From: Trichoplax sp. H2
Lineage: Eukaryota
Direction of reading: 5' to 3'
NCBI GenBank assembly: GCA_003344405.1
Contig: NOWV01000116.1
Coordinates: 1 to 64,000, forward strand
Length of the DNA stretch: 64,000 nucleotides
Shown here: positions 1-64,000 of the stretch, piece by piece
Layout of the letters: each line of letters opens with the position of its first letter
Position numbering within the stretch: the stretch's first letter is position 1
Translations under genes and position numbers: made by a program
The notes under the pieces: generated by a model
Database searches by the model: none
Told to the model about the DNA's origin: nothing
The model's input: the letters and a program-made list of their open reading frames with translations, nothing else

Positions 1-2238
1 GTACAAATCGACTGCCAATTGCTTCACTTGGATTGAGAGTAGACTTTGACTAGGTGGAAGGTGTCATTTCATACAGTGTATAGTACTCCACTACAGTGTA
101 CAGTGTACAGTGTACAGTCGTGAATCACCGACTATTCTTAGAGTACTGTAGCTTTGGCTGCAGTACAAATCGACTGCCAATTGCTTCACTACCGTGGAAA
201 ATCCAACAACCGACAAAATCGTTGGCCAGACTAACGACATACATGACATCTATGTGTGTCCATGTCGATGTCTAGACAGTAGATATACACCATAACCACA
301 AGGCTATGGACGATCTTGATGCAATAGAAGCAGTGTGTCATGGACTACTGCCCCCCAACAAGAAAGGGAGACGTAAAGCGATCGTCGACTATAGTAATGA
401 TATGGAGGCCGATTATTTCCGTCCTCATTTCAACTCTATCGCATAACGAACGCACCATTGCCCTGGCTGTCGTTGACATGGAAATGAGCTGCCAATAGGG
501 CTGCCAAGTTGATTTTGCGCAGTATGCAATACGCTGGGATGGGTTGCATAGAGTAGATTGAGGGGAAAATGGATAAGCCTCAACATGATTTTGCACTGAT
601 GGCTGCTTTGGATCGCTCTTGCTTTCCTTTTAGTGTTAGTCCAAATGATACTGTAGAAAGTTTGCAAGAGGAGAGATTTGGACATGATACTACGTCTAGA
701 CAGTATTTTACAACGCACTAGTTTCAGGCATGACGGTGAAAAATGGATCTAGTACTAGTAACTGTACAGTGTACAGTAGCAGTAGCGATTGCCCTCGCCA
801 GAGGACACTGCAAACTTGGCCACTTTTCACAAATTGGTGCCTACAGTAGAAAGTCCATTTTTCAATTAGCCTCTTTTGGATAGTTTCATTGAGGGTTTGA
901 CCATCGACAGGAACTAGATTGACCATCACAGCTTTCGATCATGTTCATTTCTCCAAGCTCTTTTTGATCCCTGCCATCAGTCCCCGTCAAGAAGGACGAG
1001 GACTTGTTCCAGTAGTCGGTCCACGCAGTGCAAACTGCATTTCCATAGGAAACACTGTACTCGGCGGTACTGTATAGAACAGACTACTCGTCGAGTCACT
1101 TGTAGCCACTTGCATGTTCTACGGTAACTCGATGGCATCCAGTCCGAACTCCGTACGTCCGAGTATACAGTGCCAAGTCAAGAGTCGATATCTACTGGAC
1201 GGATGACATTGACTGACCAGTGTCTAGGAGCACGACATAGGCCTGAGACAAGGCAGAAAGCGCAATGACGGAGACGAAGAAAAGCAAAACGGTTTGTCAT
1301 CTGTCCAGTAAAACTGGTAAGTTGGAGTTGATTATTAATGGCTATGGCACTCATTCCATGTTGCAATGACAGATGTGTTATTCTAGTTTATCTTGATGTA
1401 AGATAGTGGGGTGAATGGATGATTAAACGGGTATAAAAAAGGGATTGAATAATGACTGTAAGTTGGGATCTTATACTGGGTCAAATGGCATACGCACTGT
1501 ACTGTATGGACGAGTATATTGGATGTGGTGTTGCTAGTTTTACATTCTGAAAGAATCTCTCTACCATTTGCAGTGGAAATGGAATCTGTTTTTTTGTCAC
1601 AAAGACAGTTATCACCCCAACACTGGATAACATACTTTCTCCCAATCAATCGCTGAATCATGCAAGTAGGACTCGTCATAGTAGGGGCGAAATACATGCG
1701 TTACGCTGGACTACTGTATATAGACCAACAGCAAACTTGTCACCGTAATGGTGAAGGATGCTTTTATTCTTAAGCCTAGTTTAGAAGGATGAATGGCAGC
1801 GCTTACACAAACTTTATGCCCTATTAATGCTATTGAAGCCGCCGCATTAACCCATTAAATGATGACTATATGTTGAATTTCCTGATCGATTTCCTAATAG
1901 TACAGTTGATGAAGTAAATAGGAGACGGCATCTTTGTCTTCGTATCGACACGCAATAGGCATAGCAATCGAGTAGACTGTAAATCGTCCAATCTGCCAGG
2001 TCTGCGTATGGATTGCGGTGAATTTTGACCAAGATTGGCTAGTTAGTAAATACTATATGGGTAATCATGTCTTATACTGTTCAGACTGGAAGAAATGGAT
2101 AACTTACTGATTACTCCTTGTCTCTCTTGCTGTTCTGTAATCACGATAATGTCCTATTTTGGGCTACACTTTAGCATGCTGATAGAGAACCCAGTGCGCT
2201 GCACGGTCTTCATGACATAGATGTAGTGTATTCCAAAA

Positions 2239-4456
2239 ATGGGTGCTCGTAACACAAGCTAATTGGATGTCAATTTGAATTATTAACAGGCAAATTATGC
2301 CGCTATCCGCATCGACAATGTTTAAGAAAACCAATTACTGGGTATTCCTACTGTGTTCGCCATATCTTACGTGATAAAAACAGCCCTTATGTGCAATGTA
2401 GCTATGTTGGAAAAGTTGGCAAAAACTCTGGTAAACAGTGCTTTTTCGCAGCTCTGAAGAATCCACAACACAAAAGGTAAATTGTGCATGTAGTATGTCA
2501 CTAGATATACCCTGTCAAGTCGGAAAGCGTAGCAATATAGCATTGTAGATTATAACTTTGCTTTGCGATAATATTCTGCTATATTTCATACCTGTTCAAA
2601 ACATGGATAACATCCATAGACAGTGCATGAAGGATGACAACCCAATATCATTATTTTAAAATAGACTGTAAAGTAGTTCTCAATCATTATCTTCAAAATA
2701 TTGAAAAGTTAAATATGTTTCCAATGTTAGCAAAGTGATAGGACGTCTAGCCAGTTCAGTGTATAGAAATAATATAATATGATGAGATAACTTCAATAGT
2801 ACTCTATTCTTCATAAAGTACAGTAAGCATTTAGCCTCCTGTCATAATAAATTAATTTGCAGTGAAATCATTAATCATGTGCTTAACTGGTTATAGCCAA
2901 CTATGCAAATTTCATCATCAACAACAACAACGTAAGCAAACCAAGAAACTACCATGTAAAGGCAAAAAGAAAAAAATTGCCATTGGTGAAATGATACTAA
3001 ATCACTTACAGAGTTGTTATGATCCAACTACCTCTACCAATGCTAACAATAAAAGTAACAAGAAACGAAACAAAAATCCAACTCCGTTAACTCCATCCAA
3101 TAAACGAAACGATTCGCAATCTCAATTCTCTGATGGTTAGTGTTATGATAACTATCAAATTTCGCAAGCCGTACTGTATCATCTTTTAAAATATATTAAT
3201 ACGCCTATCATTACCTACCTTAATGCTCATCATTCTTTGACTATTTCTAGTTATCGTTAATGTAGCTTAAATTTAAAACGTGTAAGATTCTAAGGTGTTA
3301 TTACACCTGACCTCTTAAACAGTACAAGCATTAGCAGAATACGATAAATGTACGAATGATGGTTAGTGTTCAATAGAAGTTCTATTGCAATTAAAGTTAA
3401 ACATATTTTTATTAAAGATGAGATTGTTATAAACAATGATAACGAAGCCAGTAGCACATTTGCAAAATTACCTGTTGAAGATGTCTGGCGAGGAGATGCT
3501 GATAGCGAAGCGGAATCTGACGGCATGGATGAAGACTTTCAGTTATTAAAGTAACGATTGCTTTTTTCATTAGTTTCTGTCAACTGTCATGGTGACCATG
3601 AATAGCTTACCAAAGACATGTTTTAAGGGTTTGTTACCAGCCACTTTGCACTCATTTACTTCTTGTCATTACAGGAATGCCAATGTCTACACTGAAAAGG
3701 AAGCTTGTAAAATTTATTGTCAAAAATTATCAAAGTTAAAAGAATTATATAATGATCAGTTGGATTGGATGCAATCCCTTTTACGAAAAAAAAGGAAACA
3801 GTATTTGGCGTCTGTCAAAGGAGTCGAAGATTTAACAGGTTCATTTATGATTTCATTTTCTCAGAAATGAATAAAAATAAATTGATGATAGCTTTCGGAT
3901 TTCGCGATTTGGGAGCACGTACGACAATTATCTTAACATGACTAAAACGCGTTTTCATTTAGGCGTCAAGAGTGAAGGAGAGACGATTCGTTCTTACGCT
4001 ACTGCGGCTTATCGACGTTATCAAACAAAGTTTGGTAAAGAAGCTCTCTTGTTGAAGCATACAAAAGAAAAGGATGGAAAAGTTACGAGCTATAAGGGAT
4101 TAACCCAACGATGCATTTACAACAAGAATGGAGTTAAATGTTCGAGAAGGTGCTTACCATTGACCAAATACTGTTCCAGACATATCTGCTTCGATTCTGA
4201 ACAAGTCTTGTTTCGGAAATGCTCATTTATTGGCAGTAATCAACATTCTTGCTCGTATTCTGTTAGTTTAATCAGTGATATCTCTACTTGCCCGTTACAT
4301 ACACAACCGAAAATTGAAGATAAGGGAAATCAGTCAGTCGACGGTGATGTAACTTCAACAAATAACACCCTGGGTAATAACATAAATACAGTTCATAGTA
4401 TTAGCAATGTCAACAACGATAATGAGCAGGATGAAATTGTGGTGGATGACATTTAA
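2239..4456 (+). CDS. KANSL2: KAT8 regulatory NSL complex subunit 2 (zf-C3Hc3H protein), spliced
   Basis: Phase-consistent GT-AG exons ~2290-2476, 2897-3135, 3418-3550, 3675-3838, 3963-4456. They give CRYPHRQC..YCVRHILRDKNSPYVQCSY, NANVYTEKEA..KLSKLKELYNDQL, RRYQTKFGKEALL and RC..CSRRCLPLTKYCSRHIC..QVLFRKC..CPLH, matching KANSL2 blocks. The start ATG at 2239 (via a 41-nt intron) is tentative. Confidence 0.88.
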
Positions 4457-5561
4457 TTGGTTGCTCATGCTAATGTACTTATTGCTGATCTTTGTAAAGT
4501 GATTTCGTTAAGGAAGGCATTTTCTTCATGTTCATCTGTCAATTTGTATTATATATGATGCGTCGCTCTAAAAGCAGACTATGAATTAGGGAATTTGCAG
4601 TGACTTGCAACAGTGGATACGTGTTACTAATGCCATTCCTAATGTCAATTAAGAAACAGTTATCAATGATCACAGCCTCTAATGTTCTTGGTAAAATCGA
4701 AATAGGATCATTGGTTACTGCAATTATTTTATTTTGTATATATCCTGCTGCAGTGTATGAAATGTAAACTAACTGCATTACTGTAGATTTATGCGACCCT
4801 ACCTGAAAATAGAGACGAATTTTACTACAAATTTTTCTAGTGTATAATAGAAGATGCCAGAAACTTGGCAATTTTGAAATAACGAGCTTATGTTACACTA
4901 CTCAGAGTAGTCGACCCATGTTTTCTGATTCAGCTTATTTATTGTCAAATACTTGTTGAAGTACCATTAACATTAATAAAAATGGCTTTAAGTAAGCGTA
5001 CTGTGAATTGTCCGTATTTTTTATAGAGATCAGTTATACATCGCTATACATGATTTAGTGTACGTGGCATTCTTCGAAAAGTTCGCCTTACCTAACATAA
5101 AATTATCAATCGTAATTCTGGTACATTATTGATGTAAAATAGCATAGAAAATACATTTATTGCAATGTTTATATAATTAGTGATGGGCTAATGCTGTAAT
5201 AAAATCACGTCAGATTATATTTAATTAACGAAGGCGATTAGCTTTATCATCTATGTAAATCATAGAAGAATGTTAAGTCAGAATTTTCATAATAATTCTG
5301 GCTGTAACTGTAATACCAATATAAGAGTGAACGTTAAACAGCTTTTTATTTAATAATTAATTAATGAATTATAATTAGTTTACAGTAGCGCTAAATTAAA
5401 ATCTTTCCTATTTATCAACTGTACACTTATAAATACGTTAATTTAAAACTTCCGTTACATTTATGCATTTGATAATGTCCTTTCACATTTCAGATAATAT
5501 CCTAATCACAACCTCTGCAGTAGAAATAGATATAAGCGCATATCAACCCCCAATTAACAGT

Positions 5562-10108
<4,547 letters not shown>

Positions 10109-10559
10109 CGCCTAAACTGAAATAAATGAACACTCTATTGGTGTTGGTAAGCCTTGCCCTTTATTTTCCTTTGGTATTTGATATTGACGTCTACCGTAGC
10201 TATCACAAGGCTACAAGTTGAAACTACGGCAGAGACTGTTTTACCGAAGAGACTATTCTCTATCTTATGTGATGCTTTGAGGTTACAGATCGCAATCCAA
10301 TACTGTACCAATCGTATAGCATCATGAAGTTGGTATGGTAGCAATGTCTCAACGTTGCCCCTAACATACTGTCCGCATTTTGATGGACATGATTGACGTG
10401 GCCTTGTTGTGATGAGATCATTTTAAGCGATAGTCAAGATTGGCCAATGTTGCTATGTGAGCCATCGTCAGTGTGTGATTTTGAGGTTATTTTCTCGGTA
10501 TTTTGCTCAATTGTAGGCTAATACAGTATCCTAGTCTATGACCGTCTTAACCCATAGCA

Positions 10560-10875
10560 CAGTCATTGATGGTAATCATCATCATACGCTTGGCGGGTTA
10601 CATCATCTTTTTCCAATGATCGTCATTCATAGTAGAGTACTACTATCATTACTATAATAGTGCTGGCCGATTGTGGTGATGTATGACTTTGATATATGGA
10701 AAGGTAAAAGTGGAAGATTCCGATTGGGTGACATAGGATGCTTGCTGCATACTCAATCCATTTGTACTGGCCAAGACTATCCCTATAATCATCATGATGG
10801 AAGACGAGCTAGGCTTTATAAAGGGATTCAGGAATGTGTCTTCCAAGTTGGAACATGACTCAAGTACACCGTAGT
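10560..10875 (+). mobile_element. Possible degenerate Mutator-like (MULE) transposase relic
   Basis: Frameshifted, stop-interrupted peptides VIDGN.., CWPIVVMY, KVEDSDWV and IIIMMEDELGFIKGFRNVSSKLEH appear in the order expected for the MULE DDE core. No open ORF and no TIRs seen. Confidence 0.33.
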
Positions 10876-11429
10876 TTGTACTGGTTGTGTTTGATTGGGT
10901 ATTTGGCTACAGTCATGATGACCAAGTCTTTTTAGTCGTTGTATGATTCAATGTGGAAACTGTCTGTACGATAGTTTCTTTGCCAATTTTTGCTCTAGTC
11001 CAGTCCATTTTGCTTTTCTCCATCACCATGGATGGGGAATCTGTGGTCTCTTTCTACCCAGTGTTAGTACAATGACTGTAGTGTACTGTACCGTGGTCAA
11101 AGTGAAGCACATGCAAGACAACCAGCATGTTGGCGATGTTGATGGCCCAAAGGCAAGAAACTACTGTCTGACAGCACTATCTTAACAAGTCTATATCAAA
11201 TGCTGACTTACCTGAGCATTACCCAAAGCATTTGTAAACTGCATGGCAAAATCCAAGTTGGCACACAGCAAGGCTGGCGGACACCGCTAATGAAAACTTT
11301 CCACACGCTTACTGACACACAGTGTGATTGCGGTTAGAGAAAGTCACTGAGGTTGAGTGGTGTCGGACAGCACTGAGTTGGTTGGGGCTGATGTAACCTC
11401 ACCTTTGACGTCGCTCCTGCAGCTGACAG

Positions 11430-11945
11430 GAGTACAGTACTGTCCACTGTAGCGTGAAGTACAGTGTACTGTACACTGTACAGTACAGTGTCAGCCAGTT
11501 CTCTCTACAGTGTACAGTACAGTACTGTCCACTGTAGGGTGGAATACAGTACTGTACTGTACAGTACAGCACGATGTCAGCCACTTCTCTCTACAGTGTA
11601 CAGTACTGTAGAGTGGAGTACAGCGTACTGTACACTGCACTGTACTGTACAGTATAGCACCGTGTCAGCCAGTTCTCTTTTGAGCCCGGGTGAATGGGAT
11701 TGTTGACGACTGCTCGATATCAGTACAGTATAGTACTGTACACTGTAGAGTGGAGTACAGTGTACTGTACAGTACAGCACGGTGTCAGCCAGTTCTCTCT
11801 ACAGTGTACAGTACCGTACTGTACACTGTAGAGTGGAGTACAGTGTACTGTACACCGTACAGTACAGCACGGTGTCAGCCAGTTCTCTTTCGAGCGCTAT
11901 GATGGTGGGTGAATGGGTGAGTGATTGTTGACGACTGCTCGATAT
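11430..11945. repeat. Tandem minisatellite, ~70-100 bp units rich in TACAGT/ACTGTA
   Basis: Recurring block ..TGTAGAGTGGAGTACAGTGTACTGTAC..CAGTACAGCACGGTGTCAGCCAGTTCTCT, about 5 copies, with a higher-order duplication carrying GATTGTTGACGACTGCTCGATAT twice. Confidence 0.9.
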
Positions 11946-12499
11946 GGCCAGTGTATTTAGGGTTAAATGGGTTAAGATTGATCCAACGTCATGGTCGATG
12001 ATTGATACTGTAGTCATGGTGTACTGTACTACTAAACTTGAATCTTCTGTACAGTACTTGGTTCAACTTTAGTACCAGTAGATATACTGTAACCCTAACC
12101 GTGTAAATTGTCCACTACTGTAAAAAGTGCTCGAGAATTTTCCATTTTCCAGTCCATTGTACTGTACAGTACAGTACAGTACTGTACACTGTACTCTGTG
12201 CAATACTGTAGTGTGCATTGTCTAACGCCATGCCGTGTTCCACTACCGTCCATCGTGCGGTCTGTACAGTACCATGATATTCTGTCAACTGCAAGTTTTC
12301 CAGAAAAGTGCGTGAATATGAACATTCATCCTATATATATACTGTATATCATGTATAATATGTATATGTATGTTATCATCATGTATATAAATGTATTCCA
12401 CTGCGTGGCAGCCAGTGACTGCCACACAGTGAAAGACTGTACTGGACTAGACTGGTTGTGTTCATACTGACAGCATGATATTGTACTGTACTGCAAGGT

Positions 12500-12648
12500 T
12501 GACGTCATACAGTACACTACACTACCTTTGACTACAGTACAGTATAACGACAGACTATTGTCAGCGCTCACTCACAACCAGACGGAGTCGAAAGTACTGT
12601 AGGCTTGTACTGTAGACTGGAGTACAGCAGACTGAAATCATGACGTCA
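12500..12648. promoter_or_regulatory. Two full palindromic CRE sites (TGACGTCA) upstream of cyclin T
   Basis: TGACGTCA at 12500-12507 and 12641-12648, about 180-330 bp before the ATG at 12826. Function not demonstrated. Confidence 0.35.
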
Positions 12649-12825
12649 TCCGCGCCCCATCGACTCTACAGTCTACAGTGTACAGTGCACAGTACTCGAT
12701 TACACTAGACTAATACTGACTGTGTTGAATAGAGTACGCGAGTTTGCTTCGCCGCCGCTTGCAAAGGTGCGTAAAATTCACAAGCCAGAGCGGATTGGAA
12801 CGCCAGACTGCTGACGAATTGGACT

Positions 12826-15800
12826 ATGGCGACTGCAAATGCTTCCTCGTCTGGATCATCGTCGAGTAGTTGTAATGCGGCAGATTTTGCTGTTACTAAC
12901 TTTTATTTTAGTGATACAGAACTGCAAAATACCCCTTCACGGCGTAACGACATTAGCGTCGCAACGGAGTTATATTATCGTCAAACATGTGCCCTTTGTA
13001 TACAAGAACTAGGCATGAAGCTGGGAGCGTATCCACTTTCCAATATTCATGTTCATATTGTCCTCGGTCAACTTGTCCATTGCTCTGTTGTACCAATTGA
13101 TTTTCTTGTCAAGTCTTGAATGGACAATCAGTAAAAAAAATAACAGTGATCAGTAATGTAGGATATCTCGTCGGACAGTTTTTAATCCACTTTTCACGGC
13201 CATTTTGGACGTATTGTTAGACCAGTCAAGTCAAGGCTTGAAGAGGACAGACTTTCCCTTCAAGGGGTAATGTTCCATTCATGTCTTCACGACTCTATAC
13301 AGTACTATACATTTTTTCCACCATTCCATTTTTTTTTCATGCCTTTTTCATGCCTTTTTCATGCATGCTACATGCATCCAATCTTCCACATATCCATTCA
13401 CGCTGCATACAATCATGAAAATAATAAACGAATAAGCTGAAATAACATGACTTTTGATTCTTCAATGTATTCCTTAACGTTACTACTAGCAATCAATTAA
13501 CAATTAATACAGCATTGGTTTACATGCATCGATTTTATATGTTTCACTCTTTAGCAAGTTATAACCTAAAGGTAAGCGGCGGCCATGTTGAATTTTCCAT
13601 GGAGGATACAATCAATCAATTCTTCAATGGACAAATTATTTTTCCAATGTTGAGTATCCGATAAATAGTACTGCTTTGAAACGTATTGAAAAAAAATGTG
13701 CTTTTTAATCGCAGAATATAGCAGCTTGTGCTATCTTCCTTGCTTCTAAATCAGAAGAACACCCGAATAAGTTAAATAAAGTCATCACTGCTGCCTATGA
13801 GTATTTTAGTCATGAAAGTTCGCCTTTAGACCCTAAATCCGAGGTAACTTGATAACATCCAATGAATTGTACGTACTCAAAATGGCTTTAATCTTATTGT
13901 AATAGGTAGAATAATAATATTGTACGTGATAACCAGATAGAATGATGATGATGATGATATAGTACCAAGCGTACAAGTCAGATGATAGTCTTGCTAGAAC
14001 TTTCGTATTGCATGACTACTGCATTGATTTGCACCAATTTACAAATAAAGGTGTTCTACTTGCCATTTCAACTACGATCCACTTTTCTAAGATTATTCAA
14101 TCATCTTGCAGAAATTTCTCAAGCTGTCTCAAGATCTTGTCGACAACGAATATGCGATGTTGTTAACATTAGGCAAGTGTGCCTTAGGTTTTTCTTACCA
14201 ATGATGAGTAAGACCAGATATGATAGCTACTAGTTTTACTACAGGCTTTGACATTGAAATCATGCATCCACATACGCACGTTATAAAGTGCTTACATGGC
14301 TTGAAAGGTAAGACTTGCATCATATTCCATTCATTTTACAATATACTATGGATTTGAATGCACATATCACTGATAGCAATTCCTATACTGTAGTCTTCTC
14401 CATAAATTGAAAATGAATGAATTCGTTATCTAGCTTGACTCTTCAAATTTACTAATTTTGTTGTTTTATCTTGTTTCTAAGTAGGCATGAAAGAACTAGC
14501 ACAGACTGCCTATTTCCTAGCTTCGCAGAGGTAAGTCTATTCTGTAGTCATGCTTGACCGTAGTTTAAGATCAAATCATGATAGACACTAATGTGCTCTT
14601 TCAACACAAATATACTTGTTTAGTTCGCATCTGAGTACGCTTTGTTTGCAACATAAGCCGGTTATCATAGCGGGAGTTTGCATTCATATCGCTTGTAAAT
14701 GGCTCGACATCGAGGTAACTCTAAGAGGAAGTCAATGAAATTATCTTAGTGTTAGCACATGGACAGCCGATTGTTCTATAATTATCATATTTTTCTCTCA
14801 CCTATAGCTACCCATTTTGAAAGATGGAGGGGCTTGGTACAAATCGCTTGATCCTCATATATCCTTAAAACAGCTTGATGGTACATAGTTACATAATAGG
14901 ATTACAATATATATTTTATTTGTTACCTATCTATTTAACTGCGAGTATCATACTCGGCAGACTTGGCCTGCAAATTTCTCCACATAATCGACACATGCCC
15001 TAGTAAATTAAAGAAATCCGTTGCATTTAATATGGATAAGGTAATTTACTTTGCTAGAATCTTATGATTCCCTTGAATTGCGATGCCCTGTACAATTTCA
15101 TTATAATTATTGTGTTGTATACTGTCAATTCTTTTTTGGTAATTGTAATCATGCATTTTCTTGCCAAGGCTGGACTTAAACAAAGTGAAATTGTTCGAAA
15201 GCGTTTTATGAGTGGAGGAAGTAATTCACTTCCTTCTAGTATTAAAAGTAAGGAGCAATCTTCATCCTTTGGTAACACGAATAAAAGTACTACAGCCACA
15301 ATTTCTAAAGCTACTACTAAAAATGATGACAAGAATGAGGCTAACCACTCCGAAGTACATTCAGAAGCAAGAAAAAACAAGCTATCAGATGAAAAACATG
15401 TTAGCGATACAATACAAAATGATAAAACTGATCCCACTCCTACATTGTCTGCATCTTCGGATAAGACGATGATAGCAAATGCGTTGACGCAGCGAGTACC
15501 AACAATAAGAACGAATCTCGCTTCTCAATCGGAAACGTTAAGAAAATCATCATCTACTCCGAATTTTATGAATTATGGGCATTCACAGTCTAATTCAAGA
15601 CTCGTGGGACACATGGCGCAGAGCCAAAAAAGAAAGTTGGAGCCAGATATTGCCGAACAGGAAAACTCAGATGTCGCGCCTCATTCTAAGAAGCACATGA
15701 TAGAAAATAATTCTGCAGATCATACACATCATAGTCATGATGATCGAGACAATGGCGCTAGAGCAGTTGAAATAGATAAAACTACTGCAGATGTAAATGA

Positions 15801-15957
15801 AAGCAGTAGCATTACCTCATCTGTTTTGAATACTGAAAAGTGCAAGGATGAAGGTGTGGACGTACCGTTGCCTTTGCCTGCTGATAAATCAGTCCCACAG
15901 AAATCGCTACCTACGATACCATTGCGGACGACTAATAATATCGACTCAGAAATTTAA
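12826..15957 (+). CDS. CCNT: Cyclin T (P-TEFb cyclin), 9 coding exons
   Basis: Spliced translation includes [131 protein letters not shown] and CPSKLK, followed by a low-complexity last exon ending at 15957. Confidence 0.92.
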
Positions 15958-17212
15958 CAAGAAATAATTTTAGTAATTGTCAATATTAAGCGTTTTGTAG
16001 TGTCGATTGAATGACAATATACGCGCATAATTCATTGCTACCATAGAGTATGGTCCAATACAGTTCTATACTGTTGTACAATTTTGATTTTATAGATTTT
16101 AACATAATCTTCCATTATAATGACTACTTTTCAGCACTTGAGTTATAATGTAAGCTATGGTATAATCGATAACTGTATTTATTTGCTGTAAAAGAAAAAA
16201 ATTACAGTACAGATAAAACTAAGTGTAATACTATTTGTGAAAATGTTACACTAAGAATGATGACTTGTTATTCTGTTATGTTGGATATGGTATGTAGAAA
16301 TTTATATACTGTTTTAATTTTTAAAATTTGGTTAATGTTTATACTCAACACTATTTCGCCTAAAAGGTTACTAGTTACATACTGTATGCATTGTCCACAT
16401 ACCAATGTACTTGTAAATATCGATTAATTTGTAATATGTATCACAGTGTGGTATAGGTACCGCTATATAAAAACTTTCAATCTATGACCTGCCCCCCCAA
16501 AAGTGCTTGTTAACAGTGGTTAGCTATTGTTGGACGATAGTTACCTGCTTCATCTAGTTGAAGATTTTCTATGCTAAACCTCGTTTAGATAGTCACTTGT
16601 ACCTAATAACGGTAAATTAAATATACACATTCACGTTTCCAAGGCTGCAAGGTATTACTGCGGTGATGTTGCTATAATCAACACTATACTGAAATGTTGA
16701 ATGCTTGTCTAATATTCATAATAGTGAAATTCTTCTTTCCACTGTATTATAATAATGCCTCTGTATAAATAAACTGCTACATAATCAAGTGCTAACAAAA
16801 TTTATTTGGTAGGTCAGATAGTAATTATTGTTGCCTCACTGTTCTCTGTTTATTCACGATCTATATTTGTATTTTATTGTAAGAATTAACAGACATTTCC
16901 AATTTCAAAGCTTGTCGTAACATACCAATATATATGCCTAAATTGGTTGATAAGTGTATTTGTCATACAAAAAATAAAATTGGTTCCAGTTTATGTACAG
17001 ATGACGGTGAATAATAGCGTATGAGCAGCTCGACTCTTGTAAATATGTTGAATGGCTGAGCGGTGGTCAACATTCTGACATAGTAGCTTATGCTAAAATT
17101 TTCTTAAAATTTGCACAAAGATGTTCGATAATTCTCAATAATATACCGTACATTATTCAATCATATTCTACAGCACTAGACAGCATTATATACGCGTATA
17201 TATCAAGTTTGT

Positions 17213-19958
17213 CTATTTCTTGTCTAGTTTTGTTCTCATTTTTTCATTTTCTGACTGGATCTTATTTCTCCTGGTTAAGCTATTACCGCCACCACCACAT
17301 GTAACTTCAACATTTATTTTGCGTTCGTTTAATGACGTATGGTGATACTTTAGCGCTTTCTAGTCAGAGATAAAGAAAATTCATGGTATAGACAACCCCT
17401 TTATTTGAATTTCTGTACAATTTCAATCTTATTCAGTAAACTACTTTCTAGTCGTAGATCAGAAATTTTATGTCAAAAGAGTTACAAGATGTAAGCCTAG
17501 TAATATGTCACTTGAAACAGCGTTAGTAATTTTCCATACACTAGCATATTGGAATGTGATCAATACAAGTGTAAATTGGAGGTTGTCCCTTAAGTAGAAA
17601 TTTGCAAGAATTTTAGAATCATTTGGAAATACTATAACTCACCTGGTAATCAGCATATCTGAAGGCTTCAAGAAATGCACATCCTCTTGGACTACCATCC
17701 TTTTTGGTTAACAATCGTACTTGTAAATTATGACCTGAAATTGAAACACAATGAGTGTAAATTGAATGCTCTTGAAATATTTTGTACCTAAAAGATAAAT
17801 GTGCCTTTAGCTACTTTAGCAATGGCTAAAAAATGCCAGGTTGTACCAATTGTATGATTCTATGCATTTTATGAACTGTCATGATAAAGTTCAAATTATT
17901 AATTAATACTTTAGGTCTAGTTCAATCTGACGCTAGTAACTAGCAACCGTCATAGAGATAAAAATGCGTGGTCCAAATGTTACGTTATTATTAACTGTAA
18001 GTCGAAAAATGGTCAAGACATAAGTTTAGGCAAAGATTGTAAGTTACTAAGCACGTTAACAATTACAATCATGAACAATTGATTCTATAAATTATTACTT
18101 CTTATAGTCTCCAAATGTCATCAGAAGATGAGAGAAAATTCAATAAATAACTAGTTGAAATGATTGATCTTACCACATTTTTTAAAATGCTTTAAGATAT
18201 CTTCGTTGGTGGTAGAATAACTTAAATTACCTAGTCAAATACAGGTACAATTAGCATCATTAACACGATTGATATTCTTCCATGACAGTTGGAGAGTGTG
18301 TGATTTCGACTACATGATAGACTGCTGTGGTATATTTCTCGACAGTAGTCAACGAATTCTTACTTAAAGGAAGATGTATCTAATTTTTTAGATGGTATCA
18401 ATAATGGTATAATAATAAGAAATTTTAACATTCGGTTTTGCTGATAACCAAATACAGTAAACTGTACATCGTATATATAATTAAAGAATCACACTAATGC
18501 TCCTGTAGTAAGTAATTCAATGTCGATAACAAGAAATTAATCGATAATAATCGATAATATGAAATTTTAACATTCGGTTTTGCTAATAACCAAATACAGT
18601 ATAGTGTACAGTACTGTACGTCGTGTATATAATTAAAGAATCACACTAATGCTCCTGTAGTAAGTAATTCAATGTCGATAACAAACTGCAGTCAGAAAAA
18701 CATTACGTAATGTTAACCTAAGAAAAGGATAAAACGTTTGGATGATTTATTCTTTAAAGGAGGCTTGATTTCCGCAGCGGCGTTATTTTCGCTGTTCAAA
18801 TTTTGAATGGGATTACTGGATTGACTAGCGTCCTTCTTGGCATGTTTTTTCCACCATCTAACAGATTATACAAAAAACACCTTTGGTTGATGAATACAAC
18901 CTAAGCACTTGATTGATGGTGTCAACTTACAAACATTCACAATAAGTAACTATTGTACGATATACATGTGTGCAATAATTATTTTGACGCCATTAGTCTA
19001 TTTACTTATGAGATGAAGCGATTATGAATTTATAAGCTTTCATCCGTCTTATTGATTGAGAGCAACCATTCTAATGAGTTGTAGAGAAATGAAGTGATAG
19101 CCAATGTGATCGTTGAGTTACAAATTTTATTGTGACATCGCACCAACTTTCTGACAATAATGTAGCAATTTAGATCGAAGGGTTCATCACTAATCATAAA
19201 TAGAGTATAGTACAGGTATAGTAATAGCGCACAACCATCCGTGAAAGGATCCTTTAACCCTTTGATGTGCAATTTCTATTTTAAGTACGCTGTCCCTGCA
19301 TGCAATACGTGTCGATGATGCCGTCAGAAATAGCAGAAACTTGCTAATGCGAGCTCAATTTGTGCTTGTATCGTCAGGTATATCATCGCCCATGAGCAAT
19401 AGTAAGTGTAGTCATGAAGTTCATGTCGATCGTTTTATTCTAATGATTGAAGGAGGTGTGGAAGTGCAAATTCATGCCTTGTATAAGTTGTACCAATGAA
19501 GTTTGCAATGCAACCCTATCCTGAAAGCAAGCAAGACTAGTAGTTTTAGGTATAAAAACTGTAGGAGTTGGATATTACTGTATCAGACCTGGGATCAAGT
19601 CCACTTTGTATATGATACAGTATAAAAAAATGGTTGGCCCGTCTATTCGACTTAATCCAAGTGGAACAGCGGAAAAGTCATGCTGTCATGAAAGTATACA
19701 CTTATCCAACGATTGCTTGTGAACTCTTGCAGGCAAGAAATGACAGCAATACTACATTAGTCTGCTGATGCAAGTCTACAGTGGGTTCTAGAGGCATCAC
19801 TAACAAGCTTAATACATTCCTCTCTGCTATTTCAACTGTGCCCATCTTGTATGATAGCATCCACTGATTTTCTTCCGACATGATACATCAAGAAGAACTT
19901 ACTCCTGCCGGCGTTTCAATCGATTGATGGATGACGCTTGACTTTTGTCGTTGTCCAT
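17213..19958 (-). CDS. Single-RRM nucleolar protein, Nop6-like, 5 exons
   Basis: Exons 19903-19958, ~18718-18858, ~18174-18230, ~17643-17734 and 17213-17360 splice in phase. Product: MDNDKSQ..KRFILFLGNLSYSTTNEDILKHFKKC..VRLLTKKDGSPRGCAFLE..KALKYHHTSLNERKINVEVTCGGGNSLTRRNKIQSENEKM..KK*, with clear RNP2 and RNP1 motifs. Confidence 0.82.
18419..18683. repeat. Intronic direct duplication (~115-120 bp x2)
   Basis: GAAATTTTAACATTCGGTTTTGCT..AAGAATCACACTAATGCTCCTGTAGTAAGTAATTCAATGTCGATAACAA occurs at ~18419-18531 and ~18561-18683. Confidence 0.85.
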
Positions 19959-20039
19959 GGCATTGAATCAAGTTGGTTGACATGCAGCTTTTGCTTTCAG
20001 CGTCGACGGACTTCACCTGCGACAAGTGATACGCCGTTA

Positions 20040-20540
20040 TGTACAGTACAGCACTACAAATTGACGTAATACTGTACACTGTACTCTTCGTGCCATGGTC
20101 CGGACCGGACCGGACCATCAAGACCTCAAGTGTTCAGTAGTCTGGACCAGACCGAACCATCAAGACCTCAAGTGTACTGTACAGTGTACAGTACATACTT
20201 TACAGTATACTGCATTACAAATTTACGTACTGTACACTGTACAGTTCGTGCATGGGTCCGGACCAGACCGGACCGGCAAGACCTCAAGTGTACAGTACAG
20301 TACACTGTACAGTACAGTACTGCACTACAAATTTACGAACAGTACAGTACACTGTACTGTATACTGTACTGTACACCACTGTACTGTAGACTCTTCGTGC
20401 GTGGGTCCGGATCGGACCGGACTGGACCGGACTATCAAGACCTCAAGTGTACAGTACACACTGTACAGTGTACAGTACAGTAGACTGTGTTGTAGATTGT
20501 TGACTCTACTGGACTGCTGCAGCCCCTACAGTACTACACT
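20040..20540. repeat. Compound repeat of GGACC(GGACC)..CAAGACCTCAAGTGT units interleaved with TACAGT/ACTGTA runs
   Basis: CAAGACCTCAAGTGT occurs 4 times, each preceded by GGACC pentamers, in a ~150-bp higher-order unit between the divergent RRM and KLHL18 genes. Confidence 0.88.
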
Positions 20541-22799
20541 TTGACATGTTGACTAATTCCTTAAATTTGGGGATGGCAAAGGATGTCCATATAAAAAAAA
20601 AAATGGACAGATATATCGAAAATAATTGCTGTGTGCTGTAACTATTCTTAGTGCACATTCAGTGTACAGCAGTGTACGTACAGTCCACGACTGCTTCGTC
20701 ACAGTCCAAAATACTGCCATTCAAAATGCCCAATGGCGGTCCCATCGGACGGACAGATCCACGACATACTGCAGGACGATTAAAGGTATCTCTTTAAAGG
20801 TAGGGTTCAACTCCAACAAAAGAATTTTGGCCCAATCCATTATCCCCCACCTTGAATTAAATGGATTGATTTTTTCATACATTTACTTCATTTTGCCTTT
20901 CATTTCTTTCCACTTTAGCAGTAATGACAGCGGATTCCCATCGATTGTAACACCGTAATCGAATTCAATGCGATTGAAATCAAATCCTTGATTTTTCCTG
21001 CGATTGATCCAAATTGGCAATATTGATGTCGAGTTGGTGATCAGCGAAGGTCATCAACGCCTCAGGTATGGATTAATTATAAATACAATTCATCATCATC
21101 CAGACAGAAATGGCGATGCCGTAGTGAGAGGATAGTGTAGCTTCTTTCATCCTCTTAGTAAAGAATCATATTATAGATAAATTGTCTTATTTTCTCGTCT
21201 ACTTTGATGGCTTGTGTATAGTACAGGAAGTTGAATGTCTGGCTGTCAAGTAGGAGATTTTATCATCACCGTGTGTTAATGTGTGTGTGTGTCTTTTTCC
21301 ATTTCTATCCTTCCAGTAATCGTTATAACTTGATCTACTATAGCATACTATAGTGTGAATACTAGTCGTCATAAAAGTGGCGACATGAGAAATAGAGACT
21401 ACAGTGGGTAAGACTTTTTGCTTTGTTTATTTCAGGACTTGCTATCTAATGGTCATATTCCACTCATCGCGCAGTTAGAATGGATGACTGATGATCCTAC
21501 CGAGTTACTCAAGGTAAGGCATCCTGCTACAGTGGGATGACTGTTTTGTTTTCTAATAATGAATGATACTCGTAGTAACTGAACTGAACTACCATAGTCT
21601 TTCAATCTTGATGAACGTAGAAGAAAGCGAAATAGTGCTTACTCTTGAATTAAACACCGCCACTATACGTAGTTCCAATTGCAGATTTGGTCATCAATGG
21701 CAATACTAGACGTGTAGTGGTTCATTTGAGTGTAGCAATGGACATTAATCTATATATAGCAAAACCATCAGATAGATTCTTTCTCTTGAAATAAATAAAA
21801 CCCGTTACTACGCTAATTTCTAAGTACACTTGATAATGCAAATATTATGTTGGTAGTGATCAATTTGAACACACAATTCGACCTGAAACTATAACATAAT
21901 TAGGAAGTATTGTAGTTTATTTCTCTAGAAATAAACTTCCTCATTATATCAATTTCCAAGTGCAGCCTTGATAATGGAAATACTATTCGTGTCTTAGTCA
22001 ATTTGAGTACTGTACTATACATAATTCGATATTAAGATATCAAAAATGACTATCAAATCGATTATTTTCCTAGGAGTAAGCTCTGTCGTTATACTGAGTT
22101 CCAAGCATAGCCTTGATAATAAAAATGCTATACGCAAATTGGTTAATTTTTGTATACGATGATTCGATAGGAACGTATTCAAAGACTATCAAATAGATTA
22201 CTGTCGATTACATAACACAGAATAGACAAATCATGAATAGGAAAAGCTTCGAAATACACTACTATTACTACTGTCACTACTACTACTTCTCGTACAAACC
22301 CGTGTGGTAACTCCAAAGCTATAATATGATAAATAAAAGATGAAATCCTGTACCCTTGATCTATGGATTGCTAGCCTAATTCAAACATTTCAACATGGTA
22401 TTGCGATTAAAGAAATAAGAGTGATTTTATGCTAGTTCATTTAAATCAACATGATCATTAGTGATCATTAGATCATTACCATTCGATTATAATGTGCTCC
22501 ATGAGTAAAGCATCCCTTAATTGTATATCATACTTGAATAAGAAATAAAATGTCAATCAATGAATAAAGTTTGTACGCGTTATACCTAATTGTTAATTTG
22601 CAATAGGTTTGGTAGTACGAGTATATGAGTAGTGCAATACTACATTGCAATTGGTATAAATTCATATTGCAATTTTTTACACTAGAAATTGACAGCTCGC
22701 ACTTCTTCAACACTGCAGCAGCGTTCACTATAAACTGCCGTGTTTTCCTATCGGATATACCAATTCAAGAGTCATATCTTAAACTATATATTAAACAAT

Positions 22800-25287
22800 A
22801 TGGACAAGGAAGAACAACACTGGATTATTCGCAGCTCAACATCGTACAACGAATCTTTCGGAGTGTTTTCAAGCCTGCGCCAAAGTGGAGTTTTATGTGA
22901 TGTTATTATTGTGGTGGAAAATAGTAAAATACCTGCGCATCGATTAGTTTTAGCTTCTTACAGTCCATACTTTTATAGTATGTTTACCAGTAATATGATT
23001 GAAGCAACTCAACAAGAAATCACCATTGGCAATATTGATGCTACAGCCGCTGAAAAATTGATCGAATTTGCATACGGTGGCCAAATCTACTTACATAAAA
23101 ATAATGTACAATCACTATTCACAGCCTCTGATCTATTGCAAATTGATTTAGTTAAAGAAGCTTGTCGTAATTTTATCATCAAACAAATGGATGCCAGTAA
23201 TTGCTTAGGTATACGTGCCTTTGCTGATACATATTCATCTGAAGAATTAGTTTTATCTGCTAATCAATTTATCAATCGTAGCTTTGCTGAAGTATCTCAT
23301 AGCGACGAGTATTTATCACTATCGGTCAAACAAGTACAAGAATTATTATTGCGTGATCAATTAAACGTAGCCAGTGAAGAATTAATTTTCGAAGCATTAA
23401 TAGCATGGACACGCTATCGACTTGCTGAAAGGAAGCAGTACTTCAGTTATTTACTAAAGTTTGTACGACTACCACTACTGTCACCACAATATCTGGCGGA
23501 AAAAGTGGCTAATGTTGACCTTATTCGAAAAAATATTGAATGTCGTGATTTAGTAGATGAAGCCAAAGATGCTTACTTAATACCTAGTAAACGTTTATCA
23601 ATTGAATCATATAAAATCAAGCCTAGATGCTTTACGGAAGAGTTAGGTTATATGTATGCTGTGGGTGGGTTAGCAGCGAACGGCAATTCCGTCAATGCTG
23701 TCGAATATTACGATAATGTCCGTGACGAATGGTTTCCAGCACCATCACTACAGAGTATGAGAAGTAGGTTAGGAGTAACGGCTTTATGCAATTGCATTTA
23801 TGCTATTGGTGGTGTCGACGGCACTGAACGTTTAAGTACCGTTGAAAGATTAGATATCTCTCATCAACAAGCTTCATGGGAATATCAAACGTCAATGCGA
23901 GTGCATAGAAGTGCTTTAGGTGCTGTCAATATTCAAGGCAGTATTTATGCAGTTGGTGGCTATGATGGCACAGCATCATTGAATAGGTACTTAAATTATT
24001 TGAAAAATTTCTTGTAACGTCTATCGCTATGCAGTCGATCGTATCAAGACAGAACTTGAAATATCATTCTAGAAATGCAATCCTTGTTGTGATCATTACT
24101 ATTTCTTTGAACGCCTACGATAGCATATTAGTTGTAATCAATTGCAAAAGGATACTAAAGACAGTAGTATATAAGACCTGCTACGTAAAGAAAAAGAATA
24201 TATGCTATATTTATAGCAATGCTTAGAAATACTTTAATAATAAACAGTGGCGCCGTCTAGAGAATGCCATCGATGAATTTTAGATTATACCGCAGCAAAA
24301 AGTAGTTTAATTAGATTACTTATTGCTTTGTAATTATTTGAAGGTTATCATAATCAGATTAAAATTGAATGAAGCATTAGTCTGGCAAGAGAATGAGATC
24401 GACAGGAATTAAATAGCTTTTGTCTACAATTTTTTCATAAAGTTCATGTTACCGTAATTTAATTAACATGTTAATGTGATTCTTGAACCGTAGATTGGTC
24501 GTTAAATTTAATTAACATTGCTACTGAATTAGACAGTAAATGAGTACGCAAAGCATTCATTTAGTCATCACCTAATATATCTTTCTGTTGTTATCGTCTT
24601 CAATCAAACTAGTGTTGAGCGATACGAATTTGGTAAAGATACGTGGAATTACGTTGCTCCAATGACAACATGTAGAAGCGCTGCAGGAGTAGCTTCTTTA
24701 GGAGGTCGAATTTATGCTCTTGGTGGCCATGACGGATTATCAATATTTAATACGGTCGAATTTTTTGATTTACGGGAAGCTTATTGGCGTCATATGGTGC
24801 CAATGGCCACTAAAAGGTTGAAACTACGTAGACAGCACTGCCCATTAATTTTAGCCAAATCATACCAAAATTCCTTGCATTAAAACTGTGAAAGTATACT
24901 AGTAGTTAAAAGATAAGATCTAGCAGTATCTTTAACTTAAGGGATGTATTTTTCTATTTTCATAGGTGCAGACATGGCGTCGCTACTCTAGAAAATAAGA
25001 TATACGTTTGCGGAGGTTATGACGGTAGATCTTTTCTAAACACCGTGGAGTGCTTTGATCCTATCGCTGACAAATGGACTTTTGTAGCTCCTATGTCAAT
25101 AAGAAGAAGCAGAGTAGCTATGGTAGCATTAGGTGGCGTACTATTTGTTGTTGGAGGATATAATGGATTTTGCAACTTAAGAAGCGTGGAATGTTATGAT
25201 CCTAAGACCAATAAGTGGTCATATGTTAGTGATATGTCACAGCATGAAGGTGGCGTTGGAATTGTAGCTACTCCTCGTTTTCATTAG
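22800..25287 (+). CDS. KLHL18: Kelch-like protein 18 (BTB-BACK-6xKelch Cul3 adaptor)
   Basis: Exons 22800-23986, 24613-24816, 24966-25287. [33 protein letters not shown] domain, [10 protein letters not shown]. Kelch repeats include [23 protein letters not shown] and terminal [10 protein letters not shown], as in KLHL18. The start is placed at the first ATG (MDKEEQ). Confidence 0.9.
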
Positions 25288-27138
25288 TGTTCAAAGATTT
25301 CGCTGGGAGTTGACACATTTCTCTCTTTCTACAAATTGTACGCAAGATATTATTTTAGGCTTGTGCAATTTTCTTTTTATTTTCAATATTTAATATAAAT
25401 ATCGGTAAAACACTAATTCATTTTATCTCCCCTTTGCATCTTATTCTGTAATTCTGATCTGATAAACGCTGCATCCTAAACAGTGATAATAGTGTAACTG
25501 TTCAGTATTGCAAAGCTCACTATTAAGCAGTATATAGATTACATTTACTTAGCACTATTATTTCCGTTAACCGTTTATACATGTGACGAAAACTTACTTT
25601 TGTTGGCATGTGAATATTTCATTGTAAAGAAAATCGTCGTTACACTTTCATGTATTATCGAACATTTAGAATAGACATCTTATTGAGTAAACTGAAGGAA
25701 TATTTAACTTTTAAATCATCAATCTGCTATCAGTAGATATTCATCGAGACTTGCATAGTAATGTTATACGCCATGGAAATATTGCGATGTTTAGATCTTT
25801 AATTTATCCTACAGTTTCAGTATCAGATACTTTCATAAGATGTTAAATTCTATGTCATCTTTGCCATTCACTTGTCTGGTGAGCTATCTGTGCTTATAAG
25901 TTTGGAAACTATATCCTTTCACAACAATTTTCTCAGAGCATTGTCGTTTCTATATGCGATGGTTTCAGAATGCTAAGCTTTATAAAGACTGTTCAATATC
26001 TTACAAAATTTCCTACCCAAGATTTATAAGATATTCCAGTCTTAAGTTATTATTTATGCGATTATATACTATCATCGAAATCGAGTACCTTGAGATATTT
26101 AGCATATATTAATATTTACTTTCAAAATTATTTATTGACCTTCTTGTTAATCTTCACAGTGTTTATTTCATTCAAAGTTGTAACATACTATTCAGATTAC
26201 TGTAGCAATCTTCGGTGAATATAAATATTGAATTGCTTATGTACTACTTACAGTTAATTTGAAATTATATCACTATAAGAATAATCGTAAGCTAATAATT
26301 TAGTTTAAATATACAATTAATCATAAGTACTTCAAGCTTTGGAAGTCTATAGATTCTACTGAGCATTAAGTAATATACCCTTTTAACTGTTATACTGTAT
26401 GGAACCGATACATGATTGTAAATCACTTCACATTTAACAATAAATCCGACGATCAATACTAGATAAAGTCATTTTAAAAGCTAGTAATGATGCCTTTGGT
26501 TAATCCAGTAATGAAAACTTGAACTAGTCGATGCTTGTTTCTATTCGAAATTCAATTACCAGAAACAGATTGATTAACTGTAGTAAAGCATTACATCCAT
26601 CTAAGCAGTGTGCAGTAATCTTGATAACTATGCAATTAACCTGAATTTATTTTATTATAGATATCAGCTCTAGTACACACTGTCTGAAAGAAGTAGAAAT
26701 TCAAGTTACTAATGCCAGTTATTGAATATAATATAATTAAGATATTATCAAATCGTAAAAGTGCAGTGATGGAGTAAATATGAATAGTAATCTTGCAATA
26801 CTTTAAATAAATATGTGCGAATGCCACAAAAAGCGACCAAATATCGTTCCTATTGATAATAATGTAAATGATAGTTTAGACTGTATTATGTATTAAGCAC
26901 TTCGGTAATTGATACGCATTAATATTATTTTATCCATGATCACAATCAATCGAAGGCACAACTTTAGTTGCTAAAAATCCATCTTATCGTTAATCTAAAA
27001 TTAGACAATAATAGCTTATGTATCATATACGCATATTTCTCTTTACGCTCCATCACAGTAAGTGGAGAATCAAAGGCGATGCAATCACTGCATGCATTTC
27101 TGCAATGGTATTATTAATAGCGGTAAATCACTTGGACA

Positions 27139-30100
27139 CTAACTACTGTTACCAAAAATGCTTAAAAGGAAGATAAATATATATATAATGTCAGTATATA
27201 AAGTCAGAGCTCCGAAAATGTATTCCTCTGGATCGAGTTCGTAACGTCTACCACCCATAATGAGTTGTGTATCATAGGCAAGGAACTATTACGAAGCAAA
27301 TTGATCTCATTATTAATTGTTCTAACTTTATAATCTTTAAGTTTTTGCAACTGTAAACATTATCCGAACTTACAAGAGTAAATATCAACGCTCCAAGGCT
27401 TGCGTAGATTAAATAAACAACCTAGTAGTAAAGGAGCATTAAGATATGTATCCTTTCTATAGTATGAACTAATGGAAAGGTACAGACTATATATATACTT
27501 ACTCGGCTCCACATAAATATCATAAAGAAGCCAAATGTAAACAAAACCATACACAGGCAGAACAACAATCCATTCATCAACGTTAGATCCAGCTGTTAAA
27601 AAAAATCTACGGTTAGCTATGATTTCGAACTTTAGTGAAGTACGATACCAGAAATTTTAAAGCAGCTAAAAGAACCTTTGTCTGACAAGAGAATAATGTT
27701 ACTCCCAAAGTGACGATCTAATAAAACAAAGAAATTAGCGGTCAGTTGTTAAGGCTGAATACTTCGTCTAGTAACTTTGTTTAAAGAATACAATGTTTTA
27801 ACTTATAGGGCCCCTAAAGAAGACACATAGTTCTCTAAACAGTCAATAGAATGCATACGATAAAGGTATTTACTTTTGTAGTATGGTAAACGAAGGTGTA
27901 AAGTCGTTACATATCAAATTTATCCAACAGGTTTTGAAGAAGTTACTTAATCATAGTGAATTAATACTTACGCCAGTAATTCCCAAGGCGATTAGTACTG
28001 TATCAATGGAATAACGGCTACCGGTTTGAGTGGCAGATAATTTTCATATTGTTAATTAATTTTACATACAAAAATGAAATATAAGAATTAGTACAAGCTT
28101 ATCCCTTTTATTATGACCTATAGAACTTGGTGCAATCTATACAGCATTGCAGCCGATCAAAGAGAATTGTAGGTTATATTGTATCTGAGGCATTAGTCTA
28201 ACAATATTTACCAGCTGATAACTCCAACCAAATATGATAACGCCAACGTCTACATATAAAACGTAACATTAATAAGCCAATCGCACACACGAATCTTGTT
28301 TGACTTATCTTAAAATTATCTGTAAAAGTATCTGTATTTATGAATTACTTGAAGAGTCCTTTAATCTAAGTAAGCAATGATTCACACTTACAAAAATACT
28401 CAACGTAATATAATTATACGGAACTTTTCGTCTATATTCAAAATAAGGCGGATAAAATCACTTAGTATAAGGATTTAATGATAGTTAAACCAGTTACTGT
28501 TATGAGAGCATCAGGTGTATAGCTAATTCTAATTTTAGTGAATGGTATAAACTCATCTAACTGGTAATTGTATGCCATAGATACGGTTGATTATATATAT
28601 GCATAATTATTGACACATAAGCAAAGTTAGTAAATTACACGTTAGAAATAAACATATCGCGGATTCATAGTCGCTTACCTTAAAGAAGGAACACATGTCA
28701 TGGCCAAGAACGCAATCAGGAAAATAACTCTGATGGTCAATCATAGAACATTTGGCTATCAGAACGTGTTGATTATTCAAGTATGATTATATTATTTACT
28801 AGTTTCAATATGTTCTCATCAATAATATTTATAGTTTAATACTTACAGGCACGAAATATACATAGGAAGACTGGCTCTAACAAATTCTTTGACGCCCGGT
28901 CTATTTTTTTAAATAGATGCAGTAAATTCGGTATAATATCAAAAAATTATAACAGCATCATTATATTAGAAATGACTGCAGTGTGCAGTTCGATGATTCA
29001 TGTTTGTATTAATTTGATATTCATCTATTGGTTACATTCGAACAGTTTGTATAGTAGCATTCCAATACAGTATAAGACTTTTGCGATAGATATAGGAAAT
29101 ATTGCAATCAACATTAAGACTTGAAATAACTTGCTGCTTGCATATATATGGCTATGAAAATTATCTAAGTCTTTTTAAACAAGGTGCCTACTTACACAAA
29201 AAGCATAATAGCGACTATGCCAATTGTGACCGCTAACTGGATAGTCAGTATCAAATAAACCTAGCGAAAGGTTACATAATTCATATTTCATTACGATTGC
29301 CACATCGATTTAACTATTATTAAATACATGATGATTGCATCACCTAGATCAACTTACCTTTCTAATGAAGGCTGGAGAAGATATCGGTTATGAAATAGAA
29401 AAAATAAAAATTGAGAAAGTGACTTATTTGTCGTATAAAGTTGAATTTTACACTTATTAATTAATCTTACATGGGCATTTCTTTAAGTCTATACTCAAGA
29501 TTGCACCAAGTATTAGCTTAAGTAACAAAACTAATCTACTGTTAGCAAGATATTTGAGTACAACACTCTTATTTCCTTCGACAAAATTGCAGACAGATAC
29601 AAGGCAATTGCTCGCATATTGTCTTTATTAATGGAATTAATCTGTCGTTTGCAAGATATTCGAGTACGACACCCTTATTTCTTGGACAAAGTTGCAGACA
29701 GATACATGGTCCTTACTTGGATATTGCCGATTTCATTGATGGCTAAAAATGCAGTCGATAAATGTAATGCATTTTACGTTAAAGTTTGGATGCCTTTAGA
29801 CTGTCGATTAAATGTATTAGTCGATAATGCCTGTTGGCTATTCTTGACTGCGTTGATCAGGAACTACGTATACATGTCTATCCATTACCGGCAATGAAAC
29901 CCATGATTGCTACTAAAAGTATTCCGTATAAATCCATTCTAATGTGATTCATTAACTGTCCTATTATTTTCCTATTTAGCAGATCGCAATAGCCTCCTAT
30001 CTATAGTAAACTATCTTGCTAGTTAATAATTGATTGATATTAATTAATTAAAATTCTTTTAGTAGGTTTTAGAAGGATAAGCATGTTACAACAGTACAGT

Positions 30101-31276
30101 ATTCATCATTACCATACAGGTAAAGTGAACAAATTTTAATGGAATGTAATTCAATACTGGTCAAACTCATTTTGCTTGTCTAGTAAGTTAGCTTTTAGAA
30201 ATGTCTATAAGGCGTCCATCCACATGTATTACTGTACTACTCCATGAAGATTATCCTTCTCTATATGTATAAATTCATAAACGTACGCTCGTATACATAG
30301 TTCTCTATAATTAACGCATACCTTGTGCATACTTTAAATAAAAATAAATTGATTTCCATCATTAAAATAGATATAGCGCACAGTCACGTCAGTACAAACA
30401 AACCGAAACTGAACTATCGATTAGGCATCTTTCTCAATGCATCTACTGTACTGTACTACTCCATTGATTAATTAACGCTTCCCCTATGTATACTGTAAAT
30501 TATAAATTGATTTCAATTAGTAAAATAGATACTCTCCAAGTACGGTGAGTCTGTTACGCCAACAAAGTGAAACTATTTGTGCTCGATATCGATACTAGCA
30601 TCCACAGAATATGGAAGAGTACTGTAGAAGAGTAGATTTATTCTAATGAGTGCTATAGTAATTGAAGAGAGAGAAATGCAGTGTTTGTCGACCTTGTTTT
30701 CACCTAAGTAGTTCTTGACATGGAAACATTGTATATGTAGCAACTTTTGTTGTCTTGATATTACACGTTATTTAGCATTGAAAGGCATTCTACTCGACTG
30801 GATTTTTTTTTAGTGTGTATCGACACTATTTACACTTTAGGATAGCACTATGTACGGTGTAAAACATCTAGTCGAGTAAAATGATAGGCAATATCGTATT
30901 ACAAGATATCATCAGCATAAGATAGATTAATCAGGTCTAGCTAGAAGGAGAACAGTGTTGAAAACAAAGATCAAAGTACGTGCATTGTAGTCAATGGGCA
31001 CGAAAACTGACCACGACGGATAGATTTCTGGCTAAAATTTTCAGCGTAGTAGGAGTCAGCAGTATATAACGGAGGTAATGCTGAAGCTCTTTGATAACTT
31101 GGTGGAGGCTCTGTTGGCATATTTGAAGTTGGTTGTCCGCTATAATATTGTTGCTGTTGTGGTGGAGGAACTGGAGGATATTGACTCTGACTTTGGTATC
31201 CCTCCATGGCTGGAGGGGCACTAGCAGATGATCCACCAGGTGCAGGTGTAGGATAACCGCTTTTCTCCGCCGACAT
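27139..31276 (-). CDS. Protein lifeguard / TMBIM (Bax inhibitor-1 family; GRINA/FAIM2-like), ~12 small exons
   Basis: Pro-rich N-terminus with PPSY/PPLY motifs, then [119 protein letters not shown]. Stop at 27139-27141. Confidence 0.92.
30786..30883. repeat. Short inverted repeat (possible tiny MITE) in Lifeguard intron 1
   Basis: CATTCTACTCGACTGGAT and ATCTAGTCGAGTAAAATG form 18-bp imperfect inverted arms around a ~60-bp spacer. No clear TSD. Confidence 0.4.
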
Positions 31277-31914
31277 GATCCACCAATGCAAGACGACAGT
31301 TAATAATAATTGTATTCAAATTGGATACCAACGATCAATTCCAAGGCTGTCAATGATCAGTCCAACTGATGAAGTTTGGAAACAACTTGGAAGCAAGATT
31401 TCGATCAGTAATAACGATCCAACTCTCTTAAAGACCCAATCCAACGGAAAAAGTTGACAGAATCACCCCACTGGGAAGCAAAAGATGAAGATTTCGATCA
31501 GCAATAGCAATCGAGACTGTCGACAGACAGTCCAGACGACGGTAGCTATGGCGACATGAATAGTACGATGGCTTCTCTAGGAGGTCTGCTACCCAAACTA
31601 TCATTAAGATAACACTGCTCACTATAGAAGCCAACAATGAACATCGATATTGTTATGCCTCGAAAGCGGTACAGTACCGGTAGTATAGCAGTCTTGTGTA
31701 CAATGCGCCCTGTAGTGTATAGGGTCTTTACTAGAAGTCAAGAAAAAACAAAAATTCTACCTAGGGTATTAGGGTATCATGTTACCCTGCTCCCAAAGAA
31801 TGACGTCACCTTAGTTAGCGAAGCCCGTCCCCAAAATCAAAAATGGCAGAATGAAAACGAATTAATAAATCATGAATACTAGGATTGCTTTATCTCTCTG
31901 CTTAATTCAGTAAT

Positions 31915-32930
31915 CAAACAGCTTAAGATTTCTATTGGAGCTACTCTTTTTTCCCTAGATGATGCTCGGCATGGCTGACTGGTGTTGTCGACTGTCGGGG
32001 ATATGGAGCATTTCAACTTGATGAATTCATAAATGCTAAATTAAATAAATTAAATTAAATAATAAAGCAACCTAAAGTTTCTATTAGAGCTACTCTTTTT
32101 GGCCTAAATGATTGTTGGCATGGCTGACTGGTGTTGTTGACTATCGGGGACATGGAGCATTTCAACTTGATGAATTCATTAATACTAGAATAATTTAAAT
32201 TAAATAATAAAGCAACCTAAAATTTCTATTGGAGCTACTCTTTTTGGCCTAAATGATTGTTGGCATGGCTGACTGGTGTTGTCGACTATCGGGGACATGG
32301 AGCATTTCAACTTGATGAATTCATTAATACTAGAATAATTTAAATTAAATAATAAAGCTACCTAAAGTTTCTATTGGAGCTACTCTTTGTGGCCTAGATG
32401 ATATTCGGCATGGCTGACTGGTGTTGTCGACTATCGGGGACATGGAGCATTTCAACTTGATGAATTCATTAATGCTTAATTAAATATATATTAAATTAAA
32501 TAATAAAGCAACCTAAAGTTTCTATTGGAGCTACTCTTTTTGCCCTAAATGATTGTTGGCATGGCTGACTGGTATTGTCGACTGTCGGGGACATGGAGCA
32601 TTTCAACTTAATGAATTCATTAATACTAGAATCGCTTGATGTTTCTGCTTAATTAAATAAATTAAATTAAATAATAAAGCAAGCTAAAGTTTCTATTAGA
32701 GCTACTCTTTTTGGCCTAAATGAATGGTAGCATGGCTGACTGGTATTGTCGACTGTCGGGGACATGGAGTGTTTCAACTTAATCAATTTATTAGTACTAG
32801 GATCACTTGATGTTTCTGCTTAATTCAATAATCAAGTAAACTAAGGTTTCTATTGGAGCTACTCCTTTTGGCCTAAATGATTGTTGGCATGACTGACTGG
32901 TGTTGTTGACTGTTGGGGATATGCAACGTT
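31915..32930. repeat. Tandem satellite, 7 units of 145-171 bp
   Basis: Anchor TTCTATT(G/A)GAGCTACTC at 31930, 32079, 32224, 32369, 32520, 32691 and 32848. Each unit has a conserved ~105-bp core and a variable AT-rich linker. Confidence 0.95.
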
Positions 32931-33289
32931 TAGACGCTGTAGCAGAATACAAACTATCAACGATCACCGAATTATTTTGTTGCTAGATCAAATCATAGCA
33001 TTCACTCATCGAAAATCGATCTGATGTTATAGTTTACATCAGATACAAAAGGTGTATTATATGGCGATAGAGTATGTCTGAAGAAAGACAACTTCAGTGA
33101 TGTTGTCATTTTTTACTTCTATCTAACAGTCAATCGGAAATGCAATGGTAGGATTACAACACCATCAGGGGAGTAATCTATAACTGTATCATGGACAGAA
33201 ATAATATAAAGTAGAGCGTGCAATAAAAGATCAAGTAAATATTGACACGCTCCTCACGCTTTAGATAGTCGCCAGTTAAAGAAATAACT

Positions 33290-34070
33290 ATCTATAGGAA
33301 ATAATTCAATCCTATCATGCAAATCTGCAAGGTGATGAATAACTGATTATACTAACAAAGACAGTATAAATTCAAGAAATTTCGATCTACAGGAAAAAAG
33401 TTCCATCCTAGAAGGGGATTAACAGTTGATTACTAATAGAACCTGTATTAATTCGAGAAACTACTGGCGGCAGGAATAAACACAATCATACAAGGGGATT
33501 ATTGACTGATTACAAATAAAACTACTATAAATTCAAGAAGTAACAGTCTACAGGATGAAGCTCAATCCAATCACAAAGGCGATTAATGACTAGTTACTAA
33601 TAAAATCAGTACAATTCAAAGAAATAGCAGCCTACAGGATAAAGCTTAATCCTATCACAAAGACGATTAACGACTTGTTACTAATAAAATCAGTATCAAT
33701 TCAAGAAATGATTCTCTAAAAGGATAAAGCACAACTCCATCATGCAATCCTAAAAGATGCTTATAAACTGATTACGAATACATTCAGCATCAATTCAAGA
33801 AATAACTGTCTGAAAGAACAAAGCGCAATCCTATCATGCAATCCTAAAAGGTGATTAACAACTGATTAAGAATATAATCAGCATCCATTCAAGAAATAAC
33901 TGCCAAAGGGAAAGCTCAATCTAATCATACAATCCTAATAGGTGATGAATAAGCGATTCATTATAAATAAAATCAGTATAAACTCCAGAGATAATTGACG
34001 AAAGGGGAAGACCACAATCCTAGAATACGAGCTAAATAGATGATGAGCAGCTGATGACAAATAAAACCTA
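33290..34070. repeat. Degenerate tandem array, ~60-75 bp units, immediately upstream of murA
   Basis: About 11 diverged units resembling AATAAAATCAGTAT(A/C)AATTCAAGAAAT..CTACAGGATAAAGCTCAATCCTATCA..GATTAA..CTGATTACT. Confidence 0.85.
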
Positions 34071-34333
34071 CAGTCTATTAATTATAATATAATTGAATTG
34101 TATATTGTTATAAACTGTTAGAACTACCACTTTCAGCGAAGGGTGTGGCTTGTAAGCAATGATTCCGACATTTTCCTTCTGAGTTAAAGGAACTTGTGAG
34201 ACAAATACTTGTCTTTAGGGGTTTATGGGGGTTTCCCTTGGAAACCATTGATGACATACGAGACAGTCAGCCGCTGTACCAATATTGACTATCTTGGGCC
34301 CTGTAACTTACAAGGCAACACTTAGACGTCGTT

Positions 34334-35608
34334 ATGGAGAGAATTTTAATTCAGGGTGGAAACCATCTTTTTGGAGAAATAGCAATAAGTGGCTCAAAGA
34401 ATAGTTCGTTACCTTTAATGGCCGCTAGCCTTTTATCGAATCAAACTTTACAACTTACCAATATTCCTAAGCTATCTGACATAACAACAATGAAGAACTT
34501 GTTAGTGAATCTTGGGACAGTGATAGAAATCGTCGACCAAGAAGATAACGGATTACAGCTAAAATTATCCTCTGCTGACATTCAAAACTATTTTGTACCC
34601 TATGAGATTGAAAGTAAAATAAGAGCATCTATTTGGCTTCTTGGACCATTATTGACTAGGTTTGGTAAAGCAACAGTATCATTTCCAGGAGGTTGTGAGA
34701 TTGGTGCTAGACCAATCGATTTACATATAGCCGTTATGCAAGCGTTAGGAGCAAAAATAATAATGCACCACGATTGTATTGATGCTCATGTAGATGAATG
34801 TTTAGTAGGGTGCAATTTTTCTTTTACCAAAGTATCCGTTGGAGCAACTATAAATGCAATTTTAGCTGCAGTTTTAGCAAAGGGTGAGACCAATTTGTTT
34901 CACTGTGCAAGAGAACCAGAGATAGCTGATTTATGCCGTTGTTTAAATCAAATGGGAGCAGAGATCAAGGGTATTGGTACGACAGAATTGACAATTATTG
35001 GAAAAGATAGGCTCGATGGTACTAGCTATAAGGTAATGCCAGATAGGATAGAAGCAGGAACTTACATGATAGCGGCAGCAGTAACTAGAGGAGATGTCAA
35101 GTTACTGGGCATTGAATGTGACTTAATTGAAAATTTAGTAATGAGAATGAAAGCCGCTGGTGTAAGCATTCTACAGGGTAAGAACTTTATACGAGTGAAA
35201 CATCAAGGTCCTTTAAAGCCTGTTAATATTTCAACACAGCCTCATCCTGGTTTCCCGACTGATTTACAAGCTCAATTCATGTGCTTGATGACCTTGGCGG
35301 AAGGATTATCAACTATTTCGGAGACTATTTTTGAAAATCGGTTTATGCATGTTCGTGAGTTGTGTAAAATGGGAGCTAACATAACTATTGATGGCCATGA
35401 TGCGGTTGTACAAGGAGTCCAATCTCTAGTAGGGGCTGAAGTTATGGCAAGTGATTTAAGAGCTTCGGCAGGTTTAGTGATTGCAGGACTTTGTGCCAGA
35501 GGTGAAACAACCATTAGAGGGGTGCATCACTTAGATAGGGGATATCAGTCGCTTGAAAAGAAATTATCACAGTGTGGGGCTAAAATTTCGAGAATCACGG
35601 GCGATTAA
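34334..35608 (+). CDS. murA: UDP-N-acetylglucosamine 1-carboxyvinyltransferase (bacterial type, intronless)
   Basis: 424-aa uninterrupted ORF with MurA motifs ISGSKNS (K22), RASIWLLGPLL, PGGCEIGARPIDLH (C121, equivalent to E. coli C115), KVSVGAT, AREPEI, PDRIEAGT, PGFPTDLQAQ, ETIFENRFMH, SDLRAS and HLDRGY. Confidence 0.97.
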   Translation: MERILIQGGNHLFGEIAISGSKNSSLPLMAASLLSNQTLQLTNIPKLSDITTMKNLLVNLGTVIEIVDQEDNGLQLKLSSADIQNYFVPYEIESKIRASIWLLGPLLTRFGKATVSFPGGCEIGARPIDLHIAVMQALGAKIIMHHDCIDAHVDECLVGCNFSFTKVSVGATINAILAAVLAKGETNLFHCAREPEIADLCRCLNQMGAEIKGIGTTELTIIGKDRLDGTSYKVMPDRIEAGTYMIAAAVTRGDVKLLGIECDLIENLVMRMKAAGVSILQGKNFIRVKHQGPLKPVNISTQPHPGFPTDLQAQFMCLMTLAEGLSTISETIFENRFMHVRELCKMGANITIDGHDAVVQGVQSLVGAEVMASDLRASAGLVIAGLCARGETTIRGVHHLDRGYQSLEKKLSQCGAKISRITGD

Positions 35609-36077
35609 GTATCACTTTCATCAATAAGAGATTCAAAATACAAAGATTTTAATCGTATTTGATGGAAGACAGCGAAACCAATAACTCTACAATTGGCTTG
35701 AATGGAGAATTAAAAGTACAGCACAGATGCAGAAATAATTTATATTCTGCGGTATACAACCGAAGAGAGTGTCAAAGGTGAATACGTCATATAGTAATCC
35801 TGACGTAGCATTAAAACTGAAGTAAAATTATTTATTACCCGTAATACTTAATTTTTAATACCTTTCTAAAATTTTTCAAGAAGGTATGAATAAGTTTTAT
35901 TAATTTCTGTAGCAACCAAGTAGAAACCATATTGCAGTATCACAGAAACTAGAAATTATTAGTGCCAATTTAGTTCTTCTCGCTTTATGTGGTCTATTCA
36001 TCAATATCCATCACTGGTTGGATAATTCAGATTTGAATGCTGTGCCTAAATAAGTTCGTGAGCAAAATCATAATGTA

Positions 36078-39000
36078 TACAGCTTAAACCAATAGACGGT
36101 AAAATATCTAATAGACTGAAATTTAAATGTTGCCTGAGTTAAGCCTATCTGTAATGTAATTATTGAGGTGACAACCGTAAATCTAAGAAAAGCTCTTCAA
36201 TTCCTTCAAATTAGACAATATAAATATTAGCTCATGCTATCTATCGTAGTATCTTTGCAAAGAGTCATCTTGTACGGAAATAAATCAATTTACTTATAAC
36301 AACTGCAATAAACTTTTGAAAAGGTTCCAAACTTGTACGCCTATCGCTAATTTCGATCATGATCTGAAAGTGTACTTGTGTGAAACAATTTATTATGAGT
36401 GTTGTTGTCGTCTCTTATACGTATTAGCTAGAATATTGTTTACTGCAACAGGTTTATTGAATTACTATGTAACTAATAACAAACTACTTTCAATGAATTA
36501 CTATAAAAATTAGAGTATAAGCATAATAGGTGATTCCTATGTCTTTCTATTAGATATTGTAACAAATAGATATTGAAACCAACTATCGAAACGTCTATAG
36601 GTAATTTGTGAAAATCTACGTGCCTGAGGTACCGGTATATAAATAAAATATCAATTAGTAAAGTAGAACATAACTGGATCAAAGTCTTAATTAAATAGCA
36701 AGGAGAGTTCATTTCCTGAATAAGAATTGTCGATATCTTATAAACAAACTTCGCAAGTCTAGCTGTAGTAAAGAGTAGAAAAACATGCAGACTGTCTATA
36801 AATGTAGTCTACAAATATTTTTATTGAAGCGTACTTGTGTAATGAACATACATATTTTAATTTAGGTTACCTGTATCGTTTTAAATTTCAAATTTATCGA
36901 CCAACTCGAGTCATTTAAATGGGATCAATTGCATAATATATGGGCATGCTGGAATAAATGATTAATGTCATAGTAGATTTCACTTTACTTTGTGATTAAT
37001 TTTACTACACCAAGTTCTAATACTCGTGCACTATGGAAATAGTTATTAAAAGATTACTTAATCTCTAGTAATATTACACTATCGTTAGACACTGTAAAAA
37101 TAGGAAGTTCTTTTATTGTACAATATCCCTAAATGCATATATCATTGGTGTATAGAGTAGAAATATCAAAGCAAAATCTAGTTGGTATTGCTAGGCTTAC
37201 CTGTCTGTGACTAATTTCGGTTATAAAAGCGTAAATTAAATTTAGACAACGGATGCCCTATTTTATGATAACTTGCCACTATAATAGGTTAGTAAATACT
37301 ATCTTTTCTACAAGTATGTTATTACAGCGACTAATGACGATGATTCCTGCAATCATTCATACTGAAGCTGAAATTGCTTTAGCAATGCTTGCTTCTGCTT
37401 GGCTACTTGACAGCATTCGTAATTTTGCATACACGAGCTACTTAAAAAGTCGAATTCTTCTAGAATAGATTTTTGACAACGCTCAAATATCATGATGACT
37501 TTATTTTATTAGTATAATCTTACACCCTAAAACAAATATAAGAAGAATAGAGTATAACATAGATGATACAAACATAACTATTTAAGTATTAAGATTACTA
37601 TACTACGTACTTATATAGCTTACAATAACGACAAGAAATAAAAATAATTCCCTATCAACTAATGATAAACAACATATAAATCTACGTAGTAAGATGTTAA
37701 TCTATATTAACATAAGAAAGCGTCTTAATGGTTTGTGGTATTCTCGGTTGTATGCTTGTATTATCTTACAGCCATACATATTGTCTGAGAAATAGGTTGA
37801 AATTCGATTCCTCGCTTAAAAAATATTTTATAACCTCGTCTATATTGAGTAATGTTAAGAATTAAGATCTTATCGATTGTTTCTTTATCGATCTCTAAAA
37901 TTTTGGAACTTTTTAAGGATAGATATGAAACTAAATAGACGATTGAGGCATGGGTAATACTCGAATTAAGCGATGAAAATGTATGAAATCTATAAACGAG
38001 ATCGAACGTAACAATATAATGTACGAATAGACCTGTTATGATAAAAATGTAAAATGCTACTTGTAGCTGACTAATTGATATCTTAGGTGTGTAATACTTG
38101 AGATAGTTGTATAATTCTGCAGGAATACCAGTGCATGGATGAGTTCTACTTTCATATATATCGTAGTAGGTTTGACATAGTTTAGCTTGGAAATAATGAG
38201 AACCGTTGTTGCCTAAGTGAGCTTGGATTTTCTCTTTGAGTATGTTATGTCCGTCGTTAAAAGTACATTTTACACAACCGAAGCCACATTGCAATAATTT
38301 GACTGCAACTTTATTACTGTCTGACTCAATATATGAGTATTGAAAAACGATGCTCGAAATACCATTAATTGCATGATGGTGGTCGTCTCTTAGACTTCGT
38401 TTAATGTAATCCACAATACTAAGTTTGATAGTTTCTTCATTTAACATTTCTGGGGTATCAATTTCTACGTCATTGATACTGCCAGTTTGAGTGATGATAA
38501 AATCGACTCGCAAAATACCTTGCTTACTATCCAAGATTGTTTGAATATTTTCTTCTATTCTTGGCTTTACATCAATAATTCTTTGACATATAAGAGGACC
38601 TCGATCAGAGTAAGCGCTCAATAACAAATAGATAAAATGCACGTATGGAATTACAATAATAATAATTTCATTGAAATAGCTAGAAAATGCGAAAATAAAT
38701 GTTATAACAGTAATAGCGATTCTAGAAATCAATTGTAAACCGCAAGCTAATAGGGATGCAGTAAAAAAGACAAAAAAGAGTGAGTAGAACGTCATAAAGG
38801 CTAATACGAGAGGATGTATTAAAGGCCAATTTGTTATCTTGGGAAGTAAATTTCGTTTTAATTTGAATGTTAATACTTCAGAAATAAAAAGTAAAGCTCG
38901 TAAAAGTCCAATAAGTCCAAATATGCAAAATGGCAAGCAGATTATAAATGTTAAGAGATCTTTGATAAATTGAAATAGTTGTAGAGAAAGTAGATGATGT

Positions 39001-40759
39001 TTCATATCGACAAGAATGATGTTAATTTGGTGATAGGACTGTCGCTCATAACTTGGCGTTAAGTACATTTGTCTAGTTAGTAGCTCTTGATCATTGTCGT
39101 CAATTTGGTTATACGAATTATTTGAATCACTGGTCAATACCTGTTTCAAATGAGCTAAACTTAAAATCAATATGTATGGCCCGCAACATACTGCTATAAT
39201 AAATCCTATATCTTTAACGTCATGAAGTTTATCCATTTTATGAAATCGAGGTTTAAAAAAAAAATGCATTGAATTTCGTTGCAAAAGAAGAGAAAGAAAT
39301 CCCAATCCCGAAGATAGAATAACCAGTAATAAGAATATAATACAATGACTAATTTCTAGCCAATGGTAGTTAGTAGTATAGTCGGAAAAATGGAAATAGT
39401 TAACATTTTGAAAGTGTAACGTATCTAAGATACGAACCTTGACCATTTTCGTAAGATTTGTTGAATTTGGTAACATACTATCACTACGCTGGAGGTATGT
39501 TTCCCCGATTTGGTGAGACGATCCAGGCGATGATTGATAAGTTTCTTCTTGAATCAATCCTTGATGCGAATTATTAGTTTGTAGTAGGTTTAATGAATGA
39601 TCTTGACTCTCGTCAGAGGTAAGATGAGATTTATGTTCGCAATATCTATTGAAGGAAGATTTTATTCGGGTTATGTGCTACATATACTGTAATAACACTT
39701 TGGATCTGAACTAGGTATGGACTGTAACTGTAAAAAATTAACATTTCTATTTTGAGAAAACAAGTTTAGTTTGCGCTGGGTACTGAACATTGATGTAATT
39801 AGTTGGAATGCTTCTGAATAGATAAACAATAAATAATAGATTGCTTATAGACCGATAATACATAAAGTTCGTTACTGAATTTAAGGTTAACTTTCTACCG
39901 CTTTGTAAAATTTGTGACTTACCGATAATTACCTAATTCTTTCAAGAAGTTGTTAATAAGTTTATCTAACATAGTAACAGCTATAAGGGAACTGATTATT
40001 ATGGAAATTATTTGTACCATACGACCTGTCAATTTCTGTTTCCCTAGAATTAGGCATGTACTAATGTTAATTTTTGCAGCAACTATTTCTCTGTTACAGC
40101 ATGAATAAGGTATAGGATGATGTAAAAGTTCCTGTTTTCTATTAAAGCGTCGCCAAAATATTGTAGGACAATATCTACCAAAACAACCTCCACTTGAGTT
40201 TGTAAATTTTAATAATGCCTCAAAAATGATATACTTTCTTTTGGAATCACTTGTTAGTCGAGCATAGCAACCTCGGCTTGATTCAATAAGATTTAAACTC
40301 TGTCGATGTACGAAAACTGAATATAGACTTAAGCTTGTAGCAATATAATCGACCGGTAAAGAAATCAGAGCCCAACTAAAATCGTCTTTAACCCAGCCAT
40401 AGAAGTCATAATTTTTAGAATCGTTGTGTAGATTCTGACCATTTATTATCAGATTAAAATACACTATTTTAGTTTCTTTTGCTTCGATTTTTTGTCGAAA
40501 TAGGGCATAATGATGTGTATCATCATACACACTTAGAGAGCATTTGGAAGTGTTAAAAGACTTCTGTATCACTTGATCGGATGAATTTATAGACGCTGCT
40601 TGGATCAAGCAAACGACAAATACTACATAATGAAGAGATCGATTTCTAAACAAACCTAAAGTCATCGTCCTGTAAGATATAATTGAATAATATATTCACA
40701 TTACTTTAGTGTTCTGATATAATTACAATAAAGAATTATTACGTGTTAGAATTTTGTGT
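36078..40759. repeat. Arm A of a recent ~4.7-kb inverted segmental duplication (partner 49419-54454)
   Basis: The reverse complement is nearly identical to 49419-54454, including non-coding DNA. Homology ends sharply at 36078/54454 and 40759/49419. Confidence 0.95.
37442..40665 (-). CDS. Uncharacterised signal-peptide + Cys-rich ectodomain + multipass membrane protein, copy 1 (~875-878 aa)
   Basis: ORFs 39919-40665 and 37761-39557 join in phase via intron 39646-39922 (CG|GTAAGT..TCAATAG|A). A probable extra terminal exon lies at 37442-37459; without it the stop is at 37761. A probable non-coding 5' exon has its donor at 41165. Confidence 0.85.
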
Positions 40760-42434
40760 GCTTTTACTACAATATTAGCGATTACAAAATTAGCATTTCG
40801 TCGTATTTACTCTAAATGTCTACGCCTAAGTCTATTCGATCATTATAGGTATCTATTTATTCGCTAAATACAAGCCAGCTACAGTAAGAGATTTTAATGT
40901 CCCTAAAAATAAAATTAGAGGCAATCCGTAGAAGATAATGCGTAAGATTTGGAGAATGCAACATTATTAGCAAAGGTTACTCAGAATAACAGCTAGTGCA
41001 CACTTAATTATGCATTAAACTATCGAAAGATTTAACAATTGATATTGGAAATTATAAGTGAGTTACATATGGCACTAGAAATAACTACGTCGACGATTAA
41101 ATTGTTATATCAGAAACAGATTTTTCAAAAATCTAAGACATATATTAGATTTACTGTGAACTTACCTTCAATGTTACGATCAAGCTAACTTATAAAGGTC
41201 TTATTTCGCTCCTAGGACAATGATTTCTAAACTGTTTGAAATAACCAATTACGCAAGTTGAAATAGCAAAATGCCTAGAGATTTGATTATAAAACGCTGC
41301 AACACTTATTGATTGATAATGAAGTTTATTCTCTTATTGGGAAGTAATAATTTTGTACTAAAAATTGATGTTAAATTTTGAATAATTGACAATCTGAAAG
41401 AGAAGATTTACCAAATATTGTCGTTGTACACGTCACTTACGATCTGCAAATAAGCAATGTTTTCTCTATCTACTATTTCTTAAGTGATATCTATATCTAT
41501 CAACTGAAGTATTTAATTATTTATGCATAAAATAGTTTGTGATATCGTAATTTATGCAATGTTTGCATTTGTGTCATGCTGCGTCGAGAACGATAATAAC
41601 AACAGTAATAATTATTACAAAAATTGAGTAGCCGGTTTTACAGTGATATCGACGTTGGAATGAAGAAAACATCGACATTTTTTAATTTGATTCTATAGAG
41701 CTTTTACTAATAAACTATAGTTAACAATATCGATCTAATGTTACTGCTGCCTTGCTGCACTATAGAGAAGTAAACACGTAGGGTAAGTGATGGGGTAGCC
41801 TTCTCCTTCTGTAGTAGATCTCTTAAAATCTCGACTATGAAGCTATAACAATAGTAATCAACAAGAAACTGCAACTACTTTTTCAATCATACTCTCATTT
41901 CATAAGCTTCGTAGAGCTAACTACTGTTAGTGATCCTAAAATTTAAACAACATTATCAACCTACCTATCAGTTGTAATCATTTTGGCATTCTGTAGTGAT
42001 ACACCTCATATTTGATTATAATGATAGCTATATTCGATATAGTTAGGTTTCTAAGAATAGATATTATTGTGATGCTAATATTAGATGATTAATAACTACT
42101 ACATTAGAAATTGTCGATGACTAATGTAATGAAATGTAATATATAGAAATCAAGCTACAGAACTTTTAATAAATTTCGATTCAACCTTCGTGGCACTCTG
42201 GTCGACTAAACGAAACTTTGACACCCAATCAAATTGGGCAAACAACCGAACAACAATTTATTAAGTAAAATGTGAGACAGATAGACTAAACAACCTTCAA
42301 ATATTTGATTCTAAATATTATTGGTAAAGAGATCAAAAAACGACAGAACTGAAACTGTCAACAACAAAACAACCTAACAAAAAGAAGAACGTTTTCACTT
42401 ACAACAATTCTATCCAAAATAGTTGGTCAATTGT

Positions 42435-42622
42435 GCGGCCATTCATGGGGATTGACTGAATGGCGGGCCGATTGCTCGGTTATTGATTGGATTGACCAAG
42501 TTCACGGTTAGTTGCTCGGCCAGTCATAGGGAATAGCTGAATTGCTCGTCCAGTCATAGGGAATAGCCGAATTGCTCGGTCATTCCCTGGGAATGATCGA
42601 GCAACGGGGATTGACCGTAACA
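42435..42622. repeat. Short GC-richer array of ~29-bp units, possible transposon fragment
   Basis: TTGCTCG(G/T)CCAGTCATAGGGAATAGC(T/C)GAA tandem copies plus degenerate neighbours. Confidence 0.6.
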
Positions 42623-43061
42623 ATATTATCGCTAAATCTAATTTAGTATATGCCTTTTTCTACTAGGCTGTTTGATTGCGTTATAATTGTATGTGCATCG
42701 GCTGCCTATTATGTCCAGTTTTTCGATAACACCTTTTTGATAAAGCAAGCTATCATGCCATAATGACTTTTATTTTAACAGCATTATCTTATAACTTACA
42801 GCAATTACAACAAAGAAATAAGCCTATCATGGATTGATCATTAATACCAATATAATAACTACGCGTATTTAAGTACCGTATTAACATGTCAAGTATAATG
42901 TTACTATACAGCTTATGTTAACGATAAAAGAAAAGATATTCGTCATCGACTAGGATGATAAAACATACACAACTATGTAGTAAGATGGTAAACTGTGTTA
43001 ACTTAAGAAGGTGAATTAATACTTCACCGTATCCTCAGCTATTTGCTTATTTGTACGCGTA

Positions 43062-46001
43062 TTATCCTATAGCAATGCTTATTGCTTGAGAAATAGGTTG
43101 AAATTCGATTCCTCGTTTGAAAAATGTTTTATAACCTCGTCGATATTGAGTAATGTTAAGAATTAAGATCTTGTCGATTCTTTCTTTCTCGATCTCGAGT
43201 AGCTTGGAATATTTTAAAGATAGAAATGTAGCTAAATAGGCAATCGAAGTATTAGCAACAATCGAATTTAACGATGAAATTGAACGAAGTTTATAAACGA
43301 GAAAGATCGTAACAGTATAAAAGAAGAATAGAGCTGTTACGATTAAAATGTTAAATGCTACTTGTAATTGACTAATTGATATCTCAGGCGTATAATGTTT
43401 CAGATAATCGTATAATTCTGCAGGAATGCCAACGCTTTTATGAGCTCCATCTTCATATATATCGTAGTAGACTTGAGTTAATTTACTACGAAAGTAATAA
43501 GAATCTCTGTTTTGTAACTGAGTTTCTATTATCTCTGCGAGTGTACTATATCCGTTGTCGAAAGAGCATTTTACACAACCAAAGCCGCATTGCAATAATT
43601 TGACTGTAACTTTATTATTGTCCGACATATTTTGGGAGTATTGAAAAATAATGCTCGAAGTTCCATTAACTGCATGATGATGGCTATCTCTAACACTTCT
43701 TCTGATACAAACCTCGATACAATCTTTGATAATTTCTTCATTTAAAATTTCTGGGATATCAATTTCTACGTTACTAACATTGGCAACTTGAGTAATTATG
43801 AAATTGACTCGCAAAACACCTTGCTTACTATCCAAGATTGTTTGGATATTTTCTTCTATCCTAGATTTTACATCAATAATTCTTTGAGATATTAGAGGAC
43901 CTCGAATAAAATATGCACGTAATAATTGATAGATAAAATGCAAGTATGGTATCATAATAATAATAATTTGATTAAAATAGGCAGAAAACGCAAAAATAAA
44001 CGTTACGACAGTAATGAAGATTCTAAGAAATAATTGTATACCGAACAATAATATTGTTGCAGCAGTAAGGACAAGTACCATAGAGTATAATGTCATTATT
44101 ACTGACATAAGGAAATATGTTAAAGGCCAATTCCTTCTGTTGGGCAGTAAATTTCGTTTACATTTCAATGTTGATATTTCAAAAATAAAAAATAAAGCCC
44201 GTAAAAGCCCAATGAGTCCAAGTATACAAAATGGCAAACAAGCTGTAAGTGTCAAGAGATCTTTGATAAATAGAAGTAGTTGTAGAGATAGTAAATGGTC
44301 TTTCATATCGACAAGAATGATTTTAATTTGGTGATAGGACTGTCGCTCATGACTTGGTGTTAAGTATATTTTTCTAGATAGTAGCTCTTGATCATTGGTA
44401 CCATTTTGGTTATACAATTCTTTTGAATCTCTCGAATATATTTGTTTCAAAAGGCATACAATAAAGAAGACTGTGTATGGCCCATAGGCGCAAACTACTA
44501 TATAACTTATTTCAGGTATGTTGTGAATTATCTCGCTTTTATTAAATTTGGGCGTAAAAATAAAATATGTTGAATTTCGTTGTACAAGAAGAGAAATAAA
44601 TCCCAATCCACCGGACAGGATAACTAGTGATAATAGCTTAATAGAGTAACATATTTTTCGCCAATGATAATTGATAGCATAGTCGTAAAAATAGAGATAG
44701 TTAACATTTTGCGACTGTAACGTATCTAAAATGCGAATCTTAACCATTTTCGGAAGATTTACTGAATTTGATAACATACGATTGCTGAATCTGCCATGCG
44801 TTCCACTAATTTGATGAAATGATCTAAGCAATGATTGATGAATTTCTTCTTGATCTAATTCCTGACACGAATTATTAGTTGACTGGTTTAATCGATAATT
44901 TTGACTCTCATCTGAGGTCAAGTGAGATTCTTGTTGGAAATATCTAGAAGAAAAGAAATTTTACTGGGACTAAATGTTACATATACTGTAATAACACTTT
45001 AAATCTGAGTTAATAGTGTCAAAAATCCAATATTAGATTGTAAGTACTGTAGTTGTAAGGGGTTAATATTTTATATTACGCGAAAAATAAGTTTTGTTTA
45101 CGCTGGTACTGAACATTGAAGTAAATAGTCGGGTTATTAAAAAAACAGATAGACAATAAACTATGAATTGCTTGTAGAATGATAATATATAAAATTTGTT
45201 ATTCAATTTAAAGTTAAATTCATATCGCATTGTAAAATATGTGACTTACCGATAACTGCATAATTCTTTCAAGAACTTATTAATAAGTTTATCCAATACT
45301 ACAGCGGCCATAGAGTAGCTAATCATCATGGAAATTATTCGCATAGCATGAACGTACCACAGTTGCTTTTTAGGTGTTAGGCATGTGCTAATGTTAATTT
45401 TGGGATTAATTGTTCTTCTGTTACAGCAAGAATACTTAACATTCCGATAAAAAAATCCATCTAATCTATTGAAGGATCGCAAACATATTGTAGAACAATC
45501 TTGACCATAACAACCTTGATTTAAGTTTGTAAATTGTAGTAATGTTGTAAATACGATGTGCTGTCTTTGGGTATCATTTAGTTCATCATAACAACCTCGG
45601 GTTGATTCAATAAGATCTAAGCTTTGTTCAGACGTGAAAATTGAATATAGGTTTAAGCTTATAGCAATGTAATCGGTCGGCAAAGAAATCATAGCCATGC
45701 CAAGATCTTTTCTAACCAGACTATAAAAATCATGGTCATAGTAACGTTCGCTTATAGTACGTTGCTCTACAGTCTGATTATTTATAGTCAAATAAAAAAA
45801 AACTACTCGAGTTCTTTCTGATTGGATAATTTCTCGAAATAGGGCATGTTCAGATGCATTATCCTTCACAGTTAGAGAACAATTGGAATTATCAGAAAGT
45901 TCCTGTATGACTGGATCGGATAAATCACTATACACTGCTTGGATTAAGCAAGCAATAAACACCACATAATGAGATCGATTCCTAAGCAAATCTAAAGGCA
46001 T
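43062..46001 (-). CDS. Same multipass membrane family, copy 2 (877 aa)
   Basis: Exons 45250-46001 and 43062-44943 have the same phase-2 intron. Shared motifs: MVKxRILDTL, RQSYHQI, LLQCGFGCVKC, GIPAELYxYLK, KILILNITQYRRGYK. Confidence 0.87.
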
Positions 46002-47054
46002 CGTTCTATAGCAAATAATTGAATGAAATACATATGGATGTTACTTGTATGTTACGATTTAATTGCAGCGAAGAATGTTACCGTAATTGTCAGAATTTTG
46101 CGAGATTTTATTAGAATATTAACGATTACTACAACGAAATTTCGTCTCAGCCATCTAAAATGTCACGACCGCAAGTTAAACTTAAAAAAATCTTATTTAT
46201 TTTCACGTTACTAATGAGTAGCAACAAATAACAAATTGTCAACGAGCAACTTAATGAGTTATTCAAATTTAGCATAGGCCGAAGTCTTCTCTTTTTTTCT
46301 CTATCGTATCTCCTTTTTATACCATTACAGTTAATCGATCAATACTCTATATTTGTAAGGTAAGTTAATAAAACACGACAACAGTAAATATATTTTTAAA
46401 AATTAATCTCACGACAGTAATTATCCCTGAAATGGTCAATATAACCAATAATAATCCCTAATATGGAAACCAATTGAACATAACATAAAATACTGTAAAA
46501 TGGTGAACATAGCCACTAATAATCCCTAATATGGAAATCAATCTAACAGAACATAAAATATTTCTTTCTAAGCGTACTCAGTCATTATAGGTATCAATTT
46601 ATTGCTAAATACTGGCCAGCTACAGTAAGAAATTTTAGCGCCACAAAATGAAATAAACGGAAGTTGCAGAAAATAATTTATAAAACTTAGAGAATATACT
46701 AGTATCAGCAAAAGTTACGCAAAGTAAAAGCTGATGCATAATGAAATATGCATTAAATAACCGAAAGAAGAGAAAATCCAAGTTGTAAAATTACATGTAA
46801 GTAATATTCAACACTAGAAATTATAGGTTGATAATCAAATTGTCATATGAGGAATAAATGTATTTTCAAAACTCAAAGATATAAGCTAGATTTATTTTGG
46901 ATTTACCTTCAACGTTAAGATAGCGCTGGCCTATAAAGCTCTCATTTCACTCCTAATATGATTTTGGAATACTTATTTGTTTCAAGATCATATTAATCTT
47001 TATATGTGCTACTTAAAGCCCTTGGTGGTATCAGAAAATAAACAAGTGTTGGTA

Positions 47055-48521
47055 TATAATTCATCTTCGGTCTGAAAAATAAACCATATAATGACCGAAT
47101 GACTAATTGATATATAAAATAGTTTATGATATCAGGATTTTGTGGAATACTTCAGTTCTTTGTGTCACGCCGCTCTGTGTACGGTAGGTTATGCAGTACG
47201 GAATTTTGCGTCAAGAAGGATTATGAAAATTATAGTAATTATTTGCAATAATATCGAGGTTGAGATATAAAGAATATCTTTACTTTTTGCAAAATCGGAT
47301 TAGCTAGAGCTTCTATTATGTAGGATTAAACTACAGTTTAAATCATCCGTCTAAAATGAAGCTGCTACCTTGCGTTACTACACTAAAGAGAATTAACAAT
47401 AGCTGACAATTGATCAGGTAGCCTTCTTCTCTAGTTGATCTAGTCACGACTTTAATGCGAAGCTAAACCATAAATTAATTCAAAGAGACTAAAACTACTA
47501 TTTTCAATCACACCATTATTTATAATTTAAGTTTTGCTGGGCTAGCAACTACTACGGATCCTAAAATTCAAACGAGGTTATCGATCTATCACTTGCAATT
47601 ATTTTAGTAATCACGTTCATAAAAAAGTTTTCACGCAGTCCAAGTAAGTTACACTTTAAAATATCTTTATAATTGCTTAAGAACTAATAAAATCACTACA
47701 AAATAGTTATCCTTTCTAGTTTGACTAATGTTACTGTCAAAGAGCTCCTGTAATAAGTGACCTTTAATCATCAAGATTCATTTCATTAAAACAATAATCA
47801 AAGCCTTATTAAACAAAACAACAGCTAATTTTCCGCATCTTAATATCACATCAAAAACAAAAACAGAAACTTTACTAGATCCAAATTTCTAATATAGAAG
47901 GAATTCTTACAAGCAATTGGAGCATTAAGTTATCAAATTAAGCGTTTAAATGTAGAGGGTACAATATCGGTGCAATATTAACTTTGCTATAAAGTCCATT
48001 CTAGGAGGAAAGGCTTAGCTACAATCAAAGATACTTTCTATAAATTCTAAAGGATAGTCTTTTTGCAAACTTACGCTCACTCTGGCATAGCCAAAGATAC
48101 CGAAATCAATTATCGGGAAGACAATAAATTTTATGGAATTTCTTTACATTAAAGCATTACTAGATGAAAATTTGAGGGTCCCAAACAGGTGAATAAAAAA
48201 TATAGTAACACACGGTAGATTTTGGACAGATAATTTTAACTGTAGTTTAATCCTACATAATAGAAGCTCTAGCTGATTCGATTTTGCAAAAATAAAGATA
48301 TTCTTTATATCTCAACCTCGATATTACTGCAAAATAATTACTATAATTTTCATAATCCTTCTTGATGCAAAATTCCGTACTACATAACCTACCGTACATG
48401 AAGCGGCGTGCCACAAAGAACTCAAGCATTCCACAAAATCATGATATCACAAACTATTTTATATATTAATTAGTCATTCGGTCATTATATTGTTTATTTT
48501 TAGACCGAAAATGACTTATAC
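47055..48521. repeat. ~300-bp inverted repeat pair (47055-47358 and 48219-48521)
   Basis: The arms are reverse complements with scattered mismatches, e.g. GCTAGAGCTTCTATTATGTAGGATTAAACTACAGTT versus AACTGTAGTTTAATCCTACATAATAGAAGCTCTAGC. Confidence 0.9.
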
Positions 48522-49512
48522 AATGATAATATTTAATGGCAAAGGTTGTGTTCATTTCTTAAGTAACTAGATTGTTATTTTTATGATTAAATCTTGATGT
48601 TTAAAGATTAATTTTTAGACTTTTATAATGTATCAATGACGTAGAATTATATTAGAAGTGAAGCTTGATGTTTTTATAGTTAAGTTTGTTGGTTTTATAG
48701 TGTTTTGTAAGGGAATCATAAGGTAAATTGTGTCTGAACTTTGAACGATTTTTTTCTTAAGCGGTGCAAAGTAGTTCTCTAAAATGGATCTTAAGAGTGA
48801 TTGGTCAATAAATGTTTAGTTTTAAATACCACCGCGGGCTCTACGAAGTCTATAAATAATAGGCAATCAAAAAATTTAGAGTAGAGATTAAAAGAAAATT
48901 TTTTGGATGAACTTGTTGAACGTTAAAGGCCTTCGGAGTCGAACAATTGTTAGTGAAAACGTTCTTCTTTTTGTTAGGCAGTTTTGTTGTTGGCAGTTTC
49001 AGTTCAGTTGTTTTATTATTATTTCTTCACTTATAATACTTAGAATTAAGTATTTGGAAGGTTGTTTGATCTGTCTCTCTCATATTTTCTTAATAAATTG
49101 TTGATCGGTTGTTTCCCCAATTTTTCTTTATGCATCAAAGTTTCATTTAAGTCGACCAGAGTGCCAAGATAGTAGAATTAAAGTTTGTTAGAAGTTTTGT
49201 AGCTTGATTTCTACATATTTCTATTCATTACTGTGATGGAGGGTTCGAAGAGTCAGATAATGTGGTTTTAGTTGCCATGAAGAGAATTGCACAAGGAGCT
49301 TAAGAAAAGAAGATACTTTATTGTAGATAGTAGCTAGGTACAATGTGATAATTACGGTAGGTCAGCGCGGTAGCTGCCGTGAGTAAAGTGTGAATACTAA
49401 AGTGTGAATACTGTGAATACACAAAATTCTAACACGTAATAATTCTTTATTGTAATTATATCAGAACACTAAAGTAATGTGAATATATTATTCAATTATA
49501 TCTTACAGGACG

Positions 49513-52500
49513 ATGACTTTAGGTTTGTTTAGAAATCGATCTCTTCATTATGTAGTATTTATCGTTTGCTTGATCCAAGCAGCGTCTATAAATTCATCCG
49601 ATCAAGTGATACAGAAGTCTTTTGACGCTTCCAAATGCTCTCTAAGGGTGTATGATGATACACGTCATTATGCCATATTTCGACAATATATCGAAGCAAA
49701 AGAAACTAAAATAGTGTTTTTTAATCTGACAATATTTGGTCAGAATCTACACAACGATTCTAAAAATTATGACTTCTATGGCTGGGTTAAAGACGATTTT
49801 AGTTGGGCTCTGATTTCTTTACCGGTCGATTATATTGCTACAAGCTTAAATCTTTATTCAGTTTTCGTACATCGACTGAGTTTAAATCTTATTGAATCAA
49901 GCCGAGGTTGCTATGCTCGACTAATAAGTGATTCCAAAAGAAAGTATATCATTTTTGAGGCATTATTAAAATTTACAAACTCAAGTGGAGGTTGTTTTGG
50001 TAGATATTGTCCTACAATATTTTGGCGACGCTTTAATAGAAAACAGGAACTTTTACATCATCATATATCTTATTCACATTGTAACAGAGAAATAGTTGCT
50101 CCAAAAATTAATATTAGTACATGCCTAATTCTAGGGAAACAGAAATTGACAGGTCGTATGGTACAAATAATTTCCATAATAATCAGTTCTCTTATAGCTG
50201 CTACTATGTTAGATAAACTTATTAACAACTTCTTGAAAGAATTAGGTAATTATCGGTAAGTCACAAATTTTACAAAGCGGTAGAAAGTTAACCTTAAATT
50301 CAGTAACGAACTTTATGTATTATCGGTCTATAAGCAATCTATTATTTATTGTTTATCTATTCAGAAGCATTCCAACTAATTACATCAATGTTCAGTACCC
50401 AGCGCAAACTAAACTTGTTTTCTCAAAATAGAAATGTTAATTTTTTACAGTTACAGTCCATACAATGCAATACAGTGCTGTATCTATGACAATGCTAGTT
50501 CAGATCCAAAGTGTTATTACAGTATATGTAGCACATAACCCGAATAAAATCTTCCTTCAATAGATATTGCGAACATAAATCTCATCTTACCTCTGACGAG
50601 AGTCAAGATCATTCATTAAACCTACTACAAACTAATAATTCGCATCAAGAATTGATTCAAGAAGAAACTTATCAATCATCGCCTGGATCGTCTCACCAAA
50701 TCGGGGGAACATGCTTCCAGCGCAGTGATAGTATGTTACCAAATTCAACAAATCTTACGAAAATGGTCAAGGTTCGTATCTTAGATACGTTACACTTTCA
50801 AAATGTTAACTATTTCCATTTTTCAACTATACTACTAACTACCATTGGCTAGAAATTAGTCATTGTATTATATTCTTATTACTGGTTATTCTATCTTCGG
50901 GATTGGGATTTCTTTCTCTTCTTTTGCAACGAAATTCAATGCATTTTGTTTTTAAACCTCGATTTCATAAAATGGATAAACTTCATGACGTTAAAGATAT
51001 AGGATTTATTATAGCAGTATGTTGCGGGCCATACATATTGATTTTAAGTTTAGCTCATTTGAAACAGGTATTGACCAGTGATTCAAACAATTCGTATAAC
51101 CAAATTGACGACAATGATCAAGAGCTACTAACTAGACAAATGTACTTAACGCCAAGTTATGAGCGACAGTCCTATCACCAAATTAACATCATTCTTGTCA
51201 ATATGAAACATCATCTACTTTCTCTACAACTATTTCAATTTATCAAAGATCTCTTAACATTTATAATCTGCTTGCCATTTTGCATATTTGGACTTATTGG
51301 ACTTTTACGAGCTTTACTTTTTATTTCTGAAGTATTAACATTCAAATTAAAACGAAATTTACTTCCCAAGATAACAAATTGGCCTTTAATACATCCTCTC
51401 GTATTAGCCTTTATGACGTTCTACTCACTCTTTTTTGTCTTTTTTACTGCATCCCTATTAGCTTGCGGTTTACAATTGATTTCTAGAATCGCTATTACTG
51501 TTATAACATTTATTTTCGCATTTTCTAGCTATTTCAATGAAATTATTATTATTGTAATTCCATACGTGCATTTTATCTATTTGTTATTGAGCGCTTACTC
51601 TGATCGAGGTCCTCTTATATGTCAAAGAATTATTGATGTAAAGCCAAGAATAGAAGAAAATATTCAAACAATCTTGGATAGTAAGCAAGGTATTTTGCGA
51701 GTCGATTTTATCATCACTCAAACTGGCAGTATCAATGACGTAGAAATTGATACCCCAGAAATGTTAAATGAAGAAACTATCAAACTTAGTATTGTGGATT
51801 ACATTAAACGAAGTCTAAGAGACGACCACCATCATGCAATTAATGGTATTTCGAGCATCGTTTTTCAATACTCATATATTGAGTCAGACAGTAATAAAGT
51901 TGCAGTCAAATTATTGCAATGTGGCTTCGGTTGTGTAAAATGTACTTTTAACGACGGACATAACATACTCAAAGAGAAAATCCAAGCTCACTTAGGCAAC
52001 AACGGTTCTCATTATTTCCAAGCTAAACTATGTCAAACCTACTACGATATATATGAAAGTAGAACTCATCCATGCACTGGTATTCCTGCAGAATTATACA
52101 ACTATCTCAAGTATTACACACCTAAGATATCAATTAGTCAGCTACAAGTAGCATTTTACATTTTTATCATAACAGGTCTATTCGTACATTATATTGTTAC
52201 GTTCGATCTCGTTTATAGATTTCATACATTTTCATCGCTTAATTCGAGTATTACCCATGCCTCAATCGTCTATTTAGTTTCATATCTATCCTTAAAAAGT
52301 TCCAAAATTTTAGAGATCGATAAAGAAACAATCGATAAGATCTTAATTCTTAACATTACTCAATATAGACGAGGTTATAAAATATTTTTTAAGCGAGGAA
52401 TCGAATTTCAACCTATTTCTCAGACAATATGTATGGCTGTAAGATAATACAAGCATACAACCGAGAATACCACAAACCATTAAGACGCTTTCTTATGTTA

Positions 52501-52766
52501 ATATAGATTAACATCTTACTACGTAGATTTATATGTTGTTTATCATTAGTTGATAGGGAATTATTTTTATTTCTTGTCGTTATTGTAAGCTATATAAGTA
52601 CGTAGTATAGTAATCTTAATACTTAAATAGTTATGTTTGTATCATCTATGTTATACTCTATTCTTCTTATATTTGTTTTAGGGTGTAAGATTATACTAAT
52701 AAAATAAAGTCATCATGATATTTGAGCGTTGTCAAAAATCTATTCTAGAAGAATTCGACTTTTTAA
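49513..52766 (+). pseudogene. Same family, copy 3, frameshifted (inverted duplicate of copy 1)
   Basis: Exon 49513-50255, then exon 2 from 50564. TTTTTCCGACTAT in copy 1 reads TTTTTCAACTAT here (net -1 nt at ~50824), giving a stop at 50852. The downstream frame stays open to 52447. The 5' non-coding exon was not duplicated. Could also be a consensus error. Confidence 0.75.
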
Positions 52767-53403
52767 GTAGCTCGTGTATGCAAAATTACGAATGCTGTCA
52801 AGTAGCCAAGTAGAAGCAAGCATTGCTAAAGCAATTTCAGCTTCAGTATGAATGATTGCAGGAATCATCGTCATTAGTCGTTGTAATAACATACTTGTAG
52901 AAAAGATAGTATTTACTAACCTATTATAGTGGCAAGTTATCATAAAATAGGGCATCCGTTGTCTAAATTTAATTTACGCTTTTATAACCGAATTAATCGC
53001 AGACAGGTTAGCCTAGCAATACCAACTAGATTTTGCTTTGATATTTCTACTCTATACACCAATGATATATGCATTTAGGGATATTGTACAATAAAAGAAC
53101 TTCCTATTTTTACAGTGTCTAACGATAGTGTAATATTACTAGTGATTAAGTAATCTTTTAATAACTATTTCCATAGTGCACGAGTATTAGAACTTGGTGT
53201 AGTAAAATTAATCACAAAGTAAAGTGAAATCTACTATGACATTAATCATTTATTCCAGCATGCCCATACATTATGCAATTGATCCCATTTAAATGACTAG
53301 AGTTGGTCGATAAATTTGAAATTTAAAACGATACAGGTAACCTAAATTAAGATATGTATGTTCATTACACAAGTACGTTTTAATAAAAATATTTATAGAC
53401 AGT

Positions 53404-53761
53404 TGTTACAATACGTAAGCTCGTCCTAATTACAGAAGTTTCTGACGAGACTATAAAAGGCTGGTGCCTGAAGATTCCTTTTTAGTTAGTTGATCGGTTG
53501 GATAGTCAACTAGTTTTTCAATTGATATTTAATTGTAAAGTCTATAATCTTGGGTACCGAGATTTCTTCAGTATTAAATGATAGTCAATCTCTGACTTTC
53601 TCGTCTACACTATCTGTGACGCTAACATTGTACCATAGTATTCGGTCGTTGGAACTGAATTATTTGGTGATATAGCTAATCTCGCCTCTTTAAGTTAGTA
53701 AGTGGTGTTCTCCGCAAGGATTGGCGTGTGTAGACTACTTTGTCACTAGTGGTGTGTGACA
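53404..53761 (+). mobile_element. Solo LTR of an LTR retrotransposon (358 bp)
   Basis: TGTTACA...TGTGACA termini and a perfect 5-bp TSD ACAGT (53399-53403, 53762-53766). TATAAAA at 53452 and ATTAAA at ~53573. Absent from the paralogous site in arm A (~36791-36795). Confidence 0.85.
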
Positions 53762-54782
53762 ACAGTCCGCATGTTTTTCTACTCTTTACTACAGCTAGAC
53801 TTGCGAAGTTTGTTTATAAGATATCGACAATTCTTATTCAGGAAATGAACTCTCCTTGCTATTTAATTAAGACTTTGATCCAATTATGTTCTACTTTACT
53901 AATTGATATTTTATTTATATACCGGTACCTCAGGCACGTAGATTTTCACAAATTACCTATAGACGTTTCGATAGTTGGTTTCAATATCTATTTGTTACAC
54001 TATCTAATAGTAAGACATAGAAATCACCTATTATGCTTATACTCTAATTTTTATAGTAATTCATTGAAAGTAGTTTGTTATTAGTTACATAGTAATTCAA
54101 TAAACCTGTTGCAGTAAACAATATTCTAGCTAATACGTATAAGAGACGACAATAACACTCATAATAAATTGTTTCACACAAGTACACTTTCAGATCATGA
54201 TCGAAATTAGCGATAGACGTTCAAGTTTGGAACCTTTTCAAAAGTTTATTGCAGTTGTTACAAGTAAATTGATTTATTTCTGTACAAGATGAAAGCATGA
54301 GCTAATACTTATATTATCTACTTTGAAGGAATTGAAGAGCTTTTCTTAGATTTACGGTTGTCACCTCAATAATTACATTACAGATAGGCTTAACTAAGGC
54401 AACATTTAAATTTCAGTCTATTAGATATTTTACCGTCTATTGGTTTAAGCTGTAATCAAGGTGCACGCTACTTAGTAAACGTGATAATAAATCGTATTTC
54501 AATAGTCTTATTAAATTAATAATCATGATTCACATGTAATTGATTAATATGCAGTGCTCTCAGTACCCCGCCGGTTTAGTTGGCTCAGGTCGTGTCATGC
54601 TATCTACAAATTTATCTCAGATGCGCAATAAAGTAACTAAGGCAGTTCTTAAATTCGCGTTCATGCGACTAAAATAACTAACTGAATTGCGTTCATTGCT
54701 ACGATAGATATATACCAACAATGGCGAGATGCACTTTATATATGAACTTGACCGTATGCGAAATCGGTCATTTTGCAAACTG

Positions 54783-55335
54783 CTCTTTAAGATTGCATGA
54801 TGGGATTGTACATTATCCTTTTAGGCAATGATTTGTTGAATTGATAACGATTTTATTAGTAAGAAGTCGTTAATCTTCTCTGTGATAGGATTGAGCTTTA
54901 TCCTGTAGAATGTTACTTCTTGAGTATATGCTGATTTTATTGATGACTAGTCATTAATCGCTTTTGTGATTGGATTGAGCTTTATTCTGTAAACTGTTAC
55001 TTCTTGAATTTATACTGATTTTATTGGTATCTAGTCGTTAATCGCTTTTGTAATAGGATTAAGCTTTATCCTGTAGACTGTTACTTCTAGAATTTATAGT
55101 AGTTTTATTTGTAATCAGTCAATAATTCCCCTTGTACTCGTATGATTGTGTTTTTTTCGTGGCGCCAGTTGTTTTTCGAATTTATACAGGTTCTGTTAGT
55201 AATCAATTGTTAATCCCCTTCTGGGATGGAACTTTTTTCCTGTAGATAGAAATTTCTTGAATTTATACTGGTTTTATTAGTATAATCAGTTATTCATTAC
55301 CTTACAGATTTACATGATAGGATTGTACTTTTTCC
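54783..55335. repeat. Inverted copy of the 33300-33760 part of the array upstream of murA
   Basis: The reverse complement aligns unit by unit, including distinctive variants such as TCTACAGGAAAAAAGTTCCATCC(T/C)AGAAGGGGATTAACA. Confidence 0.88.
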
Positions 55336-56807
55336 TTCATAACTGAAAATCGATTACAGACAGCCAGCGTAAGATATTAAATGGATTTTATTTTAGTATT
55401 TCTTTTCTATATACTAACGGATCTGCACATTTAAGGATCTTATACAATTAATAGTATAAAAATGATCCCCTACCTTTGCGGTATCGATCGATGATGGAGT
55501 ATTCTAATAAGCTATCTTCTAGTAACAATTTCGATGTAGCTGAAGCATTAGAATCGCGTGTTGTAAAGTTAACTATAAATAAATTAAAACATATTATAGT
55601 AATAAAGGTTAATTTTTAGAATTCCCTTTTAATCTTTTACATTTTCTAATAATATTATAGCTTTAAAAGTAACTTAATTTAGTTTAAATTATAGTAAGAT
55701 TTTACTTAGTATTCTAGTATATTGTAAACTCGACTACTTTATTCTGGTTAACATTTAACAGCATACAGTAACATAATTTTGTTAAGAATTATACAATGTA
55801 AGATTATTGTAATCGTATATAAATCGTGAATTTTGCTGTAATAAGTAGATTGTCAGATAGTCAGATAGTCCTTGGTAGTTAGACGAACCTAACTTCTGTA
55901 ATAAAGTGAAATTTGCAAGAAACTGTAGTTCTTGATTTATTGTTTTGAAGATCACTTTATCACAATTATAAACTAAGCAACATATTTAGTTAGTATAGTA
56001 TTCATGCTGCAATTCTGATAAACTGGCAGCTAATTTGAGTTATAAAATATAGTAAAAGTTATGTTACTTTGTGATAGAATACAGTATAGTCCCGAACATT
56101 ATGATCTAGGTTCTAATTGAAGATTTTTGGCTTGTCTTAATATTTTTTATAGCTATATGCTATATATCCGTAGATGAATACAATTTGTAGTCAAGTTTCG
56201 ACTATTGCATTACTAATTTATTAACATTCTGGAATCTAGAGTATAATTTATCTGATCATATATTTTAATTGCTATTTTTACTTAGAATACTTTAGAGTGA
56301 TAATTCGATTATTTGGTACCGCCAGCTACTCTATGTAGCAAATAAAAAGTGACATAATTCAGTAGTTTAGTGAGATCAAGATAGTGTGGTAGTCGATAAC
56401 GATTAGGATTTTCCTTAAATCATAAGTATATCTCTTTAATTTGATGATTTGGTTAGTCAAGGCAGTAATTCTGCCTTTTGTTAATCTTCTAACTAATTTT
56501 GTAAAATTCGTTATCACAAATGATAATAAACTGGTATTTCCACCAAATTTATTTTGTGTTGGGCTTCAAAAGCTCTTAGTTTCTAATAATTTTTTTCGTC
56601 CATTGTTGCTCTATTATACTAATTATTCCTACCCGCACAATCAGATATGTTATTAATTGAAATAAAGCCCGGAGCTTTAGCTGTCCGATAAATTTGAAGG
56701 CAAATTAAACTAATTCGTGTACGGTAAGTAATTTATACAAATATATCCTAATAATATACAGTAGATTTTTGTAGTAGATTATGGGCAATAATTTTGAATA
56801 TGTAGTA

Positions 56808-57063
56808 GATAGAGACTGATGATGAGATTACTTAAGCATTACATGTACTATACCAAATTTCTCCCAATTGAAAAGAATATAGAACATCAACTTTAACCCA
56901 AGCAATATTAGCGGGTAAAAGCAACACGCAAACTATCGTTAAATGCAGTTATAACGGTTTGCCTGTTTCTAGGTTTAAGGTTCATGTTCTATATCCTTAA
57001 TATTTGGGAGAAATTTGGTATATTACAAGTAATACTTAAATCATCTCATCATCAGTCTCTATC
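56808..57063. mobile_element. MITE-like element with ~60-bp terminal inverted repeats
   Basis: GATAGAGACTGATGATGAGAT..TATACCAAATTTCTCCCAA (56808-56868) and TTGGGAGAAATTTGGTATA..ATCTCATCATCAGTCTCTATC (57004-57063), with a non-coding interior. Confidence 0.75.
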
Positions 57064-57089
57064 CGAATGATCTTACCCAATGATCCAAT

Positions 57090-57800
57090 GATCTTGATCT
57101 TGACCCTCGTCTGAGGTAAGGTGAGATTTTTGTTCGCAATATCTATTGAAGGAAGATTTTATTCGGGTTATATGCTACATATACTGTAATAACACTTTGG
57201 ATCTGAGCTAGCATTGCCATAGATACAGCACTGTATTGTATTGTATGGACTGCAACTGTAAAAAATTAACATTTTTTACCGTGAGAAAACAAGCTTTGTT
57301 TGCGCTGGGTACTGAACATTGATGTAATTAGTTGGAGTACTTCTGAATAGATAGACAGCAAACAACAGATTGCATATAGACCGGTAGTACATAAAGTTTG
57401 AAACTGAATTTAAGGTTAATTTTCTACCGCTTTGTAGAATTTGTGACTTACCGATAATTATCTAATTCTTTCAAGAAGTTGCTAATAAGTTTATCTAACA
57501 TAGTAGCAGCTATAAGGGAACTGATTATTATCGCAATTTTTTGTACTATAGGAACTATCCATTTCTGTTTCCTTGGAACTAGGCATGTACTAATGTTAAT
57601 TTTTGGAGCAGGTATTTCTCTGCTACAGCATGAATAAGATATAGGATGATGTAAAAGTTCCTGTTTTCTATTAAAGCGTCGCCAAAATATTGTGGGACAA
57701 TATCTACCAAAACAACCTCCACTTGAGTTTGTAAATTGTAATAATGGCGCAAATACAATATAATTTCTTTCGGAATCACTTGTTAGTCGAACATAGCAAC
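57090..57800 (-). pseudogene. Fragment of the membrane family (3' half of exon 1, intron, first ~50 nt of exon 2)
   Basis: CYVRLTSDSERNYIVF..GGCFGRYCPTIFWRRFNRKQELLHHPISYSCC..KELDNYR, most similar to copies 1 and 3. Truncated at both ends. Confidence 0.88.
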
Positions 57801-58337
57801 TAGGAATAGCTTTATTAGAAATAGTCGATGAATTTAAAAACTTTACGTTATTGGAAAGACTGTCACTGTCGGCACTTGTAAGCTTCATAGATCTACCAAC
57901 TGTTAGTGATCCTAAAGATTTTTATTATTATCAATCTATCATGTTTCAGAAGCATCTCCACCAGCATGCTTTCTAAATGAAAGTTCATTAAGACTCAGAA
58001 AACTAACAAAAATTGTAAAAGTTCATTGATTTGACTAATTTTACTATAAAAAGGTAACAATTGAACCTTAATTATTAAGATTTAGTCACTAATGCTACAA
58101 TCACAGTACATTTTAGATTTTACTTGCAACTGCTAATGTTGGTCATCTAATAGCAACGGATGTCCTACTTTATAATAATTTTCTACGACAATAGTTAATA
58201 CTGTCTATTCTATGTTATTACGGTGATTAATGACGATAATTCCTGCTATCATTCACGCTGATGCTGAACCTAATATAGCAATATTTGCTTCTACTTGGTT
58301 ATTTGATTGTATTTATAATTTTTCGTACACGAGTTAC

Positions 58338-61300
58338 TTATAATATCCAATTCTTCTAGAACAAATGTTAGACACCGTTAAAATTTTGTAATAATGTCTT
58401 TATTTTCTTTAACATGTAATAGCAATAATTATAGGAAGAAAATGAGTACACTATGTACTGATAATACAAATTAAATAATTATTTAATTATTTAGATTGCG
58501 GTATAGTGTTATTTTACAGCTTATAATAATGATAAACAAATGTTCGCCCTCGACTATCGTTAAAAATATACAATTTTGTAGTAAGATGATAAAATAGGTC
58601 AACATAAAAAGGCGTATTAATAGCAATAGTTAACAGTATCCTCAGTTTTTGTCTATTTATTCGCGTATTATTATCTTACGGCCATGCTTATCATCTGAGA
58701 AATAGGTTGAAATTCGACGCCTCGCTTGAAAAATATTTTATAACCTCGTCGATATTGAGTAATGTTAAGAATTAATATCTTGTCGATTCTTTCATTCTTG
58801 ATCTCGAATAGTTTGAAATACTTTAAAGTTAGAGTTGTAGCTAAATAGGCAATCGAGGTATTAGCAATAATCGAATTTAACGATGAAATTGAACGAAATT
58901 CATAAACTAGAAAGAATGTAATGATATAATAAAAGAATAGACCTGTTACGATTAAAATGTTAAATGCTACTTGTAATGGACTAATTGAAATCTCAGATGT
59001 ATAATATTTCAGATAATCGTATAATTCTGCTGGAATACCTGTGCATTGATGAGTTCCATTTTCATATATATCATAGTAGGTAGGAGTTAATTTAGTACGA
59101 AAATAATGAGAATCTCTGTTTTGTAAGTGAGCTTCAATTATCCCTGTGAGTGTGCTGTATCCGTTGTCAAAAGTACATTTTACACAACCGAAGCCACATT
59201 GCAATAATTTGACTGTAACTTTGTTATTATCCGACTCATTACGTGAGTAATGAAAAATGATGCTCGAAGTTCCATTAATTGCATGATGATAGCCATCTCT
59301 AAGACTTCGCTTGATGCAATCCTCAATACTTTTTTTGATAATTTCTTCATTTAACATTTCTGGGATATCAAATTCTACGTTATTAATACTGTTATTTTCA
59401 GCGATAATAAAATTAACTCTCAAATAACCTTGCTTACTCTCCAATATTGTTTGAATATTTTCTTCAATTCTTGATTTTACAGCAATAATCCGGTGACATA
59501 TAAGAGGACCTCGATTAGAGTATGCACTTAATAACAAATAAATGTGATGCGAGTATGGAATCATAATAACAATAATTACATTGAAATTGGTAGAAAACGC
59601 GAAAATAAATGTCGTCATAGTAATGAAGATTCTAATAATCAGTTGTAAACCGCCAATTAAAAGTGATGCAGTAAAAATGACGAAAAAAACAGAGTATATC
59701 GTCATGATAACTGACATAAGACGATATGCTAAAGGCCAATTCGCTCTCTTAGGGAGTAAATTTCCTTTCAATTTAAAAGTTAATAGTTCAGAAATAAAAA
59801 AGAAAGCTCTTAAAAGTCCAATAAGTCCAAACATACAAAATGGCAAGCAGATTATAAATGTTAAGAGATCTTTGATAAATTGAAATAATTGTAGAGAGAG
59901 TAAGTGGCGTTTCATATCAACAAGAATAATCTTAATTTGGTGATAGGACTGTCGGTCATTACTTGGTGTCAAGTATGTTTGTCTAGATAGTAGCTCTTGA
60001 TCGTTGGCGTGACTTTGATTAAACAATTTTTTTGAATCACTAGACCATACTTGTTTCAAATAGGCTACAATTAAGATCAATATGTATGGTACACAAATTA
60101 CTGCTATAATTAAACCTAGTTCTTTAATATTGTGAAATTTCTCCAATTGATAAAACCTAGGCATAACAATAAAAAGTGTTGAATTTCGTTGTACAATAAT
60201 AGAAAGAAATCCCAACCCACCAGACAAAATAATAAATGATAGTAATTTAATACAATGATTAATTTCTAGCCAATGGTACTTGGTAGCATAATCAGAAAAG
60301 TAGAGATAGTTAACATTTTGAAAGTGTAACGTATCTAAGATGCGAACCTTAACCATCTGCAATAGATTTGTCGAATTTGGTAATATACAAATGCTGCATC
60401 TTAAGTATGCTCCACTCATTTGATGAGATGATCTAAGCAATGATTGATGAGATGAGTTTTGAATTGATTCCTGATGCGAATTATTAGTTAGGAGTTGGTT
60501 TAATTGATGAGTTTGGCTCTGATCTGAGGTAAGGAGAGATTCTTGTCGGAAATATCTATAAGAAAAGTAATTCTACTAAGACTGAATGTTACATATACTG
60601 AATTAATACTTCGGATCTGTACTAATGATGTTAATGCAATGCTGTATTCCATTATATGGAATATACAGTAGCGTTAAGAGATTAATATTTTCTACTATGA
60701 GAAGAATAAGTCTTGCTTGCGCTGGATGCTGAATATTGAAGCATTTAGTCGGGTTACTTAATAATAGATAAACAATAAATGATACATCGTTTGTAGACTA
60801 GTATATAAAATTTGTTATAGAATTTTAGGTTAATAATACTCTGCATTATAAAATTTGTGACTTACCGATAACTGCCTAATTCTTGCAAAAAGTTGTTAAA
60901 AAGTTTATCTATTAGTGTAGCAGCCATAAGCAAGCTAAGTATAATGGAAATTATTTGTACAGCAGGACCATACCAAAGTTGTTTTGGAGGGACTAGACAT
61001 GTGCTAACGTTAATTTTGGGGTTAATGGTTTCTCTATTACAGCATGAATAGGATACGTTATGATTAAGGAATATATCTTCTCTATTAAAGCGTCGCCAAC
61101 ATATTGTAGAACAATTTTGACCATAACAACCTTGGTTTAAATTTGTAAATTGTAGTAATGTTGTAAATACGATATGCATTTTTTGGGAATCATTTGTTAG
61201 TCGAGCGTAGCAACCTTGGTTTGATTCAATAAGATTGAAACTCTGTTCGTGTGTGAAAGCTGCATATAGGTTTAAGCCTGTAGCAATGTAATCGGTAGAT

Positions 61301-61605
61301 AAAGAAATCATAGCTATACCAGCATCTTCTCTAACCCATCCATAAAAGTCATGGTTTTTATGATCAGTCTGCAGATTCTTATTATCTATAGTCAAATTAA
61401 AAAAGATTACTCGAATTGTTTTTGGTCGGGTAAGTTCTCGAAATCGGGCATATTCAGATACATTATCCTTCACAGTTAGTGAGCAATTACAGGTGTCAAA
61501 AGGCTGCTGTATCACTTGATCGGATGGATTAGTATACGCTACTTGGATTAAGCAAACGATAAATGCCATATAATGAGATCGATTGGTAAATAAACCTAAA
61601 ATCAT
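58338..61605 (-). CDS. Same multipass membrane family, copy 4 (~874-877 aa)
   Basis: Exons 60866-61605 and 58680-60555 are in phase. A probable terminal exon lies at 58338-58355; without it the stop is at 58671. Probable 5' non-coding exon donor at 62066. Confidence 0.87.
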
Positions 61606-64000
61606 TGTCCTGTAAGAAATAATGGAAAGAAAGATATATCGATATTACTTCCATGTATTGACTTAATCAAAACGAAGAATACTACTTGTCAGAATTTTGT
61701 GTGTTTTGCTAGAATATTAACGACTTTAACGGCATTTCGCCGCATTGATTTAAATGTTTGTATTTAAGTGTATTCGATTATTAAAGATTCTTATTTATGC
61801 TAAATATAGGTCAGTTATAGTTTGAGAGATTTTAATGTCAAAAATAAAATATAACGAAATCTTGAAATAATTAAAAAAACTTGGAGAATATACTAGTATT
61901 AGCAAAAGGTAAGCGAAGTAAAAGCTAGTACTTTATCAAATATGCATCAAATAAGCCTAAGAATAGAAGTAAGTTATATATAGCGCTAGAGATGAATACA
62001 TTAAAGATCGATTTGTAATATTAGAAACAAACTCCATCCATTAAGACACCTATTAGATTTACTTACCATCAACGTTACGAATAAGCTGGCCGATAAATCT
62101 CTTATTTTATTCCTATATAGTTTACGGATTCTAAACTCGCTTCAAGATCATGATGCTGTTTTTATACGCTTCGCAGAGCTGTTGGTGGTATCAAGAAATA
62201 AGCAAGATACTATAATTCAAAACAGTTTTTAATAATACAAAGTTTCAATGCCAAAACGCGTTAAGATATTATTACAAATACCGTAACATTTACAGACCAA
62301 TAATTGTCTTTATCCTTTTATCTTGGATAATCATTTTGTAATGAAATTTATATGAAAGCCTGCATAAACAGCTATTAGAAAGATATTTTAGCCAAAGATA
62401 ATTGTTTCGACCAATTATGACATTCAGAAATTCCCGGAAAAAGACGGCATCCATTGATCGATTCCTAGGAATGATTGCATTATACTGTTAACCCCTATAG
62501 TTAATTGAGTTTCATAGCTAGTAATGTGAAGGTTTTAAAACTAATCACAGCAAATAAACGTCAAGTTTCGTTTGTTCGATAAGTTTTGCATTAAGTAGCA
62601 ATAACAATTATAAAGTTAGATCAATTCTTTCATAATAATAAACGAGGTTGGGATTAGAGAGAACACCTGTATTCTTTATTTAACGATCTAGAGCCGCCAT
62701 TATAGTATTAATCTATAGTAAATAATATCTGTCCCACGTAGCCGGTTCCTGCAGTACTTCACAATGGCGACGAGCAATGGAGGACTAGTACTATAACCTT
62801 AGTCCAAAGTTTTGCAATTGTTTTACGATTTAGAATGTAAATTAGGCATAGAGGACATATTAGGTCTTTTCTGTAGGTATATGCTATCACAAATACTAGT
62901 ATTTAAATATAGTAGTAAATCATTCAAGTACTCCGTTGTTTTATCAGTGCACGTAGACGAGTATTCACGATTATTAAAATTTGAGTTTCTCTTAAAAGAT
63001 TATAAGTCCTGTATCATCAGGCAATAATTTAGGATCTACACGTATAGCATAATTCCTAGCTCTTAGTTACGTGTAGTGTAGTAAAAAGATAAATAAAAAT
63101 ATTAGCTACTTAATGGTTGCTAAGTTTGTTGTGAGTCAGTAAATCGTATATCTCAGCTAGCCGATATTCGGAGTACCTCGTGGGCTATCCTAGCTCCGTT
63201 TTGTCAAGATAAACCGAACGGTAAGAACTAGTGGTCAATTAGCTTTCTCCTGCAACAGACCTACTAAGAAAAGTTGAGGACGAAGTTAAACTCTAGACTT
63301 AACTGGAAAGAATATCTCTACTTTTCGAATCGCGCTCCATTTATAAGCTTCACAGAGCTAGTAACTATTGATGCTATTATTATTATCAATCTATTATATT
63401 TCGGAATCATCTCAGCAAGCATACTTCTAAATAAAGGTTCATTAAGGCTTAAAAAACTAATAACCATTGTAAAAATACTTTGACTTAACTAATGCTATCA
63501 TACGATCAAAAAGGTCATAGCTGACCTTCAGTTAACAAGATTTTAATCATTAAAGCAATAATCATAATAGCTTTTAGACTTTACATACAACAGCTAATGC
63601 CCAACTATCTTATTAATATCGTAACAAGAACAAACACGAAATTTTTTTCAGACATAAATAATCAAATACAATCAAGCGTTATAAGCACTTCGCGGCAATA
63701 ATTTATCAATTTGAACATTTAAATATAGAGATTACAATACCATGTTTACTTGGCATAAAAGTTCTATCTTGAAGGATAGACTATAGCTCCAATCGCGTAC
63801 TAAGATATTCTAACCTGTAAAAGCTATAGATAGGCCCTTTCTTTAAGTATCATAGGGTAGGCTTTCACTAACTTGTGCTCAATTTAATAGATTTTGTGAA
63901 GTAAATAAGTACTACAAACGATAAGCTCCTCATCTAAGTATAAATAAAAAAAAGCAATACTAAACATTGAGTAAACGATTATGGTAGTAACCTGATATCA

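Follow-up and report, generated by a model that had tools for sequence, protein, structure and literature searches.

A transcribed murA gene of rickettsial origin in the genome of Trichoplax and its putative role in symbiont peptidoglycan synthesis

The window, a stretch of 64,000 nucleotides from Trichoplax sp. H2, carries an intact murA gene that was genuinely transferred from a bacterium of the Rickettsia family to the animal. On balance, we favour the reading that this integrated, transcribed and apparently Rickettsiaceae-derived gene encodes a putative active enzyme that feeds or gates the supply of peptidoglycan precursor to a symbiont.

The transfer itself is not a discovery of ours, because the gene has been in print since 2013. 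In the available text of their paper, Driscoll et al. (2013; Genome Biol Evol 5:621; PMC3641634) counted MurA among 12 bacterial-like CDSs on large eukaryote-like scaffolds, and they described both MurA and DapF, on large scaffolds of T. adhaerens, as having been transferred from rickettsial bacteria. Theirs is the same gene, described there as intronless, of rickettsial origin and paired with DapF. They also speculated that MurA and DapF limit or support the growth of the fibre-cell symbiont. The initial annotation of the window had cautioned that bacterial-like placozoan genes might already be published; this was well founded, as that paper contains both the lateral transfer of MurA and the idea of symbiont control. 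The available main texts of four symbiont papers (Kamm 2019, Gruber-Vodicka 2019, the Mankowski preprint and Klinges 2019) do not mention murA, and no mention of the gene's accessions was found in the literature. New here are the nesting of the gene in crown Rickettsiaceae among Megaira-like lineages and its faster evolution under apparently relaxed constraint. Transcript cover and measurements of the relaxed constraint are our additions to the 2013 account, as far as its available text goes.

The murA gene and its transcript

The gene and the features around it that we could place are as follows.

34109..34114, + strand: candidate TATAAA (motif position), about 85-100 nt before RNA cover begins
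34196..34333, + strand: probable 5' leader of about 120-140 nt (approximate; arithmetic on low-depth RNA contigs)
34334..35608, + strand: murA coding sequence, ATG start, 424 codons plus stop, intron-free (from the ORF list)
35609..36324, + strand: 3' untranslated region (RNA contigs extend to 36324 in one case and to 36535 in another)

The protein scored 548.8 bits against the NCBIfam murA equivalog TIGR01072 (cutoff 392.7), with residues 1-420 on profile positions 1-416 of 416, and fell far below the cutoff of the aroA equivalog (58.5 vs 287.25; NCBIfam). Residues 7-411 matched Pfam EPSP_synthase (PF00275; E 2.5e-97) on positions 2-417 of 417. As judged by sequence comparison, the two-domain EPSP-synthase-type fold is covered end to end. 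The top match among solved structures was MurA 5bq2_A (E 2.3e-122, 412 bits, query 1-423 aligned end to end), and 33 MurA or MurA-like PDB chains had E below 1e-30. All 16 functional residues that we checked are kept (K22, N23, R97, W101, C121, R126, D129, H131, K166, S168, G170, D310, D374, L375, R376 and R402), among them what we take to be the equivalents of K22, N23, R91, C115, R120, D305, D369 and R397 of E. coli MurA. The catalytic loop Cys, the target of fosfomycin, is present and is adjoined by the substitution A122E.

Residue 1 of the protein pairs with residue 1 of bacterial MurA, and the frame is closed by a TAA 10 codons before the start, at 34304; no targeting extension or signal peptide was found on the protein. 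Directly 5' of the ATG (ACTTAGACGTCGTT), no AGGAGG-like motif was found. The initial annotation had described a full-length, intronless MurA with its catalytic and substrate residues retained, no targeting extension and no evident Shine-Dalgarno sequence, and our results agree with it on each of these points. The protein is identical to P0121 and is separated from T. adhaerens TRIADDRAFT_60547 (P0001) by N10I only, which bears out the placozoan host suggested in the initial annotation. Two variants of the ORF occur among the data sets, one of them non-synonymous (N10I).

The gene is transcribed. The RNA evidence consists of contigs from two random-primed metatranscriptome runs of one study, and such contigs do not reveal strand, ends or polyadenylation; a poly(A) tail was not seen. 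Record 13 of run X19 covers 34798-36019 and 36093-36324; in run X20, record 19 covers 34736-36019 and record 20 covers 36146-36535. RNA depth was 0 over 36619-37420 and close to 0 over 33812-34212, where the DNA runs had depths of 21-57. The same RNA libraries also contain spliced contigs of a neighbouring gene. Expression had been proposed as a check on the gene, and it is borne out by RNA contigs over the gene and its 3' tail, next to intergenic DNA devoid of RNA.

The 5' third of murA has low RNA depth only (1.5-1.7 in the bin 34213-34613), with contig gaps inside the ORF at about 34426-34797 (X19) and 34389-34735 (X20). The start of the leader was estimated from bin depths and from the distance of the variant at 34362 to contig ends, since contigs cannot give the true start. 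Upstream ATGs at 34225 and 34251 open ORFs of 8 and 24 codons within the leader; just 5' of the leader, another ATG at 34159 opens one of 7 codons. The spacing between the candidate TATAAA, which the initial annotation had named, and the RNA cover appears to exceed that expected of a classical TATA box. At the 3' side, AATAAA occurs at 36279 and 36307, and one RNA contig ends 12-17 nt beyond an AATAAA. The RNA-covered 3' tail measures about 0.7-0.9 kb and the whole mRNA-like unit about 2.1-2.3 kb. A 73-nt skip in an RNA contig, from 36019 to 36093, was rejected as an intron and is read as a polymorphic indel, since it is bounded by GG..AA and DNA contigs break at the same place.

Donor lineage and constraint

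In a careful tree of 41 rows, the window MurA grouped with P0002 and P0123 (grp77) at a support of 100/99. Together they fell inside an 18-row clade, again at 100/99, of which the representative of the 'Candidatus Megaera venefica' MurA cluster is also a member. A split supported at 100/100, with a stem of 0.60, set the window and all rows of the genome family of G001 (Rickettsiaceae) apart from 15 other Rickettsiales rows, and the AU test rejected a position of the window among the non-family rows (p = 0.00053). The Rickettsia-like origin claimed in the initial annotation is upheld by this split and this test. The pairing of the window with grp77 was weak (71/39) with distant outgroups only. 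The nearest MurA relatives are in the Rickettsiaceae genome family, including the Megaera venefica cluster and Tisiphia; among the 120 matches listed, the only other animal-labelled one came from an insect record and grouped with Tisiphia. Rickettsiales bacterium Ac37b, described as basal Rickettsiaceae in the available text of Castelli 2024 (PMC10847448), is one of the non-family rows, and the window nests deeper than it.

P0002, P0122 and P0123 are relatives at 77% identity. A sample of 400 Rickettsiales genomes did not yield them (best 79%), nor did the species-representative genomes scanned. At 141 near-invariant columns P0002 has no deviation and P0123 has one. This bacterial-like constraint, together with their short branches, suggests that they are bacterial rather than placozoan copies.

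The nesting in crown Rickettsiaceae points to a donor from the Megaira-like aquatic radiation of that family. The resident symbionts published for Trichoplax H1/H2 belong to the Midichloriaceae, the family in which RETA, Aquarickettsia and Grellia are placed. Because the gene nests in crown Rickettsiaceae and the described symbionts are Midichloriaceae, the donor was probably not of the resident lineage, as seen in trees that contain no named Midichloriaceae MurA. Among the matches to the MurA of a non-family genome, the names Aquarickettsia, Grellia and Midichloria were absent, and the labels were those of unspecified 'Rickettsiales bacterium' records and of Ac37b; the argument draws on genome family membership and on placements in the literature. 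The available text of Driscoll et al. (2013) proposed the resident endosymbiont RETA as donor, in contrast to our tree. Likewise, the symbiont-to-host transfer suggested by the initial annotation stands as a transfer from the Rickettsia family, but the resident symbiont as its source is called into question.

Evolution of the animal copy is about eightfold faster than that of its closest relative: 49 changes were polarised to the window branch and 6 to the grp77 branch; of the 97 differences, 42 were ambiguous. Across 119 bacterial rows, 141 columns show at least 97% conservation, and the window deviates at 8 of them (bacterial median 0), a number reached by only 4 of the 119 rows, two of them distant outgroups. 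Among these deviations are A122E beside the catalytic Cys and, in columns that are invariant elsewhere, G147D and Y148C. Relative to P0002, 21 of the 97 differences (21.6%) lie in columns at least 90% conserved. This share is about four times that in 242 bacterial pairs of equal divergence (median 5.2%) and half of the neutral expectation (45%). Changes affected 2 of 78 invariant columns vs 12 of 50 in the 0.90-0.97 class (Fisher p = 2.3e-4). These alignments suggest that the constraint on murA is relaxed, yet not lost, and that the invariant core is protected. In a neutral simulation, the reading frame stayed free of stops with a probability of 0.107 after 38 amino-acid changes and of 0.025 after 49. 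The simulation rejects drift only moderately; it ignores indels, whose inclusion would reduce the neutral probability still more. Some of the long branch may be older than the transfer, and the selection tests are not clean for that reason. The earlier claim that the gene was kept under selection holds in part: the spared core and the intact catalytic residues speak for it, but the constraint is clearly relaxed (21.6% vs 5.2%).

Much of this would suit an expressed relic, that is, a real integrated transfer with low transcription that is functionless and drifting to decay, and that a stop or frameshift has merely not yet struck. The excess of changes on the window branch (49 vs 6, 42 of 97 being ambiguous), the fourfold level of conserved-column changes (21 of 97 vs a median of 5.2%), the substitutions in two invariant columns as well as beside the catalytic Cys, the lack of introns and of a targeting signal, and the non-synonymous N10I as one of only two ORF variants all fit such decay, and the neutral probability of no stop is not negligible (0.107 at 38 changes). 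We nevertheless consider a relic rather unlikely, though a possibility to be taken seriously: the invariant core was spared relative to moderately conserved columns (2/78 vs 12/50, p = 2.3e-4), all 16 functional residues were kept, the conserved-column share is half of the neutral 45%, the 424 codons are free of stops and frameshifts in comparison with a simulation that ignores indels, and the transcript ends are mRNA-like.

It is improbable, in our judgement, that the enzyme was recruited for a host purpose apart from the symbiont wall, with a shifted specificity. It might, for example, transfer enolpyruvyl to a different nucleotide sugar or act as a regulator. The checked residues that contact UDP-GlcNAc and PEP are all unaltered, the score is far over the MurA equivalog cutoff, and no data favour another substrate. 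These points outweigh the fast evolution, the changes near the active-site loop (A122E, M96I and V93E) and at the invariant G147 and Y148, the reuse of the fold for other substrates (for example NikO; distant match 4fqd_A, E 2.8e-32) and the seeming lack of an obvious route to a symbiont in the lumen of the endoplasmic reticulum (ER), all of which a changed function could explain.

Integration in host DNA

murA is physically in host DNA and is no assembly chimera. Its surroundings are as follows.

27139..31504, - strand: upstream neighbour, a multi-exon Bax-inhibitor-1/TMBIM-like gene (PF01027 match, exon-like ORFs, RNA contigs)
33483..33946, no strand: tandem array with a period of 84-94 nt, non-coding host flank directly 5' of murA (Tandem Repeats Finder)
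37761..40665, - strand: downstream neighbour, a spliced gene of a four-copy local family (ORFs, RNA-contig intron, paralogy)

The last exon of the upstream neighbour matches Pfam Bax1-I (PF01027) with 40.2 bits (cutoff 34.1). An RNA contig joins 29262 to 31012 in this gene, and its 5' RNA contig end, at 31504, is about 2.8 kb from murA. The downstream neighbour begins 2.15 kb from murA and has a canonical intron in an RNA contig, from 39645 to 39923 (CT..AC on the + strand). Both neighbours are context and lie outside the transferred segment. When 30000-40000 of the window was compared by tblastx with 12 bacterial murA loci and their flanks, 174 of 176 matches fell inside the murA ORF, and the other two were short matches of 28 and 44 aa with 32-46% identity. 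No further bacterial similarity was found around murA within 10 kb; the bacterial likeness stops at the ORF ends.

A DNA contig of 2573 nt (run X1, record 3) spans 33505-36077 at a depth of 32.5, next to contigs of depth 34.2 and 36.3. In run X4, the murA contigs had depths of 21.3-22 and the flanks 22.9-24.7. The murA gene with its flanks is present on DNA contigs in 2 runs from 2 organism labels at host-like depth, and the stretch as such is present in 20 of the 24 runs listed, from 8 studies and two organism labels. The T. adhaerens copy is on a record of 1.63 Mb and the copy of the window on one of 244 kb, from two independent assemblies. The span from murA to a neighbouring gene is contained in the window and in the 1.63 Mb record, and in no single Logan contig. 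The initial annotation had placed the gene near an animal gene, with no bacterial neighbours, and had named read depth equal to that of the host as a check; the Bax1-I-like and spliced neighbours, the confinement of the tblastx matches and the depth of the flank-bearing contigs are all in line with this.

Joining of a bacterial gene to animal DNA by misassembly or contamination, as could be imagined from the rickettsial contigs known in placozoan assemblies (Driscoll 2013, available text), the 19 bacterial contigs taken out by Eitel 2018 and an intronless gene whose GC3 fits either source, is effectively refuted by independent DNA contigs that join murA to non-bacterial flanks at neighbouring host depth, by the recurrence of the stretch in runs of 8 studies and on the records of 244 kb and 1.63 Mb, by the confinement of bacterial similarity within 10 kb to the gene, and by the finding of no bacterial sequence above 77% identity in the searches made. 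Base composition does not separate donor from host (GC3 of 0.289 for murA, 0.17-0.39 for bacterial homologues and 0.25-0.36 for host ORFs), and it is uninformative on origin or age because donor-like and host genes are equally AT-rich.

Proposed role and related systems

Placozoans are among the simplest animals and harbour Rickettsiales inside the ER of one cell type. In the reading that we favour, precursor feeding or gating, the protein would be a cytosolic, still active UDP-GlcNAc enolpyruvyl transferase of the fosfomycin-sensitive Cys type, making enolpyruvyl-UDP-GlcNAc from host UDP-GlcNAc and PEP. Because no MurB-F is reported in the animal, this product would be usable by a bacterium alone. 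For that reason, the most likely role would be to feed or gate peptidoglycan precursor for the Rickettsiales in the fibre-cell ER. MurA would act alongside host-encoded, bacterial-type DapF and LysA. A bacterial-type dapF was reported in the Trichoplax nuclear genome in the available text of Driscoll 2013 (PMC3641634), and dapF and lysA in Trichoplax nuclear genomes by Kamm 2019.

MurA has neither signal peptide nor extension and so no obvious route to bacteria in the ER lumen, which speaks against a symbiont role.

MurA is present in 378 of the 400 sampled Rickettsiales genomes, and Aquarickettsia is described as peptidoglycan-capable in the available text of PMC6863919; given both, the symbiont may perhaps have no need for the host copy. 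We suggest, tentatively and with considerable doubt, that murA is a fossil of an earlier or transient Megaira-like partner, kept under relaxed but real selection to feed or throttle the wall of a later Midichloriaceae symbiont in the fibre-cell ER. If true, an early-branching animal would have a mosaic host-symbiont peptidoglycan pathway whose donor is no longer resident. If the host encodes the first step of peptidoglycan synthesis as well as dapF and lysA, this would amount to an early-animal lever on the symbiont wall, of a kind so far known mainly from insects and plastids. The Rickettsiaceae-like donor and the relaxed, not absent, constraint that our analyses suggest sharpen this question and make it testable.

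Bacterial MurA (UDP-N-acetylglucosamine 1-carboxyvinyltransferase, EC 2.5.1.7; TIGR01072; for example PDB 5bq2, 1uae, 1ejc) is likewise a full-length two-domain enolpyruvyl transferase and shares with the Trichoplax gene the Cys-loop PGGC, K22/N23, the R126 equivalent, D310, D374-L-R and R402. In contrast, the Trichoplax gene is animal-nuclear and solitary, with no murB-G neighbours, and its protein departs from the usual residue at 8 of 141 near-invariant columns.

In sap-feeding insects, as in Trichoplax, bacterial cell-wall genes have moved into the animal nucleus and are expressed. Mealybugs have a mosaic peptidoglycan pathway with a host murF. The donors in the insect cases are often other than the current symbiont, and the genes are thought to support or control the symbiont wall. 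The aphid genes ldcA, rlpA and amiD are host-encoded peptidoglycan genes cited in the available text of Driscoll 2013 (PMC3641634). The insect genes have introns or signals and bacteriocyte-specific expression, with biochemical proof in the mealybug, whereas the Trichoplax case involves one early-pathway enzyme with no targeting signal, known from sequence and RNA contigs.

In mosses and other plants, nuclear MurA-like genes act in plastid division. The plant proteins have transit peptides and a cyanobacterial or chlamydial ancestry, unlike the Trichoplax MurA with its rickettsial ancestry and no extension; the likeness is that of a eukaryote-encoded MurA serving a bacterium-derived compartment.

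The murA gene, its neighbours and its transcript

The window carries an intact, integrated and transcribed murA gene whose active site is complete. The frame was confirmed at 34334..35608 (+), where it starts with ATG and runs uninterrupted for 424 codons. The Pfam EPSP_synthase match spans the whole protein (E 2.5e-97), and the NCBIfam murA equivalog TIGR01072 scored 548.8 bits against a cutoff of 392.7. The protein failed the aroA model (58.5; cutoff 287.25). Solved MurA structures aligned with it end to end (best 5bq2_A, E 2.3e-122, query 1-423). All 16 catalytic and substrate-site residues examined are kept, among them K22, N23, R97, C121, R126, D310, D374-L375-R376 and R402 of the initial annotation; they presumably have counterparts in the E. 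coli MurA numbering. An in-frame TAA lies 10 codons 5' of the ATG, and residue 1 of bacterial MurA pairs with residue 1 here. The murA exon therefore encodes no N-terminal extension, in agreement with the initial reading.

The protein is an exact match to P0121 (244 kb record) and differs by one residue, N10I, from TRIADDRAFT_60547 of Trichoplax adhaerens (1.63 Mb record). At position 34362 the window has A (Asn10), whereas two DNA runs, two RNA runs and TRIADDRAFT_60547 have T (Ile10). Among the data compared, this non-synonymous difference is private to the window's assembly.

Features around murA
27139-31504 (-), upstream neighbour, multi-exon, Bax-inhibitor-1/TMBIM-like; last exon Pfam Bax1-I, 40.2 bits (cutoff 34.1)
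31924-32832, tandem array, period 145-171 nt, between the upstream gene and murA
33483-33946, tandem array, period 84-94 nt, between the upstream gene and murA
from 37761 (-), downstream neighbour, two ORFs spliced; canonical intron in an RNA contig (CT..AC on the + strand, 39645->39923)
37761-40665 (-) and 49513-52447 (+), inverted, near-identical paralogue pair (99.6% and 92.7%)

The RNA contigs of the Bax1-I-type gene extend to 31504. Its first coding exon is proline/tyrosine-rich, and within 29000-41000 RNA contig depth peaks over its 5' part. The two arrays largely occupy the spacer between this gene and murA, and Logan contigs break there. Downstream, 37761-61605 holds four paralogous genes without a Pfam match, each made up of a small ORF (about 248 aa) and a large one (514-619 aa) with an intron between them; the remaining paralogues are 50-71% alike. 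An uninterrupted 425-aa frame with BTB, BACK and Kelch domains at 22740-24017 (+) is apparently an intron-poor Kelch-like gene. When window 30000-40000 was compared by tblastx with 12 bacterial murA loci and their flanks, 174 of 176 matches fell within the murA ORF; the two outside it were weak and short. This bears out the lack of bacterial neighbours, and the visible extent of transferred DNA today is the murA gene alone.

Two DNA runs (X1, X4) and two RNA runs (X19, X20) were mapped as contigs onto 29000-41000. No Logan contig in these runs extends from murA into a neighbour gene, because contigs break at repeats. An assembly chimera is nevertheless effectively excluded. A single 2573-nt DNA contig of X1 covers 33505-36077, that is, murA with 829 nt 5' and 469 nt 3'. 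The depth check proposed initially placed murA at host level: 32.5 against 34.2 and 36.3 for adjoining contigs in X1, and 21.3-22 against 22.9-24.7 for the flanks in X4. The 5-kb stretch around murA is present in 20 of the 24 public runs listed (8 studies, two organism labels), and no bacterial sequence more than 77% identical to the protein was among the matches listed in any search.

In the two RNA runs, random-primed metatranscriptomes of a single study, contigs cover murA over 34736/34798-36019, with further cover as far as 36324 in X19 and over 36146-36535 in X20; the 5' end of the ORF is covered at low depth. Arithmetic from bin depths and contig ends places the start of cover at approximately 34196-34213. 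RNA depth is 0 over 36619-37420 and about 0 over 33812-34212, where the DNA runs have 21-57, and the same RNA libraries hold spliced contigs of the neighbour gene. The murA cover is therefore RNA and not carried-over DNA. AATAAA motifs lie at 36279 and 36307, one RNA contig terminates at 36324, and three short upstream ATGs are present. The unit looks mRNA-like and is roughly 2.1-2.3 kb long, though the contigs do not show strand, true ends or poly(A). At 36019-36146 an RNA contig omits 73 nt. The ends are non-canonical (GG..AA), and DNA contigs of both organisms also break or omit 63 nt here, so that a polymorphic indel or repeat within the 3' UTR seems a better reading than an intron.

Rickettsial origin

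Among the listed relatives of the protein, MAGs with the label Rickettsiaceae come first (70-57%), followed by Tisiphia and Rickettsia (57-59%). 'Candidatus Megaera venefica' MurA falls in the same 90% cluster as P0020, which is 65% identical to the window protein. The best seven loci in species-representative genomes (63-70%) have titles reading Rickettsiaceae (six) or Alphaproteobacteria (one). MurA is present in 378 of 400 sampled Rickettsiales genomes. Among these, the best 36 matches of P0002, a relative about 77% identical to the window protein, all lie in one family, Rickettsiaceae by its record titles (61-79%; 127 of its 130 genomes matched); the best outside it reach 59-60%.

Trees took in 15 top non-family matches, picked by score. 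In the careful tree (41 rows) the window protein joined P0002 and P0123 with support 100/99; an earlier tree, whose only outgroups were two very distant rows, supported this pair weakly (71/39). In the careful tree the pair falls within a clade of 18 rows (100/99), together with aquatic MAGs and the representative of the Megaira cluster, and separate from Rickettsia/Tisiphia. All family rows, with the window protein, P0002 and P0123, split from the 15 others at 100/100 (stem 0.60), and an AU test rejected placing the window protein with non-family rows (p = 0.00053; group defined after the tree was seen). The Rickettsia-family origin suggested initially is thus upheld. The MurA named for Rickettsiales bacterium Ac37b, described as basal Rickettsiaceae (in the part consulted of Castelli et al. 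2024, PMC10847448), matches one of the non-family rows exactly; the Trichoplax gene is therefore nested deeper within Rickettsiaceae than a basal member.

Of the proposed symbiont-to-host transfer, the rickettsial donor stands, but a resident lineage as its source does not fit well. The accounts consulted assign the Trichoplax H1/H2 residents RETA and Grellia (PMC6784892) and Aquarickettsia (PMC6863919) to Midichloriaceae, as does a preprint that restricts Megaira to one H11 population and describes 'Rickettsiaceae-1' as sporadic and of low abundance (10.1101/2025.02.27.640636, in part). From trees with no named Midichloriaceae MurA, we infer that the donor was probably a Megaira-like Rickettsiaceae and not the resident lineage.

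P0002, P0122 and P0123 (426 aa, on contigs of 5.8-7.2 kb) behave as ordinary bacterial MurA. Over 141 near-invariant columns (at least 97% conserved among 119 bacterial rows) P0002 has no deviations and P0123 one, and their branches measure 0.03-0.07 beyond a stem of 0.045, whereas the window branch is 0.37. We therefore take the three to be the sampled bacteria nearest the donor, although they may conceivably be copies in other placozoans. P0087, a Tisiphia-type MurA 59% identical to the window protein, is named as a Pseudolycoriella hygida (fungus gnat) protein in a 192.8 Mb record. It clusters with Rickettsia sp. and Tisiphia, deviates in 0 of the 141 columns, and may represent a further insertion of rickettsial DNA into an animal chromosome, or else carry-over from a symbiont.

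Constraint on the transferred gene

The window protein deviates in 8 of the 141 near-invariant columns (A88V, V93E, M96I, A122E, G147D, Y148C, N190H, R345K); in the bacterial rows the median is 0 and the 95th percentile 4. Only 4 of 119 bacterial rows deviate as often, two of them distant outgroups. It differs from P0002 at 97 positions, of which 49 were polarised to the window branch, 6 to the P0002/P0123 group and 42 were ambiguous. Columns at least 90% conserved hold 21 of these 97 (21.6%), against a median of 5.2% in 242 bacterial pairs at 74-80% identity (two reach the window value) and a neutral expectation of 45%. Strictly invariant columns were largely spared: 2 of 78 differ, whereas in the 0.90-0.97 class 12 of 50 do (Fisher p = 2.3e-4). 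In a substitution-only neutral simulation started from a bacterial homologue (400 runs each), the probability of no stop was 0.107 when 38 amino acids had changed and 0.025 when 49 had; indels would lower it. Base composition was uninformative. The long branch may be partly pre-transfer, so the selection tests are not clean. The initial view that selection has kept the gene is partly supported: the invariant core is protected, and constraint overall is relaxed, not absent.

Possible role and earlier descriptions

The enzyme would be cytosolic, is predicted to be active and of the Cys type (fosfomycin-sensitive), and would form enolpyruvyl-UDP-GlcNAc. Envelope-synthesis genes among 12 bacterial-like genes on large scaffolds were MurA and DapF only (Driscoll et al. 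2013, PMC3641634, in the part consulted), to which lysA was added for H2 (Kamm et al. 2019). With the reported envelope genes limited to these three, the animal presumably cannot complete the pathway, and the product would be useful to a bacterium alone. Our best guess is that MurA may supply precursor to, or control, ER-resident Rickettsiales. Several points count against this: the protein has no targeting signal, MurA is near-universal in Rickettsiales, and no path is known by which its product would enter the bacterium or the lumen of the ER. Aquarickettsia is also described as peptidoglycan-capable (PMC6863919, in part). The main rival to a symbiont-directed role is an expressed relic, with which relaxed constraint is in keeping and the spared core less so.

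The literature search found no paper naming the gene's accessions, and the parts consulted of the later placozoan symbiont literature did not mention murA. The transfer itself was already known, as the initial annotation had cautioned it might be; what is added here is transcription evidence from public runs, the host-like depth of murA, its placement within crown Rickettsiaceae and a numerical measure of relaxed constraint. As far as the consulted part of their paper goes, Driscoll et al. (2013, PMC3641634) described the same MurA as intronless on a large eukaryote-like scaffold, assigned it a rickettsial origin, paired it with DapF, speculated that tissue-specific expression could confine the symbiont to fibre cells, and drew a likeness to the aphid and rotifer cases.

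What the first reader, a model, noticed from the sequence alone, without database searches (positions are those of the whole stretch)
37442..61605. Expanding cluster of an unrecognised receptor- or channel-like membrane protein family
Seen: five related loci. Each full copy has a signal peptide, a ~190-aa ectodomain with conserved Cys and NxS/T sites (YDFYxWV..ISLPxDYIAxSLxLY..LIESxRGCY..GCxGxxCxTI..YSCC..INISTCL) and about 8-9 hydrophobic segments. A ~190-aa soluble insert with invariant LLQCGFGCVKC precedes the last two segments. Probable 5' UTR exon donors are conserved at 41165, 46906 and 62066. I cannot assign it to a known family. Inference: a birth-and-death family of surface sensors (immune, symbiont-recognition or chemosensory). 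Its adjacency to murA is notable but may be coincidental.
Basis: partly seen in the sequence, partly recalled or inferred. Interest (0 to 1): 0.75.

Follow-up and report, generated by a model that had tools for sequence, protein, structure and literature searches.

The report
Placozoan orphan membrane-protein gene cluster
A stretch of the Trichoplax genome holds three working genes, one broken copy and one remnant of a membrane-protein family that resembles no known protein, carries a cysteine-rich outward-facing domain, and is switched on in particular cell types, including the animal's macrophage-like fibre cells.

Summary
The window is Trichoplax sp. H2 DNA. Positions 37.4-62.1 kb carry five loci of one family. 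Three are intact genes with two coding exons (TrispH2_008788, _008789, _008792; 874-877 aa). One is an inverted near-identical duplicate of the first that is frameshifted, lacks the 5' exon and has lost an invariant Cys. One is a truncated relic.

Each protein has a signal peptide, a ~190-aa ectodomain (8 conserved Cys, ~5 sequons), TM1, a disordered linker and an 8-TM core. A ~175-aa alpha/beta insert and a conserved YRRGYxFF tail are both predicted cytoplasmic.

Nothing matched in Pfam, PDB sequences, PDB folds or viral folds. Only 26 relatives turned up among 1.84 billion representative proteins. Published tables list 29 orthogroup members in four placozoans (3-14 per species). Pairwise dN/dS is 0.46-0.55, highest in the ectodomain in two of three pairs.

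Published single-cell modules place 008788 and 008789 in the fibre-cell module and 008792 in an unnamed epithelial module. The neighbouring murA, a rickettsial transfer, sits in a different module.

Best reading: a placozoan-restricted, birth-and-death family of receptor-like surface glycoproteins, with paralogues used in different cell types. Sensor function is inferred, not shown. A channel or transporter core is the main rival.

The parts
39923..40665 (-). c1 (TrispH2_008788) coding exon 1: signal peptide, ~190-aa Cys-rich ectodomain, TM1
   Evidence: Spliced CDS equals P0001 exactly; 100% tblastn match; P0001 named
37761..39645 (-). c1 coding exon 2 (stop included): linker, 8-TM core, ~175-aa soluble insert, last two TMs, YRRGYxFF tail
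41162..41175 (-). c1 conserved 5'UTR-exon donor (G of GT at 41165)
45250..46001 (-). c2 (TrispH2_008789) coding exon 1
   Evidence: Spliced CDS equals P0005
43062..44943 (-). c2 coding exon 2 (stop included)
46903..46916 (-). c2 conserved 5'UTR-exon donor (GT at 46906)
49513..50255 (+). c3 (annotated TrispH2_008790) exon 1 of the inverted duplicate. It has 18 of 247 residues changed relative to c1, including the invariant Cys189 to His. Homology to c1 ends ~100 nt upstream of the ATG, so no 5'UTR exon
50562..52447 (+). c3 exon 2, frameshifted by a 1-nt deletion near 50825 (G at 39384 in c1). The annotated model P0003 hides it behind an invented intron that removes the TM2-TM3 region
57097..57801 (-). 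c4 relic: exon 1 from residue ~132, the intron and the first 16 codons of exon 2. No start and no core
   Evidence: (I7, D1)
60866..61605 (-). c5 (TrispH2_008792) coding exon 1
   Evidence: Spliced CDS equals P0004
58671..60555 (-). c5 coding exon 2 (stop included)
62063..62076 (-). c5 conserved 5'UTR-exon donor (GT at 62066)
36265..40759 (.). Left arm of the inverted duplication (c1 plus 1.5 kb downstream). It contains a 1,610-nt tract (37398-39007) with no difference from the right arm
49419..54292 (.). Right arm of the inverted duplication (c3). Relative to the left arm it carries a ~356-nt and a 31-nt insertion

Best explanation
The region is a locally duplicated cluster of a placozoan-restricted family of multi-pass membrane glycoproteins.

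Exon 1 encodes a modular outward-facing unit: signal peptide, a ~190-aa alpha/beta ectodomain held by about four disulphides and several N-glycans, and TM1. Exon 2 encodes the ancestral unit: an 8-helix membrane core, a ~175-aa cytoplasmic alpha/beta domain inserted before the last two helices, and a conserved cytoplasmic YRRGYxFF..G..FxP tail. The predicted topology is 9 TM helices, N terminus outside and C terminus inside.

Most likely working (inferred): these are receptor-like surface proteins. The faster-evolving ectodomain binds something outside the cell, or in a lumen. The conserved core, cytoplasmic domain and tail pass that on to, or anchor, intracellular partners.

Paralogues are used by different cell types. 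c1 and c2 belong to the fibre-cell programme; fibre cells are contractile, phagocytic and house the symbiont. c5 belongs to an unnamed epithelial programme.

The cluster turns over by tandem and inverted duplication, gene conversion and decay.

Shown: gene structures, family limits, topology prediction, purifying selection and module membership. Inferred: cell-surface location, ligand binding and signalling.
For: Gene models. Spliced CDSs equal the annotated proteins.

Topology.
- The AlphaFold model (22-sequence alignment, mean pLDDT 66.2, pTM 0.57) has nine long membrane helices: 212-248, 342-371, 389-419, 471-490, 494-514, 524-567, 573-606, 774-799 and 806-827.
- Across the family, predicted inside loops hold a mean of 7.7, 2.4 and 7.4 K+R. 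Predicted outside loops hold 1.8, 0.4, 0.1 and 0.7.

Ectodomain. It averages 9.1 Cys and 4.6 NxS/T sequons per sequence. The insert averages 3.7 Cys and 1.4 sequons. Five Cys are invariant and three nearly invariant in the 10 ectodomain-bearing sequences.

Selection. Pairwise dN/dS among intact copies is 0.46-0.55 overall, 0.52-0.87 in the ectodomain and 0.28-0.42 in the insert.

Conservation. The most conserved columns are in the insert and tail: D644, P646, L649, P756, Y849, G852, Y853 and F856. They are mostly structural residues, and I see no obvious catalytic set.

Expression (Najle et al. 2023, Table S3; supplement rows seen).
- 008788 (0.788), 008789 (0.811) and 008790 (0.524) are in TrH2.blue, annotated 'fibre'.
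- 008792 (0.834) and 008793 (0.976) are in 'epithelia_unknown' modules.
- In T. adhaerens, 2 of 7 members are in the fibre module.
- The main text says the fibre module contains bacterial-response genes (passage seen).
- Fibre cells phagocytose bacteria (Mayorova 2021, abstract seen) and house Grellia in their rER (Gruber-Vodicka 2019, passages seen).

Turnover. The window copies form one clade (100/100). Copy numbers are 3, 5, 7 and 14 in four placozoans. One pseudogene and one relic are present.
Against: - 12 of 22 aligned relatives have no ectodomain. Some may be truncated gene models, but one whole clade of five lacks it. Ligand binding by the ectodomain therefore cannot be the family's core function.
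- No known signalling, adaptor or enzymatic domain was found.
- Ectodomain dN/dS stays below 1 among intact copies. The only value above 1 (1.44; 21 nonsynonymous against 4 synonymous changes) is c1 against the pseudogene c3, and it fits neutral decay.
- Model confidence is moderate. 183 of 875 residues have pLDDT below 50, and the alignment is shallow.
- Surface location was not tested; a signal peptide is equally compatible with ER or endosome residence.
- Cell-type evidence is WGCNA module membership only.
- The T. adhaerens orthologue of c1 (TriadG60548) sits in the un-annotated module Tadh.grey60, not in the fibre module.
- c1 and c3 share 1.6 kb with no differences (exon 2), with only two differences over the next ~360 nt that include the 3'UTR. 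With 3'-biased single-cell reads their counts could be confounded. I did not check the read chemistry.
- The other subfamily (OG_4849) has 0 of 7 H2 members and 3 of 6 T. adhaerens members in any module.
Confidence: 0.4

Rival explanations
1. Channel or transporter. The conserved 8-helix core is the working part: an ion channel or carrier, possibly oligomeric. The cytoplasmic insert and tail regulate it. The ectodomain is an accessory acquired by some members through the extra exon.
For: - The core, insert and tail are what the whole family shares. The ectodomain is present in only 10 of 22 aligned members.
- Polar residues are conserved inside the sixth membrane helix: Q552 in 18 of 20 and R556 in 18 of 20 filled rows. 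A Ser/Tyr-rich AxSxYF motif is also conserved, along with conserved prolines (P486, P581).
- Two very long helices (524-567 and 573-606) are reminiscent of channel-lining helices (a resemblance only).
Against: - No fold or sequence match to any solved channel or transporter. The best PDB fold hit is Piezo2 at E=0.3 with TM-score 0.06; PDB sequence and profile searches gave nothing at E below 0.08.
- No internal repeat of the kind common in transporters. hhalign between helix pairs gave probability of at most 9.1%.
- No selectivity-filter-like or P-loop motif was recognised.
- Oligomerisation was not tested.
Confidence: 0.3
2. Endomembrane protein at the symbiont interface. The proteins stay in the rough ER or phagosomal membranes of fibre cells. 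Their 'ectodomain' faces the lumen, where the rickettsial symbiont Grellia or ingested bacteria lie. Their position next to the symbiont-derived murA reflects a shared role in managing bacteria.
For: - c1 and c2 are in the fibre-cell module.
- Grellia lives in the rER lumen of fibre cells (PMC6784892, passages seen).
- murA, 2.1 kb from c1's stop codon, is a rickettsial-type gene: 63-70% identical to seven Rickettsiaceae or alphaproteobacterial MAG loci of the 12 found. It was published as an LGT (PMC3641634, passages seen).
- A signal peptide fits a luminal domain as well as an extracellular one.
Against: - murA is in a different expression module ('cilia/multiple', 0.609).
- c5 and 008793 are epithelial, not fibre.
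- No ER-retention motif is evident at the C termini (..ICMAVR..ISMAVR..ISIAIG, by eye).
- Nothing links the ectodomain to peptidoglycan or to any bacterial ligand.
- Adjacency of two genes is weak evidence on its own.
Confidence: 0.12
3. Decaying or spurious genes. The ORFs are remnants of a mobile element or are neutrally drifting, and the annotation and module memberships are noise.
For: - Two of the five loci are dead.
- Overall dN/dS near 0.5 is high for essential genes.
- The family has no known domain.
Against: - Three copies keep 874-877-codon frames open despite dS of 0.39-0.46 between them, with dN/dS clearly below 1 in every long domain.
- The two-exon structure, splice sites and 5'UTR exon donor are conserved.
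- Relatives down to 18-21% identity keep the same core.
- Orthogroup members exist in four placozoan species.
- Module memberships reach 0.98.
- No transposase or other Pfam domain was found.
Confidence: 0.03

Closest known systems
Lineage-specific tandem arrays of surface receptors (for example insect odorant/gustatory receptors, nematode chemoreceptors, invertebrate immune-receptor arrays); comparison from general knowledge
   Same: Local tandem and inverted duplicates, with pseudogenes and relics beside intact copies. Copy number differs between close species (3-14). Paralogues are assigned to different cell types. The outward-facing part evolves fastest in two of three pairs.
   Different: No sequence or fold relationship to any of them. 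The topology is 9 TM, N-out/C-in, with a large conserved cytoplasmic domain, not 7 TM. No ligand is known. Ectodomain dN/dS is below 1.
SID-1/SIDT transmembrane family (architecture recalled from memory)
   Same: The outline matches: signal peptide, N-terminal extracellular domain, a first TM helix, a ~100-aa cytoplasmic linker, then a multi-helix core. Overall size is similar (~830-880 aa).
   Different: No Pfam hit of any kind at E<=1. No PDB fold hit at E<=0.001. SID-1 has no 175-aa insert before its last two helices and no YRRGYxFF tail.
TM9SF / nonaspanin (EMP70) proteins (architecture and role in phagocytosis/adhesion recalled from memory)
   Same: Signal peptide, a luminal or extracellular N-terminal domain, and nine membrane helices. 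Like TM9SF proteins, they are expressed in phagocytic cells.
   Different: No Pfam match. TM9SF proteins are ancient and near-universal in eukaryotes, whereas this family has only 26 detectable relatives in 1.84 billion representatives. TM9SF lacks the cytoplasmic linker and insert.
MHC class I-like platform fold
   Same: Weak, repeated Foldseek hits to MHC-I-like domains (OMCP, m152, m153, HLA) from the full-length model. The insert has a beta-beta-alpha-beta-beta-alpha order.
   Different: Probabilities are at most 0.25, TM-score by target at most 0.29, and rmsd 7-12 A. The hits disappear when the ectodomain alone is searched. They therefore most likely stem from the rest of the model, perhaps the insert predicted to be cytoplasmic. 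I treat them as chance.

Membership tests
Any curated Pfam family | Score above the gathering cut-off of a Pfam-A model | tested here: not met
   - No family for P0001, P0004, P0005 or P0006 at E<=1, nor for the three exon-2 translations.
- The c1 exon-1 translation gave only TssR_M at E=0.041, 14 bits against a cut-off of 25.7.
- The 24 further relatives gave one sub-threshold hit (ROH1-like, 15.6 against 21.5 bits).
- At E<=10 no family was hit by more than 1 of 22 members.
- An unexplained precomputed label 'PF28478.1' appears on P0005 only.
G-protein-coupled receptors (7tm_1/2/3, adhesion, frizzled) | Seven-helix bundle with N-out/C-in topology and a match to a 7tm model or GPCR fold | tested here: not met
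   Nine membrane helices are predicted. There is no Pfam hit. The only GPCR in the fold list is the V2 receptor at E=2.0, probability 0.08, TM-score 0.07/0.15.
Insect-type 7TM chemoreceptor channels (OR/GR) | Seven helices, N-in topology, match to the 7tm_6/7tm_7 models (names recalled) | tested here: not met
   No Pfam hit at all. A signal peptide with N-out topology is predicted. No such structure appears among the rows of the PDB fold search that were printed (ranks to 50 of at least 500 matches with E<=10).
SID-1/SIDT | Match to the SID-1 RNA-channel model or fold; 11 TM helices with a conserved zinc site in the core (recalled) | tested here: not met
   No Pfam hit. No SIDT structure appears among the PDB fold hits shown. 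The zinc site was not examined.
TM9SF/EMP70 | Match to the EMP70 model (name recalled); nine C-terminal helices directly after the luminal domain | tested here: not met
   No Pfam hit. A ~100-aa linker and a ~175-aa insert interrupt the helices.
Known ion-channel or transporter folds in the PDB (Piezo, TRP/PKD, TMEM16/OSCA, MFS and others) | Significant structural superposition of the membrane core | tested here: inconclusive
   None of the PDB matches reaches E<=0.001; the best is Piezo2 at E=0.3 with TM-score 0.06/0.05. The model is of moderate confidence (pTM 0.57) and AlphaFold DB was not available, so a distant relationship cannot be excluded.
Placozoan orthogroup OG_4851 of Najle et al. 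2023 | Listed in the published four-species Broccoli orthogroup | tested here: met
   TrispH2_008788, _008789, _008790 and _008792 are rows of OG_4851, which has 29 genes: Hhon 14, Tadh 7, TrH2 5, HoiH23 3. The group carries no name or Pfam architecture in the tables.

The most novel reading that the evidence does not exclude
This is a receptor class invented within Placozoa, built on a membrane fold not yet seen in any solved structure. Fibre cells would use it to recognise bacteria: prey, pathogens or the rER-resident Grellia symbiont. The diversifying ectodomain would face the bacteria, and the conserved cytoplasmic domain would couple to phagocytic or NF-kB-type responses. Together with the adjacent symbiont-derived murA it would mark a genomic neighbourhood devoted to managing bacteria.
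Probability: 0.08. Interest if true: 0.85.

Novelty: categorically new. Interest (0 to 1): 0.55.

Why it matters
Placozoans are among the simplest animals. They are a key reference for how cell types, immunity and symbiosis arose in animals. Their fibre cells are macrophage-like and carry an intracellular rickettsial symbiont.

A family of large, glycosylated, multi-pass membrane proteins that exists only in this phylum, varies in copy number between species and is split between fibre cells and an unnamed epithelial state is a concrete candidate for phylum-specific cell-surface biology. That could be recognition, adhesion or transport.

If the fold is truly new, it would add a membrane-protein architecture with no solved relative.

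If it is only an orphan structural protein, the finding is still useful. It corrects two published gene models: P0003, whose invented intron hides a frameshift, and P0002, which skips the same ~97 codons for a reason I could not check. It also flags a probable pseudogene whose near-identical 3' end could confound single-cell counts, if those reads are 3'-biased.

'Categorically new' here means only that every membership test failed. It does not mean a new mechanism has been demonstrated.

Tried and rejected
- Pfam scans of exon translations, full proteins and 24 further relatives gave nothing.
- PDB sequence and profile searches gave only chance-level hits: whole exon 2, the family profile, the ectodomain, and the insert plus tail. 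The best was the TcdA1 N-terminus at E=0.081 and 15.5 bits.
- Foldseek found no match at E<=0.001 in three searches: the full-length model against the PDB, the ectodomain model against the PDB, and the full-length model against the viral BFVD library. The best BFVD row is a 116-aa uncharacterised Lymphocystis disease virus 4 protein (E=0.23, probability 0.91, TM-score by target 0.44). I did not follow it up.
- ESM Atlas gave a best feature score of 0.75, below lead level. Its structure rows (TonB-like, TM-score 0.13-0.35) rest on the Atlas's own poor model, pLDDT 0.35.
- An internal-repeat test by hhalign between helix pairs and between insert halves gave probabilities of 0.1-31%, not significant.
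- Taxonomic naming of the relatives failed.
  - A profile search with the search for homologous proteins returned only the 5 close Trichoplax proteins.
  - The most distant relative, P0026, returned only itself, from ENA and without a name.
- Literature searches found no paper for 'TRIADDRAFT_60548' or 'PF28478'.
- Co-expression of murA with the family was rejected because the two are in different modules.
- Complex prediction was not used, because the report does not claim a binding pair.
- Not checked:
  - AlphaFold DB is not on hand.
  - Modules of the 17 Hoilungia and Cladtertia members of OG_4851 were not looked up.
  - 4 of the 47 rows of OG_4849 were not listed.

Full report
**Source and setting.** The window is AT-rich eukaryotic DNA, with GC 0.29-0.32 across the region. 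A search with the exon-2 translation of the first copy returned a 100% identical 875-aa protein, 'hypothetical protein TrispH2_008788 [Trichoplax sp. H2]', on a 244-kb contig. It also returned the paralogues TrispH2_008789, _008790 and _008792, the T. adhaerens protein TRIADDRAFT_60548, and a 36%-identical paralogue, TrispH2_001801. The window is therefore placozoan nuclear DNA.

**Checking the observation.**
- tblastn of P0001 against the whole window finds five loci and no more.
- Three loci are intact. Joining exon 1 to exon 2 across a phase-2 intron (CG|GTAAGT ... TAG|A) reproduces the annotated proteins exactly:
  - c1: 40665..39923 + 39645..37761
  - c2: 46001..45250 + 44943..43062
  - c5: 61605..60866 + 60555..58671
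- c3 is an inverted duplicate of c1. The arms are 36265-40759 and 49419-54292, at 98-100% identity. Three things mark c3 as dead:
  - It has a 1-nt deletion that breaks the frame.
  - It shares only ~100 nt upstream of the ATG with c1, so it lacks the 5'UTR exon.
  - It has lost an invariant cysteine, Cys189 to His (invariance).
- The annotated model of c3 (P0003, 776 aa) hides the lesion behind an invented intron that removes TM2-TM3. The T. adhaerens model P0002 skips the same codons. I could not check whether T. adhaerens carries the same lesion.
- c4 (57097-57801) is a relic: the 3' half of exon 1, the intron and 16 codons of exon 2.
- The three proposed 5'UTR donors are exact. The consensus AACRTTGAWG|GTAA occurs three times in 64 kb, only at 41165, 46906 and 62066; the chance expectation is 0.01.

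**Anatomy of the protein.**
- Hydropathy and an AlphaFold2 model built on a 22-sequence family alignment (mean pLDDT 66.2, pTM 0.57) agree on the layout:
  - a hydrophobic leader (signal peptide judged by eye);
  - an alpha/beta ectodomain, residues ~40-190;
  - TM1 (212-248);
  - a disordered Ser/Gln/His-rich linker (244-340, pLDDT below 50);
  - eight further membrane helices;
  - an alpha/beta domain (608-766, pLDDT mostly 75-91) between the seventh and eighth membrane helices;
  - a helical tail.
- Counting from the signal peptide gives an N-out/C-in topology, with the insert and tail cytoplasmic.
- The positive-inside rule agrees across the family. Predicted inside loops average 7.7, 2.4 and 7.4 Lys+Arg; predicted outside loops average 1.8, 0.4, 0.1 and 0.7.
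- The ectodomain averages 9.1 Cys and 4.6 N-glycosylation sequons. The similarly sized insert averages 3.7 Cys and 1.4 sequons.
- Five Cys are invariant and three nearly so in the 10 ectodomain-bearing sequences.
- The best-conserved columns of the whole family lie in the insert (ID.PE.L, GIP.ELY.YLRYY.P) and the tail (YRRGY.FF..G..F.P), plus Q552/R556 inside the sixth membrane helix.

**Family range.**
- An exhaustive phmmer scan of 1.84 billion representative proteins found 26 relatives at E<=1e-3, 19 at E<=1e-10 and 10 at E<=1e-30.
- That library has no names, and the look-up that would give them was unavailable. Only P0004 and P0006 are known to be Trichoplax.
- Published four-species orthology tables (Najle et al. 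2023, Table S4, rows seen) list the window genes in OG_4851, which has 29 genes: Hoilungia 14, T. adhaerens 7, H2 5, Cladtertia H23 3.
- P0006 is listed in OG_4849, which has 47 genes.
- The family therefore runs to at least ~76 genes over four placozoans.
- I found no evidence of it outside the phylum, but I could not prove its absence there.
- In a maximum-likelihood tree of 24 sequences the window copies form one clade (100/100) on a long stem, nested among ectodomain-bearing relatives. A separate clade of five lacks the ectodomain.
- Exon 1 thus behaves as a module added to an 8-TM core.

**Comparison with known families.** Every comparison was negative.
- No Pfam family matched.
- PDB sequence and profile searches gave nothing at E below 0.08.
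- Foldseek gave no match at E<=0.001 with the full model against the PDB (best: Piezo2, E=0.3, TM-score 0.06), the ectodomain model against the PDB, or the full model against BFVD.
- A string of MHC-I-platform hits at probability 0.1-0.25 vanished when the ectodomain alone was searched. I treat them as noise, perhaps from the beta-beta-alpha-beta-beta-alpha insert.
- ESM Atlas gave no usable lead.
- No internal repeat was detected.
- A precomputed label 'PF28478.1' on P0005 could not be reproduced or identified.

**Evolution of the cluster.**
- Pairwise Nei-Gojobori estimates among c1, c2 and c5 give dS 0.39-0.46 and dN/dS 0.46-0.55 overall.
- By region, dN/dS is 0.52-0.87 in the ectodomain and 0.28-0.42 in the insert. 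The ectodomain is the fastest region in two of the three pairs. In the c2-c5 pair several shorter segments exceed it (TM1 0.98, signal peptide 0.79, linker 0.71). The insert is the slowest region only in the c2-c5 pair: in c1-c2 the 25-residue signal peptide (0.36) is lower, and in c1-c5 the TM core (0.36) is lower.
- This is relaxed but real purifying selection.
- c1 and c3 differ at 25 of 741 exon-1 positions: 21 nonsynonymous and 4 synonymous, dN/dS 1.44, compatible with neutrality. They show no difference over 37398-39007, a 1,610-nt tract.
- That pattern fits a gene-conversion tract between inverted copies, or an assembly artefact. The frameshift lies 377 nt beyond the tract's edge.

**Expression (published data, supplement rows seen).**
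- In the WGCNA module table of Najle et al. 2023, TrispH2_008788 (0.788), _008789 (0.811) and _008790 (0.524) belong to TrH2.blue, annotated 'fibre'.
- _008792 (0.834) and _008793 (0.976; outside the window) belong to 'epithelia_unknown' modules.
- In T. adhaerens, 60549 and 60550 are in the fibre module and 60551 is in 'epithelia_unknown'. 60548, 60552, 60553 and wf_g9525 are in Tadh.grey60, which the annotation sheet does not list.
- Caveats:
  - This is module membership, not in situ data.
  - The T. adhaerens orthologue of c1 is not in the fibre module.
  - c1 and c3 are nearly identical at their 3' ends, so counts from 3'-biased reads could be confounded. I did not check the read chemistry.
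  - c2 is distinct, and it has the highest fibre membership.
- In the other subfamily, 0 of 7 H2 members and 3 of 6 T. adhaerens members have any module.
- The paper's text says the fibre module includes bacterial-response genes.
- Fibre cells phagocytose bacteria (Mayorova 2021, abstract) and house the Rickettsiales symbiont Grellia in their rER (Gruber-Vodicka 2019, passages).

**murA.**
- The ORF at 34307-35608 (+) is an intronless EPSP_synthase-family gene (E=2.7e-97).
- Of 12 bacterial loci recovered from GTDB genomes with it, seven are 63-70% identical. Six of those are Rickettsiaceae and one is an unclassified alphaproteobacterial MAG. This agrees with the published rickettsial LGT (Driscoll 2013, passages).
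- It converges on c1, 2.1 kb from c1's stop codon. The left arm of the inverted duplication begins ~650 bp after its stop.
- Its module ('cilia/multiple', 0.609) differs from those of the family.
- I regard the adjacency as unsupported by expression and probably coincidental. The shared link to fibre cells and their symbiont keeps a small probability alive.

**Verdict.**
- The best-supported reading (confidence 0.4) is a placozoan-restricted, birth-and-death family of receptor-like, glycosylated 9-TM surface proteins with cell-type-specific paralogues.
- A channel or transporter core is the main rival (0.3).
- An endomembrane symbiont-interface role is the boldest reading still open.
- Every membership test failed, so I rate the protein family as categorically new. 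The function is not demonstrated, and the structural negatives rest on moderate-confidence models.

Noticed in passing
window 34307-35608 (+): Intronless murA (EPSP_synthase family, E=2.7e-97), with GC 0.37 against ~0.31 in the flanks. Its closest GTDB relatives are Rickettsiaceae MAGs at 63-70% identity. It was published as a rickettsial LGT in T. adhaerens. In the single-cell module table it (TrispH2_008787) sits in a 'cilia/multiple' module, not with the membrane family.
   Followed up: partly
window 37398-39007 and its mirror in 50819-52992: A 1,610-nt tract with zero differences between the inverted copies c1 and c3. It is embedded in flanks that differ by 1-3%. This is either a gene-conversion tract or an assembly artefact.
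   Followed up: partly
window ~53400-53762 (right arm), opposite 36795 in the left arm: A ~356-nt insertion in the c3 arm relative to the c1 arm, and a 31-nt insertion in c3's intron opposite 39714. The nature of the inserted DNA was not examined.
   Followed up: no
window 22734-25287 (+): A BTB-BACK-Kelch (KLHL-type) gene in at least three exons (BTB 1.5e-30, BACK 9.8e-31, Kelch_1 up to 4.2e-39).
   Followed up: partly
window 3881-4456 (+): An ORF with a zf-C3Hc3H domain (E=9.6e-16), probably one exon of a larger gene.
   Followed up: no
window 20065-20544 (+): Two long ORFs in overlapping frames over the same low-complexity, repeat-like sequence. It looks like a tandem or simple repeat rather than a gene.
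   Followed up: no
P0005 (c2, window 43062-46001): The protein database lists a precomputed Pfam label 'PF28478.1' for this paralogue only. The local Pfam copy gives no hit at E<=1, and no paper holds the accession.
   Followed up: partly
beyond the right end of the window (genes TrispH2_008793-008795): The published tables put TrispH2_008793 in the same orthogroup as the window genes. They put the next two genes (008794, 008795) in the neighbouring-numbered OG_4850. The cluster probably continues past position 64000. Homology of OG_4850 to the family was not verified.
   Followed up: no
model of P0001 (c1) against the BFVD library: The best viral-structure row is a 116-aa uncharacterised protein of Lymphocystis disease virus 4 (E=0.23, probability 0.91, TM-score by target 0.44, 117 columns). 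It is not significant by E-value. I could not tell which domain it aligns to.
   Followed up: no
window 36473-36808 (-) and 53734-54084 (+): A 111-116-codon ORF without a Pfam match lies inside both arms of the inverted duplication, downstream of c1 and of c3. It is probably non-coding.
   Followed up: partly

What the first reader, a model, noticed from the sequence alone, without database searches (positions are those of the whole stretch)
39923..40665. Ectodomain diverges while the membrane/C-terminal part is nearly identical between copies 1 and 3
Seen: I count 18 amino-acid differences in the 248-aa first exon (e.g. N38D, S45R, K59Y, N75F, Q122L, C189H, including multi-base codon changes and sequon gain/loss), against only about 3 synonymous changes spotted by eye. 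The last ~510 aa differ at only 2 residues. Inference: diversifying selection on a ligand-binding surface, or gene conversion homogenising the 3' part or importing exon-1 patches from other paralogues.
Basis: partly seen in the sequence, partly recalled or inferred. Interest (0 to 1): 0.7.

Follow-up and report, generated by a model that had tools for sequence, protein, structure and literature searches.

The report
Patchy gene conversion between placozoan paralogues
Two inverted copies of an uncharacterised Trichoplax membrane-protein gene keep overwriting each other, and the first exon is a patch that the latest overwriting missed; selection for new variants in that exon was not shown.

Summary
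Exon 1 of copy 1 (40665..39923, minus) and of copy 3 (49513..50255, plus) differ at 25 bases and 18 of 247 residues. Three codons differ only synonymously. The 94 bp upstream and the 277-bp intron have no substitution. The last ~540 residues differ at 2.

The window is Trichoplax sp. H2. The genes are TrispH2_008788 and TrispH2_008790, from a placozoan-only family with no Pfam or PDB relative.

The two copies are arms of an old inverted duplication: the edges are about 16% diverged and the centre 0-3.4%. Recurrent gene conversion between the arms explains this. There is a 1610-bp identical run (permutation p<5e-5). Both copies share states that differ from the T. adhaerens pair. The T. adhaerens copy-3 orthologue carries copy-1 residues at codons 38-59.

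dN/dS in exon 1 is 1.4, which cannot be told apart from 1 (p=0.56-0.63) or from the family's 0.6-0.75. No difference needs another paralogue as donor.

Copy 3 also has a 1-bp frameshift in exon 2 and has lost a family-invariant cysteine, yet its exon 1 is transcribed and spliced.

Verdict: an ordinary concerted-evolution mosaic. Selection that keeps the two ectodomains apart is not excluded.

The parts
39923..40665 (-). Copy 1 (TrispH2_008788), exon 1 coding part: signal peptide, ~185-aa Cys-containing glycosylated ectodomain, one transmembrane helix
   Evidence: Translation is identical to P0001 residues 1-247. GTAAG donor after 39923. Model with pLDDT 80.5.
39977..40617 (-). Diverged core: all 25 substitutions between copies 1 and 3 in exon 1 lie here (3.9%)
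   Evidence: The densest 641-bp window has permutation p<5e-5.
39646..39922 (-). Copy 1 intron 1 (277 nt). No substitution against copy 3. It lacks 31 bp that copies 2, 3, 4 and 5 have.
37761..39645 (-). Copy 1 exon 2 with stop codon: Ser/Gln/His-rich linker, multi-pass membrane region, ~140-aa alpha/beta domain, further helices
   Evidence: P0001; hydropathy; model with pLDDT 76.6. 39007..37398 is identical to copy 3.
36078..40759 (.). Homogenised part of the copy-1 arm of the inverted duplication
   Evidence: 0-3.4% diverged here, about 16% beyond both ends.
49419..54454 (.). Homogenised part of the copy-3 arm. It holds a 361-bp insertion at 53401..53761 relative to copy 1.
48920..48948 (+). 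3' end of copy 3's own 5'-UTR exon, spliced to the acceptor before 49509
   Evidence: The 29 loose letters of the copy-3-type contig of run X1 match here exactly and nowhere else in the window. GT follows.
49509..50255 (+). Copy 3 (TrispH2_008790) exon 1; coding sequence from 49513
   Evidence: A 554-nt contig of run X1 covers 49509..50062 with 0 differences.
50256..50563 (+). Copy 3 intron 1 (308 nt)
   Evidence: GT..AG joint 50254>50563 (cut +1) in run X1. That contig does not reach a site that tells the two copies apart.
50564..52447 (+). Copy 3 exon 2, with a 1-bp deletion after 50823. The plainly spliced product stops after 343 aa. The deposited model skips 296 nt to keep the frame.
   Evidence: A 1634-nt contig of run X19 carries the deletion.
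43062..46001 (-). Copy 2 (TrispH2_008789), outgroup paralogue
57095..57800 (-). Copy 4 fragment (TrispH2_008791, partial): 3' half of exon 1, the intron and the start of exon 2. About 91% identical to copies 1 and 3.
58671..61605 (-). Copy 5 (TrispH2_008792), outgroup paralogue
33296..33848 (.). Un-homogenised far end of the copy-1 arm. It pairs with 54786..55336 at 16.4% substitutions.
42126..42404 (.). Un-homogenised inner flank of copy 1 (5'-UTR intron region). It pairs with 48947..49231 at 15.5% substitutions.

Best explanation
Copies 1 and 3 are the arms of an old inverted duplication, with a spacer of about 8.7 kb that holds copy 2. The arms repeatedly copy sequence from one to the other (interlocus gene conversion).

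The most recent tracts erased all differences in about 1.6 kb of exon 2, in intron 1 and in the 142 bp around the start codon. The 641-bp core of exon 1 and the first 86 codons of exon 2 were not covered by these latest tracts, so they keep older differences.

Those differences arose on both lineages at a rate close to neutral, as exon 1 does throughout this family. Short tracts are eroding them in other alleles.

Copy 3 is also structurally damaged: it has a frameshift in exon 2 and has lost an invariant cysteine. Part of its changes therefore probably reflects relaxed constraint.

Shown here: the mosaic, the tract boundaries, the shared states within each genome, the mosaic alleles, and dN/dS not distinguishable from 1.

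Inferred: the order and direction of conversion events, and the idea that sequence divergence itself now hinders conversion in the core.
For: (1) Age gradient. Substitutions are 16.4% (89/543) at the far ends of the arms and 15.5% (43/278) at the inner flanks. Inside they are 2.16% (15/693), 1.26% (12/956), 0.48% (9/1881), 0% (0/277 intron; 0/94 upstream) and 3.36% (exon 1).

(2) The longest identical run is 1610 bp among 46 substitutions in 3951 bp. None of 20000 permutations reached it.

(3) Concerted states. Both window copies have I578 and A596. Both T. adhaerens genes (TRIADDRAFT_60548 and 60550) have T and T, which is the state of copies 2 and 5.

(4) Mosaic alleles.
- The T. adhaerens copy-3 orthologue P0056 has copy-1 residues at all six sites of codons 38-59, including copy-1-derived states, and copy-3 residues elsewhere. 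The tract is 66-156 bp.
- T. adhaerens copies 1 and 3 therefore differ at 12 exon-1 residues, not 18.
- A 900-nt contig of run X19 is copy-3-type at 49624-49736, 49877, 50190 and 50201, and copy-1-type at 49850, 49854, 49925 and 50063-50112. The switch between 49854 and 49877 is only 22 bases wide, shorter than the 31-letter words behind these contigs.

(5) Control. In other paralogue pairs exon 1 and its intron are about equally diverged: copies 1-4 8.3% vs 8.7%; 1-5 26% vs 27%; 2-5 20.5% vs 24.8%; 1-2 30% vs 24%. Exon 1 normally evolves at nearly the intron's rate, so 0/277 in the copy-1/copy-3 intron points to a younger history of the intron.

(6) dN/dS is 1.44 (p=0.63) or 1.37 (likelihood-ratio p=0.56 against 1, p=0.15 against 0.65). 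The family's exon 1 runs at 0.59-0.75.
Against: All 25 differences of the 5' 1045 bp lie inside the coding exon. Identity resumes within 48 and 54 bases of the exon's ends, as selection against converting the ectodomain would also give.

All 8 changes assigned to the copy-1 lineage are nonsynonymous.

Three codons are hit more than once (P=0.035). One is hit three times (P=0.009), and an intermediate codon exists in another allele: TGC, CGT, CAT.

Synonymous sites of exon 1 (4/158) are too few to date the patch independently.

The read evidence is from assembled contigs, which can drop variants and can be chimeric where copies share 31 or more bases.
Confidence: 0.68

Rival explanations
1. Selection keeps two ectodomain types apart. 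Conversion sweeps the whole unit, but converted exon-1 variants are removed, or new replacements are favoured, because the two ectodomains bind different partners on fibre cells.
For: - dN/dS is nominally above 1.
- The copy-1 lineage has 8 nonsynonymous and 0 synonymous changes.
- Multi-hit codons are over-represented, and one codon shows a stepwise Cys>Arg>His series.
- One glycosylation sequon is exchanged.
- The intron and 5' flank are identical although the exon is not.
- Both exon-1 types are present in runs of two organism codes, and the copy-3 type is transcribed and spliced.
- Copies 1, 2 and 3 sit in the fibre-cell gene module of a published single-cell atlas (PMC10580291, supplementary file 3).
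Against: - No test reaches significance (p=0.56-0.63).
- dN/dS is also compatible with the family's usual 0.65 (p=0.15).
- Changed sites are not concentrated in variable columns (p=0.76).
- Between the H2 and T. adhaerens copy-3 proteins, every exon-1 difference is at a copy-1/copy-3 site. Six are swaps to the copy-1 state and one is H189R. There is no other new replacement.
- Conversion does enter the exon in at least one independent assembly.
- Copy 3 carries a frameshift.
Confidence: 0.2
2. Copy 3 is a decaying gene, and its exon-1 changes are drift under relaxed constraint.
For: - A 1-bp deletion after 50823 gives a 343-aa product unless 296 nt are skipped.
- It has lost Cys189, which is invariant in 22 of 22 relatives.
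- Its lineage shows 9 nonsynonymous and 2 synonymous assigned changes, close to the neutral ratio.
Against: - This explains only one lineage. Copy 1, which is intact, has 8 private replacements.
- It does not explain why the intron and flanks are identical.
- Copy-3-type exon 1 is transcribed from its own 5'-UTR exon and spliced.
- The gene is kept in T. adhaerens.
- The cysteine loss may be harmless. Copies 1, 3 and 4 had already lost Cys170, leaving an odd number of cysteines. That these two cysteines pair is my inference and was not tested.
Confidence: 0.3
3. Patches of exon 1 were imported from other paralogues of the array.
For: At 8 sites copy 3, and at 11 sites copy 1, agrees with copies 2, 4 and 5.
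Against: - That agreement is what retention of the ancestral state gives.
- The two classes interleave at distances of 3-30 bases.
- Copy-4-specific or copy-2/5-specific bases next to these sites were not carried along. For example, the largest possible copy-4 tracts around 40110 and 40077 are about 13-14 bp.
- The remaining family members are only 20-36% identical in protein.
Confidence: 0.04
4. The two copies are alleles or an assembly artefact.
For: Trichoplax lineages are highly heterozygous (PMC6057997, passages read). Copy-3-specific contigs have about half the depth of shared contigs.
Against: - The independent T. adhaerens assembly has both genes on one scaffold.
- The flanks are about 16% diverged, with large indels and a separate 5'-UTR exon.
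- Homology stops at 33296/55336 instead of running on, as it would for a haplotig.
Confidence: 0.03

Closest known systems
Arm-to-arm gene conversion in inverted repeats (palindromes) of mammalian sex chromosomes (recalled, not looked up here)
   Same: Two inverted arms around a spacer stay nearly identical through intrachromosomal conversion, while sequence outside the converted tract diverges.
   Different: The arms here are short (about 4.7 kb homogenised) and autosomal status is unknown. Homogenisation is patchy, with a 641-bp coding patch left at 3.9%.
Primate red/green opsin genes, where introns are homogenised more than some exons (recalled, not looked up here)
   Same: The intron next to a diverged exon is more alike than the exon itself.
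   Different: In opsins the diverged residues have a measured function (spectral tuning). Here no function is known and no selection test is significant.
Placozoan orthogroup OG_4851 of the single-cell atlas, PMC10580291
   Same: It holds these genes: 29 genes in four placozoans, namely 14 H. hongkongensis, 3 H23, 7 T. adhaerens and 5 H2 (supplementary file 4).
   Different: It is only listed there, with no gene name in the rows I saw. Neither structure nor evolution is discussed in what I read.

Membership tests
Interlocus gene conversion (concerted evolution) between duplicates | The central tract is much more alike than the edges of the same duplication | tested here: met
   15.5-16.4% at the edges against 0-3.4% inside.
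Interlocus gene conversion (concerted evolution) between duplicates | Identical runs are longer than chance allows | tested here: met
   A 1610-bp run; 0 of 20000 permutations reach it.
Interlocus gene conversion (concerted evolution) between duplicates | Copies within one genome share states that differ between genomes | tested here: met
   I578/A596 in both H2 copies; T/T in both T. adhaerens genes.
Interlocus gene conversion (concerted evolution) between duplicates | Mosaic alleles that combine states of the two copies | tested here: met
   P0056 has copy-1 states at codons 38-59. The X19 contig is a mosaic, with the caveat that it is an assembled contig.
Positively selected (diversifying) ectodomain | dN/dS significantly above 1 | tested here: not met
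   1.44, p=0.63. 1.37, likelihood-ratio p=0.56.
Positively selected (diversifying) ectodomain | Repeated replacement at the same codons | tested here: inconclusive
   Three multi-hit codons, P=0.035. One triple hit, P=0.009. Multi-nucleotide mutation would give the same pattern.
Positively selected (diversifying) ectodomain | Changes cluster on a variable or exposed surface | tested here: inconclusive
   Column entropy of the 18 sites equals that of the rest (p=0.76).
Sterol-sensing-domain / Patched-RND proteins (UniRef names the relative TRIADDRAFT_60553 'SSD domain-containing') | Match to the Pfam sterol-sensing or Patched models | tested here: not met
   No Pfam family for 0 of 5, 0 of 21 and 0 of 5 family members. 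The last set includes TRIADDRAFT_60553 itself.
Sterol-sensing-domain / Patched-RND proteins | Shared fold with solved members | tested here: inconclusive
   Foldseek best E=0.81. VIA-align best Z=8.6, to designed helical bundles. The 539-residue model was searched whole.
Pseudogene (copy 3) | Disrupted reading frame | tested here: met
   1-bp deletion; stop after 343 aa.
Pseudogene (copy 3) | No transcription or processing | tested here: not met
   A copy-3-type exon-1 contig is joined to its 5'-UTR exon.

The most novel reading that the evidence does not exclude
The two exon-1 types are old, functionally distinct ectodomain variants of a placozoan-only surface receptor of fibre cells. Selection removes conversion tracts that would merge them. 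Copy 3, cut short by its frameshift, makes a 343-aa single-pass form: the ectodomain without the multi-pass module. It would act as a decoy or co-receptor.
Probability: 0.13. Interest if true: 0.55.

Novelty: new member of a known kind. Interest (0 to 1): 0.3.

Why it matters
The case shows how a raw excess of replacement changes between two recent-looking paralogues can come from patchy gene conversion and not from adaptive change. The neutral yardstick next to the exon, the intron, had simply been reset.

It also documents three things in a placozoan:
- interlocus conversion with tracts as short as 66-156 bp
- an orphan membrane-protein family of about 29 genes with confidently modelled but unmatched folds
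- a transcribed copy with a conserved frameshift

If the ectodomain types proved functional, the family would be a candidate recognition system of fibre cells.

Tried and rejected
No whole genome is held for this window, so paralogues outside the window could be studied only as proteins.

Family and fold assignment failed.
- Pfam gave nothing in 4 calls.
- PDB profile searches: best E=0.12 and 0.33.
- Foldseek on both models: no match at E<=0.001.
- VIA-align wide: best Z=3.0 for the ectodomain. For the exon-2 module the best was Z=8.6, to designed helical bundles only.
- ESM Atlas: best feature score 0.75, TM<=0.20.

Independent alleles were looked for in three ways.
- A protein search with copy-3 exon 1 found only the copy-4 fragment (1 protein).
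- A metagenome scan with a 26-base exon-1 word found 0 stretches.
- Earlier findings of this scan gave nothing by place (near) or by sequence.

A search of paper full texts for five gene identifiers found 0 papers. The identifiers do occur in supplements of PMC10580291.

In the laid contigs of runs X1, X2 and X3, the stretch 50546-51213 shows only the copy-1 letters, without the deletion. Contigs drop variants, so I draw nothing from the absence of copy-3 letters there.

Contig depth (copy-3-specific contigs at about half the depth of shared ones) is not a copy number by the tool's own warning, and I used it only as a remark.

Site-model tests such as PAML or HyPhy were not possible. Coding DNA is available for only four full copies, and recombination is evident among them.

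Full report
WHAT IS THERE

The window is AT-rich eukaryotic DNA. A protein search gave a 100% match to TrispH2_008788 of Trichoplax sp. H2 (5 proteins at E<=0.001 among 8000 scored candidates). The window therefore comes from a placozoan.

It holds four full copies and one fragment of one gene family:
- copy 1: minus strand; exon 1 at 40665..39923; exon 2 at 39645..37764
- copy 2: minus strand; 46001..43062
- copy 3: plus strand; exon 1 at 49513..50255; exon 2 from 50564
- copy 4: a fragment at 57800..57095
- copy 5: minus strand; 61605..58671

Each full gene has a 743-bp first coding exon, a phase-2 intron and one long second exon. The deposited proteins are P0001 (copy 1, 875 aa), P0005 (copy 2), P0002 (copy 3, 776 aa) and P0004 (copy 5).

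The aligned units run 40759..36807 against 49419..53400. Their substitutions are distributed like this:

| Segment | Substitutions | Aligned bp | Note |
|---|---|---|---|
| Upstream of the start codon | 0 | 94 | |
| Exon 1 | 25 | 743 | |
| Intron 1 | 0 | 277 | plus a 31-bp indel |
| Exon 2 | 9 | 1881 | plus a 1-bp indel |
| Downstream | 12 | 956 | |

- Exon 1 against the rest gives Fisher p=6e-8.
- Three codons differ only synonymously.
- The last ~540 residues differ at two.

The first 86 codons of exon 2 carry four more replacements. Copy 3 has lost one base after 50823. As a result the plainly spliced copy-3 message stops after 343 residues. The deposited model avoids this by skipping 296 nt, which removes 99 residues and two membrane helices.

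THE DUPLICATION IS OLD AND ITS CENTRE HAS BEEN RESET

A self-comparison of the window shows that the homology between the two arms goes beyond the gene.
- Going outward, the arms are 2.16% diverged (15/693).
- After a 2.2-kb stretch present only on the copy-1 side, they are 16.4% diverged (89/543).
- On the inner side, past the sharp boundary at 40759/49419, the 5'-UTR intron regions are 15.5% diverged (43/278).

A duplication whose edges are ~16% apart cannot have a 1610-bp identical stretch by descent alone. None of 20000 permutations of the 46 substitutions reached such a run. The centre has therefore been overwritten, in tracts of different age.

INDEPENDENT ASSEMBLIES SHOW CONVERSION DIRECTLY

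T. adhaerens has both genes: TRIADDRAFT_60548 (P0003, copy-1 type) and TRIADDRAFT_60550 (P0056, copy-3 type).

Two exon-2 residues behave in a concerted way. Both H2 copies have I578 and A596. Both T. adhaerens genes have T and T, which is the state of copies 2 and 5.

In exon 1, P0056 differs from the H2 copy 3 at seven residues.
- Six of them (38, 39, 45, 51, 55, 59) are the copy-1 residues. They include states that arose on the copy-1 lineage according to the outgroups.
- The seventh is R189 in place of H189.
- So one allele of copy 3 carries a copy-1 tract of 66-156 bp, and in T. adhaerens the two genes differ at 12 exon-1 residues, not 18.
- No other new replacement separates the H2 and T. 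adhaerens copy-3 proteins in exon 1.

Public runs add to this, with the caveat that all were kept as assembled contigs.
- Of 24 runs listed, 20 hold at least half of the sampled words of copy-3 exon 1. They come from 9 studies and carry two organism codes.
- I laid four of them on 49000..53500.
- Run X19 has a 900-nt contig with copy-3 letters at 49624-49736, 49877, 50190 and 50201. It has copy-1 letters at 49850, 49854, 49925 and 50063-50112. One switch lies within 22 bases, too short to be a joining artefact of 31-letter words.
- Run X3 has CGT at codon 189. This is the arginine of P0056 and lies between copy 1's TGC and the window's CAT.

IS THERE SELECTION?

Nei-Gojobori counts are 21.0 nonsynonymous changes over 582.7 sites and 4.0 synonymous changes over 158.3 sites. 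That gives dN/dS 1.44, with Fisher p=0.63.

A pairwise maximum-likelihood codon model (F3x4 codon frequencies, kappa 2.96) gives 1.37. The likelihood-ratio test has p=0.56 against 1 and p=0.15 against 0.65.

Among the older paralogues exon 1 runs at 0.59-0.75 and exon 2 at 0.38-0.47. In those pairs exon 1 is about as diverged as its intron: 8.3% vs 8.7%, 26% vs 27%, 20.5% vs 24.8% and 30% vs 24%. So exon 1 of this family is always close to neutral. What is unusual about the copy-1/copy-3 pair is the clean intron, not the exon.

With copies 2, 4 and 5 as outgroups:
- 8 sites changed on the copy-1 lineage, all nonsynonymous
- 11 sites changed on the copy-3 lineage, two of them synonymous
- 6 sites are ambiguous
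- the two classes interleave, so no patch was imported from those paralogues

The 18 sites are not enriched in variable columns of a 26-sequence family alignment (p=0.76).

Some points still speak for selection:
- the 8:0 count on the intact copy 1
- three codons hit more than once (P=0.035), one of them three times (P=0.009)
- the exchange of one glycosylation sequon
- the fact that all differences lie inside the exon

COPY 3

It has lost Cys189, which is invariant in 22 of 22 relatives. However, copies 1, 3 and 4 had already replaced the equally conserved Cys170 by Phe. That leaves seven conserved cysteines, so removing Cys189 restores an even number. That 170 and 189 were partners is my inference and was not tested.

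Copy 3 is not silent.
- Run X1 has a 583-nt contig whose 554 letters match 49509..50062 without a difference.
- Its other 29 letters match 48920..48948 exactly and nowhere else in the window.
- The genomic sequence has GT after 48948 and AG before 49509. This is a spliced 5'-UTR exon that belongs to copy 3.
- A GT..AG joint 50254>50563 confirms intron 1, but that contig does not reach a site that tells the copies apart.
- The frameshift is present in a 1634-nt contig of run X19.

WHAT THE PROTEIN IS

An exhaustive phmmer search found 48 relatives at E<=0.001. Of ten that I looked up, six carry Trichoplax names and four are unnamed. Many are single-exon open frames from short contigs, which is why the two modules appear as separate proteins.

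No Pfam family matched any of the 31 family members tested. This includes the relative that UniRef calls SSD-domain-containing.

The ectodomain model (pLDDT 80.5, pTM 0.72) and the exon-2 model (pLDDT 76.6, pTM 0.58) have no convincing PDB match.

A published placozoan single-cell atlas (PMC10580291; I read rows of supplementary files 3 and 4) puts the family in orthogroup OG_4851, with 29 genes in four species. Its gene-module assignments are:
- copies 1, 2 and 3 of H2: the fibre-cell module (membership 0.79, 0.81, 0.52)
- T. adhaerens 60549 and 60550: the fibre-cell module as well
- copy 5: an epithelial module

If that method reads 3' ends, copies 1 and 3 cannot be told apart well, because their 3' coding 1.6 kb is identical.

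VERDICT

The pattern is real and highly non-random. The best-supported cause is patchy, recurrent gene conversion between inverted paralogues, with exon 1 as a not-yet-erased and already eroding patch. Diversifying selection is neither shown nor excluded. This is a new example of a well-known process, in an uncharacterised placozoan gene family.

Noticed in passing
window 34307..35608 (+): An intact 433-codon open frame for a bacterial-type MurA (Pfam EPSP_synthase, E=2.7e-97). Its best relatives are Rickettsiaceae and alphaproteobacterial MAGs at 63-70% identity over the full length (7 of 12 loci). It lies in a ~2.2-kb stretch (33848..36078) that is present in the copy-1 arm and absent from the copy-3 arm. 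The transfer is already published for T. adhaerens (PMC3641634, passages read). The single-cell atlas lists it as TrispH2_008787 in a 'cilia' module (membership 0.61).
   Followed up: partly
window 50823 (copy 3) and P0002, P0003, P0056: The deposited models of copy 3 in both species skip the same 99 residues (two membrane helices) through a GTAAGA..AAACAG pair. So does the T. adhaerens model of copy 1. In copy 1 the skipped stretch is 297 nt and in frame, and contigs of run X1 read straight through it. Whether the skip is ever used is open.
   Followed up: partly
window 40156..40158 (codon 170 of copy 1) and alignment A1: The family ectodomain has ten conserved cysteine columns. Copies 1-5 lack two of them (38, 142), and copies 1, 3 and 4 also lack Cys170 (Phe). 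So disulfides were lost step by step in this sub-clade.
   Followed up: partly
window 49151..49301 and 53379..53500: Contig depth in the DNA runs is 10-30 times that of the neighbouring sequence, and many loose ends sit there. These are dispersed repeats at both edges of the copy-3 unit, next to the conversion boundary at 49419.
   Followed up: no
window 51643, 51823, 51835, 51849, 51902: Runs X1, X3 and X19 show other letters than the window at most of these exon-2 sites. Two of those letters correspond to the T. adhaerens residues T578 and T596. Run X2 differs only at 51902. This points to several haplotypes of the homogenised part.
   Followed up: partly
window 22734..25287 (+): Open frames of a BTB/Kelch-type gene, read from the translations only.
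   Followed up: no
window 31904..32923 and 42440..42620: Tandem repeats: units of about 150 bp at 81-87% identity in the first stretch, and short direct repeats upstream of copy 1 in the second.
   Followed up: no
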